Of a stretch of 64,000 nucleotides of DNA, positions 1 to 64,000 are shown piece by piece. Source of the stretch: Azolla caroliniana (taxonomy: Eukaryota > Plantae > Polypodiophyta); NCBI GenBank assembly GCA_043228905.1, contig JBHGNT010000014.1:9734001-9798000 (forward strand), given 5' to 3'. Positions within the stretch are counted from its first letter, which is position 1. Each line of letters opens with the position of its first letter. Position numbers and translations under genes: made by a program. Below the pieces are notes generated by a model. It was not told where the DNA came from. It ran no database searches and was given only the letters and a program-made list of their open reading frames with translations.

Positions 1-262
1 ACCATAGTAATAATTCTGCATTAAAACTTTCCATGGACATACTTGATCACAAATCATTAGATGACTAATATTAGATGAAATTGTGTCGTGTATTAGTCAT
101 GCAACAAGAAAATATCTGACATACACTTAATATTAATTGATCACCCACTACAGCACCACCTTTTTCTTCTTTTGATTGTTTTGGATTCTTACAAAATCTC
201 TTTGCAAGAATTTACATCATTTTATTTAAATCAATTCTAGATGAAAATAATGGATATCATGA

Positions 263-514
<252 letters not shown>

Positions 515-1179
515 AGCACAATCTAGGTGAAAAGCAGATCTAAGTGTTGCTGATCACATACTATTTGGATTCTTATTAAGTGTGCATTGTAGCTTTTGTT
601 ATTTTCTGTATCATATCTTTATTCTCGCAAAAGAAGAATGTATAGTCATGCATATACCATGCTGGATGGTATTATGAATGGAATATAATACAGAAAAGGA
701 AAGATTGCTTCCTTATTAAGAATGTTACTTACACACGTAGTGTATGCTATGCAGAACCAAAGTAGCCTAAAAAGAAGGAAAGAAGTATAAAAAGAATCAA
801 ACCGGTAAAGTTTTTAAAGCTCTTTTGAACTAATCTTAGCTTTCACATAGGAATGAATGGAATGTACAATGGAATGATATCTTAATCTGAATATGATTGT
901 CGGATTTGATTTCATGAAACGATCATAGTCCATCTCATGATACAAGTTAAAAGAAAACAATGGGAACTGTTGCTAGTGTTCAGGCTTTTAAGTGTGATAA
1001 ATTGCTACACTCCCTCCCTCCCTCCCTCCCGCCCTCCCTCGCTCTTCTCTCAATGGACACTAAAAAATATCTGTCTTGCATAAGATCATCTTGTTTGATC
1101 TTGTCAAATTTAAAGCCAATGAGGACATTATTTTCGTTGGTGCCATGAATACTCATACAAGAAGTTTATAACTTGATGC

Positions 1180-3510
1180 ACAACAATCTTTCATACCACA
1201 TATCTTAGGAATATAGAAGGATATACAAAGTTAGAGACATTCTTTTATTGATGAAAAAGATTCAAATCTTGGGATGTTATTCCTACAAATGTGCAAACAT
1301 ATCAATATGCTAATTGCAAACGGTATATCCTTATGGCTCAATAGTAATGGTTTTACATACAAAATTCACAATGAAATAGTGTGATTTCAATTATAGGACT
1401 TTATCTATTGACTTCAAACATACGAATAGGGTTGATTGTGAAAAGGGGATTGAAGATAATAAACAATCAAATTTGAGCATGGACCTTCTATGTATTCCAA
1501 GATAGTTAATGATATGTTACAAATGACAAAGATCCAACATGGTGCTACACTAGAATACAAATGGGAAGTTTTGAAGAAAGTCATTTCCTCGTGAACAAAC
1601 AAATGTTTTTCGACCAAACATACATCTTGGAAACACATCAAGAAATGTACTTCAAAGAAAAAATGATTTGATAAAGAATTTCATGAAGCTTAAATGTATC
1701 TACCAAGCATATATCTTGGAAACACATCAAGAAATGTAGTTCAAGAAAAAATGGTTTGATAAAGAATGTCATCAAGCTTAAATATGCTTGATAGGTTTGG
1801 ATATGGTGAAGGATAAAGGAACTTATCAAAAGCATTTGCATGTGTATAAAAGGCTTACTCAAAGAAAGAGAAGAATATGGAAACTTACTCAACAAATTCT
1901 CCAAACATAAGAAAAAGTACACACATGCATGCTAATTTTGGGGGAATCTTAAAGGAGACATATTGAGATTTATGGTTACTTAACTCTTACGGTCTTCTTT
2001 TTGTATTGTAAAAATTATATGATCGATCAATTATCAAAAAGATGATGTGCTATGATTCTCTTTCACATTTGTCTCCCTTTACAATTGAAGATGTAGGCAT
2101 ATGACTTATAAAATTGGCCTCTCGAAAGGCAAGAGATCTTCGATATATATAAAGGCTAAACTGCTCAACTCGACAGGAATGGATGCACATCCACGGATAA
2201 GTGATATGTTTAATCATGCATTGCAACATGGAATGCCCTATGATTGGACTACAAATTGGAAGAACCTGGGTGCGAAGTGAATATATACTTGTAATTTCCC
2301 AAATCTATGAGAATGTTACATTTACATGCATATAGGCGATAAAATTTCAGATTTTTTAAATAATATTACAAGTGTTAATAATCAAGGATACCCACTTTCA
2401 CAACTCTATTTGGTTTATGAATTGATGAATTAGAAAAAATGGTAACCAAGTTTGTAAAGGAAGAAGGTATTGAAGAGTCATCATTAGGAATGTAGTCATC
2501 ATGTTTTTGTTATAATAGGATGATGTAATTCTTTTTGCAAATACTTTGGTAGATGCGCAAAAGCTTATGAGGGCATTGAAATAATTTTTACACATACTAA
2601 GTTTAGTGTCATTAGCTCTAAACCAAAGATTATCCTTGTGAAGAGTAAAAAAATGATAAATTATGCATTACGTGCAATAATTAACCACTTAAATTGTGAA
2701 GAGCTTCAAATACCTTGGCCTTGAAGTTCCTTCAAATCATAGATGGAATGAATAAGCTACCTCTCAATTAGAGGCAAGAAAACGAGCATATTATACATTT
2801 GAGAACACATGCAATCATTGAGAAATTAAATGTTGGGTTCTCAAGAAATATGTTTTCGACACTTTGGTGACAGCCATGCTTCTCTATGGTGTGGAAATAT
2901 GGGGGTGATAACATCCCTAAGTCCAAAGTAAAAGAGTTTGAAAATGTCCAAAAGCATTTACTTGCAAACTTTTTTCAAGTCAAGAAAGAAACATCAGACA
3001 CCCTCTTACTTCTTGAGACAATATCATTTCCAATTAGATCATGGTCATGGAAAGGATTGTCGAAATCATGCTTGAGGTTCAAAAATATCCCTCACATAGA
3101 ACTCCTAGCATCACATGGGAAGCAAGCCAAAAGATCCAAAAGACACATAAAAGATAAATTGTGTCTTCCGATCAAATGCAAGAAATGTAAAAATGGTTTA
3201 GAAAATGGGATGCAATACACTTGCTTCATGATGTATCACTAGATTCCTCCGTAAATTATGTCTTTTTGCAACCCCAATTTACCATGATATGGGAGAAATG
3301 TGGAGACCCAAGCTTCACACATTCTACTACACATGTTGCACCTAGCAACAAAACCATATCCTTCGATGAACGAGGACACAACAGACATTGATATATGTTA
3401 GATTGCCCTAACAAGCTTGGAACATAGGATACAAGGTACAAACAACAAATAAGAGCCAAATTCCCTCAAGTGGTTGGGTGCTTGACATTATGAAATGGTT
3501 TAAGACACTA
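1180..3510 (+). mobile_element. Heavily decayed LINE (non-LTR retrotransposon), same family as 23388-24210
   Basis: Broken frames give KWFDKECHQ (~1750, EN-RT linker), ISDMFNHALQHGMPYDWTTNW (~2200), FKYLGLEV (~2705) and FDTLVTAMLLYGVEIWG (~2855). 3005-3400 aligns by eye with 23390-23785. Boundaries approximate. Confidence 0.7.
1612..1790. repeat. ~88-bp imperfect tandem duplication inside the decayed LINE
   Basis: ATCTTGGAAACACATCAAGAAATGTA...AAAAAATG(A/G)TTTGATAAAGAAT...AAGCTTAAAT occurs twice in succession. Confidence 0.8.
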
Positions 3511-3780
3511 TCATGTAATGTTATGACATTTGTGATCATTGACGATGGATAAGTAGAGGCACTAAGGATGAAGTGACAAGATGCGAAAATGTCAAAAGTG
3601 GAATATTACATTGCAAATATTAACCCCCAATGTTGGCCCCAATACAAGGAAAAAATTCGAGAACATATCCCATCGCATCTCCCTACCCCCATGAGCTTGG
3701 ATTGTCCACACTTTGAACATGACTTATAAGTGGAAAAGAATAAAGTGATCTACGTTTATAACATTAAATTCGATAATAAA

Positions 3781-3948
3781 ATAATATGAATAAGTTGCAC
3801 ATCTACTAGTAGGAAGATGGCCCACAATATAACACTCCTTTTACACATGTTGCAAGATGGATTTATAATATGAATAAGTTGCACATCTATTGTTAGGAAG
3901 ATGGCCCAAAATATACCACTCCTTTTACACATGTTGCAAGATGGATTT
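3781..3948. repeat. 84-bp tandem duplication
   Basis: ATAATATGAATAAGTTGCACATCTA...TTACACATGTTGCAAGATGGATTT at 3781-3864 and 3865-3948, with few mismatches. Confidence 0.9.
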
Positions 3949-4646
3949 ATGAGCAGAACTTATGTGTATTACATCTATTTCATGCACTCATAGTGTGATA
4001 GGGTAGCTCAAGACCTCTTCACATTAGTTAGAAAATGAGATAGGCACACACATGAGCAAAGCTACGAAAGAGTAAACATGTCAATTTTGTCCTCGTGGGT
4101 GAAATCAAAAGAAGACTATTTGTCATTGTGCTATGTTTTATGAGAGAAGATGGGGATATTATGGCTTCTTCAAACAAGACTTTGGCTAGTATGTAAGTTA
4201 ATGGAATGTGAAGACTAACGGTGCTTAGGACTATTTTTGTTAACACATGGATAAAAGTTGTTGAACAATAATACAAACACAACAAATTGTCACAAACAAC
4301 AATCACAACTTTCTTTAATTCCATCATTCTTCATGTTATAGGTCAACTGAGGATTGAACAAATGTGTTGAACAAGTATTGAACAAGTGGGATCTCTTCCA
4401 AGACACTCAAAAGTGGTTAGAGATCTAGCATAGCAAATGTGTTGTGCATGTAGCCAACATATAGACCATGTCATTCTCACCCTTGTCATCAACAAATAAT
4501 AGTTGTTAACCCCTAGGACCAAAGGTGTTTTCATCAAACCTCTGTCCATTTTGCACCAAATCATGTTGGAGATTTTTCGAAGGCAAAAGTTTTTTTTCCC
4601 GAAAAAAACTGCTTCCATTAGTTATAAAATTTTACAAATGAGAGTG

Positions 4647-5018
4647 TTAGATATAAATCCTTGTAGGGACGCGATAGTTCCATCTTATGTGGATGCCCAC
4701 TAACTCAAGAAAGATAGAGGACGACCATTGTTGGATAATGGCTAGTTGTTGTCTTTCAACTCCATCAAATCCACCCGTGAGGCCATCATATTGGCTTTTT
4801 AGAGTGGCTATAACTTCACTCCATATCTCTTGCATTAACATTACTAGATGCACAGTTTGGTTGGAGAAGACACATCTACACCTTTGTTTCCATAGAATCC
4901 AAAGAGTTATTAGGCTGACCAATTCCAACACAACTTGAGATTTGGCATTAATAGGAGTTGAGTGGATATTGTCCATGGTGGAAAAGAAAACATATTGTGC
5001 TTTTATAACCAAAGTCAT
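4647..5018 (-). mobile_element. L1-clade LINE ORF2 C-terminal fragment
   Basis: ITLWILWKQRCRCVFSNQ matches the W-x-I/L-W-x-x-R-N/C-x-x-x-F motif at the end of plant L1 ORF2. Confidence 0.6.
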
Positions 5019-8000
5019 CCCCCCCTCCTAATGTTCATACCTGTTAATTGGGGCGAAGGCAAAAGTTTTAGTTATATCTAGTTTAGGATGTCGAGTGCTT
5101 AGATAGCTAGATTCTTTAATAAAGTACATTTACATATAGTTATTTTGGTATATTCTTTTTAAAGAAGACACAACAAGTTGCAAACTACAATTTAAGTGTA
5201 ATCTCGTAGAGACCATTTATATTTTTTTTTCCAAAAAACGTAGAGACCATTTTGGCCTCTAACAAGGTGTGGTAGAGAAAATATTTGTTTGACACCATGT
5301 GAACTTGATATCTACTTTGTATTCTAGGTTACAAGTTATTGGATTTAGCTACAAATGGGTTGGTCGAGCAATTGATTAGTTGTTGTAAAGCTTTAAGGTT
5401 TAACCTCACATGTTGATCTACTACTTCTAGGTTCAACCATGTTTGGTTTTATTCTCAATTTTCAGATTTTTTGAAGTCTCCATTTCACTCTCTCCATATG
5501 TTGTAGAGTCATAACCATCATGAGCTTGAAGGTAATTGTACCAATGATTATGCAATTTCTTGTAAAGGATATCATGTGTCGAAATGTGTTGTATTGAGGA
5601 TATGGTTAAGGCATCATGGAAAAAGTGGTAGGCCTATGTACAAAATTTTGATCAAAATGGAAATTTGGATAGAGGATGTGGTCGAGCTTTACAAATAGAA
5701 AGTGATTTAGTAGTTACTCGTGCTTGAATATAATGTTTTTGTAAATATCAATATAAATGTGATTATTGTGTCCCTTTCGCCATGCACCTATAAACTACGA
5801 TGTTGTTGGAAATGAAATAGTTTTATTATATCTCTTGTTATTAGGCCAAGAAGAGACAAATTCGGAAAAGGGAAATTTATAGTTCACTTCCATAAGTTTC
5901 AATTATGACATGTGCATAGATCATGCACTACAACTTCTTTTGGTACTCACGAATAAATTAAGAAATTCTTGTGTTGGTAATTAAGTTGCATAACCCATCA
6001 AGTCAATCGTGTATTTGATAGCCAAAATAAGTTGCGTTTGTATGATTTTATTTTTTCTTTCAAAAATATGTCATGATAGCGACAATCGAAATAAAGGTAC
6101 TTTATTTGCCTAGCAAAATACACATGCACACTAGGATGATGTCCTTATGAGAACATGTGAATACCACCATCAAAGAGGCGACTTGTCAATTGTATCTACA
6201 AATAGAGGACATGAGCTAATGTCGGTAAGACAACTTGTAGTGAGTCAAGTCGTATACACAATCTTGTGTAGCATATACATGTTGGGCTTACTTTGCGTTG
6301 CTTTTTGTTACCCTACTCTTTCTACATGATTTTAATCCTACAATCCTACGGCATCAACATTATTCCTTGCATAGTTCCCAAGAGTAATGTTCCCATAATC
6401 AAACCTATTCACGATGATTTTGCATGTAAACAATTCAAACGCGTTATATATCATTGTACAAACCATTTGTTTTTAAGATTTTTCTTTTTACAAGGATGAT
6501 CAAGCAATTTGCATCTTCGCATCATGAGAGCTTACGTCACATGTTTATTGATGATCGAACAAGTTACCTATATTTAAGCATCATGTGAGCTTTGTGATCG
6601 TTTATTCTTTTATACCTAGTACATCGAAGGGGTTTTCTTTCGTGTAGAGAAGTTGGAATACGTAATCAACATCACTTTCTACATGATGTGAACCTCTATG
6701 TCATGAACCAATGAAGAGGTGGCCTAAGAGGTGAAACACCATGGAACACTCATATCTATTCATAGTTATGGTTCAAGATCCTACAAGTAAGGAAAAAACA
6801 AAGAGATGTTCTAAAGGAGCTTAAAAGGGCTCATTTGGATATTGTGATAACTAGCAAGTTTAGTGAGATAAAAGCTGGAAGTATCTAGAACACGTAAAAT
6901 AATGGAAAGAGCGTAAAAATTGTGGACATGCAAATATGACAATTTGTCAATTAGTTGAAGTGGTATAACAATTTTTACTTCGTGGCTCCATGTCCCTAAT
7001 GGATAACATATTGTTCCAGTTTGACATTGTAACTACCTATATAGCAATGAAACCATGCATTTTTATAGCGTTACTTATATCATTATTTCTTGCGATGGAT
7101 TTTTAATTATCCAATCATGCCAAGCTCCTTTCTTGGTTATCTTGACAATAAGGAAAACAATAGTGTCTTTGAACTGTTTTGATCATTCTAGAAAAGAAAC
7201 ACCAAATGGATATGAAGACATGGAAATGGGATATGCAAGCATGCATACAACTGCAATTGGCAAAGTCATCAATATACATTGAGAATGAAACAATATAGAT
7301 GCCACTTGCCAATATATCAAACCTTCAATGGTACTCATCATAGATTGCAAATTGAACAAACAGGCCTTGATCCTTCTAGATAAGCAATGGAAAGTCCTCT
7401 TGAAGAATCATGCATTGGACAAGCTTAAAGTACAATCTCAAGCAGACAATGTAGACTTGGGATCAAGCAATGTGATCAATCATGTGCCATCTTCCATGAG
7501 TGTCATTCTACATCCATTCTCATTCATAATGATATCCCATTATGTAGTAGCTTATCGAATGATTCATACTTGAAAACAAAAACAAATATCATGCCATTTT
7601 AAAATCCACTAAAGGAAAATATAAATTTCCAATTTTAAACTCAAGAATAAGAATTTGACAACTTAGAATCCAATGGCACTTGCGAATTTACAAATTCAAT
7701 TAATGACACGCTTTAAAAAGTACTCAAAAGTTGAGGAGAGCAAAATCTTCAATTGAGTGTCAAAAGTAAAAGATTTGACAATTTGTTATACAATGGAAAT
7801 GGTAATGCTTAATCAGAATAGTGATATTAACCACTCACTCTTTGAAGTGCACAAGGCTCTGACTTGATCAACCAAATCTTTATTGATTAAAACTAAAATA
7901 TCCAGTTGAACCTCAAAAGTAAAAAATTTACAGCTTGGGACCCTTTGTATAGGATATTGCTATAATCAAAATAATCAGCACATTCCTTTCGGTGCACAGA

Positions 8001-8439
8001 CATTCTTAAGTGGGCATGGAAAAGCTGGAAGTGGGCAAGGCAGATTTGGGCAGTAGTCAATCTGATGGATCACCAAAATATGCAATTGACTTCAAATTTA
8101 AGAATTTAACTCAGAATCCAATTAACTGATAATGACAATGGTTATCACATCCTTTTAGTGATTGACCACTTATCAAGTGGCATAGATAATAAATAACACA
8201 TTCTTTTAGTGCACAACTCTTAAATTGAGCATATGAGCCAGGGCAACATAAGTGGCATGGCTTCAGGTTCATGAGCCAAAAATTTGCACATACCCAATTT
8301 GCACCTTGCAATTAACCCAATTTGAGAGATAGATTAGGAAACAAGAAATAGCCATTAGATACTATTCACATTTTTTGTCTACATATCGAATTTGTTTTCA
8401 TCAAGAAAAATCAAAAGGAAAATAAATTTATTATTGGGT

Positions 8440-9528
8440 CTAATGGCTAGGCTTGAACCTCTTCTTGGCCTCACTATACATGACAACACCCATGATAGTG
8501 ACAACAAATCCAATCATACCCATGATTGTCACAGGGTTCCGGAAGATCAAAACCGACACTGCAGCAGCAACTGCGGCCTTGGCATTGCCAAGGACTTGTA
8601 ACGTCAATGCACTAGTATGCTTAGTGACAAGAAAATTCGTGAGATTTACGAGGTATGCAATGGTCATATTAGCAAATAACAATAAGAGTATGAAAGGATG
8701 CTCTTTAGCCTTGTCTATGGTCAAGGCCAATACATTACCTTCCCACATTAGTGTGAAAGGTAGCAAAATGAGACCAGAAATGGGTGCCATGTACAGTAAG
8801 AGGTTCATGGAATGAAGCTTTTCAGTTTCGGAAGAGAGAAGGATTCCTTGAACAACTGATTTGAGAGCTCTCCCAGCAGTAGAACCCAGACATACCAAAA
8901 AACCCAAGAGATGAAATAAAGGTTCGCTTCTACTGGCCACGACTATGCCCAAAACAACTGGGATTAGTGCCATGTAAACCACATTGGACTCTCTTTTACA
9001 TGTAATGATCACCGCAAAGATGGCTGTAAAGAAAGGTGTTGTGGCACCAATTGCTTGGTTGAAGGAGACCGGCAAATACCTTAAGGATGTGTTCCCACAC
9101 ACGACCGAAAATGAGAAGATAAAACTTAATGAGATGACCTTGACAAGTTGCCGGGCCGATGAAATGTACTGTTGTGGGACAATCCCCAGCCAAGCAACAG
9201 CGGCATAGCTATAGCCCGAGCAAGCACACATGTGAAGCATTGTGAGGAAGATAGGGTATTTGTAGCCATAGAAGCTGAGCAGGTACTTATTGAGGAGTAG
9301 GACACCAATGTTGGAGATGTACCACGATGCAATGACAAAGGCAGTTCGGACGTGGGGAGGGACCAGAGCAGATCGGTACGACACAGGCAGTATACCAAAT
9401 TTGTAGTACTTGGCCTCACCATGGCCATGGCTCGGAGGTGTCGGTGGGATGTCGATGACCTTCTCTGAAGCCTCCAGTTTTGGGTTGCTACCCCTTCTTA
9501 CCCATGTTTGAGCTTGAGTTTCCCCCAT
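8440..9528 (-). CDS. TPT/nucleotide-sugar transporter family protein (probable sugar phosphate/phosphate translocator, At1g12500/At3g11320-like), 362 aa, intronless
   Basis: ATG at 9528 ([17 protein letters not shown]). Motifs [86 protein letters not shown]; multiple hydrophobic segments. Confidence 0.95.
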
Positions 9529-11267
9529 CTTCAAACACAACCCCTCTAACCCTAAACCCTAAATTCAGAAGATGAATGTAATATCCACTGCCCTCAATGA
9601 GCTACAGATCCGTAGATCTGGCTTTTCTCCCTGTCCATAAACCCTGACCCTAGCACTAACCTAACCTAACCCAGAATCGATCACATGGGTCTCACCGATT
9701 ACGCGTCCAAATCGACCAGGGCACGACGCACCTCTCCATCTCCTAAGAATCAAACCAAAAACGGCCACACATACATATCCAAAACAGGCTAACTTCTTCT
9801 TCTAATCATCATCATCGCACCTGCATCTGCATCTGCATTTGCTGCTGAATAAGAAGTAAAGCCTGGACAGAAGAATGTTTGTTTCCTGCACTACCCTAAT
9901 AATAATAATAATGCACATAAAATCTAAATGCTTGGCCTTTGCTATTTTCATCCCTTCATTCCACTTAGCCATTCACAACACAAGAACACCAAGGAACAAA
10001 ACATGTTAATTTACTAGTTCATATTTTAGAACACAATTTCAATACATATGTAGATAAGAAGCCAAAGCCCGACACATGGGGTTCCCCGAGTTTCTACCAC
10101 CACAGTTCGGCAACCATGTCTTTCTTTTGGAAAAAGGCTTGAAATCCCAGTAGAAAAGCCGGTAAATTAAGGAACACGCTCTAGGAAGCTCTTTCCACTT
10201 CATGACCACTGACTAGCAGCAAAGTCGGATACGGTTGAGTGGAGTGGCCCCGAGACAAGGGGGAGTTGCCAATAAACAGTAACCCATCGTGCTCACAACA
10301 AAAGATAATATGGTGTCCTTGTTTCCTCCCCTATACTTAACATTGTTTCTCTATATATGATGCCAATGTATACTTGTGATCCAGAAACATGAGTGCATCA
10401 TCGATTATCACCCTGCCAGTATCTTGCCCGTGCCCGCTACAACTTTGCTTGTGTGTGCTCCTCTGCATTGTAATACAAGTTTGTTTCTTGATGTCCAAAA
10501 GGGGGAAATCTCTATATCGTAATCACTTTGTATTAAGAGAGGTGGGATAGAAGAAGTTGCACTAAGAAGGGAGATACTGGCATAGACTTTCTACCATTGC
10601 ATCCATGGGCATATGTATAGATATTCTCACATGATGTCCAAATCCATTAGTAGCCATTCTTTGCAACCACTATGTTGGCACGCTTGTGGTACAACCACAT
10701 ACTTCATTGCCTCTTTATATGGTGACCTCCATTGATGCATGACATCGCCCGCAAAGATCCATTAACAAGAGGACATAGCCATGTGTGTGCACACCCATTT
10801 CATTTTTATAGGATACTTTCGATTACACAATCTTTGAGTAACCATGGTAGAGGAGAGACAAACAAACAAGTGCAACATCAAAGAACACATTTCCGAAATC
10901 GTTCCATAACATGAATCACCAATAGGGCACAACCCTGAAACCTCATTGAACAAAGTAGGGCCATCGACTTTAAATCCCAGTTCAAGCTTTCAAATAGAGT
11001 GCACATGGGATATATCTTGGGAAAGGTGCCGAAGAGTTTCAACCGAGGAGAGACCCAAGGACACGAGTGAAGGAACGCGATGACAGAGATAAGAATGTTC
11101 GAGGGTTTGAGCATGTGTGTCGCATGAAATCATAATGATATGTATAATGAACAGAGACGACAATGGATGTCGAGATGGCATGCATTGGGCGGACAATGAC
11201 GGATTGACCAAATGTAGGTCCCATGGAGTTCTAGGATGGGGTGTTATTGCCACTGCTCTCCATGGTT

Positions 11268-11380
11268 GCTACTACGACTACTACTGTTGCTTGCTACTAT
11301 TGCTATTGCTACTACTATTACTACTCTTGTTGCTACTATTGCTATTGCTGGTGCTGCTACTACTACTACTACTATGCTAT
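11268..11380. repeat. Imperfect (CTA/CTG/TTG)n trinucleotide microsatellite in the divergent intergenic region
   Basis: Direct reading; it produces the spurious poly-Leu and poly-Tyr/Cys ORFs. Confidence 0.85.
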
Positions 11381-11672
11381 GAGACAAGACCAAGCCACAA
11401 AGTGCTTGGAACCACACATCTCTTGGCACTTGATATGCCCCCCGCCCCCCTCCTTCCCCCCTCCCGGAAAAATGACTCGATGGCCGCCCAGAGACAGACA
11501 GACAGACGGGACAAAGACACATACAACGATCCCACGGCCCCATCTTCCTTCCTCATTCATTGGCAATTGCCTCCTAAACTTAAAAGAAAATTCTCTCTTC
11601 ATTGTCTCTTCTTTCCTTCCTTCTTTCCTTCCTCTCTCCTATTTCCTTCTCTGCTTCTCCATCCATCCATCC

Positions 11673-11765
11673 ATGGCGGCTTCCAGACTGTCCATGCCCA
11701 AGCGCCTCTCTCTCCTCGCCGCCTTCAACGTCTCTGTCTACCTCTCCTACATCGCCATCATCAAG
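11673..11765 (+). CDS. Exon 1 of a predicted 61-aa single-TM microprotein (MAASRLSMPKRLSLLAAFNVSVYLSYIAIIK)
   Basis: ATG in ccATGGCG context after a CT-rich leader; GC-rich codons; phase-0 donor AAG|GTAAAT followed by a (CTCTCC)n intron start. Confidence 0.65.
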
Positions 11766-12656
11766 GTAAATCCCACCGATCTCTCCCTCTCCCTCTCCCT
11801 CTCCCTCTCCCTCTCCATCTCCATTACTCCTCCTTTTCTTCCCGTTTCTTTCTTTCAAAAATAAAAAAAACTGTTCAATGCTAAACTCATCGTTTTCCAG
11901 CCTTCTTTCTGCTTCCTTATATGAAATTGATTTCATTTCTGTCACAGTCTCTCTCTTTCTCTCTCTCTCTCTCTGATTCTTGTGGTTTCTCAGAGATACC
12001 GACACAATCAAATAGAAACTTTTCCCTATCCATTCCTGTCTGCAATTTCTTCGATGTGTCATCGGAGATACATAGGTCAATCAGATGAAAGAGTTCTGTT
12101 CATTATCATTCCTGTATTTCTATGGCTTTCTCAGAAATTTGTCTCCGTTGATTTCTTTGATTTTTTTCTCAGAGATCTTGATGTACACTTATGCGAATCT
12201 TTTTTTCCATTTCCATGTGCCTCAATGGTTTCTCGCAGATATAAACAAATTTAGATGAATAATTTTTACACTCCATTTCTCGAGGGTACTTCACCCTTTT
12301 TCGCAAAGATCCAATCACAATTATTTGAACAACATCATTCCATCTTCTCGCAAAAATCCTGAACTGGGGAGATCTTGAACATAATTATGCAAAATATTTC
12401 TGTTTCATTTTAATATGCTTTCTTTTGGTATCCAAACACAAAAATTTGAAGCATTTCAGACCATTGTCATGTTTTTTCTCATTCGATTTCAATTTTCTTT
12501 GGTTATCTCCAGTATCCAGTTATACGAACTATTTGTGCTCAATTTCATGTGATACTTTTGTTTTTGAACAAAGCTATTTGAAATGTTTTTTAAACCATTT
12601 TCGTGTGAATTCAACTCTCTTTTCAAGTGAATTCAACTCTCTTTGGTTCCTTTCAG

Positions 12657-12749
12657 AGATCTAAAGGAAGAGGAGGAGATTTGCAGAAAGACGGATACAG
12701 TTACTGGGACATGTGGAAGCAACCAGTACATATCCGAAAAGAAAATTGA
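12657..12749 (+). CDS. Exon 2 of the predicted microprotein (RSKGRGGDLQKDGYSYWDMWKQPVHIRKEN*)
   Basis: Acceptor TTCCTTTCAG|AGA; purine-rich island in T-rich intron DNA; in frame with exon 1; TGA at 12747-12749. GTAAGT donors at 12766/12770 suggest a 3'-UTR intron to the acceptor GCTGACGAATACAG at 13986. Confidence 0.62.
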   Translation, partial: RSKGRGGDLQKDGYSYWDMWKQPVHIRKEN

Positions 12750-14663
12750 ATGTTCTCTCCATAATGTAAGTAAGTACTCCAAAGAAAGAATTGCATCTTT
12801 CTCAGTTTGTTGTATTATGTCTTTGCATGTTTAGAATGGAAACTGAGAACAATATCTGTCTTTATTAAGTGCACAGGCCAGTCTTTGCACTCTCAGTTTT
12901 GTACCCTTTTGTTTCTCAAATGTTTGATAATATACATCATTAGTCTGTCTCCACAAAGAAAACTTTAGGCTTATTCATATTCGTATGTCCAAGGAAGTAC
13001 AGACCCTGGTCTTTGTTCCTCTTAAGTCTGCATGTTTTCTATCTGTTATGGTTTGTAACGTATCATATCCAGGAAGAAACTTGAGTGTTTAAATCTTGTC
13101 CGTGGTCCATAGAACATCTAAGCTATCTTTGATGGTGTGACATTTCAACAACATTAGCTAGACTTCATGCTTACGCAAAACAAACCTCTTTCGATAATGA
13201 ACAGGAAATCTAGTTTTAGAGCTATGGTGAGCCATTTTAAAGTGCTGAGGTCTGTAGGTCTTGTTACTGATTTGTTGTCTTTTCTACTACGTTCAGTGGA
13301 GATTACCTTTGAAGCTCTAGATGTGGGTTTTTAGGGTTTAGGCTGTGTCTTATTGATTCCTCCTCCATTAATTATCAATAAAGAAATACCCAAAAAGGAA
13401 TGCTAGTGTTTGGGGTCAATAGGGTATCAACTTCCTTGTTCAAGAGAAATTTAGTTCTTGGTGTGAAATTAAGTCTTAGTATGTCCAAAATCTTAAGAAG
13501 ATGTTTGTTCGTATATTTGTAAAGAAACTAATCATGGTATATGATTTTTTGGAAAAAATAAATCATGGTATATGCCTGAATGTCCATGTCTTGTCGTGTC
13601 ACAGATTTAGAAAGGAAACTGAGGTGCTTTATCTTTTCTTTGTTGATCTCTGCGAGTCTCGTAATATCATATTTGTATGAATGTTAAGATTCTTTATAAG
13701 GTCATTTCAAGGTTAGAAATTGATCTTCATCTGGTTATTCTTGCTATATGCCCATTTAAAGATGGAAAACTTGAGTTTTCAATTAATCCAAACATAGATT
13801 TCCGTAATATATGTTACCAATTGAGTTATCATCTGGTCATTAATTCAGTTATTTGATTGGCATCCATAATACATGTGCGTTCTTCAAAGGCCTAAAAGTT
13901 AAGTGATTGGCAAGACATAACCGCTTTTACTTCTTCAAAAACTTGCTGAGGTTAAAATGGATGATTTTCTTTGCTGACGAATACAGGATGCAACCTGTAC
14001 ATATTCAGTGGATCATAGCATTTAAATTGCAAGAAAGTAGCAACCAAATTTATATGACCAAACTAAGAAGGAATATCAATGAAGCAATATTGTTGGATGA
14101 TCTTCCAAGGCATGATATCAATTAACTCGATCGGTATTGTCATGTTTTTGTTTTCTCTTAAATGGTGGTTGTATTATAAAACATGAAACATTTAAATCAA
14201 CTTCCTTAACTATGGCTAAGACGAAGACCAAGACTCTTTACTAGATGTCAATGATTTTTTCCAACTATCATTGACAACGGTAAATACTGATGTTTTGCTC
14301 AAAATATCGGAACTGGAATACTTCGGAAAATGCACAATATTTGTATAGTTCTGTAGAAATATTCATCCTTGTTCATTTGATGAAAGGTTTTGAAAATAAA
14401 GAATTTATTTTACACTAATTGTATGGTTGAGAACGTCTAGTATATCACATAACTTATGCAATGGCCAATCAGTCATCACATTAAAAGATTAATTGTGTAA
14501 TATGCACTCCATTTTCTAATGGGTAATACAGGAATTGTAATGAGGAAAAAAGACTCAGTATGTTATGTGGAAGTTAATAGTCAATATACGGATTCATGGT
14601 TGTAACTTGTAAATAAGATGTCAAGAGACTAATAGAGGGAAAACTTAAAATGTACTTCATTTG

Positions 14664-17326
14664 TGTTAGAGTATTCACTGAAAAGTTCACTGCCTAATGA
14701 CAAGCACCAAATAAATTTGATGGCAAGCAAGGGCATGTTGGTAAGGGATGCAAAGAAGTTATTTTGAAAGGAAGGATTGAGGAAGAGGTAGGAGTATCGA
14801 GGCTACCATGCCATTCAAGGCGGAGGAGAGAATTATGCACATTCCATGATGATTGACAAAACAAGAAGCTAGAGTCCATTTATCACCCATACAATGCTAC
14901 ACTATCCCAAACTCAAATCCCTCCACTTTCCATTCTCTCTCTCTCTATCCCATCTCTTATGTGAAAACATGTCATCATATTAATAAATGTGTCTATTAAC
15001 ACTACAATAATACCATAATTGAGTGGTGTCAGTGATGTATTAGGTGAGATGAACACCATCAACAAAAGTATACCTTGTGTTTGCGGCGAGTCCAGCCTAG
15101 GAATAACACAGTTTTGGTGACCACAATTTTTGCACAGAGCAAGGATCATTGGGGGATGGATGTCTAGAGAGATGAACAAATCGGTCACTGTGCGAGCGAG
15201 GAGATTAGTCGAACGCTTGTGGAGATGGGAGGCATACCAGCAAGCAGCAGAGGAAATCCGGCAGGATCGGTCGTTCCCTAGAAAGCTATGGAGGCTCGCA
15301 GAAGAAACAATTCATAGACGGAGCCAATGCCATTTGGATGATGACAACAACCTTACTAGTCTAGTCGACATCGGCTCAGTATTATAGACTTTAGCAATAG
15401 GACTTGGTGATTCAAAAGCCTTTTCAGCATTTGAGTCGGGATCGGACAACGACACGGGCGATGAGCGAAGTGCCCATTCTAATTATCGATCTAATCACGA
15501 TATTCCAAAAGAGCCGGAGGAAGAGGAGTCTGAGAAAACACCAACACTAGAGTCGGACACTACAACACCGACACCCCCGACAGAACAAGTAATTCTAGTT
15601 CTAACACCGTCGACGGAAGAAGTTATCTCGGTACAACCATCGGTAGAGGAAGCCAATTTGGTGCCGACACTACCAACATAAGAAATCATATCGGCACCAG
15701 AACGTGCCGAAGAAGAAGATACAATGTCATACCCTTATCCAAAGTACAATGATGAGCCGGACGTTGAGGCACACATCCGTACATTCTTGACGACATGGGA
15801 AGCCAACCATGTCTCTTAGCGGCTAGCGGAACTTGAGGTGGAAAAATAAAAAATTGTGGAATTTGGGCTATCCCTAAATGGGCAGGCCGCAAGATGGTAC
15901 TCCCAACATAACCCAAAGGACTTTGTGACATTCCAAGCCATGCAAGACAAGTTCCTACGGCTATTTCACCGGTAGGTCGCCCAAAGGGAATTAACGAGAA
16001 GATTTTACGCCACCTATGAAGAGGTGCATGAAACAGTACTGTAGTTTATCATCCGATTTCAAAATCTTCACAAACAGTTGACGTGGGCGCCCCCGGAAGA
16101 TGAGGTCAAAGAAATATTTCTAACGGCTTTAAGAGAGCCACTTCGGACTACTTTGGTGGTTTTGGATTTTAGAACCAGTACTATCAATCAAATAATTGAT
16201 CGGGTGCTCGACATGGATCGGGCCCAGAATGGTAATCATATGGCGATAGGAACCTTACAACGAGCACTGCCCAAAGAAGAGGACCTCTGGTTCCGGCAGG
16301 AAATACAATGTACAACATGCTGCAATCCGAGACATTCAAGTTTAGAATGTACAATGTGAACGCAATGTGCACTGTGCCACTCACAGGCACATACCATCAA
16401 ACGATGCGAATATAACCTGTTGAATCGGCAAGCAACGCCGGTAAGTTAGATAGAGCCTCGAGAAGAATGGAGGCCATAAGATGATCGGTTTTGGAGAGGA
16501 TGGATACAAACTGGACGGACGATACGAGTATGATGACCGAAGGAGGGACGAGTACCCCCGGGACCGATATGATATAGACTACTCTCTGGAATATGACCAG
16601 AGAAGAGGAGCGGAACGAAGGTACTCGGACAAGCAGGGGTACTATAACCAATGCCACAATCAAAACCACCGTTGTGGGCATTACAATCGGAGAAATGAGC
16701 ACCGAGACATGGGACAAGAACACCGTCGGGGGCCTGACACAACAAGTAAAGCACTAGCACATCCGGAGCAACGAAGACCAGAAGAAATCAATCAAATGGC
16801 TCCTGATATGCAATCGGCAGGCGAAGATAAAGGCGAATTGAGCGGGGCCCAGAAAGTATATTGCTATTATTGCCGATAAGAAGGGCATTACAATAGTCAA
16901 TGCCCGGTCAAGATTAAGGAAAACCAGTCGATGGTAAATATGGTTATAGCCGAAGTCACCGATGTACAACAAGTTACGACCCAGTCGAAAGGGAAAACCA
17001 CAAAATGGGAGACATAGGAAGTGGTCCGGAGGGAGGCCATGGAATGGGTGCAACAAGCTGATCAACAGAATATCGACAAAATGTTGCAGGAACATGCCAA
17101 GTAGTCGGACGAAGAAATGGGCATAGCAGAAGAGGGCCCAACGTGGCAGGCATTGACGCAATGCCACATCATGTTTTTGCTTAGCCGATTACTACAATTA
17201 GTGACCTGTTTTACCGAAGGTCTTAAATTGGCATTGGTGCCACCAAAACCAACACGACACCAACGTATTTTACAAATCCGAGTGAAGGATCGACTGTGGT
17301 CGATGCAAACAGTCCGGCGGTGATGT
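14664..17326 (+). mobile_element. Decayed Ty3/Gypsy-like element: LTR-like 5' part plus gag with zinc knuckles, truncated before the protease
   Basis: From 15724: MSYPYPKYNDEPDVEAHIRTFLTTWEANH, VKEIFLTALREPLR, Cys/His knuckles CTTCCNPRHSSLEC, CALCHSQAHTIKRC and CYYCR*EGHYNSQC. Many stops. LTR edge (~14664-15110) uncertain. Confidence 0.65.
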
Positions 17327-17627
17327 TGTTGGGTGGGGGGTGGAGCCATTCTCCCAAGAGGGTTGAGCGTGAGGAAGAGAGAGAGACACAATTATTGAGA
17401 GGCAAAACTTTTGCTAACATTCATGTCCCCTTGGGTGGGGTTATATAGTTACATTACATGAGGATCATAATCCAAGAACATCCAATGAGGCTTTTAGGTT
17501 AGTTACATAACCTTCTAACAACCTAGACCCACTTTACAACACTCTCATTTTTGCACACATTCACATAAATGTACATGTGTTTACACATATTAATATACTC
17601 ACACTTATGTGCACATTTGCACATACC

Positions 17628-18126
17628 TGTCACGGACACACTAAGCGCGGACTAGGACGGAGTACAGATTATGGGGCTACGAGCGACGGATGAACTTCGA
17701 GCTAGATGTGACGAGGCTAGGAACTCTAGATGTTGTGAGTGACATGAGGGCATGAAGACAGAAATAAAGATCAAGGAAACAAAGATGAGGCGAAACGAGA
17801 ATACTAGATTGATGTGTCAATGACTGGAGTTGAATTCCTTGAAAGGGACCAAGGATATTACACGTATTTATACAATTTCCGAGATTGAATATCTCTAGAA
17901 TATACTTGAGAAATATCTTGAGAATATACATGTTTAGAATATACCACAAAATAATTCTAGAATATACTAACGACTAGAATATTCTCGAATGTACTATACA
18001 TTGGACTATACAATATATACAAGTTCACAATTAAATGCGGATAATTCACAAGAGTTTCCATATGGTTAACATACCACAATGTATTGTGTGTGTTAAAAGT
18101 TAGAGGTTTGAGTTTAGATTGTGACA
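17628..18126 (-). mobile_element. Solo LTR (499 bp), TSD ATACC
   Basis: TGTCAC...GTGACA termini; ATACC at 17623-17627 and 18127-18131; homologous in inverted orientation to 60139-60620; TATA on the minus strand at 17865-17872. Confidence 0.9.
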
Positions 18127-18544
18127 ATACCCTTAGAACATGACTTTTAATACAAATACTTCACTTATCTATCCACGTACCATCGCCTATACACTCATAC
18201 ACTTACAATCCCACGGATAACACATATGACATGCCAGTGGGACAGTGCCTTGCATGGGTGAACCCACATGCCGTCAATAAACATGAACATCGGTCCTCAA
18301 GGACCGGAACTTACAACCGAAATTGCCGCGGTCTTCTCCCATCATGTTGGTCGGAACTCCCTCGATCGAAACACGCGTAACACGAATAATCTTATATTTC
18401 AACGACACAAACCTCTCATTCGGTCGACACATCGGCGAATATAAGAACTTCGGTACTTTCTTTTAAGTCTTAAAACGATGTCGTGTATATGTGTGTGTGT
18501 TTTTCTTTATGTTATGTGAGTTGTAAGTTTACAAAATTTTGTCC

Positions 18545-18735
18545 ATGCCCTTTGGTGTTTTTGGAATGTTATTCCTTGCTGCCCTCGAGTTTTTGAAATT
18601 GTGTTGATGATGCCCTTCGGTTTTTGAAATCTACAGCTGCCCTTAAGTTTTTGAAGATGCCCTTCTATTTTTTTCCATAACTTACCCTCAAGTTTTTTAA
18701 ATTCCTTTGGATGCCCTCACGTTTCGGAATTTTTA
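18545..18735. repeat. Array of ~7 T(G/A)CCCT-N3-GTTTTTGAA-like motifs, resembling DNA-transposon subterminal repeats
   Basis: tgccctcgagtttttgaa, tgcccttcggtttttgaa, tgcccttaagtttttgaa, taccctcaagttttttaa, tgccctcacgtttcggaa and others. Confidence 0.65.
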
Positions 18736-19301
18736 TGTGTGCGCCATTGTCTTTGTCTTTTTTCTTGTCTTCTTCTTCGTCGTCGCAATCTTCTTTCATC
18801 CTCCGTTACATCGATATGTATGAGGAGGACCCATGCAACTAGCATGGATCGAGAATCTACCCAAAGATTCTGTGTGGTGGTTTGAAGGATCTATCCGCCT
18901 ATTATGCAGAGAACGACACGATTGTTCCTATGTTTTGGTTGAGAAGAAGCAATCGTTGACAGTCATCGTTGTCTCTTCCATCGCAGGTATTGCGATGGAA
19001 GAGATGCAACTCTCTCTGCACACAATTGATGATGATGATGATGATGATTGTTGCCTGAACACATGATCAAAGCGACTGCAGAGATGGCGATGGTGATCCT
19101 GATCCAACAACAGACGACCATGGATAGTAAGGGTTTGTAGATGCGATGGATACTTACCTCTAGAGCCCTAACAAACACCTCCATACTCGAGAAAAGGTAG
19201 TGAGCTATGGTGTGGGGACTCATAGGATTATTGGCTCCACATGATGATTCCAATGCTTGCCTCCTCCTCCTTTGGTGCATGACATGGTTGAGGTATAGAC
19301 A

Positions 19302-20021
19302 CGTAAGGGTGTACCATGCGTCACGTTTATATGATCGGTTATAGTGAGGTAATGATCGAATAAAAAGACCACAAAACACACACAATGACACAATAAAGAT
19401 GACACAAGATTTAACGTGGAAAAACCCTCGATGAGGGAAACAACCACGGGACAAAGTCCAAAACCAATCGGACTATCACCAAAGAGATACAACACAAATA
19501 CAAGTTCTACCTCTAGATATACTAGAGATAAGTAGAGATGTGTAGCAAAATGTTGTACTGACAAAGATGGTACAATAATCCACAGAAATGAGGCTAACTT
19601 ACTGAAGCATATGAGTGAAAGCGAAGAGAGAATGAAACCCGCATAAAAAAGCCCACAAGTCGAAGTAATAAGCGTGTAGATCTCATGTTGAATAGTGGAG
19701 GTGGAAGGTAGATGAGTTGAGCACCAAGTTTTGCTATTTTTCCATTCTCTCCTCTTCACCATCATGTCTCCTTTCCACTCTCTCTTCTCTTTATACCTCT
19801 CAAAACAAAACGGTCGTTTTTCGTTTTGTTTTCCCTTTCCTTCTTTCTTTTCTTTACACACACTAAAAACATAACTTACATTTACCCTTTTCAAGAAATA
19901 ATGTAAGGGTAATAATTACTAAAGAAATAAAACGTTCGTTTTGTTTTATATTACTACCTACCACTAATAATAAATATCATTAAAAGAAAAAAGAACAAAA
20001 TAGTGATCGGACACATTAACA
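19302..20021 (-). mobile_element. Probable solo Copia-type LTR
   Basis: Contains GATTTAACGTGGAAAAACCC...GGGAAACAACCACGG, the motif also seen in the LTRs at ~25030 and ~60790. Ends TTAACA. Left edge and TSD (AGACA/AGACC) imperfect. Confidence 0.55.
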
Positions 20022-20385
20022 AGACCATGCAGGAAGGCCATCGACCACGCTAGCCTCTCTCTCTCTTCTCTTATGGCTCTCAGCCTTTCCCTCCACCAAT
20101 ATCTTCTCTGCCTCCCCATCATCAGGCGGTGATGCTTCTCCGCGCGATTGATTATCTGATTGTTGTAGTAACTGCTATTTCAGCAAAGCGAGATTGCTTC
20201 AATCTGCCCACAAACAGAGGAAGGCGAAGCAGGGGTGTTGCCTGAATGATCGGAACCTGTAAAAAGAGTAGCATGGTTTATATCCACAGATGATGACGAT
20301 GAAGAAGCATTGGTGGTGATATTTGCGGATGATTATAAGGACTTCTTGAAATGATTACGGTTATGTATAATTGGGGCCATGATGA

Positions 20386-22916
20386 TGTTGGAAAATATAA
20401 GGAAAATAATATTATAAAATAAATAAATTGTAAAAGCAAAAGTATGATATGAAGATTCATACACATGAACAATTAAAGGACATGCTTGTCCTATAAAATG
20501 ATATGCACGCCTCTCTAGAGATTAGTAGAGAAAAAAATCAATTTCTAAATAAAAACAATTTATATCTCTCTCTCTCTCTCCCTCTCTCTCTCCATGTCTC
20601 TATTATTCTACATGGTATCAGAGCAGGTTCCCTATTCTACCATAGAATAATCAAAGAACGGCTTGTAGATCAAACTTTCTGCACAGAAACAACAACAAAT
20701 CATAGAAAATCACAGAACGGCCCGTAGATAAAACTTTATGCACAAAAACAATAAATCACAGAACAGGCCATAACCTTTTACCCCTTCTAAGACTTGCAAA
20801 CTCTTGTCCTTTTTTTGAGCAAATAATCTTTCGTAGCAATGGCTTAGGCAACATCTTCATCCCAAAACTTCATGTACAGAAAAACAACCATTAGCAAATT
20901 GAATAACAAAAATTAGAGTCTGGAGTAGCAAAATGTCTCTCCTTTTCAAACAACTGAAGTTATGGGCAGTAGTTAAGGGCACAAAGACACAACTCAAAAC
21001 GTCAGGCCCAAACTACCCTGCATGGGAAGAAAAAGCTCTAGCAGCAAAGTTAGAAATCATGTCGAATTTGGAATGCCAACAAGCCGATGCGATCAGAAAT
21101 TGCTGCACTTCAAAAGCCATGTGGATCGACTTGAAGAACGAATACGAACCAACTACAGACGAGAACCACGTCATGACTCTAAACTCATTAGTCGTTTTAA
21201 AAATGCAAGCGAAAGATGAAATGAATGCATTTATAAACTCATGGAAACAAAAATTAGATGGTTGTCTCATGTCAGGAATAGAAATCGAATCAAAGTTGCA
21301 AAGGCTCCTTTTATTAGGTGCACTACCACCATCTTGGAGCACTTTCGTGACCACCCAAAACTTCAATATAAATGCAACTCTCATTGACTTGATTAATTGT
21401 GTACGACAAGAAGAAGCCATGAAAAAGGCACGCCGACCTGAATAGACACAACACACATAAGCAATGATAGCATACAATAGCAAACAACCCTATCAAAACC
21501 AAAGAACAAAATGTAGGCCTAGAAACTATCTTGAAAACTCTAGTCCACAAATTGGACGCCTCCAGTTCTCACAAATTTTCTACATCATTTGCAAGAAATC
21601 TGGACACACAAACAATCAATGTAGGTTTAGACCAACCAGAAATAAACAATCATATCAAAGATTCAAATTATCTAGAGTAGAAGTCCATCTAGCTAAAGAA
21701 GTTTCGGAAGATGACTCATACCCAACCGAAACAAACAATGAAAAAGATGACGATGGCTATGACAACCTCATGCAAGCCTTTCTTACAGAAGCTTTAACTG
21801 CAGGAATCAATGCTAAACAGAAATTAGACAACACTTGGTACTTCTATACCGGTTCCACCCATCATATAACAAATAATAAACAATCTATTAGAAATTATAA
21901 ACCCTTACCAACACCAATTCCTGTCGTATTTGGCAATAATGGAAGCCTAAATGCTTTAGGAAAAGGGGATGTGAACCTTCTCCTACAAGACAATCAACTC
22001 CTCATTGTAGGCAATATCTGTTTTGTTCTTGGAATTAGAAAAAATCTATTATTTGTCTGTCAAGCAACCAAAACCGGCACATCCATAAAATTCAAAGAAA
22101 CATATGCACAGATTAAGCATAAAACTCCTGACGGACAGACAACAAAATACATCTGTAAACACCTAGATGAAGGACTCTACTGCATTCCATGCATACCCAC
22201 AACCACTACACTAGAAGCACACTATACATCAAGAAACGAACAATTTCTTTTAACAAATCTGTGGCACCATCGACTTGCACACACATTTAAAAGCAATAAA
22301 AAATATGCAACTACATAATATGGCATTAGGCCTTCCAAAAGCCCATCTCACAAATCTAAAAATCTGTGAAGCGTGCATTCTTGGAAAAATGCCCCAACAT
22401 ACTTTTCCACACTGACAAACCACAAGCAGTCGACCATTGCAACTTGTCCACAACGATCTCTGTGGCCCCTTTCCTACAAAATCAATTCGTGGATCATTAT
22501 ACTTCGTAAGTTTTATTGACGACTATAGTAAATTCACCATTATTACCTTCCTAAAAGCTAAAAACCAAGCTCTATCTGCATTCAAGAATTATCTCTCTCT
22601 CTTGTTGAAAATCTAACTAGCCAAAAACGTCAATTCTTACAAATGGATAGAGGAGGGGAGTATCACTCAAAAGAATTCATAAATTTCTGCAAATCACAAG
22701 GAATCCACCATCGAAGGTCTGTCCCACACACACCCCAACAAAACGGTACTGTAGAAAGGAAAAACAAGATCATGTTAAACGTTGCTCGTAGCATGTAACA
22801 TGCTGCAAAACTAGAATCAAAGTTCTGGGAAGAAGCCATTGCGACAACCTGCTACATTCAAAATTCAATCTACCGCCACTCCCTAGGCTTCCTTACTCCA
22901 TTTGAACTCTGGTATG
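20386..22916 (+). mobile_element. 5' half of a decayed Ty1/Copia (LTR 20386-20612, Met-i PBS 20613-20624, gag-PR-INT)
   Basis: TGTTGG...TACA then TGGTATCAGAGC; gag (LLLGALPPSWSTF), knuckle CKKSGHTNNQC, protease WYFYTGSTHHIT, LWHHRLAH, integrase HNDLCGP...TPQQNG..ERKN. Ends at TPFELWY. Confidence 0.9.
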
Positions 22917-23196
22917 TGTGATATGGCTTCAAAGGGATTCGAACCCATGACCTTGTGTTACATGGGATGAAACCTTACCATTAAACCATGAATTGTAATA
23001 CGAAAGATATTAGTTTCATCTATTATTTCTATAGGAAATTCATGTACATTCTAGATCACTCTGGAACATTCTAGAAACTTCAAGAGTAATCTTTACAACA
23101 CTATAAAAAGAGGCATAAGGCATTATTCCGAACCAATTTGGTTCTACGCCAGTCTTAAGCCTCCTAGTTGTTCTTGTATCGTTCTTCATATAATAT
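22917..23196 (+). mobile_element. 5' portion of an LTR carrying an antisense tRNA-like module, a 4-unit HSE and a TATA box
   Basis: Starts TGTGAT exactly where the Copia integrase breaks off. Box B/A on the minus strand at 22935-22988, HSE at 23064-23081, TATAAAAAG at 23102. Cut by a new TGTTGAGAATC LTR at 23197. Confidence 0.7.
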
Positions 23197-24660
23197 TGTT
23201 GAGAATCGAACTCAACTTCCCATAGAGACAGTGTTCACACTAGCCAGTTGACAACATACTAGGCTAGTTTTGTAATTAGTGGAAAGGGCACTTTCCCTAG
23301 ATTAGTTGGTATTTAAACCAACCCTTTGTAACTTAGTTACTGTTGGACGTAATATACAGTTTCTTGTTTAGAGCTCTCTCTCTCTCTCCTCCTCCTTGAC
23401 ACGGGATTGCTTCCCATTGAGATCATGGCCATGGAAAGGGTTGTTGAATACATGCTTACGGTTCAAAAGATTCCCTTACATCGGCTTCCTAGAATTGCGT
23501 GGGAAAGAAGCAAAAAGATCCAAAAGACACATAAAAGCAAAATTTTGTGCTCCGGTTGGATGCAAGATATAGAAAAATGGTTTGGTAGATGGGATGCGAG
23601 ACACTTGCTTCATGATGCATCATTAGATTCCTCTGTAAATGAGGACTTTTTGCAACGCCAATGTATCATGACATGGGACAAATGTGGAGGCTCGCGCTTC
23701 ACACATCATACTACACATGTTGCACCTAACTACAAAACCATATTCTTTACGAAACGGGGAAATCGTACACATCAATACATGTTAGAGCCCATACCGTTAT
23801 CTTCCATTCAAACCATTGCTTCCATGCGACTTAGCTCACATGCATTGCGATGTGAAACAGGGCGTTGGGGCACAAGTGATGAGAGTGTTCGGCTATGCAC
23901 ACTTTGCCCTAAACAAGTTTGCGAGTCTGAGTATCACACTTTGATACAATACTCTGCCTTTGATCATATTTGACCATGCTTTCCACATCTCTTCGATCAA
24001 GCCCAATCTTTGCATGAATTCCTCTCACAACCACAATGTGCACTCTCGATTGCAACATTCATTGGTAAAGTTCTTGAACATCGAGAGTCACTACTCACTT
24101 TGACACGTATCACGTGAAATGTAATATTTTTGGTCTCATAGGTCATATTTGACCTCCGAAGACGATAATATAATCTATCAATCAATCAATCAATCAATCA
24201 ATCTATCTATCTCTTGTCTCACGTGCACATACACACACAAAGTTCTTCTGCTGCACAAAATCACTTTCCTTTATTTACATGGTATTAGAGCGCGTGGTAG
24301 CTTGATCCAAGATCGTCTTTATATGTGTTGTGCTTAGGCTCGTATTCAGAGAGAAACGATTGATCGTTGTAGCAATGATCTGCATAGTTCGCATCAAGAG
24401 TAGAAGAAGTTCAACATTGAACACTCAGATGGGAAGCGCTCTTCCCACCGAGAAGCTCGATAGAACAAACTTTGCATTTTGGGAGTACAAGATGCATCAG
24501 TACCTTGTTGGACAAGGTTACTAGAGCTACATCGAGGGAGCCCACGAAATGCAACCCAACCCGACACACGCCGACTACATAGCGTGGGAGCAGATCGCGA
24601 GCCGTGTGTTGTACTGCATTGCGTCACGCGTTCATGACCACATGCTCAGATATATTCGAG
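23197..24660 (+). mobile_element. Copia 5' end: LTR (23197-24279, split by a LINE), PBS 24280-24291, gag start
   Basis: TGTTGAGAATCGAACTCAAC resembles the LTR starts at 34717 and 53315; ...TTTACA TGGTATTAGAGC; gag MGSALPTEKLDRTNFAFWEYKMHQYLVGQGY. Confidence 0.8.
23388..24210 (+). mobile_element. 5'-truncated LINE 3' end (RTEX/RTE-like by inference) with (ATCA)n tail, inserted in the CT tract of an LTR
   Basis: LLLDTGLLPIEIMAM...RLSSHALRCETGRW...RLCTLCPKQVCESEYHTLIQ (C-terminal Cys/His motif), short 3' UTR, then an ATCA/ATCT microsatellite at ~24172-24210. Confidence 0.85.
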
Positions 24661-26103
24661 ATTCGATCGGATGAGAATCGGAGGAGTAGGATCGGATGAT
24701 GCCGAAGGAAGGAACCAGACCAGACGGATCCGGTGTGTGAACTAGATTTGAGGACATATTTATAAATATGTTTATGATGTGTCTGTCATGGGTATATTTG
24801 TAAATAGTCCTAAAGTCATATCAATATAAATATGACATAGGGAAATCACTTTGTATATGTTGTTATTATGTGTTGTAAAGAGCGTGGAGAGATAGAGAGA
24901 GAGATACAAAAAGGATTTTTTGTTGTAACCGCCTGTTTGGCGAAGGCATAGAGCTTGAGGTCGTTGCTTTGAGTCTCGTGTTGTAACCTTTTCTTCTCAT
25001 AGTGATAGTTGGAGTCTGTGGGCTCTTGTGGTTTTTCCCTATTAGGGTTTTCCACGTTAACATCCCGCGTCCTCTCTGTTGTTCGTGTAAGTGTATTAAT
25101 CTCCATTTCTATTTAGATCTTCCATTAAGTTCAGCTTGGTTGTGGCCGAGCGTCTATGTAAAAGAATATGATGTGCGGAAGCGTGCGTAAAAGACACAGA
25201 GTATATAGTTGATGTTCAGAAACACAACAGTTCGGTAAATGCAGAGAACAGAGAGAATGAGAGAGACAGAGAGACAGAGAGAGAGCAGACACAAACTTAT
25301 ATTAAGAGGAATAACGTTCTGTACATACTTCGTGCTCGGTGAGCACTTTTTATACAAGCCCTGACGAGTGGGTTGACACAAGCACTGTTAGTACTTGAAT
25401 GCTCATAAGGGAGCCTAGCACTAATTTTGCGTACAATATTCCTATTTACTATACTAGGAATATAGTCTATTAACGGCCTACCTGAGTTGCTCACCACACG
25501 GTTCTCAGTTCTCAATCCTATGGACAATTTGGGTCTCCCCGATCGGTCTTCAACCGATTTGGTTCTCGGCTTCTTCAACCGCTCGACCCGAGTTGAGCTT
25601 GCTCGCTCAACACTTCCCCTCAAGTTGAACTTGAGGTTCCGCCGTGTCAGCTTCAACTGGTTCATCACTCCAACATCCTTTCTTGGCGCTCCTATGTCTC
25701 GCTCGCGCTCCTCGTCCCGTTTGATCTTGCATACCACGACTCTTCCGGTCTGACGCTCCTCGACTCGTCTAGTTCTGTGCACCTCCACTTCTATGGTCGG
25801 TTTGTTTGCTGTCTTGGCCCTTATCTGCTTCTTCGCTACTGCCGTGTAGGTGCCTCTTGACACGTTGGCTCCTTCGTATTGATGTCAACTTCTACTACCC
25901 TTCTTCCAGCGTGGCCCATCGATTCGGCTCTTCCAAATCGAACATTTCGATTGAATCGGATGACTCCGATTCACTTCGTCTCTTTATCGAATCGGGTGAC
26001 TCCGATTCGTCCACTTCCAGACCCTTGACGACATTTGCCCATGTCTTGCTCTTGGTCTTCACTCGGTCGCCTCTGTCCTCCGCGACTCTGCCACCGTTCT
26101 TGC

Positions 26104-26282
26104 TAGCAAAAGGTTTAAAAGTTTTGAAGGTTTAAAGGTTTATAGGTTTGGTTTGGTTTTGATTTATGATAAACTGATTTGGTTTGGTTTAAATGGCTTC
26201 ATAAAATTTAAACAGTTTGGTTTGGTTTGGTTTCAAGGCCAAGAAATCGAACCGAATCGAAACCAAACCGCGCCCATTGCTA
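26104..26282. mobile_element. hAT-type MITE (179 bp), 8-bp TSD GTTCTTGC
   Basis: TSD at 26096-26103 and 26283-26290; termini TAGCAA...TTGCTA; internal GGTTT/AAACC subterminal repeats. Confidence 0.88.
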
Positions 26283-27981
26283 GTTCTTGCCCTTCATGAC
26301 TTTTCTTCCCCTTGGTTCGGTTTGTTTTGGCCTCCTCCTGCATCTAGCTATCCTACGATTAGCCGGTCTTCTTCCATCTGTCCACACGTCCACGACTTCT
26401 TTGGCCTAGTTGGACATACTGACTTCTTCAGTCGGACCGAAATTGAATTCATCATCAGGCTCGCGCTTTTGGACTTTGTGTCTCTCTGCTCCTTCTTCAC
26501 TCCTCCCCCTCAAGTTCGGCATCTCTATATGTTGAAGGCCAAGCATACCTGAAAAATGTCGCAACATGTCGAAACCGAGAGGTTTGGTGAAGATATCGGC
26601 AACCTGCCGATTAGTCGGAACATGGACTAGTTCGACTTCTCTAGAGAGGACTCGCTCGCGGACAAAATGATAGTGCACCTTGATGTGCTTTGTCCGGGCG
26701 TGGAAGACAAGGTTCTTCACTAATTGGATACTACTGAGGTTGTCACAATAGATTACTGTTGGCTCGAACACCTCCACATGTAGATCTCGTAATAGCCTTT
26801 TTAGCCAAATGACTTCCCATGTAGCGACAACCACACCTCGATACTCGGCCTCCGTGCTCAACAGTGCCACTGACAGTTGCTTTTTACTGCTCCATGCGAT
26901 CGCAACACTTCCCAATGAAAATGCATATCCAGATGTTGATTTGCGATCCGCCGGCATTTCCAACCATATCAACATCCGTGTAGTTGACTAACTGCTCGCC
27001 TACTCCTGCCTGATATAGCAACGCCATGTCCATAGTGCCGCTGACACTATTGGCCGTAGCAGCCATCTCCATCGCGGCACGCCAATTAGCGTCTTTTGCT
27101 GCTTCTACATAGTTCTTCGGCTCATGCACGTCAGCCACTTTCCCCATATACGTGTAATGATGTGCCATATACTCATTATACCCGTATCTCTTGACGGGGT
27201 TCTTTAGGTGGGTGGATCAGTGTAATTCTTGATTTGCCGATTTTGCGGCCTTCTCGGCCGATTTCAACCTCTTCCTCGGAGGTTCCTTTTCGACTGGTTT
27301 GGAGTTAGATTCACTATGATCTGCTCAGCACGTCCAGTATCGTACTCATGCATCTTCTTCTTTCCCTTCTCCTTGCGCGTAAACCGTCTCCTCGATTCCT
27401 TGCGCGGGGCTATATAGTCGAGTCTTCACTACTCGATGACTCTTCACTCGGCTGATCATCTCGGTTCAGCCCTTCATTCAGCCAACTTAGCCAAATGAGA
27501 TCAGACTCTCTCTCAGAGCTCCGATTTCCTCACTATGCGGAGGCATCTTCGCCTCACTAGCTTCATCCATAGAATTCGGAATGGAGTGCATGGGGGTAGG
27601 TGGTGAAGGCAAGTACCACTAAGCTGACTCGTCGAACATGACATCTCGGCTCACTCAGACCTCTTTTGTTCGCGGGTTATAACATTTATAACCTTTTTGT
27701 TCGTTTGAGTAGCCAAACAAGATACACTTTTTGGCTTTCGCATCTAACTTCATTCGTTTCTCCTTCGGCATGTCTACATACGCTATACTGCCGAAAACCC
27801 TTAAGTGTGCCAAGTTCAACTTCTTCCTGAGTATGACTCATGTGGTGATACTTCTCCATTTGCAGAAGTCTGATTCTCCAGGTAAACAACCGTCTTCATG
27901 GCTTCAACCCAATAAAATTTCGGCATATGCTTCTCTTCGAGCATTGCCCTAGCCGCCTCTTCAATTGTTTGATTCTTCCAC

Positions 27982-28948
27982 TGTCGTGAAGATCCGTCAC
28001 TAGGCGCGGATCGCGAGGCGGAATTGCCAGGGTTCTAGACCGAAAGGACTCGAAGTTTGCACAAGCTTTAGCGGGAAAGGAATTAAGATAGATTGAAAGA
28101 CAGAGAGATTGAAATAAGAACTCTTGACTTTAGATTTCAAGACATGCATAAAATACATGTTTGCCATTTGGCGCTCATGTATTACATGTGGTGCATGATA
28201 ACCATGTCACTCATTTTAGCTCTCATGTATGAGAATTTATATGTAAAAGTAAAATGATAGAAATATAAATTCAACTAAATGTCATGGCTTAGTGGTAAGC
28301 CTATTGATACTCTTTACTAGGAGGTGCAAGGTTCGAATCCTTACTTGCCCTCCTTGTATATATATATATATATATGTGATATTTATTTATTAATTTGGTT
28401 GCTGGTTGCCGGATGCCGTCGACTACCGCCGGATGCCGGTGCGCCGCTGGATGTCGGTTCCACCAGCTCGTTGGCTCTGTCTCCGTTGGATGAAGGTTCC
28501 ACCGGATCGCCATCGTCGCTTTGCCAGCTGCCTCCGGATCACTAGCTCCATCGCTGATCCGGTTTTGGTTGGCCAAAACCTTTACAAGTAGCTAGGCCAC
28601 CTCCACTATTAGTTCAAGTTACCTTGAACTCTCTATGCTCCACACATAGACACAAAGATAATAACTTTTGCTCCACCTTATATATGGTGAGAGCCTTATT
28701 CGTCCTGTCTATGTGGGATATCTCATAATTTTCTCTTTTTCTTTCGCAACTTCTTACCCACATAAGTTGACACTTAGATGTCTGTTTCTTATGTAGTAAA
28801 GTGCACCTCTTCAAGATCTTCGTCTTTTATACTAAGATATTAAACTTACTTAGAATTAGTATATTCACTATTATTGTTTTATATGATTGACACTTGATTC
28901 TGTACGTTTTATGTGATTTTCACACCATTGCTGAAAATCTTCTCGACA
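27982..28948. mobile_element. Solo Gypsy-family LTR (967 bp) inserted in a Copia integrase
   Basis: Termini TGTCGTGAAGAT...ATCTTCTCGACA, like the LTR at 41131-41983. Removal restores the ...ERKNQT integrase motif. Flanks CCAC/TCGC are compatible with a decayed 4-bp TSD CCGC. Confidence 0.85.
28285..28340 (+). promoter_or_regulatory. tRNA-like RNA polymerase III internal promoter (box A plus box B) inside an LTR
   Basis: TGGCTTAGTGG (28285-28295) and GGTTCGAATCC (28330-28340), starts 45 nt apart. D-stem GGCTT/AAGCC and T-stem AAGG/CCTT pair; acceptor and anticodon stems do not. Confidence 0.75.
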
Positions 28949-31900
28949 TCGCTCGATCACGTCATTCTATTGCGGCGTGTATCTATAGGAGAATTTGTGT
29001 TGAATTCCTTCCTTTTGCAGATAACTTGAGAACTGGTCGGAGAAGTACCCCTTTCTGCTATCGGTCCTAAGAAATTTGATTTTATGGCTTGTCTCCCGTT
29101 CGGAAAGGCTCTTCACCTTTAAGAAATAGGAGAAGACTTCGCTTTTTCTACTCTATCGTGCATGCCCAGGTATGCCGAGTAAAAACGTCGATGAAAGTCA
29201 TGAAATATCGGCTCCCACCAAGACTCACGTTTTGTGTCGGTCCCCATACATCCGAATGGATTATATCAAACTTGTTTCGGCTCTGATTTCTTTCATTTGG
29301 GAATGGAAGTCAGTGATGCTTCCCTAATTGGTAGGCTTCACAGTCTTGGCCCGTTCGGCTATAGAATTTTGGTAAGCCGAAAACAATGTTTTTCGTCTGT
29401 ATCTCTCAAAGCTGTGGGAAGTTGAAGTCACCAAACCACTTGTGCCATAGGTCGATATCTGATTTGACCTTTCGCACTTTCGCAAAGATAACAGTGCCTA
29501 CGTCATTGGTCTCGAGGAAGAACATCCTCCCTTCTCGGTGCCCTTGCGCGATTATCTTGCCTTCCTCTTCTATGAAGCACCCAAGATGAGTATATCGAAC
29601 TTGCATGCCTTGGTCGACTATCTGTCCGATTGACACCAAATTTTTGGAGACTGTTGGCACATGCAAGACATTTCTCATGATTCCCTTCTGGCCGACATGG
29701 CTGAGAGGGACATCTCCAATATGTTCAATGGGGTGAGGTGTGTCATCACCAGTTTTGACGACCCTCGGCTACTCCGGCTTTTCAGAGTCGAGAACCACTC
29801 TTGGTGATTCTTCATGTGGTTCGATGCTCCCAAATCCACATACCATACCTCCTTCGACCTCGAGGTATTCACCGCCATCGAATTGGCTTTGTGCTTCATG
29901 ACGAAGGTAGGGCCCGTACAGGCTTCTCTGACGCCTATCTGCGTCTCCTCGGCTCGATCCGACCTTGTTCGAATCGGTTCATTTCTTCCAGCACTCGCTC
30001 TCTGTGTGGCCCTTCTTGCCACAATACCAATAGTCAGGTGCAGTTTTCCCTTGCTAGCTCCCGGCGTCGCCTTGGCTCTCCCCACTTGCGGAGTGTTTGG
30101 AACTGTTGTCGGCATTCCGATTATGCCGTAAAATCTGCTCTTGTCGGTCGCCTACATTGTGTGCTGACCCGCCTTGTCCACCAAGACCATGGGGCCTCTT
30201 TACCTTCGTATACAACATTTTGTTGTCGGCGTGCGTACTCGTCGACTCACCCACGTGGTTTTCTTCTACGAGCAAGATCAATTGAAGCTCGAAAAACGAC
30301 GACGTGTTCTTCCTCGTGCAGACCGCCATTCAGAATGCTCCGAACTTAGATGCTAACCCTCTAAGGTAAACCTGCACCATTTCATTCTCCTTGACGTTCA
30401 CGTTGACGGAGGTGAGGGAGTCGTAAATCTCCTTGATTTGGGCTGTATAATCGACCATAGACAGATCTTTTGGCCAGACATTGCTTAGCTCCTGCTTGAG
30501 CTAAAATTTCCTGGCTGTCGTGCTGGTTACGAAAATCCTTTTGAGATTCTCCCACGCATCCTTTGGCGTCTTGGCATTCTGAATGTAGCTCAAGAGCTAA
30601 TCGCTCACACAGAATGCAAAATAGTAGAGAACTCTGCTTGTCACCTGTTCTAAGGCTCGGAAGTCTCTATGTGTCGATTCGGGTGTTGCATCATTAGCTC
30701 CTTCAACATAACTCTAGTAGCCATGGCCAAGCACGTACTTGTGCATCTTGAACAACCAAGATGCATAGTTTCTCCTATCGAGCTTTTCTGTCAGAAGCAA
30801 GCTTCCCATTCCTTTGTCCATATTTCTATCATATCTTTTCCAAAAGCGAGAAAACTTGACTCTGTCTTGAGTGCTTGCTTTTCTGTCGGGTGCGGAGGAG
30901 TCTAAACCCTCACGCTCTGATACCATGTAATAGAATACGATGTGCGGAAGTGTGTGTAAAACACAAAGAGTATACAGTTGATGTTCGGAAACACAACAAT
31001 TCGGTAAATGTAGAGAACACAGAGAATGAGAGAGAGAGAGAGAGAGAAGACACAAAATTATATTAAGAGGAGTAATGCTCTGTTACTCATACTTTGGGCT
31101 CAATGAGCAGTTTTTATACAAGCCCTAACGAGTGGGCTAACACTAATTCTACGTACAATATTCCTATTTACTATACTAGGAATATAGTCTATTAACGGCC
31201 TACCCGAGTCCCTCACCACACGGCTCTCGATTCTCCATCCTATGGCCGATTTGGGTCTCCCTGATCAGTCTTCAACCGATTTGGTTCTCAGCTTCTTCAG
31301 CCGCTCGACCCGAGTTTAGCTTGCTCGCTCAACTGTCTATTCCACACAAACTGATATCAGAGCAAGGTTCTAAACCTTGAAGAAAATGGAAGAGTCATTC
31401 AGAAGCATGTTCAAGGTCACCAGCTCCAACTACCGAGTGTGGAAGTCGAAGATGAGGGACATGCTCATGGTCAAAGATCTCTGGCTGCCGGTACAGTTCA
31501 GGGACATGAAACCGGACAAGATCGATGCCACGATGTGGGAGGTGATGCATATGAAGATGAGGGTATACATTAGATGCTTCATTGACATGAGATTGTACAA
31601 AAAATTTAATGAAGAAAGTAAGGCGCACATGCTCTAGGAGAAAATCGGTACCATGCTGGAGAGTAAAAACGTCGTAAATCGGGTTTCAGTATTCCGGAAG
31701 TTAGTGAGACTTCGGTACCAGGACAGATCCAGCATGGCGGAGCACATGAATGTATTCGAGGGGTTCATAAATCAAACAACCTCACTAGAAGTACCTCAAG
31801 CCAATGAGGTACTTGTATTGGTCCTGCTTGGTTCTGTCCCGGATAGTTTGGAGACGCTAGTTGTCACCTTGGGTAACGTTGGGCCGGAAGGAAAGGAGTT

Positions 31901-34716
31901 GTCCCTAGCAAGGGTAAAATCGGAACCAGTGGTAGCGTTGATTGACCACGGGTCGGAAATCAACCTGATGTCTATGGACTTCTAGGGGAAAATGGCCGAT
32001 CAACACAAAACACGGGTGGAAGATACGTGCGACTACGAGAGCCACGGAAAAACTACACAGGGCTTGCCCGAACGTCAAAGTGAGCGTCGAAGACGTCGAC
32101 ATAAACCATCACTTTTTCGTGCAAGAGACATCTTCCCACCTCGTCATCCTCGGCGAACCATACATCATGGCGGCGAGAATGGAGACGAAAGTGCTGGACA
32201 ATGGCTCGGCTTACGCACGGGGGAAAAGTCAAGATGGTTGTCATTCCGTCCAGTTTTTGACGGTGAGGAAGAATCACGAGTGGAACCGGGACACCCTCGG
32301 AAATAACGACCGGGTGGATTTTTAGAAAGGGCTATCAAGGCATGGGGCCGCGATAGTCCGAATGGCCGGAAAATTCCCCACATCGGTAATATAGGTAGGA
32401 AAATTTTGTTCTCCGACAACAGGGGTTGTGCCATAACTGGCATTAATGGCCGAGAAAGGAAACGGGCCGAGATGTGCTTAAAGGTGTGCGGAGCCTTGAC
32501 CCACGACGAAAGGATTGGGGAAGCCGTGGAGGCGGTCTCGTTTGATGACACCCTTGGAGAAATCGGGAGGGTAGTCGAAGGAGGCCTGAGTGAAGACGGG
32601 GTCATACCGGTCAACTTGGTTGACATGTACGAAGTCATTGCGGACTTTGAAAGGGAAACTAGGGCGCATCAGATCACTCGAGTAGACACCAAGTACAAGA
32701 CTGTGGACCGGAAGGTGAAGCCCGTCACAAATCCCTTACTTGAGGGCAGTTGGGAACGAATAAAGGGGGTCGCTACCGACCCCAGCTTGCGAGATCCGGC
32801 TGGCATAGGACACCGTTTCACCGACAAAACGCTATGAGAGCTGAAGATTGGTGGGGGTGGCTTCCTATTGCCGGCGGAAGAGGACCGGTTCAGGAGGATG
32901 CTCGAGAGACACGGGAAAGCCTTCGCATTCTCGCCGGGAGAGATCGAGTGCGTCGACCTGAACATTGTTGAACCGATGGTGATCTTTATGGTGCCGCATG
33001 TGCCGTGGAGTCTCAAACTGATTCAGGTACCGAAAGCTCACATGTCGATTCTGATGGAGCTCCTTAAGTAGAAAGTGGAGTTGGGCATCCTCGAACTGTC
33101 GAGTGCCCCTTACTCTAACCGGTGGTTTACGGTACCGAAAAAGAATGGTACGTTGCGCTTCATCCAGGAACTACAACCGTTCAATAAAGTGACCATCCAC
33201 AATACGGGAGTCGGACCGTCAATCGATGAGTTCGCGGAAGCCTTGGTTGGAAGGTCCATATACTCGGTCGGAGACCTATACTCGGGGTACGACCAATTCC
33301 AGCTAGCTGTAGAAAGCAGGGACATCATGATGATGTGAACCCCTCTTGGCCTAGTTCAGATGTGCACCCTACCACAGGGAGGAACCAACTCGGTGGTACA
33401 CATGGTGAACGCAATGAACAGAGTTATGAGGGACTACATCCTGGACATCACCATGCCATTCCTAGACAACATCCCTATAAAGGGATGTTTGGAGGACACG
33501 AAGGATGAGTCGATCGGAGCAGACGAGTGCTGAAGGTTTGTCATGGACCACATCTCTGACTGTGAGAAGATACTATAGAGGCTCGAGGGCGCGCAGCTTA
33601 CCTTCTCTGGGGAGAAGTCGGCCTTCAGACAGCCAGAGATCTTAGTGGTTGGCCACCTATGGGGGTCGTACGGTCGGAAGCCATCCCCGGCCAAGGTAGA
33701 GGCCATCACGGCAATGAAGGAGGAGTGTGGATCCATCACGGAGGTCTGGTGTTTCTTGGGAGCATGCGCCTTCTACCACATATGGATCCCTCATTACGCG
33801 CACATCGTCGAACCACTCTACGGCTTGCTAAAGAAGAGCAAGAAATTCAAATGGGCAGAAGAACATACCGAGGAGTTTTGGAGGCTAAAACGAATGCTTA
33901 CCGTAGCACCAGCTTTGTGCAAGGCAGTATACACATTAGGTGGACACCAACCCAACCGGAATTGGGTGGGTTGTAAATCAGGAGGACGAAAATGGCACGC
34001 GCTTCCCTATCTAGTTCGGTGCGAAGGTATTGAGCGAGCGACAGTGAGGATACACCCAAGTCAAGCGCGAACTATGGGGTATCGTTTCGGCGGTTAAGGT
34101 CGACAAGGACTACTTAATCGGGACAGAAGTAATCATAGAAACGAACTACCTGCCGATTCTCGGTATGGTCTCTAGATGCGCAACTCCTGACCTGGCCATG
34201 CTCAGGTGGATTGCGTACATCAAGTCCCTGAACCCAGAGATATGACACATATCAGAAAAAGACAACGCCATGGCCGATATGCTTTCTAGAGTGAGGTTCG
34301 AGAACGAGGACGGCATGGTATCGGAAGACGAAGAAGTCGGTGCGGACTTCTTCAAATCGGCGAGGGCGGGGGTAAAAAGGCGAAGCACTCCGCCCCTAAA
34401 CGAGTTCGACGAGGATGACTACGACGGGGAGTGGCTTCTAAGTGGGAGATTCCTTAAAACAATGATGATGGATGCCTCGATGACTAGGGAAGAAGCAAGT
34501 CAGCTCCGGAGAAAGGCATACTGGTACTTCCTGCGGAACGGGAAAATCTAGAGGTTCCCGAAGAGGCGAAATGATGCGTTGCTCCGAGTAATAGTGCGGG
34601 CGGAGGATCAAGGGAGACTAATGTCAGAATTCCACAAAAGCCCTTGGGTCGGGCACCGGGGTACATGGGCCACATTCAAGAAGCTAAAGGAGAAATACTG
34701 GTGGCCAGGCATATAT

Positions 34717-37700
34717 TGTTGAGAAGCACGCTCAACAAAGGTATGGGATGCTTATTGAGAAATAAGCTATAGTAGCTATTAGCTAATTAGCTACTAGTGG
34801 ACATAAAGGTGAAACAGCTATTTAGCTATGCACAACTATTTAGCTACTGACAGCTAATTAGCTGCATATATAAGTCACTTATAACTTAGGTAAAAAGTAA
34901 GTAGAAAAGTAGAAGTGTAGAATAGTAAGTAGAAGAGTGAGAGTAGTGTAGAGAGTAGTAAGACCAGAAAACTGACGAGAGCAAGTTGAGCTCTGCATGT
35001 AATGAAGTAGAAGCTTTTGGACTGTGCAAAGGTAAGTCTCTTTCCCCCTTCTTTTCTGTCTTGAGTACTAAACGGTCCAGCACATCACGATCTGTTGTGC
35101 ACACAGAAGAGTCGTAGCGCCTTCGTAACATGGTATCAGAGCAGAGTTGCTCGTAAAGAAGATTAGAACAGTATAGAGATCTGAGAAGTTTGTTTCTGGT
35201 TGCTAATTTGAATAAGAGAGAGTTGTCTGTGAAGTTAACCCTAAATGAAAGAGAAAATGGCTATAAAGAATGCAAGCCAAATAGTTACAGAAAAACTGGA
35301 TAAAAACAGTTTCCCAGCATGGAAATTCAGAATGACAAACTTCCTTATGGGGAAAGGATACTAGGATTATATTGAAGGAGACATACAAGAGGCTCCAGAG
35401 ATCCCTGAAGAAAATGCATCTACTGCAACAAATTAAAGCATTTAAGGAATGGAACCAAGGGGCAAGAAAGGTATTGCATTGGTTGTCACTTAGCATCTCA
35501 GATTCAATGCTTGGACACATACAAGATGTTATGCTTCCAAAAGAAGCTTGGGACAGTTTAGTAAAACTGTTTGTAGTGAATACAAAGGCAAGAAAGCTTC
35601 AGTTGAAGATTGAGCTAAATACCTTGGAAAAAGGTAAGATGTCAGTAAATGAGTATGCTCTGAAAATAAAGAGCATATGTGAATCACTTGCTTCTATCAA
35701 TGTGAAGGTAGAAGATGATGATAAGGTGGAAATATGCTTAAGAGGTTTAGGACCTCAATATAAAAGCTTCAAAACATCTATTCTCACAAGGGATAGCATC
35801 CCAAGTTTTCCAGATCTGGTTTCAATGCTTGTAGTAGAAGAAAGAAATCAAATGGATGATGTAAACAAAGCAAACTTAGAGAATGAGGGACAAGCCCTCT
35901 ACAATAGTGCTAGAAGAGGCCGAGGAAGAGGCCATGGAAGATTTGGTTCAGCTAGAACCAACAATAATAGTTATCAAGGAAGAGGACAACAAACCATTAG
36001 TGGAAGAAACAACATCAGAGGCAGGGGGAGCAATTGAGGCAGAGGTAAGCAAAATTATTCAAATGATGATGGTTGTTGGTATTGTGGAAAACCAGGCCAC
36101 ACACAGGCTGAATGTTATAAAAAGAAAAATGATGAGAAAAGAGAGAATAGACAGTAAAATAATTATGCCTCAACCAGTGAAGACTGTGATAAAGATGGTG
36201 CATTTGTGATGCAACATGAAACAACAGCAATGGCTAAATGTTCACAGAGATGCAATGAAGAGTTTATGTGGTATGTAGATTCTGGGGCATCTAATCATAT
36301 GACAGGACATAAAAACTGGTTTGAAAGTCTAAGAGAACCAGATATTCCTGGTTATGTACAGACAGGTGATAATACTACTCACCAAATAGAGCATGTTGGA
36401 GATATCCCATTGTGGGAAGAAAAAGGAAAAACAAAGTATATGCTAAATGTGATGCATGTTCCAAACCTTGCAAAAAATCTAATTTCTGTTGGACAGATAG
36501 TAGAGCAAGGAATGCAGGTTAAATTTAAGCAAAGTGGATGCTTCATGGAGAAAAATGGAAAGCTCATTGCAAAAGGAAAACGAGAAGGATGTTTGTGTTA
36601 GATGTGGATATGCCTAGGAAGATTACAGCCATGTTTACAGAAGGAATGAGTGTAATCTCAGAAGTGGAAATGTGGCATAAAAGAATTAGTCACATAAGTA
36701 TGCAAACATTGAAAAATATGTTGAGGAAAGATGTAGTGGCTAGACTGCCTAAGTTGAAAGACTGTGAGATGGGAAAAATATGTGAAGCATGTCAATATGG
36801 AAAGCAAAACAGGTTGCCTTTCCCTCATGAAAGACATGTAAGCCAAAATTTGTTGGATTTGGTACATACAGATGTATGGGATCCAACAAAAAATGCATCA
36901 ATTAGTGGATGTAAGTTTTATGTAACTTTCATTGATGATTGCTCAAGAAAAACGTGGGTTTACTTCATGGAAGAAAAAAGTGAAGTATTTGATTGTTTCC
37001 GTAAGTTTAAATGTATGGTGGAAAAGCAGGCTGGAACTAGGATAAAATGCTTAAGATCTGATGGAGGAGGAGAGTACTCCTCAAATGAGTTTTCTAATTT
37101 TCTATGCAATTAAGGAATAAGAAGACAGTTCACATGTAGATATACTCCACAGCAAAATGGAGTTGCTGAGAGAAAAAACAGAACTCTGGTGAACATAGCA
37201 AGAGCCATGATGACAGAAAAAAATATGTCATTGTATTACTGGGCAAAAGCTGTAATAGGTGTATAAATAGGTGTATAACATCTGGAGTACATGAGGTAAC
37301 TCCTGAAGAATGTTTCTATGGCAGAAAGCCGAGTTTAGGACACTTAAAAGTGTTTGGATGCCTTGGCCATGTTCATGTACCTGCTGAGGTGAGAAGTAAG
37401 CTTGATCCAAAAGCTGAAAAATGTATTTTTGTTGGATATTCAGAGGTGCGAAAGGGTATAGATCCTATAACCCTTTGACAAAAAAGATTGTGGTAAGTCT
37501 AGAGGTAATATTTGATGAGTTGGGCAGCTGGTACAACCCAAAACAAAATGTAGAAACTGATGAAGACTGTGAAAATGAAGATAGAGAAAAATCTGAAAAT
37601 GTAAGAGATAACCACAGAGATGGAAGCAATGTTGGACAACAAAGTTCAACATCAATGGAATGTACTGGATCATCTGGAAGCTCAGTTAGTAAATTTGAAT

Positions 37701-40015
37701 CAAATGCATGGAGTGGAAAAAATGCAAGACACAAAATATGATGATAAAAAGGGAAAACAGAAAATGCAAGAATATGAAATGCTTGATGATGGATCTAGAA
37801 ACATGGAAGATCTAGATTCAGATACATCATTGGATGATGAGCTTGGTATAGGATCCCTAAAAATCCTTGGTATGGAAAGAGCAATGAAGGATGCAAATCA
37901 GAAACTTAGAAGATTAGATAGAGAGAAAAAGATTGTTGAAAGATTTTGTTATGATACATATATGGCTATGCACTATGCATATATGTCTAAGGTGGTACAG
38001 ATCCCTGATCCAAATAATTTCGAAGAAGCAAAAGCTGAGAAGAAATGGGTGGATGCAATGCAAGAAGAGATTGATGCATTGGCCGAAAACAGAACATGGG
38101 ATTTAGTGAAGTTACCAAAAGGAAACAATGTGGTAGGTTGTAAATGGGTCTACAAGACAAAGCATGATTCCAATGGAAATGTTAGTAGACATAAAGCAAG
38201 ACTTGTGGCAAAGGGATATGCCAGATGCAAGGTATTGATTATGATGAAACATTTGCACCGGTTGCAAATATGGCAACATTGAGGACATTACTTGTTGTAG
38301 GTGCAGCCAGAAGATGGGTTTTGCATCATATGAATGTAAAAAATGCTTTTTTACATGGTAACTTAGAAGAGGAGGTATATATGTGTCAACCACCAGGTTT
38401 TGAAGACAAGAAGCATCCAAAATATGTATGTAAGTTGAAAAAGGCTCTTTATGGACTGAAACAAGCACCAAGAGCATGGCACAGGGAACTTTTAGAATCT
38501 CTGAAAAATTTTGCTTTCAAATGTCAAAGGTTGATCCTTCATTGTATGTAAAAAGGATGAATGAGTGCATCGTTGTGATCTTGATATATGTTGATGATCT
38601 AATCATTGGAGATGATTCTATGGAAGAGATAAGTAAGTTGAAGAAAAATCTGGAAATGCAATTTTAGATGAAGGATTTGGGAGAGCTGAGATACTTTCTT
38701 GGCATTGAGATAATAAGATCTGAGAGTGGTATATATATGTTGCAAAAACAATATGCAACAACTATGTTGAAGAAGTATGGTATGCTTGGATGCAAACCTA
38801 TTGGTATACCACTAGATAAGAACTGCAAATTGAGGTCTGATTTGGGAGCCAAAATAGAAGATGTAAATATGTACAAGTCTATGGTGGGTAGCCTCATATA
38901 TTTGACCATAACAATACCTGATTTGAGCTATGTTGTTGGATTAATCAACCAGTTTATGCAACAGCCAACAAAGCCACATTTGGACTACATAAGAAGAATT
39001 TTGAGGTATGTAAAATCTACTCAAAATTATGGACTGTTTTACAGGGCTGATCTGGACATAAACCTGGAAGGATATACAGATGTTGATTGGGTTGGAAGCC
39101 AAACTGACAGAAGATCCACAAGTGGATATATGTTTACATTGGGAAGTGCAGCTATTTCATGGAGTGGCAAGAAACAAGCTATTGTTGCATTGTCAAGTAC
39201 TGAAGCTGAGTATAGAGGAGCTGCAATAGCTACCTGTGAAGAGGTATGGATCAGAAGATTTCTTTCTTATTTGGGAGAATATATAGATGGTGTTGTTACA
39301 ATTTGGTGTGACAATATCAGCAGCATTCAGTTGGCAAAAAACCCAGTGTTCCATGCAAGAACAAAGCACATTGAAGTGCATTATCGCTTTGTTAGGGAAA
39401 AAGTGATTGATGAAGAAGTGGATCTATGTAAGTACAAATCAGCAAGTTGCTAATACTCTTACAAAGGGATTGAGCATGGAAAAACATAGACAGTCTAGAG
39501 ACATGATGGGAGTTATAACCATCGGCATGGTAGCTGAAAAGCATGAAGAAAAGAGGATTGAAGATGACCCCAAGAAAGAATAAGTTGAGCTTGAGGGGGA
39601 GTGTTGAGAAGCAAGCTCAACAAAGGTATATGATGCTTATTGAGAAATAAGCTATAGTAGTTATTAGCTAATTAGCTACTAGTTGACATAGAGGTGAAAC
39701 AACTATTTAGCGACAAACAGCTATTTAGCTACAAACAACTAATTAGCTGCATATATAAGTCACTTATAACTTAGGTAAAAAGTAAGTAGAAAAGTAGAAG
39801 TGTAAAATAGTAAGTAGAAGAGTGAGAGTAGTGCAGAGAGTAGTAAGAACAGAAAACTAACGAGAGCAAGTTGAGCTCTACGTGTAATGAAGTAGAAGCT
39901 TTTGGACTATGCAAAGGTAAGTCTCTTTCCCCTTTCTTTTCTATCTTGAGCACTAAACGATCCAGCACATCACGATCCATTCTGCACATAGAAGAGCCGT
40001 AGCGCCTTCGTAACA
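34717..40015 (+). mobile_element. Full-length but frameshifted Ty1/Copia; 414-bp LTRs; TSD TATAT
   Basis: LTRs 34717-35130 and 39602-40015 (about 30 mismatches by eye); PBS TGGTATCAGAGC 35131-35142; PPT 39591-39601. Gag, CWYCGKPGHTQAEC, WYVDSGASNHM, INT RSDGGGEY, RT YVDDL, RH. Removal restores the host frame WWPGIYKSVHDF. Confidence 0.97.
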
Positions 40016-41754
40016 TATATAAGAGCGTGCACGACTTCGTGTCAACATGCGAAAGCTGCCGGATGCAGTCGGTGGTTCGACACCGCGACGAACTGCACCC
40101 AACATACCCACCGGCCGTGCACTTCAAGTGGATGGTCGACTTAATGACGATACCAATGGGAGAAGGCCAGAAGCGATACCTGGTGTTGGCAAGGGAAGAC
40201 CTAACGAACCAGGTGGAGGGCCAAGCATTGACAAACAAGACCATCGTGGTGGTGTGCAAGTTTATGATCGAAGATGTCATATGCTGATACGGGTGCGTAG
40301 GAAAGATTGTGGCTAACCGAGGGGAGCTAGATGCGGAGGAGGCTGAGGAACTGTTCGACCGGTTAGGCGTAAAACTGTCCCTCACAACGGCGTACAACTC
40401 CGAAGCAAATGGAAAGATTGAGCGAGGCCACGGTCCGATCGTAAAGGCCATTGTGCGTGCATGTGAAGGACGAGTCGATGACTGGCCGACGTTGCTCCCT
40501 TACGCGCTATGGGCGGACAGGACTACCCATAGTTCGGTGATAGGGTACATGCCGGCGAAACTTATGTATGGGCAGAAACCCATCATGCCAGTGGAGTGGA
40601 CGATCGCCTCCTGGACGGCGATCGATTGGGCTAACGAAATGAGCCGAGAAGAGTTGCTGGCAGCACGCATCCGACAACTCGAGCGAAGGCCGGAAGACAT
40701 AGAACGGGCCACGGCAAGGGTGAAAGAAGCGAGGATCCGGAACAAGGCCAAGTTCGACCAAACACACTAGCTCCGGCCGAAGAAGATAGAGGAAGGCGAT
40801 TGGGTATTAGTTTACAATAGCAGCCTCAACAACCAACATCGGTCTACGCATAAGTTCGCAAAATGGTGGTTCGGGCCATACGTGGTAATCAGCGCCAATG
40901 AATACGCGATGTATCATCTCACGAAGCTCGACGGGACTCGAATTAGGACACCGGTGGCCGGGAAGCAGATGAAGGCCTTCAAGAGGCGGAACGAGGCGGA
41001 ACGAGACCCAGCGGTGGGAGCCGAAAGCAGCAATTCAGAAGAGGAGGACGAGTAGCAGATGGCCCTAAAATCCCTCACTAAATTCGCTATCCGGCACATA
41101 CCAGAGGATGTGCGGTTTGGTGGGGGTGGATGTCGTGAAGATTCCGGGCCATAGGAGGAAATGGTGTGAAACACATGGGAACACTAGTGTGCACGAGTGC
41201 ACATCCCTACTGAATTAAACTATGTAAATACTAGGTATTGGTAGGATGAGGGGTGCTAGGTAGTTAGAGCATTAATAGGAGTTCCGACGTCACGTAGGGG
41301 GGAGAGTTACGAGGAGAGAATCTAGGGAGGATAGTGATAGGTCTTAAAGGCTTTTGTAACAGTCGCTCCTTTTGTAGCGATAGGGGCAGCCTCAGACTGT
41401 TTTAGGGACGCCATCTAGAGGAGAAGAGGGGAGGCAAATGAGAGCTTGTACGCACTACAAAGTCCTACGGCTAATGACTAGAAGGCGCTCCTCCCCCCCC
41501 TGCTCGAGTCAGATGCCCGATTGCTCCCGACCAGGGGGGTCGACCTTCCACGTACCTACGTATCTCTTTGAGTATCTAACTATTGGGGAGTTCTACACTC
41601 CATCACCGGCGATGATCTGGTTGTAATCATTTACCGCACTGTGCGCGCGTTTTAATTAATATAACCCTATCTGCTTAATATAACCCTATCTGCTTAATAC
41701 AAGTTCTTCACCACGTCTCTGTCTATCTGTTTGCGTGGGTGTTTGTGGCTACGC

Positions 41755-41843
<89 letters not shown>
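41755..41843. repeat. (CT)n microsatellite within the Gypsy LTR
   Basis: Roughly 90 bp of uninterrupted CT. Confidence 0.95.
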
Positions 41844-41846
<3 letters not shown>

Positions 41847-44063
41847 ACTACAGTTCTCTGTCTACCGCAGTCTCGTCGCCTACGCGGAGTGCGGACTCTC
41901 CCCACCTCACTTCCCTGATTCCTTGGTTCAAGACCCCCGTGGTCCTACCCCATTTCTACGCATCCGCGTGAATCTCCGCGACAGCGTAAGTTGAGACATC
42001 GTTTTTGACAAGTCCACATCCTAGTATGCACCAGAGACAACTTCGACTCCAATTCCGCTCGACCTAGAATCCGCCGAACAAGAGATAGAGGATGAAGATC
42101 GCCTTATGCATATGTTCGAAGAAAGTTCGATCACGACCCAACTGAGCGGACCACAAGAGCCTCCGAGCGATCAAAGCACATCTCGACCGAGTCCGAAGCT
42201 AGACAAAGGGAAGGCCAAATTTTGAAGTATGAAGACGATCATTTCGACGGCATCGAATCGACTCACTCCCTTGATAGTGAGTTCGAAGGCCTTGACATCC
42301 GGACAAATGGAGTGAAGAAAGCCTTAGAATCCGCAAACAAGAAGCTTCGAAGATCCACCCATGAAAAGAACCATGTAAGCCGATTCGGTTATGATGAGTA
42401 CATGGCATACCATACGCATTTATGATGAAGGTGGCAACAGTGCGGGAGCTGGAAACCTTTTCCAAAGCCGTGATGGACCCGCGATGGATCGAAGCAATGA
42501 ACGAGGAGATGCGTGCACTACGCAAGAACAAGACATGGGATCTCGTTCCCCACTCACCGCACAAGAAGGCAATTGGCGGCATATGGATCTACAAGGTGAA
42601 GTATAATTCCGACAGCTCCATCAACCGCTACAAAGCTCGACTCGTAGCGAAAGGATACGCACAAACACATGGAGTCGACAATGAAGAGACCTTTGCCCTG
42701 GTGGCAAAGATGACGACGATGTGGACCGTAATTGCACTCGCAACGGCGAAAGGGTGGCACCTCCACCAGACGGACATCAAGAACGCTTTCCTCCAAGGGG
42801 AATTAGAAGAGAAGGTGTACATGGTACAACCTCCCGGCTTTGAATCGCACATTCATCCGAAAGCCGTGTGCCAACTCAAGAAGCCACTCTACGGCCTCAA
42901 GCAAGCACCGCATGCTTGGCATTCGAAGATTACGCAATATCTTCATCAAATCAGTTTTTGCATGTCGAAATCTGACAACTCCCTCTACGTACGACATGAC
43001 TCTAGAAGCTTAATTGTGATCATCCTATACGTGGATGATCGGGTCATTCGAGGTGAAAGTCTAGTCGACATCAACAAGGTCAAGTCCCTCCTCTCCGGAA
43101 AATTCGGGATGACGGACATGAAGGAGCTCCATTACTTCCTGGGCATCGAAGTAATTCGGATTCCGACTAGCATTATGATCTCTCAACTGCACTACATCCT
43201 CAACTTGTTAACAAGTTCGGGATGACTGAGTGCAAATCGGTGGCCGCTACGCTGTCGGGGTAGTTGTGCTTCGTGCGGCGAAGTCGCAGGGACTAAGGTT
43301 AAGGGGAGTTGAAGGAACTTTTATTAGGCTTGCGCGCAAATGTTAGGAAGATAAAGGATATGAGGAATAATAGTTTAAAGTAATATGTGTGAGAGAGAGA
43401 CTAGTATAGATAAAAGATAGAGGCAATGTATGATTCAAGACGCAAGATAGAGACAAAGTATGATTTAAGACAAAAAAATATATGATATGAACATGACGTA
43501 TATTATGAATACAAGATTTTACCAACTTTACAATGTTTGGTAGCAAGATGAACCCTTTCTCTACCGACCCTTGATTCGAACTCTTGACTCCAACTTGGAA
43601 ACACAAGCCTCTTCACCAACAAGCTAACTTGTTTGTTTCTTTGATTATCTTATTTCTCTAACTTTCTCTTGATTCCCCCTTTTTTCATCCCTTAATTCCT
43701 TGCCTCTCTTTATAGGTTCTCTCATGCATATGATGATATGGGGGTGCATTGCATGCATGTAATGCATGTGATGCATGTGATGCATGATCGCCATTTGGTG
43801 CACATGCTTTACATGTGATGCATGATAGCCATCATGCTCATCTAAACTCTAATGTATGAAGAAACGTGTCATAAGTATGATAAAAATATAACTATAGAAA
43901 ATAACTTATCTTAATGGTATATGCTTCGTCCTTGGTGTGTGAGGTTATGGGTTCAAGTCTCTCAAATGTTACTTAATACAATATTCAAGTTTATTTTTAT
44001 ATCGTGAAGCAAATCCTTCACGACACCCAGCCCCTCTGAACTTGCACACTAGTTGTGCAAAGT

Positions 44064-45071
44064 TCATCCAAAGTCTTGGAAAAACTCTTCATTCCATTTC
44101 TGAACTGGATGTTCCCTCAAGCATTCTTTGTTTCTTTCATGGTTGGGCCTCACGGTTAAGAATTGGACAGTCTTTCTTCCATCTTGACTCTTGATTCTCG
44201 CGAAAGCCGAACCATCATCAATAACCTTTGTTTCCATCCTCATTGCAGTGATGTAGGGCTGACCAAGGATGACGGGGTAGGTTGATCGATCCTGCACAAA
44301 GAAATTTTGATTCACTGACACATCACCAATTGTTACCTTCACACTAGGACATGCTCCAAATAGATCCTCCGTAGTCTCTGTGGCAGCTCTTATTTTCCAC
44401 CCATGATTCTTGTCGATCGGCCATCGTCCTCGAGCGTAAAATTCCGATGACATCATGTTAATCTCGGATCCATGATCGATCAAAGCAATACATGGAATTT
44501 GCTGCTCCCCAATTTTTGCAGGTGCCTCCGTTGTTGCTCGAGCCCAATGGTCCCTTGTATAGTGACTCCTATCCCCTTCATGGACGCCAACATCATTCTG
44601 GTTTTTTACACTTGCAGCATTGATGGTGCCAGAATACAAATCTTGGAGTGTTGTTGCACACCCTCCCGTAATTTCCTCCGTCACTTGTCTCTTCCTTCTA
44701 ATAATATCTATGATAACTTCATGAAATTCTTTCTTTGCTATACCCAACACTTCTCTTAAAGTAAATTCTACCTTACTATTTAGTATTCTTGTTTCTAGTA
44801 CCTTTTTTATATCCGTCGTTTTTTCTAGGTCTGAGGCAAGCTTGAAAGATGGGCCTGTCTTTCCTTTTACTTTATCAGCTTCCTTCGGCTCAGTAGCACC
44901 CTTTTCCATCTCCCTTCTCTTCTGTTCTCGTGTCTCATGTCTCTTTGTTGGATCAGCTTCCTCAGCTCTCTTCCGCTCCTCTTCCACTAGCACATCTCGT
45001 GCATTCACTTGGGCGAATGCTGATAGCGCGTCTACTGGATCATTCCATCCAGTGAAGTTTTCGTATTTCAT
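44064..45071 (-). CDS. Gag C-terminal/aspartic protease part of the TR-GAG-like element (one-base frame break from gag)
   Basis: ALIDHGSEINMM and VILGQPY protease motifs; clearly homologous to 31922-32325 (QFLTVRPNHERN vs QFLTVRKNHEWN). Confidence 0.85.
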   Translation of the reverse strand: MKYENFTGWNDPVDALSAFAQVNARDVLVEEERKRAEEADPTKRHETREQKRREMEKGATEPKEADKVKGKTGPSFKLASDLEKTTDIKKVLETRILNSKVEFTLREVLGIAKKEFHEVIIDIIRRKRQVTEEITGGCATTLQDLYSGTINAASVKNQNDVGVHEGDRSHYTRDHWARATTEAPAKIGEQQIPCIALIDHGSEINMMSSEFYARGRWPIDKNHGWKIRAATETTEDLFGACPSVKVTIGDVSVNQNFFVQDRSTYPVILGQPYITAMRMETKVIDDGSAFARIKSQDGRKTVQFLTVRPNHERNKECLREHPVQKWNEEFFQDFG

Positions 45072-46182
45072 CTCCCGCTCTTTTTAATTCATCCACTCGA
45101 ACCTTCCCTTTTCTTGCATAATCCATCACATCTTGCCAAAAGCCAGATCCACCATATGAGTCTTCTACGTGCAACCCTAAGGTTGCCACGGATTGTATCG
45201 CTTGAGTCGTTTCTCTCTCGGCATCTTCCATTAGCTTTTTCATTCCTCCTCGCCCGAAGTTGAGTTGAAGTGGTTGTCGAGTCTCTGTCGAGTGAATCTT
45301 GCCCTCTTGATAGTAGATTTTATTATGATTAAGAGCATCCCTATGCTCTTGACAATCTTTCTTCTGGTGGTCGATACTATCACACCACATACACCTTCGG
45401 ACCATTCCACCTCCCTGCCTTGATGAAGTCGAGCTTTGTCCCGATTCTAGCTTTGTCACTTTGATCGACAAGTCTTTCATACCTTTCACCAATTCGTGTA
45501 AGAGTGATTCTTCTACTTTCTTTTCTCCCGACTCGTTCCCCGTTTCTTCATCATTTCTGTCGGGCAACTCCATAAACCATAACTTTCTTTTGCAGAAATG
45601 GGCGCACACCCTTTTCACCTCCTCCCAGTCTTCGGTAAGTCCACTTGGACTATTCTGATCTTCTAAAAGCATTCCCAAGTCCTTCCTGTCTTTAATATTA
45701 GTAGCTTGTAGAAACAATATTACTTTATCTGGCACTATTATATTTCTATCTCTAACATTTAGTTGCTCAAATCTTTCAGAAAACTCTTTTAATACTTCCA
45801 AAACACTTAAATGTTTATTAGACTCTACCCAATCCATGAAAGCTCGCCTTATCATCCTTGACATATCGTTGAGGTTGTATGCATTTAGCAATGCTCTTTC
45901 GAAAGTCGCCCATGTCTGATGTTCCCTCTGTAGCTCCTGGATCCTCTCTTGTAGCCCAATCGCAGTGACTCGACTAAAGCTATTAATTTTTGCAGCTTCG
46001 TCGACACCGCGTTTAAGCATTTCTTCATTATAAATCTTCAAAAATCTTGTTAAATTTATACCTTCGAAGATTCCTACTCGTGTGAGAATATTGTCGACGG
46101 CTTTGTCGATGCTTGCCATCATCCCTTGTTCCCGCATCACTCGTTCCATCATCGTACACATAAGCCTCATTTGCTCCTCCAT
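45040..46182 (-). CDS. Gag of the TR-GAG-like element
   Basis: 380-aa ORF starting just after the PBS; FEGINLTRFLKIYN, WATFERALL, zinc knuckle CMWCDSIDHQKKDC. Confidence 0.85.
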   Translation of the reverse strand: MEEQMRLMCTMMERVMREQGMMASIDKAVDNILTRVGIFEGINLTRFLKIYNEEMLKRGVDEAAKINSFSRVTAIGLQERIQELQREHQTWATFERALLNAYNLNDMSRMIRRAFMDWVESNKHLSVLEVLKEFSERFEQLNVRDRNIIVPDKVILFLQATNIKDRKDLGMLLEDQNSPSGLTEDWEEVKRVCAHFCKRKLWFMELPDRNDEETGNESGEKKVEESLLHELVKGMKDLSIKVTKLESGQSSTSSRQGGGMVRRCMWCDSIDHQKKDCQEHRDALNHNKIYYQEGKIHSTETRQPLQLNFGRGGMKKLMEDAERETTQAIQSVATLGLHVEDSYGGSGFWQDVMDYARKGKVRVDELKRAGDEIRKLHWME

Positions 46183-47056
46183 TTCTCCTCGTCGCCGCTT
46201 TCACGTCGGGTTCACCAAATGTGTCGGGGTAGTTGTGCTTCGTGCGGCGAAATCGCGGGGACTAAGGTTAAGGGGAGTTGAAGGAACTTTTATTAGGCTT
46301 GCGCGCAAATGTTAGGAAGATAAAGGATATGAGGAATAATAGTTTAAAGTAATATGTGTGAGAGAGAGACTAGTATAGATAAAAGATAGAGGCAATGTAT
46401 GATTCAAGACGCAAGATAGAGACAAAGTATAATTTAAGACAAAAAAATATATGATATCAACATGATGTATATTATGAATACAAGATTTTACCAACTTTAC
46501 AATGTTTGGTAGCAAGATGAACCCTTTCTCTACCGACCCTTGATTCAAACTCTTGACTCCAACTTGGAAACATGAGCCTCTTCACCAACAAGCTAACTTG
46601 TTTATTTCTTTGATTATCTTATTTCTCTAACTTTCTCTTGATTCCCCCTTTTTTCATCCCTTAATTCCTTGCCTCTCTTTATAGGTTCTCTCATGTATAT
46701 GATGATATGGGGGTGCATGGCATGCATGTAATGCATGTGATGCATGTGATGCATGATCGCCATTTGGCGCACATGCTTTACATGTGATGCATGATAGCCA
46801 TCATGCTCATCTAAGCTCTAATGTATGAAGAAACATGTCATAAGTATGATAAAAATATAACTATAGAAAATAACTTATCCTAATGGTATATGCTTCGTCC
46901 TTAGTGTGTGAGGTTATGGGTTCAAGTCTCTCAAATGTTACTTAATACAATATTCAAGTTTATTTTTATATCGTGAAGCAAATCCTTCACGACAACGCCT
47001 CTCGATCGAAACCTCAAACTAGATGTTGACTCCGGCACAGACGAGTGCAAGCCGAC

Positions 47057-50000
47057 TGTTGGAAGCAATGTCGTCAATGCGGAAGATCAAGAAGCACTCG
47101 ATTCCTGTTTATTCCCTGTGTATGACAGTTTCTATGTCGTTGCACAGAGAGAGAGAGAGAGAGAGAGAGGCACAAAAGAGTCTTTATTTCATAAAGAAGA
47201 ATAATACAACAACCCAACCTCACAAAGAGGTTACAAGGTCACTATATATAGTGACCGACTTAGGGCAACTACCCTTTATGCTAATTACATAAATGGCCGA
47301 AACGGGATGGTGTGAATACGTCCATTATACACATGTATTCGACACTCCCCCGTAATGGGCGTATACATGGGTTATCTAAGATTACAGGTATAGACTTAGG
47401 TTCTCGGACATATCAGCTTTGTTCGAGTCGGCAGGGTCCGAAGGCAGAAGACCGAACTGGTCGGGTCGGAACAGTTGAAGCCGATCATTAAGGAACTGAT
47501 GTCGGTTGTCGGGAACCATCCTGCTCTGTGTCCGGCTCTAACCGGACTGGTTTGTCGTTACGCCCATCTGATGCCGAAGAGACCGAAAACGGTCTGCCGA
47601 AAGACACTTGGTCATTCCATCTGCGACATTGTCGGTTGTGGATATTTTCTCTAGACCGATTTTCCCTGAAATGACGCAGTCCCGAACGAAGTGATATCGA
47701 ACGTCGATATGTTTGGAGGCGTTGTGGTGAACCGGATTTTTCGACAAGGCAACAGCACCTTGACTGTCGCTATAGACAACTGGAGCTGAGTCATGGTCGA
47801 CTTGTCGAAACGTGTGCGCCAGCCGACCGAGCCACAAAGCTTCTTTTGCTGCGTCGGACGCAGCTACATATTCTGCTTCGGTCGTTGAGGTCGCTGTGCA
47901 CTCCTGAAGTTTCGACTTCCACGAGATTGCTCCATTGCCGAATTTGAAGCAGTATCCGGTTGTTGATTTCCGACTGTCTATACAGCCGGCGAAATCCGAG
48001 TCGGTGTAACCGACTACGCCTGAGGTTCGGTTCGGACCGAAAAGAATGCCGTGATCTTTTGTGCCAGCCAGATATCTGAACACATGCTTGACTGCGTTCC
48101 AATGCGATCGGCCAGGATTGTGCATAAATCTGCTAACGACTCCTACGGCATGAGAGATATCAGGCCGTGTCGCGACCATCAGGTACATAAGGGAGCCGAC
48201 TGCCGGTGCATACGGTACCGACTTCACATCTTCCCCCTCCGAACCGGATGTCGGGCAGTCTCGCTGAGAGAGCCGAAGATTCATAGGGAGCGGGGTTGAA
48301 GCAGATTTGGCTGATTGCATGTTGAAGCGTTCCAAGACACGTCCGATATAGTCGGTCTGAGACAAAAAAAGATGTCGTTTATCGCGATGCCGACTAATCT
48401 TCATGCCAAGGATGTGTCGTGCCGGACCGAGGTCCTTCATGGCAAACTTCAACCGCAGTTGCCGAACGAGATCGGCAAGTTCGCCCGCGTGGCGTCCAGA
48501 AATTAGCATGTCGTCCACGTAAATGATGAGGAAGATGGGTGATCCATCTTGAGCTGTATTGGTGAAGAGACAATGGTCCTCATCGCTTTTGGAGAAGCCG
48601 ATCGATTGGATGAAGTCGTCGAACTTCTTGTACCATTGTCGCGGTGCCTGTTTGAGGCCGTATAGACTCTTCCTGAGTCGGCAGACTAGATGTTCTTGGC
48701 CGGTCGCCACGAAGCCTTTTGGCTGCTCCATATAAATTTCCTCCTCGAGATCACCATGGAGGAAGGCTGTTTTGACATCTAGCTGAATCAGCTCCAAGTT
48801 GTCGGCTGCCACTACGCCGAGTAGGAAACGAAGGGTTGTCATTTTCACCACTGGTGAAAAGATCTCGTCGAAGTCGACGCCATATTCTTGTCGGAAGCCC
48901 TTCGCAACTAATCTGGCCTTGTACTTTGGGGTGGTCGAATCAGACGTCTCTTTTAGTCGATAAACCCACTTGCAAGGAAGAGCACGTCGGTTCCTAGGTA
49001 ATTCGACCAGATCCCAAGTCTTGTTTGCCCGGATGGAGTGCATTTCCGACTCCATCGCCAGATGCCAGGTGGCTGAATCGACAGATGTCGATGCTTCTTC
49101 GTAAGACGTCGGTTCGCCGGCGTCAGTGAAGAAAATTCCAGGAGAATACCTCTCCGGAGGTTGCGACAGTCTCTCGGATCGTCGAGGTATGATTGGACTG
49201 GTCGCATCGGGTATCGAGGTCGGATGGTCCGAAACCGAATCATTCGGCTGTGCCGAGTCAGAGTTGTCCGAGTCGGTAGTGTAAGGTTCAGCTACCCGTG
49301 GAGCTGACCGTGTGTTGAGAGCGGGGCCTTCTTGAAGGGTCGGCACATCGGAAAATGTTACCCTTCGGACTTCGATCGGTTTTTCGACTGATGGAGTCAT
49401 AGCCGACTCGTTGAACACAACGTCCGAACTTCGGACGATTTGTCTGCGTTCGGGATCCCAGAGTCGGTATCCCATTTCGTCGTCGGATCCATATCCGAGG
49501 AAAATGCATTTCCTGGACCGAGGTGCAAGTTTTCGGCGATCATCTTTCGGAATAAGGGCGTATGCCTCGCATCCGAAGATCCTCAGCTTGTCGTAATTCG
49601 GCTTACTGCCGATCCATAGTTCCTGAGGAATTTGAAGTCCTAGAGGTCTACTTGGCGACATATTGATTATGTGTACTGCCGTGAGTAGAGCCTCTGCCCA
49701 GAAGCCATCCGACAGTCCGGAGTGTTGGAGCATGGAAACTATCCGTTCTTGGATTGTCCGATTCATGCGTTCGGCAATCCCGTTTTGCTCCGGGCTGTGT
49801 GGTGCCGTAAATTCACGTCGGATGCCGCGTTGTCGGCAGAATTTGACGAATTCATCGGATTTGAACTCTCCCCCATTGTCTGTCCGAAGGCATTTCAGCT
49901 TTCGGTCGGTTTGATTTTCTACCATAGCGAGCCAATCGGTGAAGATCGAGAAGACACGATCTTTGGTGCGAATTGGATAAGCCCACACCTTTCGAGTCGA

Positions 50001-52505
50001 ATCGTCAATAAAACTGACGAAGTAAGAGGCACCGCCTAGAGACTGATGCGGCATTGGGCCACAGACGTCCGAATGGACTAAATCAAGAGGTCTCGTTTCT
50101 CTTGGTGCTGATGTCGGGTGTGATGCGGCTGCTTGTTTGCCATACTGGCAATGCTCGCAGAATTGATGGTCGGAGAAGGAGAGTTTGGGGATGTATCCGG
50201 CTCTAGATAGGTGCGTGATGCCGGCCTTGCTGAGGTGTCCTAATCTTCGGTGCCATAGTGAAGACACAGGAATATCCACCAAAAACAGGTTACCCTCTCT
50301 GAGCGTAACATGTAACGGATACAGGGAGTGTATCTTAGGTCCTCTAGCAAGCAGGAGGTTCCCCCTGTGGAGTGTCCACCCTCCCGAAGAAAAACCGGCA
50401 CGAATGCCGTCTTCATCTAGTTGTCCGACTGAGATCAATGGCCTTGAGAGCTCGGGTACATGTCGGACATTGTGGAGTACAAGTGTAGAGCCACCTGCAA
50501 GGTTGAGCTCTACTGTGCCGATTCCGATGATGTCACAGTGTTGTGAGTTGCCGACCCGAACTGAGTCGGAGTGACGGATCGTATATTGCCGAAATTGGGA
50601 CCGATGAGGAGTCACATGAAATGACGCGCCCGAATCCAAGAGCCATGTGCTCGATTCTTCAGTCGTGAGCAGAACTTCTGATCCGACTGGATTTTCGATT
50701 GATAGTATATTCGGGTCGTCCGGTAGTACATCAGCTGAGGAGCTGACGTAATTGATCTCCTCATGCCGGCCACTCTTCTTGTTGTTCTTGTTCTTGAGTG
50801 CGCGGCAGTCGGCTTTGATGTGTCCGGGTTTCTTGCAATAGTTGCAGATTCGGTTATCCCGTGACTGGCTCCGTCTTCGCTGATTGTTCGGCGGTCGTGA
50901 GGAATCTCTTCCTCGTATGTTCGATCGGTCTGTCGAACCTTGTACTACGTAAGCGTCGTCTGTTGAGTCTTTGGCGAAAGACTTTCTCCGAGCTGCTTCG
51001 GTCAGGATTGCGCTCGTGACTTCGGAGTATTTAACAGCCGTGGTTGACGCGTTGCACACGGTTGTGACGAAAGTTTCCCATGATGAGGGAAGGCTGCTCA
51101 TGAGTATCATTGCTCTGAGTTCATCCTCGATTGCCGTCCCCTGTGACGAGATTTGGGAGCTTATGCTTTCGTACTCATTGAGGTGTGCTTGAACCGAATC
51201 GGATTCTTTCATCCGCAAGTTGTAGAGGCGCCGGATCAGAAACATCTTCGTTGCGGCGACCTTCTTTTCGTAAGTGTCCGACAGTGTTTTCCACAGTTCG
51301 AATGCTGTCGTACACGATTGCACCGTAAAGTATACCGATTCCGATAGGTGCATCCGAATCGTGGCGCGGACGATTCTGTCCAGCTTCTGCCACTCCATTG
51401 GTTTGTATCCTTCTGGAGGTTCTTCATTTTCGATGGGATCGATTTGTCCCTTGACTATGAGATAGTCCTGCATTTGTTCCTTCCAGAAGTTGAAGTTCGA
51501 TCCATCGAACTTTCGTAGACTCATTTCTGACGAGCCGGATGTTGATGCCATCAAATTCGGTTTCGGTTGACGAAGCTCGGTTCGGAGTTGACTACGAACC
51601 TTGTTGGAGTGCAGCCGGTTGGCTCACCCGATATCGTTCTAGTCGGATTTGAACCCGAGTCGGTTCGGCTTCGGAACTTGCTCGAATTGACTCCGGTAGC
51701 TTGAGGGACAGAACCGACTGGTCTTCCCGAATGTTGCCGAGTCGGAGTGAGCCCGGTTCGCTTCGGATATATGTGCCGAATACCGATTATTGAAACCGAT
51801 TATCTGGACCGATTCTGCTTCGGGTGGCTGCAGCGACGAGAGAGACAGATCCAACTGATCCTCTCGAATGTCGATCAGCCGGATGAAGCACGAATTGGGG
51901 TTGTTGTCTTGAGACCGATCTGCACCGAGTGGTTACAACGAGCGGCGTTTGATTACCTCTTCGGATGCCGTTTAACCGAATGGAGCACGATCGTGTCAAT
52001 GATGCACAAGGGGATTTCACCTCGAGCGGTTACGATCACAACGAACAGAGTACGACCTGATGGCTTACTCCAAGCAAGATGATCTAACGCAATGAGATGC
52101 AAACCTGGTTTTTCTTCTTCTTCTCTCTTCTTCGAATGACGCAGGAAACCGAATGCAGAGACGACGGCCGACAGCGGATTGAAGGACCGACTACTGTGCA
52201 GGCTCTGATACCAGATGTTGGAAGCAATGTCGTCAATGCGGAAGATCAAGAAGCACTCGATTCCTGTTTATTCCCTGTGTATGACAGTTTCTATGTCGTT
52301 GCACAGAGAGAGAGAGAGAGAGAGAGAGAGGCACAAAAGAGTCTTTATTTCATAAAGAAGAATAATACAACAACCCAACCTCACAAAGAGGTTACAAGGT
52401 CACTATATATAGTGACCGACTTAGGGCAACTACCCTTTATGCTAATTACATAAATGGCCGAAACGGGATGGTGTGAATACGTCCATTATACACATGTATT
52501 CGACA
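47057..52505 (-). mobile_element. Intact, very recent Ty1/Copia; TSD CCGAC
   Basis: LTRs 52216-52505 (290 bp) and 47057-47344 (288 bp) appear identical except for one AG unit. Met-i PBS 52201-52213; PPT next to 47345; CCGAC at 47052-47056 and 52506-52510. Confidence 0.98.
47538..51551 (-). CDS. Copia Gag-Pol polyprotein (1337 aa): Gag, CCHC, PR, INT, RT, RH
   Basis: Uninterrupted ORF with CNYCKKPGHIKADC, WLLDSGASFH, HSDVCGP..TDNGGEF..NGIAER, YVDDML, YTDSDFAG..TTEAEY..SDSQGA..NVADGMTK. Confidence 0.97.
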   Translation of the reverse strand: MASTSGSSEMSLRKFDGSNFNFWKEQMQDYLIVKGQIDPIENEEPPEGYKPMEWQKLDRIVRATIRMHLSESVYFTVQSCTTAFELWKTLSDTYEKKVAATKMFLIRRLYNLRMKESDSVQAHLNEYESISSQISSQGTAIEDELRAMILMSSLPSSWETFVTTVCNASTTAVKYSEVTSAILTEAARRKSFAKDSTDDAYVVQGSTDRSNIRGRDSSRPPNNQRRRSQSRDNRICNYCKKPGHIKADCRALKNKNNKKSGRHEEINYVSSSADVLPDDPNILSIENPVGSEVLLTTEESSTWLLDSGASFHVTPHRSQFRQYTIRHSDSVRVGNSQHCDIIGIGTVELNLAGGSTLVLHNVRHVPELSRPLISVGQLDEDGIRAGFSSGGWTLHRGNLLLARGPKIHSLYPLHVTLREGNLFLVDIPVSSLWHRRLGHLSKAGITHLSRAGYIPKLSFSDHQFCEHCQYGKQAAASHPTSAPRETRPLDLVHSDVCGPMPHQSLGGASYFVSFIDDSTRKVWAYPIRTKDRVFSIFTDWLAMVENQTDRKLKCLRTDNGGEFKSDEFVKFCRQRGIRREFTAPHSPEQNGIAERMNRTIQERIVSMLQHSGLSDGFWAEALLTAVHIINMSPSRPLGLQIPQELWIGSKPNYDKLRIFGCEAYALIPKDDRRKLAPRSRKCIFLGYGSDDEMGYRLWDPERRQIVRSSDVVFNESAMTPSVEKPIEVRRVTFSDVPTLQEGPALNTRSAPRVAEPYTTDSDNSDSAQPNDSVSDHPTSIPDATSPIIPRRSERLSQPPERYSPGIFFTDAGEPTSYEEASTSVDSATWHLAMESEMHSIRANKTWDLVELPRNRRALPCKWVYRLKETSDSTTPKYKARLVAKGFRQEYGVDFDEIFSPVVKMTTLRFLLGVVAADNLELIQLDVKTAFLHGDLEEEIYMEQPKGFVATGQEHLVCRLRKSLYGLKQAPRQWYKKFDDFIQSIGFSKSDEDHCLFTNTAQDGSPIFLIIYVDDMLISGRHAGELADLVRQLRLKFAMKDLGPARHILGMKISRHRDKRHLFLSQTDYIGRVLERFNMQSAKSASTPLPMNLRLSQRDCPTSGSEGEDVKSVPYAPAVGSLMYLMVATRPDISHAVGVVSRFMHNPGRSHWNAVKHVFRYLAGTKDHGILFGPNRTSGVVGYTDSDFAGCIDSRKSTTGYCFKFGNGAISWKSKLQECTATSTTEAEYVAASDAAKEALWLGRLAHTFRQVDHDSAPVVYSDSQGAVALSKNPVHHNASKHIDVRYHFVRDCVISGKIGLEKISTTDNVADGMTKCLSADRFRSLRHQMGVTTNQSG

Positions 52506-53809
52506 CCGACCCAATATCGTCAACTGATCAGGAGCCTCATCTATCTCACGATCACTCGACCCAACCTTAGCTATCCAGTCGGACTCCTTAGCCAATTCAT
52601 GCAAACTCTGCGAGATATCCATTTCGATTGCGCTAAGCGAGTATTACGATACGTGAGTGGCACAATGGATTACGGTGTTCTCTATGCATTGGCCACACCA
52701 ATATGACTCGAAGGGTACACAGACGCGAACTGGGCAGGCTACAAAGCTTATCAACGATCGACCTCCGGATTTGTCTTTTGACTTGATATCTTGGAGTAGT
52801 AAGAAGCAGCCTACTATCGCACTTTCAAGTACGGAGGCCGAATACAAGGGCGCAGCCATAGCTGCATGTGAAGGCGTATGGCTCAAGAGGATTTTGAAGG
52901 ATCTGGGCGTTCCCATCAAGGATCCGACTCCCATTTACTGCGACAACATGAGCAGTATATATCTGGCTCGGAACCTGGTGTTCCATGCACACACAAAGCA
53001 TATCTAAGTGCACTATCACTTTATTCGAGAGCGTGTACAGGTCGAGGATGTCGATCTTCTACACATCAACACGAATCTTCAGACAACTGACATCTTCACC
53101 AAGGCCCTAGGAGCCGACAAGCTTCGGCAATTGATGTCAGACCTCGGATTGACAATCCCTGACTTGTAAAGCTTGAGGGGGAGTACAAGTGAGAACCGGA
53201 TACCGTCCAAACCGGGTACGAGCCAAAGCGAACACCGGAGATCGTCCAAACCGGATACCAACCGAAGCGGACATCAACCGAAAGGAACCGACCCGATTTG
53301 AGCTTGAGGGGGCGTGTTGAGAATCAAGCTCAACATAGTGTAACGTGTGAACCACCCTTTGAGCATCCATGAGCACTCAAAGGTCAAGAGTCATACCACT
53401 CTCTACACATTAAACTATGTGTCATAGAATCATATTCTGTGACACATAACTAATGGGTTCCACATTCCCCATGACCATAAGACTTCACATTCCTCAAGGC
53501 TCTAGTGAGAGAATGGATGTTGTCGTGAGTAAATGAAGAGAGAGGGTGACCGTATATAAAGCACCCTCCTCCTACTTCATATCAAGTCGGTTGTGACTCC
53601 TTGTAATGCTACAATTTTGTATCTATATTCTACTTGTGAAATATACACCTTCTTCTTGAGTATTTTATTTCTCTTGCTTATTTATCTTGTGCTCTCTTCT
53701 CTCCTCTATTTTTTCTCACACACAAACACACATATCTATTCCGTTGCACAAGAATCACCATCGATTCTTTGCACATATCTATCAAAAATCCTCTATCAAG
53801 GTAGACATA

Positions 53810-54800
53810 GTTGATGGATGTTTAGCCTCTCATTTTGGAGTGTTATAGAGGATGTTGAGTGTTTTGGTATATCTATTTCCATGGATTTACATGTAATGCT
53901 CCTTAAAGGGTCATCTTGTTCCTTAGTGCTAGTAAGACCTTGGATGCAAGAATTATATGTAATACAAGATTGGAGTAGGATGAACTTATCACCATCGAAG
54001 AGGTTTAACATCTTCTATGAGAAGGAAGCATCTATCGACCATGGAAATCAAGAAGAGAAAACCATAACAAGTGATGAATCTTCGTGGGATAGAGAAAAGA
54101 AATTGTTCCACATGGTGTGTAAGGATGAAGGAGAAGTCATTGAAGATGACATTATCACTTTAAAAGGAAAAAAAAAAGGTGATGATTTCAAATGAGGTCC
54201 ACGGAGAAGCGAATCTAAGGTTTATTTGTCTTCTTTCTAAGTTTCCAAAGTTAATCATAAATGACTATTCACATATAAGAGGAGAAGGTCTCAAGTACTA
54301 CATCAACTTGAAGGAAAGTGTACCAATTGCCCAAAAGCTTCAACGATTGGAGATTGTGCAAAAGGAAGACCTTATAACAAAGTTCAAAGCATTGTCTCAA
54401 GCAAGTTTCATTTATCATATGGAGGATTTGAAGTGTGTCTCACCTAGTGGTTCCAAAGAAGAATGACATTGACTTCAAACCCTTGAATGACTCAACCAAT
54501 CGGATCAACTTTCACTTCATTTTCGAGATGAGATTCTAGATGAAATAGTCGTATATACAAGACAGGGTAATGTGGAGAATGTGGTGTGCCAAGAAGGAAT
54601 TCATGTTGATGCAGCAAAGATCGAAGTAATTCAAAAGGTGATAACTCCAACAAGTCTCAAAACTTTGAAGGTATTTGTGCAAAAAGTTCGCTCGCTTGAA
54701 AGGTTTATTCATATGTTGGCATGCCTACTTCTATCAAGAACTATGTATCGCATGGCCCTATTTGTGTTTGGAGAGTTGACAAAAACATAATAATTGTGGT
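53810..54800 (+). mobile_element. Highly decayed Gypsy pol remnant
   Basis: LVRPWMQELYVIQDW (protease end), PIAQKLQRL (RT start), GIHVDAAKIEVIQ (RT end). Confidence 0.6.
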
Positions 54801-55734
54801 AACCTCTTTCTTTGTATTGACAAGGAGAAAGATGGTAATGGACATTGTGAATGTGTGTTTGTGTCTAGGATTGTGAGAATTTTTTCTTATCGCTTAACGG
54901 GGTTTTTTTCTCACACAATAATTTGGTATATTTTTAGTATTTATACTCCTTTTTCTATAGCCTACCATAATGCGAAGGAGTTTTTTCATTTTCTTTTTTT
55001 TAGGCTCACCATAAATGGTTCACTCAACAAGCAAGGAGGGGGGCTAAATGTGAAGTCAATTTTTGCTCGTAAGGAAATACCATGGCAAATACATCGGATA
55101 CTAAGGTGTATAAGAATAAAGCACAATATGAAAGGTTCAAGAGTCAAAGGACGAATGAAATTGAAGGGATATGAAGTTAGAGGCGTTTTTCCAAAAGTAG
55201 AAAAAGCAGGAAAAAAAGAAAAAAAGAAAAACACATAAAAAAGGCAAAGAAAAAAGCTCATAACTTCTTCATCTCATATCCAAATTTCAAAAGAAAAGAT
55301 TTGTAAGAAAGCTGACAAAGAGAGCTTTCTTGTATGACAAATGTGGATAACAAAACAAAAATAATGATATGAAAAATGCATCACACAAACTCGAGGATAT
55401 GTAGAAAGAAAAGAAAAGAAAAAAGCAAGAATAATGCAACTAAAAACCTATAAATATGAGGGTATTCTTAGCAATTGGGAGAGACATGAGGAGGAATCAA
55501 AGATCTACAAGAATAAGTGAGGAAGAATAAGAAGATTAGAAGAATTGAGAAGACGATTAGTAGAAGAAAGAGAGAAGAAGGAAAGACTATTTTACTAATA
55601 GTATATTGAAGTAGTTATTTGGGGTTGTTACTTTTCGAGTCTAAGAGGATTGTATTCTTTTCTTAATAGTATATTGCAGTATTCTTTTCTCTTCCTCTTC
55701 TCTTCTCTATCCTTTTTCTCTCTCTCCTCATCAC

Positions 55735-57540
55735 ATGACAATCATGGATTATGTTGGAAAATTTAGGAAAATTGTGGATGATTTGGCATTGATAGATTGT
55801 ATTGTGGATGATGATGATATTGTGTGTGTATGTTTGAAAGGATTGCCATCAAACTTTAATATATTTAAAACATCCATTTATGTTGCTAGAATACCATCAT
55901 TTGATGAGTTGATTCCTAAGTTGCTACAAGAAGAACATATTACAAGTTCATCAAAGATTGTAAGGATTGGAATGAACACCCATCCTTCTATGCTAATAGA
56001 GGAAAATCTCTAAGAGGAGGAGAAGGAAGGTGGCAACAACAAGGAAGAAATCAAGCTCGTGGAAGATGGCAACAACAAGGAAGAAATCAAGCTCGTGGAA
56101 GATGGCAACAACAAGGAAGAAATCAAGCTCGTGGAAGATGGCAAAATGAACAAATTTACAATGAAAATAAACAAGAAAATTAGAACTACAATAACAATAA
56201 TAATAGAGGGAGTGGGAGAATGCAACGAGGACAAAAGTTTCAGAATAATCAAGGTAATTTTCAAGGCAATTCAGCCTCAACTATTAAGTGTTTTTATTGT
56301 AATAAGATTGGGCATCATGTGCAAGACTATTGGATTTGACAAAGTGATATAAAGAATGGAAAATATAGTGAAAGTAATTATGCATCCAATAGTATTACTC
56401 AAGTAGATGAACATGATGAGAATACATGTGATAAAAATGCACTTGCAGTTACAATTGCTAAGAATGCAAATGATGCTTGGTATCTTAATTCTGGTTTTTC
56501 AAATCACATGACTGGAGATTGTGGTTTGTTTGATGCAACAAAGAGTTCGTCCACTCCAATAGAAATGTGTATGGGTGATGATACATGTTATGATGTAAAA
56601 AGTCGTGGAGATGTTCAATTGCATTTGTTGAATGACACGTCTAAAAAGTTAAAAGATGTGTGGTATGTACCTGATGTTAAAAAGAATTTAATTTCTATTG
56701 GATGTATTGTTTAATAAGTATGGATGTACAATAACAAGTTCAAACACAAGAGAAGTGGTTGTAACTATAAGAAAAGTAGGATGAATGTTTATATTGAATG
56801 ACACAGAAAAGAAAAGCATGATTGCAAATGAAAAAAATGAGTTTGAGTTGTGGCATAAAAGGTTGGGACATGTGAGTGCAAAAAGATTGCTAAATATGAG
56901 TAATAATGATTTAGTTCATGGATTGTCAAAGTTTAATAGAGATTGTGCTCTACCTTTTGTGAGTTGTGTTGTAAAGCAAAGTTCACAAGGACGGTAACTT
57001 TCAAGCATCCATTGGAGTTGGTTCATACAGACGTTTGGGGTCCTTAATAAGTAACAAGCATTGGAGGATCACATTATTTTGTAACATTCATTCAGGATTA
57101 TTATCGAATGGTGTGTATATACTTTGTAAAAAATAAAAGTGACGTTTTTACAAAGTTCATTGAATTCAAGAAAATGGTAGAAAATCAATGCAATAGAAAA
57201 ATTAAAATGCTTCGAAGTGATAGAGGAACTAAGTATATGTCAAATGAATTTGATAACTTCTTAAAAGAAAATGGTATCATAAGGCAAGTCACACCTAGAT
57301 ACACTCCTCAAATTAATGGAGTAGCATAAAGGAAAAATAGACATATACTAGAGACAACTAGAGCTATGTTATCTAAAGTAAATTTGTCAAAAAGGTTTTG
57401 GGCCAATGCTTGTCACTATGCAATGACTTTGATAAATAGAATGCCAATAGCCATAATTGGTAACAATACTCCTTATGAATTGTTTTATAATAAAAAGGCT
57501 TGAGTTGATACATTAAAAGTTTTTGGATGTATTTGCTATA
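55735..57540 (+). mobile_element. Decayed AT-rich Copia gag-PR-INT fragment
   Basis: CLKGLPSNFNIF, AWYLNSGFSNHMTG, LWHKRLGH, RSDRGTKY..YTPQINGVA. Confidence 0.85.
56031..56144 (+). repeat. 36-bp perfect tandem repeat x3
   Basis: TGGCAACAACAAGGAAGAAATCAAGCTCGTGGAAGA at 56031, 56067 and 56103. Confidence 0.95.
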
Positions 57541-60095
57541 CTATTGCAAGAAGCCTGGACATGTTAAAGCCAATTGTCGCACCCTCAAAGCCAAGAATGA
57601 TAAAGTTTGGCGGGCTTATCAGAAGGGTAGTTGGCATGAGGAGGTTAACTACATCGGCTCATCAGTTGAAATACTGATAGATGATCCAAACATCTTGTTT
57701 ATAGAGAACTCAGTCAAATCAGAAGTTCTACTTACAACTGAGGAATCGAGCACATGGCTCTTGGATTTGGGAGCATCCTACAACATGACCCCTCATTGAT
57801 CCCAATTTCCGAAATATTCAGCCTAGCATTCTGACTCAGTCCGAGTCGAAAATTCGTAGCACTGCATTATAGTTGGAAACGACATTGTAGAGCTCAACCT
57901 TCCGGGTGGTTTTACACTAGTGTTACACAATGTTTGACATGTACCTGAGCTCTCAAGACCATTGATCTCAGTCAAACAACTTGATGAAGACGGCATATGT
58001 GTCGGCTTCTCATCATGAGGGTGGACACTCCACAAGATGAACCTCTTGTTTGCTTGAGGCCCTGCTTACAACAATACGCATAATTAATATGTCACCGAGC
58101 AGGCCTCTAGGGCTTCAAATACCTCAGGAATTATGGACTAGTAGTAAGCCGAATCACAAAAAGCTGAGGATTTTCGAATGTGAGGCATACACCCTCAGAC
58201 CGAAAGACGATCGCCGAAAGCTTGAACCAAGGTCCAGGAAATGATTTCCATGGCTATGGACCACACAGTGAAATCGGATAATGACTCTAGGACCCAGAGA
58301 AGGAACATATCATCCGAAGTTCGGACGTTGTCTTCAATGAGTCGGTCATACACAAGACGGCCAAAAGGCCTATTGAAGTTCGAATGGTAACTTTCTCAAA
58401 AGTGTCAGCCCTTCATGACGGCCCAGCCCAAAACACGAGGTCAGCTTCACGACTCAGATACGCAATCCGGCTAGCCCAATCATACCCAAGAAGATCAGAA
58501 AGACTGTCACATCCTCCAGAGAGGTACTCTCCCAGAATCTTCTTCACGGACGTTGGCAAGCCGACATTATACGAAGAAGCATCGGCGTCGGCCGATTCGG
58601 CAACATGGCATCTAGCAATGGAGTCAAAGATGAACTTCATTTGGCAAAATAAGACTTGGGACCTGGTCGAACTACCGAAAAATCACATGCTCTTCCGTGC
58701 AAGTGGGTCTATAGATTAAAAGAGACGATTGATTTGACCAACCCAAAATTCAAGGCAAGATTAGTAGTGAAAGGGTTCGGACATGAATATGACGTTGATT
58801 TAGATGAGATCTTCTTACCAATGGTGAAATTGACGACCCTTCTTCATTTCATGCTCGGCATCGTGGTAGTCGAGGATTTGGACCTGATACAGTTAGATGT
58901 CAAAACGGCCTTCCTCCATGGTGACCTAGAGGAGGAGATTTATATGGAGCAGTTGAAAGGTTTTGTGGTAATCGGCCAGGAACATCTAGTATGCTGGCTC
59001 AGGAAGAGTCTATACAACTTGAAATAGGCATCTCGGCCCTGGTATAAGAAGTTCGATGACTTCATCCAATTGGTCGGCCTCTCCAAGCATGATGAAGACC
59101 ACAGTCTCTTCGCAAAAATATCTCGAGATGAGTCACCCATCTTCCTCATCATCTACGTGGACGACGTGCTACTCTCCGGCCGGCATGCTGGAGAGCTCGC
59201 CGAACTTATCCAACAACTACGGTTGAAGTTTTCCATGAAGGACTCAGTCCAACAAGACACATTTTGGGATGAAGATAAGTCAAATTCGGAATTCATGACA
59301 CCTATTCCTATCTCAAGTGGACTATATTGGACGTGTCTTAGAATGCTTCAACATGCAATCGACCAAATCTCGTGACTACCTGACATCCGGTCCAGAGGAG
59401 GAAACTATGAAGCCAGTACCATACGCACCAGTTGTCGGCTCCTTGATGTACGCGATGATCGCAATACGACCGAACTTAGCTCATGTCATAGGAGTCGTCC
59501 GCAGATTCATGCACAATCCCAATCGAATGCATTGTAACGCAGTGAAGCATGTGTTCAGATATTTTGTGCGCACAAAAGACAACGGTATCCTATTTAGCCC
59601 AACCGAGAATTCAGGCGTAGTCGGTTACACCGACTCGAACTTTGCCAACTGCTTAGACAACCGAAAATCAACAACCGGATATTTCTTTAAATTTGGCAAA
59701 GTACCAACCTCATAGAAGTTAAACTCCAAGAGTGCGTAGCCACTTCAACCACCGAAGCTGAATACGTAACCACATTCGATGCGACAAAGGAAGCTCTATG
59801 GCTTAGATGGTTGGCACACACATTTTGACAAGCTAATTCTGAGTCTACTCCATTTGTCTACAACGACAATCAAGGCGTCGTTGTTTTGTCCAAAATTCCA
59901 GTTCACTATAACACCTCGAAGCATATCGATGTTTGATATCACTTCGTTCGTGACTACATCATTTTTTAGAAGCTCGGCCTTGAGAAACTACCGACAACCG
60001 ACAATGTAGCAAATGGGATGATCAAGTGTATTTCGGCAAATCGTTTCTGGTCAGTTCAGCACCAGATGGGCGTTAAGAGAAATAGTCTGATTGAG
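57536..60095 (+). mobile_element. Decayed, internally deleted relative of the intact Copia at 47057-52505
   Basis: YCKKPGHVKANC, HEEVNY, SEVLLTTEESSTWLLD, INMSPSRPLGLQIPQELW, PPERYSP match the 1337-aa polyprotein. The integrase core is missing around 58050. Confidence 0.92.
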
Positions 60096-60138
60096 TAAGA
60101 CGTTCAAAATGGTTTCAGGCAATTGGCATCGACATTAC

Positions 60139-60620
60139 TATCACAAACATGACAACTGACATGTCAAGATTTGAACTCTTGACCTCTTGTATTATAATCA
60201 AGTGTTATATTCTAGCCAATACATTCAAATACATGATCAGTTATATATATCTTGGTAGATTATTAGTAGATTATCTATTTCAAGTTCTAGGAGTTTTTAG
60301 AAAGTTCTAGAACTAGAAGGTTCTAGAATATTCTCGCGAATTTTAATGCATGTACTTCGACTCATAGTATAAATACTTGTAACCTCCTTGGTCCATTTCA
60401 AGGGATTCAACACCAGTCATTGACACATCAATCTAGTATTCTCGTTTCATTCCATCTTGTCTCTGTCATCTCTGTCTTCAGGCTCTCATCTCGCTCACAA
60501 CTTCTCGAGTTCCTAACCTCATCACTTCTAGCTCCAAGTCGTAAGATGTCGCTCGTAGCCCATCATCATTGCCCCATCATTCGCGCTTCGTCCCAGTCCG
60601 CGCTTGGTGTGTCTGTGACA
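60139..60620 (+). mobile_element. Solo LTR, same family as 17628-18126, with degenerate antisense tRNA-like module, HSE array and TATA
   Basis: Reverse-complement homology to 17628-17870; ends GTGACA. Left edge (60139 or 60162) and TSD unresolved. Confidence 0.8.
60300..60375 (+). promoter_or_regulatory. Tandem perfect heat-shock elements upstream of TATA in the LTR
   Basis: GAAagTTCtaGAA (60300-60312), GAAggTTCtaGAAtaTTC (60316-60333), TATAAATA at 60368-60375. Confidence 0.75.
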
Positions 60621-60688
60621 GTTTGAATCCCCTCCAACTGGAAGCATCACCCGTCTTCGACATTGTCATTGCATCTAGAGTTGCCATC

Positions 60689-61242
60689 TGTAGAGAAATC
60701 ATTGCGGAATAGATCACAATAAACGAACTACGCGTTGAAATATGAATCACAAGAAATGCCAAAAAGACAAGATAAACATATGTGCACAGAGATTTACGTG
60801 GAAACCCTAAAACGGGGAAAACCACGAGAACTTATTCTTCACTATACAAGTAGTGGATATACAATAGCGAGAAGATTATAACACTCTCTCTAATTGCATC
60901 AGCCGCACAGGGCTCTTCACGTCTGTTGTTACAAACACAGCTATAGCGCAACTCACGCTTCTTCTCTCTCTTTATCTCACTCTCTGATTTCTGTACACTA
61001 TTCTGCTCCACGACACACTGTTCCACTAGTTAAAGTTTGCCCTAGTTACATATATACTTACGCAACTTTTCTGGCTATTTACATATGTAGCCCTCATGGG
61101 GCACACACAGACTATTTACAAATATAGTCTCCCGAGTTGGCTATTCACACGATTCCGGTTTCGGCCTCGGCCGATCGGCTCCTCAACTGTCGGCTTTCCA
61201 AACGGTCAGATCTTCCTCCCACTAGAGGGACATATCCCAACA
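60689..61242 (-). mobile_element. Solo Copia-type LTR (554 bp), TSD CCATC
   Basis: TGTAGAG...CCAACA; CCATC at 60684-60688 and 61243-61247; GATTTACGTGGAAACCC...GGGAAAACCACG motif. Confidence 0.88.
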
Positions 61243-62852
61243 CCATCCTTGCTTCCAACATCGTTAACTTCCAATCTACCCGAGGCGCAACATTTGTTTT
61301 CATTGGCAAAGATCCATGGAACAATGATATATCTTGTAATTTCTCCTAAATAAATGGTCAAGATCCAAAATCTACAACCCCCAATCGAAATAAACGATTG
61401 AATTGAGATCTTAGCTTCTCTTTTGCATTGCAATGTAAGATTCAAGAAGAAATAACCAATTCATTTATTTTTTAGTAAATCTTTTTTATTATGTAAATTT
61501 AAAATGAATGGCTCTGTAATATTCTTTGGGTCATTTTGTATTCTCGAATATGACGAATATTACGGATGGTGAATACCAAGAATATCACGCATGGGTCAAT
61601 CTATGGAAAAGACCAACTAACATGATTGTATGCTTTTTCCAAATCTAAATGAATCATAATCATTTCTTGATGTGTATGTTGAGCATAATCAATAGTCATT
61701 TGAACATCCAATACATTATACAATATATTTCATCCTAAAATAAATATGTAATACATATTGGGTGAATAAATTAAGGTAAAAATTTCTAAAGTTGGATAAT
61801 GTATTTCAAAAAACTTTGTACAACCCTCCCATCAATGAAATAGGCCTTTGTTGATGAGATGCCTAAAGGAGATGATACCTTTAATATCAATTTGATTAAC
61901 CCCACCTTCTCAAGCATGAAACCAAATTCCCAGCAATGTTAAACATTTACATGAATGGACTCTTAAGAATGCAAGCATAATATTTTAAAAACTTCATTTA
62001 TAATACCATTTCAAATGTGTAACAATACCTTTTCCACCTTAGCTTCTCCAAAAACAGCATCCAACTCTTGACAAATATTTGTCTTGCTTTCAACACATTC
62101 TCATTAATAATCAACTCTGACCCAATCCAATTTTCATTTCTTATCCTTATTCTCATAACCAAAACAAGGTCAAATGATGACTGAAAGAGCACCAATATGT
62201 TTCATTTCTCATCCTTGTTTTCAAAACCAAAATAAGGTCAAAAGGTAAAGAACACCAATATGTTTCATTTCTCATCCTTGTTTTCAAAACCAAAATGAGG
62301 TCAGATGGTAAAGAACACCGATAAGTCACAAGAGCTTTGCAAACGTTTCAGGTGGATTTCAAAATTGCTCACATGTGTACATGTACAAAATAAATATGTG
62401 AGTATATATGCTCCCTCTATTTAGTGCAATTTCTTGAGTTGCTTTTGGTCAAGTATCCATGTTTCTCACATATGTTATTACATAAGAAGGATGGGCAAAG
62501 ATACTTGGCATTAGTAGAATTTTACAATTAACGGTATAACTCTTGCTCTTGCTCTGCATTGCAAAATCTGAAGGTGTTCCTAAGGGGAAGTCCTATGGGA
62601 AGTTGACTTTATAGATGATGTTGCCAAAAAATTTAAGGTTAACATTTTCATACACAGGTCTGATAGAGAGCACACAAAAGCCACACTACCTTGCAATCTA
62701 TACAAACGGGCATCCTCCTTGGCTTTTGTCTGTAAGACCATGTAATCGAAATCTATCGTACATTTGAAGTAGCATCCTCTTGGAACTCTCAGCATTTTCT
62801 GATTCAATTTTTTTACAACCATTTCATGATACAGAGCATGATCTAAATTAGT

Positions 62853-63032
62853 TCATCCATTCAGGCGTGAAACAAACTGATCGAGATTATACTCTTCGCT
62901 ATATTGGGATTGATCCCAGAGCTCCTCCAATCCACTTAACATCGCCTTTAAACCTTTCCCTGCACCAGTAGTGGTTGATGCAGCAATAGCATGATCTTCG
63001 TCTTTTCCATGTTGTTTTGCTTTATTCTGACT
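62853..63032 (-). CDS. BTAF1: BTAF1/MOT1 SNF2-family ATPase, terminal exon
   Basis: Acceptor TTTTGCAG|AGT; GLKAMLSGLEELWDQSQYSEEYNLDQFVSRL* is the Mot1/BTAF1 C-terminal motif. Confidence 0.93.
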   Translation of the reverse strand, partial: SQNKAKQHGKDEDHAIAASTTTGAGKGLKAMLSGLEELWDQSQYSEEYNLDQFVSRLNG

Positions 63033-63134
63033 CTGCAAAATAATGATAGATCATATTATTTATCATGTTTACCGAGTTCTAAACACAGCAAACAAAAGAT
63101 AGGGTCTTTTTAATGGCCATATTATTTATCATAC

Positions 63135-63344
63135 CTTCCCAGCTCCCGACACTGAGAAGAGGTCAAGCAGTTGACCAGTATCCATTTTATCAAGGCTTGC
63201 ATTTTCAGCATTAACTACAGTGTTAGCAACAGAAAGTTTGAACCGTTGAAGACTCATTACTTTCTCTTCCAATGTGCCACGCATAACTAGTCTGTGAACA
63301 TTCACAACTCGTTTCTGTCCTAATCTATGAGCTCTGTCCATTGC
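63135..63344 (-). CDS. BTAF1: BTAF1/MOT1 exon (helicase motif VI)
   Basis: TAG|GCA...AAG|GTATG; AMDRAHRLGQKRVVNVHRLVMRGTLEEKVMSLQRFK. Confidence 0.95.
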
Positions 63345-63595
63345 CTAGAAATCCATGTACAGATATAAATGAGTAGTGAAAACTCAAGAAATCAATTCAA
63401 TTGTATTGGCATTGTAAATAAGAAATCTTCCAACATAAACATGCAAATAAGGAAAACTTCTTCCACTTCCCTTTTCTTCCACTTTCTTTAACATTGATCC
63501 AAATAAAAGATACTTCCCCAACCACATCAACATTAAAATGTTAGGTAAAATTAGATGACTTAAATTACTAGCTAAGGTAAGAGCAAGAATCATCA

Positions 63596-63691
<96 letters not shown>

Positions 63692-63755
63692 TCATACAAT
63701 TAGAAAGTCTACACCTTATCTCTAAATATAAAGAACGTTATGATCAGACAGTTAC

Positions 63756-63865
63756 CATGTGTTGTCAACAGAAGTACATCAATGGTTGGATCAGAGTTAA
63801 AAGCCTTGACAACATCAAAGCGTTTATCAGGTTCAATTGATCCGTCCAAGCGTAAGTATGTCACA
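63756..63865 (-). CDS. BTAF1: BTAF1/MOT1 exon
   Basis: TGCAG|T...CATG|GTAAC; VTYLRLDGSIEPDKRFDVVKAFNSDPTIDVLLLTTH. The gene continues beyond the window. Confidence 0.95.
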
Positions 63866-64000
63866 CTGCAAATTAAAACCTCAGTCAGTCCCATAAAGGG
63901 AAAGAAACAGAAAATATCATATCATAGTACCAAAGCAGTTAGTAAGAAACCGCCATGTATATTAAAGAGGCATACCCCTTCATGTGGGTTTGGAAAAGAT

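What the first reader, a model, noticed from the sequence alone, without database searches (positions are those of the whole stretch)
18055..60218. Recurrent tRNA-like Pol III (box A/box B) module built into the LTRs of several different retrotransposon families
Seen: five separate insertions carry an AGGT-N4-5-GTTC(G/A)A-T-C-like 'variable loop plus T arm' string with a box A-like string about 41-50 nt upstream. They are 28285-28340 (+, gaggtgcaaGGTTCGAATCC), 22935-22988 (-, aaggtcatgGGTTCGAATCC), both TR-GAG LTRs at 43907-43960 and 46876-46929 (+, gaggttatgGGTTCAAGTCT), 60167-60218 (-, gaggtcaagAGTTCAAATCT) and 18055-18115 (+, decayed GGTTTGAGTTT). Where LTR orientation is readable (4 of 5), the module is antisense and within ~120 bp of the U3 terminus, pointing away from the element's own TATA. 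No poly-A tail or TSD brackets it, so it does not look like a fresh SINE insertion. Known: A/B boxes bind TFIIIC, tRNA genes act as chromatin barriers in yeasts, and Cassandra TRIMs carry a 5S-derived Pol III promoter in their LTRs. Inference: these LTRs keep a tRNA-derived TFIIIC site as an insulator against silencing or as an outward Pol III promoter. I cannot confirm that this is unreported.
Basis: partly seen in the sequence, partly recalled or inferred. Interest (0 to 1): 0.85.

Follow-up and report, generated by a model that had tools for sequence, protein, structure and literature searches.

The report
tRNA-promoter boxes bracket retrotransposon promoters
Several Ty3/gypsy jumping-gene families of a non-seed plant (likely a fern), including complete protein-coding ones, keep the two promoter boxes of a tRNA gene in their end-repeats while the tRNA shape itself is lost, often on both sides of the element's own predicted promoter, where they likely recruit the tRNA-gene factor TFIIIC to keep that promoter open.

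Summary
All six strings are at the stated places and lie antisense in LTRs, but they come from about three lineages, not five: two Phygy-like insertions (the 'TR-GAG' is a pol-deleted Phygy-like gypsy), two Tcn1-like LTRs and one unassigned LTR. The 18055 copy is decayed. In 80 related Phygy-like loci the module recurs in 14 of 20 families with readable LTRs, including autonomous ones. In LTRs picked without the motif, boxes A and B are 0.74-0.76 identical and the spacer 0.39, the A-B gap of about 32 nt is kept, and no tRNA stem survives. So selection likely acts on the DNA boxes. Best reading (0.5): TFIIIC sites that bracket and protect the Pol II promoter; no binding or RNA data exist. tRNA-like LTRs are published for non-autonomous Helenus TRIMs; my 10 searches found no account for autonomous plant elements. 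This scan noted LTR-borne tRNA-like promoters before in other genomes, none for this module in the look-ups of this genome.

The parts
17628..18126 (-). Solo LTR a, Tcn1-like by inference; TGTCAC..GTGACA ends, 5-bp TSD ATACC
   Evidence: 77% to LTR b
18055..18115 (+). Decayed antisense module in LTR a; box B has lost its invariant C; gap about 39 nt
   Evidence: about 14 bits, not above chance alone; homologous copies in LTR b and L008
22917..23198 (+). LTR fragment e, lineage unassigned; inserted in a copia integrase, cut at 23199 by another LTR; TATA-like at about 23101; left end uncertain by 2-3 nt
22935..22988 (-). Antisense module in LTR e: box A, 32-nt gap, AGGT, perfect box B
   Evidence: 43.7 bits; RF00005 22.4 bits, below its gathering score of 29
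27982..28948 (-). Solo LTR d, Phygy-like, mosaic; decayed 4-bp NCGN TSD (CCAC / TCGC); inserted in a copia integrase
28285..28340 (+). Antisense module in LTR d, 34-nt gap, perfect boxes, about 618 nt from the U3 end
   Evidence: (42.7 bits)
43253..46994 (-). Element c: pol-deleted Phygy-like Ty3/gypsy; LTRs 43253-44025 and 46222-46994 (98% identical), 4-bp TSD ACGC
   Evidence: matches L001 but lacks its pol region
43572..43626 (-).
   Evidence: 23.8 bits
43907..43960 (+). Antisense U3 module, 3' LTR of element c
   Evidence: 41.1 bits
44026..44037 (-). Polypurine tract of element c
   Evidence: same motif precedes the LTR in the related loci
44064..45083 (-). ORF with DUF4100 and a protease-like C-terminal part (P0122)
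45040..46200 (-). Gag-like ORF (no Pfam hit; homologous to the first ORF of L001)
46200..46217 (-). Primer-binding site shared with the related loci; tRNA-Trp identity is recalled, and fits the Phygy row of PMC6317226
46541..46595 (-). Second, sense module in the 5' LTR; box B C mutated to T in this LTR only
   Evidence: 18.0 bits
46677..46683 (-). TATA-like box of the 5' LTR (predicted Pol II promoter), 236 nt from the antisense box B
   Evidence: read from the sequence
46759..46768 (.). GCCANNTGGC palindrome in a CATG-rich putative enhancer, 151 nt from box B
46876..46929 (+). Antisense U3 module, 5' LTR of element c
   Evidence: 42.6 bits
60139..60620 (+). LTR b, likely the 5' LTR of a Tcn1-like element; TATA at about 60368
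60167..60229 (-). Antisense module in LTR b; strong AGGT and box B, weak box A, gap about 38 nt
   Evidence: (21.4 bits)
60621..60633 (+). Site after LTR b complementary to the start of its R region (self-priming signature), no tRNA PBS
   Evidence: family contigs run on into this stretch

Best explanation
These Ty3/gypsy LTRs keep tRNA-gene box A and box B sequences, with tRNA spacing but no tRNA fold, and likely use them as TFIIIC binding sites that would hold the element's own Pol II promoter open, often as an outward-facing pair on both sides of it. Shown: the boxes, their spacing, their conservation over spacer and flank, the loss of stems, their presence in autonomous elements, and their position 157-236 bp upstream and about 120-170 bp downstream of the TATA-like box. 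Inferred: an origin from a tRNA gene or tRNA-SINE head captured into an LTR long ago, then spread by LTR copying, tandem duplication and exchange of U3 segments between families. Inferred and untested: TFIIIC (with or without TFIIIB) binds, positions nucleosomes and blocks silencing or read-through from the surrounding repeat nest, so that copies with intact boxes transpose more often. The genomic RNA itself must still be made by Pol II.
For: (1) Non-circular conservation: 10 non-redundant LTR segments picked by enhancer homology only; 9 of 10 show both boxes; column identity box A 0.76, RAGGT 0.71, box B 0.74, spacer 0.39, the 4 nt before box B 0.36, downstream 0.48. (2) Selecting on the box B core only: 35 hits in 50 kb of LTR segments against 20 in 229 kb of internal DNA; among non-redundant hits AGG at -8 in 15 of 25 against 0 of 13, and the box A GG at -35 to -31 in 17 of 25 against 0 of 13. 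(3) Gaps of 20-60 nt were allowed, yet most modules show 32-33, with spacer identity 0.35, like the flanks at 0.30-0.33 (19 modules). (4) No stem is paired above permutation (acceptor p=0.28, D 0.71, anticodon 0.89, T 0.55; 15 modules); mean fold z -0.46; no ARAGORN gene in the window or 51 loci, no RF00005 hit in 10 loci. (5) 14 of 20 families carry a module, 11 antisense, 10 sense; antisense families share 45-77% protein identity; 7 of 7 pol ORFs scanned have RT, RNase H and integrase hits. (6) In the Tcn1-like family contig depth peaks locally on AGGT-box B in 4 of 4 runs. (7) Both orientations occur, which suits a bound-protein function. (8) 17-21 T4+ runs in the internal region rule out Pol III making the full RNA. 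(9) In yeast, Pol III complexes and TFIIIC sites phase nucleosomes and act as barriers and insulators (PMC4228148, passages).
Against: No occupancy, chromatin or RNA evidence. Six of 20 families have no module in the LTR parts covered, so it is dispensable. Box A is kept with strict spacing, which suits a real promoter as well as a barrier, for which box B is the main determinant. Strong conservation of AGGT upstream of box B is not explained by the classical consensus. In family c the depth profile rises steadily towards the LTR end with no peak on box B. Sense R/U5 copies are more decayed. Pol III complexes can also repress nearby Pol II promoters. The loci are collapsed assemblies of repeats and may be chimeric: the L033/L040 module lies in a c-type segment nested about 127 nt inside another LTR. 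Barrier activity of TFIIIC in plants was not found in my searches.
Confidence: 0.5

Rival explanations
1. The modules are working Pol III promoters whose short transcripts matter: the U3 copy would fire outward and antisense, giving an RNA of about 100-130 nt that tunes silencing or read-through.
For: Both boxes and exact spacing are kept. Sequence upstream of box A is A/T-rich. A T4 run lies within 33 nt of box B in 13 of 24 antisense and within 35 nt in 4 of 4 sense-U3 modules.
Against: T4 within 60 nt in 15 of 24 antisense modules against 46% of random positions on that strand, so little excess, and the copies are not independent. The would-be RNA has no conserved sequence or fold outside the boxes. 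Sense R/U5 copies mostly lack a near terminator (1 of 9 within 60 nt).
Confidence: 0.22
2. The tRNA-derived sequence is now a binding site for some other factor, part of the Pol II enhancer, and no longer engages the Pol III machinery.
For: AGGT is as conserved as box B; the module keeps a steady 145-173 nt distance to the GCCANNTGGC palindrome in 9 LTRs; spacing is stricter than TFIIIC is recalled to need.
Against: The conserved columns are the known A and B box columns, including the invariant C of GWTCRANNC; the module also occurs in LTRs without the palindrome.
Confidence: 0.12
3. Neutral relics of old tRNA-SINE insertions or template switches onto tRNA, copied passively with the LTR.
For: Patchy distribution on the protein tree (7 changes for the antisense label); several positions and both orientations; SINE insertion into an LTR is the proposed origin of Helenus (PMC10886601). 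Inserted copies decay (18055; 46551).
Against: A neutral relic would decay evenly, but boxes are at 0.74-0.76 and the spacer between them at 0.39 in LTRs picked without the motif; no shared SINE body or tail downstream.
Confidence: 0.1
4. The antisense copy acts in the genomic RNA by pairing with the primer tRNA to help minus-strand transfer, as reported for a tRNA-gene-like sequence in HIV-1 U3/R.
For: The U3 module is antisense, so the RNA carries the complement of tRNA D-loop, variable-loop and T-loop sequence near its 3' end. The HIV precedent was seen only as a reference title; the paper was not held.
Against: The module does not match the element's own primer as read from its PBS: position 62 matches in 0 of 19, position 59 in 2 of 19, positions 63-72 near background. 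The same module occurs in a family with a self-priming signature and no tRNA PBS, and in sense orientation.
Confidence: 0.05

Closest known systems
Helenus TRIMs / TRIMp3 (Kojima 2024, PMC10886601; read parts 1-4 of 6 plus passages)
   Same: tRNA-like sequence inside both LTRs, conservation centred on boxes A and B, mostly no functional tRNA; one plant family (Selaginella). The paper also remarks that 'not a few' Repbase LTRs hold part of a tRNA.
   Different: Helenus elements are 311-1263 bp, non-coding, and are thought to be transcribed from that promoter; the paper argues that autonomous partners must use Pol II. Here the hosts are protein-coding elements of about 6-7 kb with a TATA-like box, the main module is antisense in U3, often doubled, and often paired with a sense copy. 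A word search of the text found no statement on orientation or antisense copies.
Cassandra and Ajax TRIMs (PMC10886601; PMC10946416, passages)
   Same: Small-RNA-gene-derived Pol III promoter built into plant LTRs; Cassandra occurs in ferns.
   Different: 5S-type (A, IE, C boxes), non-autonomous, and the promoter makes the element's RNA; here tRNA-type boxes in autonomous elements that cannot be read through by Pol III.
tDNA and ETC/TFIIIC boundary elements of yeast (PMC4228148, passages)
   Same: Box B-dependent TFIIIC binding with product-independent effects: barrier, insulator, nucleosome phasing, blocking read-through.
   Different: Those are host chromosomal sites shown by experiment in yeast; here the sites are carried by mobile elements in a plant and binding is untested.
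Phygy and Tcn1 Ty3/gypsy lineages (Neumann et al. 2019, PMC6317226; passages and supplement table rows)
   Same: Phygy: 4-bp NCGN TSD, tRNA-Trp PBS. Tcn1: 5-bp TSD, self-priming. These fit elements c/d and a/b.
   Different: The paper's main text has no occurrence of 'tRNA-like'; Phygy was described from Physcomitrella only. I did not place the RT in REXdb.

Membership tests
Helenus / TRIMp3 | tRNA-derived sequence with conserved boxes A and B in the LTRs | tested here: met
Helenus / TRIMp3 | TRIM: short (about 1 kb or less), no protein coding | tested here: not met
   element c is 3.7 kb with two ORFs; related loci have ORFs of about 710-750 and 1090-1240 aa with RT, RNase H, integrase
Helenus / TRIMp3 | Pol III promoter able to transcribe the element | tested here: not met
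   main module is antisense; 17-21 T4+ runs on the sense strand of L001 and L009; actual transcription not measured
tRNA gene | Cloverleaf stems | tested here: not met
tRNA-derived SINE insertion | Shared body, tail and own TSD | tested here: not met
   downstream identity 0.30 among 19 modules; no tail seen and LTR homology continuous; no formal TSD search
Type 2 Pol III promoter / TFIIIC site | Box B GWTCRANNC with invariant C, box A 30-60 nt upstream | tested here: met
   consensus; the box A consensus and spacing range are recalled
Type 2 Pol III promoter / TFIIIC site | TFIIIC or Pol III occupancy, transcript | not testable with these tools
   only assembled contigs were available
Phygy (elements c, d) | 4-bp NCGN TSD | tested here: met
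   ACGC at c; CCAC/TCGC, one change each from CCGC, at d; definition
Phygy (elements c, d) | tRNA-Trp PBS | tested here: inconclusive
   one PBS shared across the loci; its identity as Trp is recalled, not matched to a tRNA here
Phygy (elements c, d) | RT/INT phylogeny within Phygy | not tested
   gag-protease relatives in Physcomitrium, Riccia, Adiantum; RT-RH-INT order; no REXdb placement
TR-GAG (PMC4350172, search listing with start of abstract only) | Under 4 kb, a single ORF coding for Gag only | tested here: not met
   3.7 kb but two ORFs, the second with DUF4100 and a protease-like part; a pol deletion of the L001 type
Tcn1 chromovirus (LTRs a, b) | 5-bp TSD and self-priming site | tested here: met
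   ATACC TSD; R region complementary to the stretch after LTR b; definition
Tcn1 chromovirus (LTRs a, b) | Chromodomain and RT phylogeny | not tested
   no coding region of this family was obtained

The most novel reading that the evidence does not exclude
Autonomous plant Ty3/gypsy elements of at least two lineages have adopted tRNA-gene TFIIIC sites as a portable pair of chromatin boundaries around their Pol II promoter: a cis-acting defence against silencing that borrows the host's Pol III machinery, is swapped between families as a promoter cassette, and scatters thousands of TFIIIC sites through a large non-seed-plant genome.
Probability: 0.3. Interest if true: 0.85.

Novelty: new variant of a known kind. 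Interest (0 to 1): 0.62.

Why it matters
How LTR elements stay active inside methylated repeat nests is an open question, and whether TFIIIC has boundary functions in plants was not found in my searches. If these boxes bind TFIIIC, one point mutation in an LTR reporter tests both questions. It would extend Pol III-promoter capture from miniature non-autonomous elements to autonomous ones, with a job other than making the element's RNA. The module is invisible to tRNA finders, so it could have gone unnoticed in plant genomes. If no binding is found, it remains a conserved LTR cis-element of tRNA origin.

Tried and rejected
No whole genome is held, so genome-wide family comparisons could not be made; related loci came from metagenome contigs instead. 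Viral contigs held no relative. The look-up of sequencing runs: no RNA holder listed; this is no evidence on expression. Only contigs could be laid, so no start, strand or level of RNA; X18 is probably DNA. tRNA gene or tRNA-like RNA structure: rejected. Fresh SINE insertions: rejected. Helenus-type Pol III transcription of the whole element: rejected. Primer-pairing model: mostly rejected. Site 23212 (minus; box B-like loop in the terminal hairpin of a copia-type LTR) scored 16.1, a level reached in 9 of 40 shuffled windows: treated as chance. Landing-pad idea from earlier scan notes: no insertion seen just upstream of box A in the window modules or in the 10 LTR segments; not tested further. 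Rows dropped: one search kept 19 of 26 seed modules as non-redundant; one search used 13 of those 19 (six with shifted or 33-nt gaps left out) plus 2 window modules; one search used 40 of 80 loci (those with LTR cover or a hit) plus the window element and 5 named proteins; L017 was labelled 'none' there because its module lies outside the 1-kb segment (seen). Literature: 10 searches; one search returned nothing; the library lacks most subscription journals and Repbase; I did not read the Helenus supplements, which could list non-TRIM LTRs.
Full report
Setting. The window is plant DNA, likely a fern: the transporter gene at 8440-9558 has Ceratopteris richardii as best named relative (79%); only the best-sharing candidates were scored, so another non-seed plant is not excluded. 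From about 15 to 61 kb it is a nest of LTR elements. No whole genome is held.

Observation. With a matrix trained on outside loci (some are relatives of elements c and d), four sites score 41-44 bits and 60177 scores 21; shuffled windows reach 20 in 1 of 40. The 18055 copy, at about 14 bits, is not significant alone and rests on homology. No tRNA gene is found; RF00005 gives one hit below threshold at 22924-22974.

The carriers. Element c (43253-46994, minus) has 98% identical LTRs, a 4-bp TSD ACGC, a PBS and PPT shared with the related loci, and two ORFs, one with DUF4100. Its protein has relatives in Physcomitrium, Riccia and Adiantum, and it aligns to the autonomous locus L001 except for pol. 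NCGN TSD and Trp PBS define Phygy (PMC6317226 supplement row); the Trp identity of this PBS is recalled. It is therefore a pol-deleted Phygy-like gypsy, not a TR-GAG. LTR d (27982-28948) is a Phygy-like solo LTR with a decayed NCGN TSD and a mosaic make-up. LTRs a (17628-18126, TSD ATACC) and b (60139-60620) are one family (77%); b is followed by a stretch complementary to its R region and not by a tRNA PBS, which with the 5-bp TSD fits Tcn1; its coding region was not seen. LTR e (22917-23198) is truncated and unassigned. So five insertions, about three lineages. The copia LTRs of the window gave no score above chance.

Related elements. An alignment search of metagenome contigs gave 80 loci. 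They are collapsed assemblies of repeats, many probably from related hosts, and may be chimeric. Of the 40 with LTR cover or a hit, plus the window element, 20 families at 85% protein identity emerge: 11 with an antisense module, 10 with a sense module, 6 with none; antisense families share 45-77% identity, and the label needs 7 changes on the tree. One antisense family (L033/L040) owes its module to a nested c-type segment. Module-bearing loci include complete elements: 7 of 7 pol ORFs scanned hit RT, RNase H and integrase. The three loci L044, L060 and L073, which group with the named moss, fern and liverwort proteins, showed no clear module.

Is it selected? Two tests avoid picking on the result. 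Picking on the box B core alone gave 35 hits in 50 kb of LTR segments and 20 in 229 kb of internal DNA; non-redundant LTR hits had AGG at -8 in 15 of 25 and the box A GG at -35 to -31 in 17 of 25, internal hits 0 of 13 for both. Picking LTRs by the enhancer alone gave 10 non-redundant segments, 9 with both boxes; identity was 0.76 (box A), 0.71 (RAGGT), 0.74 (box B), against 0.39 (spacer), 0.36 (4 nt before box B), 0.48 (downstream) and 0.65 (just upstream of box A, next to the part selected on). The gap is 32-33 nt in most modules though 20-60 was allowed. Contig depth over LTR b peaks locally on AGGT-box B in 4 of 4 runs (for X1: 30.9k, 46.3k, 20.1k, 6.8k, 1.8k in successive bins). Over LTR c depth only rises towards the end (1.0k, 2.3k, 2.6k, 8.1k, 11.4k, 33.2k, 42.7k), which is not support by itself; 5 of the 15 joints shown resume at 46911-46914, the AGGT. 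The twin sense copies at 43582 and 46551 differ at the invariant C, so copies decay after insertion and conservation is likely kept only along transposing lines.

DNA or RNA? Mapped on tRNA numbering, the conserved columns are the box columns and 44-47. No stem is paired above permutation in 15 modules (p 0.28-0.89); folding is unremarkable (mean z -0.46, 1 of 19 below -2); ARAGORN found 0 genes in 51 loci and Rfam no tRNA hit in 10 loci. The module does not match the element's own primer as read from its PBS (0 of 19 at position 62).

Architecture. Box B of the innermost antisense copy lies 21-618 nt from the U3 end but 157-236 nt upstream of a TATA-like box where one was found, and 145-173 nt from a GCCANNTGGC palindrome in 9 LTRs. 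Tandem antisense copies are 136-148 nt apart in L001, L007, L008 and L009. A second, sense copy lies about 120-170 nt downstream of the TATA-like box in element c, L001 and L009, with similar R/U5 copies in L006, L007, L008, L011, L028 and L031/L034, so the predicted Pol II promoter is often bracketed by two outward-facing modules. Four loci have a sense copy in U3 instead or as well. Terminator enrichment is weak (15 of 24 within 60 nt against 46%), and 17-21 T4+ runs bar Pol III from making the genomic RNA.

Mechanism. Most likely (0.5) the boxes are TFIIIC sites acting in DNA to keep the LTR promoter open or shielded, as yeast tDNA and ETC sites act as barriers and phase nucleosomes (PMC4228148, passages). 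Binding, boundary activity and any gain in transposition are inferred. Rivals: short Pol III transcripts (0.22), another factor (0.12), neutral relic (0.10), primer pairing (0.05).

Known work and novelty. tRNA-like LTRs with conserved boxes are published for Helenus TRIMs, one of them in Selaginella, and the paper notes in passing that other Repbase LTRs hold tRNA parts (PMC10886601, parts 1-4 of 6 and passages). Cassandra is the 5S analogue (passages). These elements fail the TRIM test and cannot be transcribed in full from the boxes. Ten searches found no description of antisense or bracketing A/B boxes in autonomous plant gypsy LTRs; subscription journals, Repbase and the Helenus supplements were not seen. 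Earlier scan notes describe LTR-borne tRNA-like promoters in other genomes; the look-ups for this genome showed none on this module, though only 8 rows of 45 and of 36 were shown. Verdict: real, likely selected, a new variant of a known kind, function untested.

Noticed in passing
window 47057-52506 (minus): Young, apparently intact Ty1/copia element: 1361-aa open frame with gag, protease, integrase and RT hits, terminal repeats 99% identical; it sits just beyond element c in the RT region of another copia.
   Followed up: no
window 43995-44025 and 46964-46994; U3 starts of many L loci; window 23199-23218: U3 termini begin with a short hairpin (the terminal 10 nt repeated in reverse after a 6-nt loop) in Phygy-like LTRs; a copia-type LTR has a similar terminal hairpin, whose loop at 23212 resembles a T-loop.
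   Followed up: partly
window 17880-17990, 23040-23085, 60280-60335: Repeated TTCTAGAA words, like heat-shock elements (recalled), between the module and the TATA box in LTRs a, b and e.
   Followed up: no
window 27982-28948: Solo LTR d is a mosaic: U3 start like L032/L043, module and enhancer like L011, U5 like L018/L029; suggests exchange of promoter cassettes between families.
   Followed up: partly
L049:12000-12070; L068:3814-4090; L008:3175-3245: Other LTR families with TGTCA-type ends also carry the antisense module close to their U3 end; L068's also has the GCCANNTGGC palindromes.
   Followed up: partly
L001, L007, L008, L009 U3 regions: Tandem module copies are spaced 136-148 nt apart, close to a nucleosome core length; may be chance or shared ancestry.
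   Followed up: no
window 8440-9558 (minus): Single-ORF sugar-phosphate/phosphate translocator gene (PF03151).
   Followed up: partly
window 62853-64000 (minus): Last exons of an SNF2-type helicase gene resembling BTAF1/MOT1 (recognised from the translation by recall, no search).
   Followed up: no
window 3028-3402 and 23411-23786: Dispersed repeat, 80% identical, the second copy followed by a (TCAA)n run; possibly a LINE remnant.
   Followed up: no

Follow-up and report, generated by a model that had tools for sequence, protein, structure and literature searches.

A probable −1 frameshift signal between protease and reverse transcriptase in a plant Ty3/Gypsy lineage

Results

The Gypsy element in the window (the whole 64,000-nt stretch of DNA that was analysed) belongs to a family in which the boundary between protease (PR) and reverse transcriptase (RT) carries the heptamer G_GAU_UUU, a 6-nt spacer and a covarying stem. 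Conservation across the family indicates that this signal very probably shifts a minority of ribosomes into the −1 frame, the window copy being a remnant of it (Table 1). The recoding signal is real and likely functional; its type is familiar, its location new.

Table 1. Features of the window that bear on the PR/RT boundary.
Feature	Positions	Strand	Basis or remark
gag-protease ORF, 3' end, ending ...VDF stop	31922..32325	+	homology to L001/L006 from 31922
Slippery heptamer G_GAU_UUU (GGATTTT)	32316..32322	+	in register with the protease frame
Gag-PR stop TAG (32323-32325) and 6-nt spacer	32323..32328	+	GTG GAT TTT TAG
Stem 1, 5' arm GGGCTATC	32329..32336	+	MFE pairing, family covariation
Stem 1, 3' arm GATAGTCC	32352..32359	+	MFE pairing, family covariation
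Stem 2, 5' arm TGGGG, inside the stem 1 loop	32343..32347	+	predicted pseudoknot
Stem 2, 3' arm CCCCA, 16 nt past stem 1	32376..32380	+	predicted pseudoknot
pol (linker, RT, RNase H, start of integrase), −1 frame, broken	32322..34716	+	L006 homology
Copia element inside the integrase region	34717..40015	+	TSD TATAT
Remaining integrase	40016..41056	+	82% identity to L006 pol residues 803-1136
3' LTR (TG...CA), then GCGT (NCGN target site)	41131..41983	+
TR-GAG-type deletion derivative, L059/L061-related family	43253..46994	−	88-91% nucleotide identity to L059/L061

The Gypsy Element and Its Site in the Window

The window element is a dead copy. The protease catalytic motif DHGS is present at 31944-31955 and the frame breaks near 31985. 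The sequence 5' of 31922 is lost, and a Copia gag fragment stands in its place (junction 31921/31922). Compared with the intact pol of L006, a related locus, the window pol (32322..34716) is 78% and 76% identical at the amino-acid level, and it contains stops at 32835, 33069, 33336, 33531 and 33576, a frame break near 33935 and more stops beyond. Owing to the frame breaks, the stops, the Copia insertion and the missing 5' half, this copy is unable to make its own Pol. The Copia gag fragment (31388-31921, plus strand) is fused in frame to the start of the Gypsy protease and is preceded by an LTR-like stretch (30925-31345) that is flanked on either side by PBS-like motifs of opposing orientation.

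The first-pass annotation had proposed a −1 signal here, and on recomputation every coordinate that it gave for the heptamer, the stop, the stem arms, the GGCCG and TGGCC segments and the open −1 frame was correct. The −1 frame of the window is open over 32307-32837. On its own, the hairpin is predicted to be only moderately stable (MFE −17.4 kcal/mol; z of about −2.0 for 50-52 nt and −0.5 for the 78-nt stretch). Among 553 slippery-type heptamers on both window strands, two are followed by a hairpin of at least −15 kcal/mol strength at such a distance, that at 32316-32322 included. The window signal taken alone is thus modest and suggestive only; comparison with the family sequences lifts it far above chance. 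The summed contig depth peaked over 32301-32353 in four of four public runs; this is not a copy number, and a peak would be expected if the stretch were common to many copies.

The Junction in Related Loci

The signal was analysed at the DNA level in contigs and sequencing runs, while Physcomitrium, Riccia and Adiantum contributed protein ends only. Of 162 loci confirmed in a metagenome scan, the best 80 were used, 79 of which belong to one accession series, probably from related hosts, so that the clusters are not independent. Five loci that were rearranged or lay at contig ends (L021, L041, L051, L054 and L066) were dropped from the junction counts. The junction was present in the other 75 of the 80 loci (best 80 of 162), which form 32 clusters at 85% PR identity, window included. 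The heptamers in these 75 loci (best 80 of 162) were GGATTTT (62), GGATTTC (4), GGTTTTT (3), GGTTTTC (1) and others (5), giving G_GAU_UUY in 66/75 (best 80 of 162). The five loci with other heptamers are on contigs with a coverage of at most 2.3 and have no long ORF.

Intact relatives have a Gag-PR ORF of 700-770 codons with its stop directly behind the heptamer, and an RT-RH-INT ORF of approximately 1150 codons in the −1 frame. Pol was open for at least 550 codons in 36 loci (best 80 of 162), in the −1 frame in 34 and in the −2/+1 frame in two; in none did PR read into RT in one frame. As pol-frame stops occur as near as 3 nt upstream (L022 and L073), the frame change must fall at the heptamer. 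The stop directly follows the heptamer in 61/66 loci and is TAG in 31, TAA in 21 and TGA in nine (best 80 of 162). Readthrough is disfavoured in the −1 families, where frame 0 closes again within 65 codons. The distance from heptamer to stem 1 is 6 nt in the −1 families, within the 5-9 nt expected of −1 signals. Three loci (L056, L078 and L079) keep the heptamer and the 6-nt spacer and have their Gag-PR stop within stem 1, five codons after the heptamer; L079, from another collection series, shows the same junction arrangement.

Among genome contigs, L081 was a genuine locus and L082 a weak match; searches of viral contigs with both alignments found no relatives. In L081, which has 54% PR identity and comes from a different collection, the heptamer, the stop, the spacer and the stem all recur, and the −1 frame is open for 907 codons to the contig end. 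The L081 contig sits in a cyanobacterial genome bin; it carries a plant-type Gypsy element and is probably bin contamination.

For the codon statistics, one locus with intact ORFs was taken per 85% cluster, giving 19 families, 17 of them −1. In 19/19 intact families, G is the last base of the codon that precedes the site (joint p 7e-11 given the elements' codon use, relatedness ignored). In the 17 intact −1 families, the Asp codon is always GAT (background 0.57), and heptamer positions 1-6 are invariant in 17/17, against flanks mostly conserved at ~0.3-0.6.

This pattern bears on whether Pol could instead be produced by a splice that removes the stop, as in Ogre, which has an intron at the PR/RT boundary (PMC6317226), or whether pol has a spliced mRNA of its own, with the U-rich tract as acceptor. 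The window sequence GGATTTTTAG does resemble a 3' splice site. No AG is conserved near the site in the −1 families (at best 9/17 at any offset, and none within the heptamer), TAA or TGA replaces TAG in 30/61 loci (best 80 of 162), and the Gag-PR and pol frames meet directly, leaving no spacer region. The invariant G_GAU and the fixed 6-nt stem distance would also be unexplained by splicing, which we consider highly improbable.

Protein Ends of Relatives

The Gag-PR ORF of the TR-GAG element in the window was used as the query; the search found 165 longer homologues, and the analysis covered the best 120 of them. The C-terminal ends (best 120 of 165) were DF in 70 proteins, GF in three, NF in two and five residues after DF in 21, the latter including Physcomitrium and Adiantum proteins, so that 96/120 Gag-PR proteins (best 120 of 165) end at DF, GF or NF or five residues later. 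The others (best 120 of 165) comprise 15 that run on, five that end otherwise and four without the motif. All 15 run-on and four motif-less proteins are annotated gene models from Physcomitrium, Riccia or Adiantum. The residue before DF or GF can be encoded by a codon ending in G in 94/94 cases (background 0.716; best 120 of 165), with a p-value overstated by the relatedness of the protein rows, and NF follows Pro; this is as G_GAU_UUY, G_GGU_UUY and A_AAU_UUY would need.

It could be argued that the frame break is mere decay of the window copy and that active elements keep PR and RT in frame with each other. The window copy is indeed badly damaged, and PR and RT are joined in some annotated gene models, as well as in P0296, a distant relative, a single member on a single contig with 35% identical Gag-PR, in which PR runs into RT in frame. 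P0296 may reflect a condition that predates the frameshift, or it may be a mutated copy. It is the sole exception among unspliced Pol calls, 84/85 of which lack protease. No protein outside the species-named gene models runs past the boundary (0/92; best 120 of 165). The joined forms in gene models, such as 14/35 Riccia models, have junction sequences that vary from model to model; they are taken for this reason as predicted introns, which are likely invented. Decay also fits poorly with three different stop codons at one place and with 34 of 36 long-pol loci (best 80 of 162) being −1 at one nucleotide while none is in frame. The comparison of sequences leaves this explanation close to negligible, and we regard it as already refuted for this Gypsy lineage. 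The earlier proposal that the boundary is a family trait is accordingly upheld, the relatives keeping the heptamer, the stop and the stem.

RNA Structure

The covariation of stem 1 was analysed in 26 sequences over 12 pairs, with seven stem positions set by hand from the PR stop. Stem 1 was paired in 79.5% of cases, compared to 27-39% for slid controls. Two-sided changes were found at nine pairs (30 cells), a level reached by at most 1/500 shuffles, and in the eight-pair core 204/208 cells were paired, with compensatory changes at 5/8 pairs. The shuffle tests are inflated by the relatedness of the sequences. As the stem also codes in the pol frame, plain stem conservation is confounded, and covariation is less affected. 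The check suggested with the original proposal, that relatives should conserve the heptamer, stop and stem with compensatory changes, thus gave a positive result in the metagenome relatives.

A pseudoknot had also been suggested, between the loop segment GGCCG (32346-32350) and TGGCC (32363-32367). That helix was paired in 42%, with 196/500 shuffles as high, and all five of its pairs occur in 1/30 sequences; it is at the level of shuffled sequence and was rejected. The idea of a pseudoknot itself is probably right, with a different partner, namely loop positions 32343-32347 with 32376-32380. A search of the loop against the downstream sequence in 30 sequences found a helix of 3-8 bp, 11-17 nt past stem 1, in 29/30, and of at least 4 bp in 27/30. 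The partners of this stem 2 are family-specific (GGGAC/GTCCC, ATGAGGGT/ACCCTCAT, CAAGG/CCTTG). The total score was 449, compared to 299 ± 12 for shuffled sequences, 381 ± 13 for partners swapped between families and 224-254 in windows further downstream; 0/2000 swapped-partner sets matched the observed score. Stems 1 and 2 are thus likely to form an H-type pseudoknot, as modelled.

Covariation shows that there is a structure, not what job the structure has. The structure might serve packaging, dimerisation or pausing, with a separate Pol made by re-initiation or internal initiation. L053 and L055 have an in-frame Met 3-6 codons ahead of the site, so that stop-start coupling may occur in that clade. 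In the −1 families, a Met before the site was found in 0/17, and the position of the first Met varies between codons 4 and 109 and is not conserved. The synonymous positions of the heptamer are fixed, which also speaks against initiation. We therefore judge this explanation very unlikely, and −1 frameshifting remains the preferred reading for these families.

A Clade with the −2 Frame Open

Two related loci differ at the junction. L053 (2834-2848) and L055 (2496-2510) carry AG_GUU_UUU, with Gag-PR ending CAG GTT TTT (G/T)AC TAG. Both keep stem 1 and stem 2, and stem 1 (10-12 bp) begins 5 nt past the heptamer, one base closer than in the −1 relatives. Their −1 frame runs into a stop after 0 and 5 codons, respectively, while the −2/+1 frame extends over 1151 and 1098 open codons that encode RT, RNase H and integrase. 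They are 79% identical to each other in PR, and the pol tree unites them (100/100 support) in one clade surrounded by −1 families. Among the cluster members listed, five more end like L053 and one like L055. L077, a possible intermediate towards the −2 clade with G_GUU_UUC, a 6-nt spacer and the −1 frame, groups with L056 in an open fork of the tree.

The L053 frame is not an assembly slip, given that the summed depth at the junction exceeded 1000 in three of four runs, that a 3% threshold revealed no indel or variant at 2835-2857, and that gap-free contigs bridge the site. A near-identical piece in one run may be the source of L053.

Arteriviruses shift by −2 on G_GUU_UUU, with full re-pairing in the A-site and poor re-pairing in the P-site (PMC6675879). 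The best spacer for a −2 shift is 1-2 nt shorter than that for −1 (PMC3458567, PMC5009743). L053 and L055 resemble the arterivirus nsp2TF −2/−1 system in carrying G_GUU_UUU with the −1 frame closed and the −2 frame open (PMC6675879), and fit the −2 preference of Lin et al. in having a spacer 1 nt shorter than their −1 relatives (PMC3458567). In arteriviruses, trans-acting proteins bound to a C-rich motif 10 nt downstream take part, and not an RNA structure (PMC6675879), whereas L053 and L055 have RNA stems in place of that motif. The sequences therefore make it reasonably probable that this clade shifts by −2, and it likely represents a natural switch from −1 to −2. As +1 and −2 lead to the same reading frame, +1 frameshifting could serve instead in these two loci, and UUU_U in L055 permits a +1 slip. 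L053 has UUU_G there, both loci keep the AG_GUU_UUU that permits A-site re-pairing after a −2 shift, and their pseudoknot is retained, one base nearer to the heptamer. A +1 shift is unlikely on these grounds, and −2 is the reading that we retain.

The TR-GAG Element and Other Elements of the Window

The name TR-GAG is reportedly taken from an earlier publication. The TR-GAG-type element has the TSD GCGT, the same PBS as the Gypsy family and LTRs that are 97.9% identical, and its internal deletion cuts directly past the protease stop. Its gag frame is broken near 45060, a break absent from intact relatives. The homologous site (44070-44076) reads A_GAC_TTT (A_GAC_TTT_GGA_TGA), with no stem behind. 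The first-pass annotation had cited this element in favour of a family trait; the stop is indeed at the homologous position, and the support that it lends is weak, as heptamer and stem are lost. The loss of the heptamer fits release from selection; as a single case, with two changes in 7 nt at ~10% divergence, it was given no weight in the argument.

The window also contains a young Copia element (47057-52506, minus strand) with an uninterrupted 1361-codon ORF and 99.3% identical LTRs, and a decayed relative of it at 57540-60082. An uninterrupted 372-codon ORF at 8440-9558 (minus strand) belongs to the triose-phosphate/nucleotide-sugar transporter family (Pfam TPT) and is the only host-type gene seen. 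No tRNA gene was found in the 64,000-nt window.

Discussion

In the mechanism that we propose from the conserved sequence, most ribosomes would stop at the adjacent stop codon and release Gag-PR. Some would stall at the pseudoknot while GAU occupies the P site and UUU the A site, and the tRNAs on these two codons would re-pair on GGA and UUU. The −1 slip would yield a Gag-PR-RT-RH-INT polyprotein of ~1850 aa, and the fraction of slips would set the ratio of Gag-PR to Pol and load Pol into particles.

In the pro-pol shift of MMTV and HTLV, ribosomes move by −1 at the end of the protease into RT, after a first shift between gag and pro. Unlike in these viruses, gag and protease form one ORF here, so that protease would be made at the Gag level. 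Plant LTR elements have mostly been described with an in-frame gag-pol. In a 2003 survey, only +1 layouts were found among the few split plant elements (summarised in PMC5009743). The same review (PMC5009743) lists G_GA as the XXX of slippery heptamers in umbraviruses and dianthoviruses, in line with the earlier statement that G_GAU_UUU is a −1 site of these viruses. A close parallel is pea enation mosaic virus 2 (G_GAU_UUU_UGG_UAG), which shares the heptamer, the near stop, a structure at a distance of ~6 nt and plant ribosomes (PMC5009743). Umbraviruses and dianthoviruses have a bulged stem-loop whose partner lies kilobases away (PMC5009743), whereas a local two-stem pseudoknot is predicted here, and unlike in those viruses the site lies in an LTR retrotransposon, between PR and RT.

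The family likely represents a Phygy-like, non-chromovirus lineage of Ty3/Gypsy, a placement from sequence that is suggested by the TSD and the PBS. A 4-bp NCGN target site is seen as GCGT on both sides of the TR-GAG element and after the Gypsy 3' LTR. One PBS motif, a putative match to tRNA-Trp, is conserved directly behind the LTR, with 33 exact matches in 80 loci (best 80 of 162). Pfam analysis of three full pol ORFs found RT, RNase H and integrase only, with no chromodomain or extra domain. Phygy likewise has a 4-bp NCGN TSD and no chromodomain, and its PBS is given as tRNA-Trp (PMC6317226); Physcomitrium homologues of the family are 62-68% identical over the PR region. REXdb treats Phygy as Physcomitrium-specific (PMC6317226), whereas homologues here also occur in Riccia, Adiantum and many contigs, and it gives the Phygy ORF organisation as ND (PMC6317226), whereas here GAG-PROT overlaps RT-RH-INT.

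In its lineage table, REXdb has none with GAG-PROT:o:RT-RH-INT as the prevailing form; the frames of Tcn1 and Selgy overlap, but between GAG and PROT (PMC6317226). Ogre and Retand (Tat) resemble the present family in having the polyprotein split at the PR/RT boundary (PMC6317226). Ogre has an intron spacer (PMC6317226), whereas the frames abut here with no conserved AG; Retand has a single in-frame stop (PMC6317226), whereas RT in the same frame was found in 0/36 loci here (best 80 of 162). The available text of a Physcomitrium TE paper (PMC7466625) makes no mention of ORF, Phygy or frameshift. No published description of this signal was found; subscription journals and Repbase notes lay outside this search, and a two-ORF annotation may exist there.

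The division of Gag-PR from pol at the protease stop means that Gag-PR-only deletion derivatives can arise cleanly, and the −1 junction between PR and RT is likely what gives rise to invented introns in moss, liverwort and fern gene models. On balance, we lean slightly towards a broader reading, in which a Gypsy lineage of mosses, liverworts and ferns would use pseudoknot-driven −1 frameshifting to make RT-RH-INT, and one high-copy clade would have moved the same pseudoknot to −2 through an A-to-U change in the slippery site and a spacer shorter by one base. If true, this would be an ORF layout that is unlisted for any plant LTR lineage, and a retrotransposon would have a natural −2 frameshift that is stimulated by RNA structure. 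Support for the mRNA-tension model of shift direction has so far come from in vitro spacer engineering (PMC3458567), and the −1 (6-nt) and −2 (5-nt) clades would make it testable with natural sequences. A lineage-wide −1 signal would further provide dozens of natural variants of one pseudoknot, usable on plant ribosomes.
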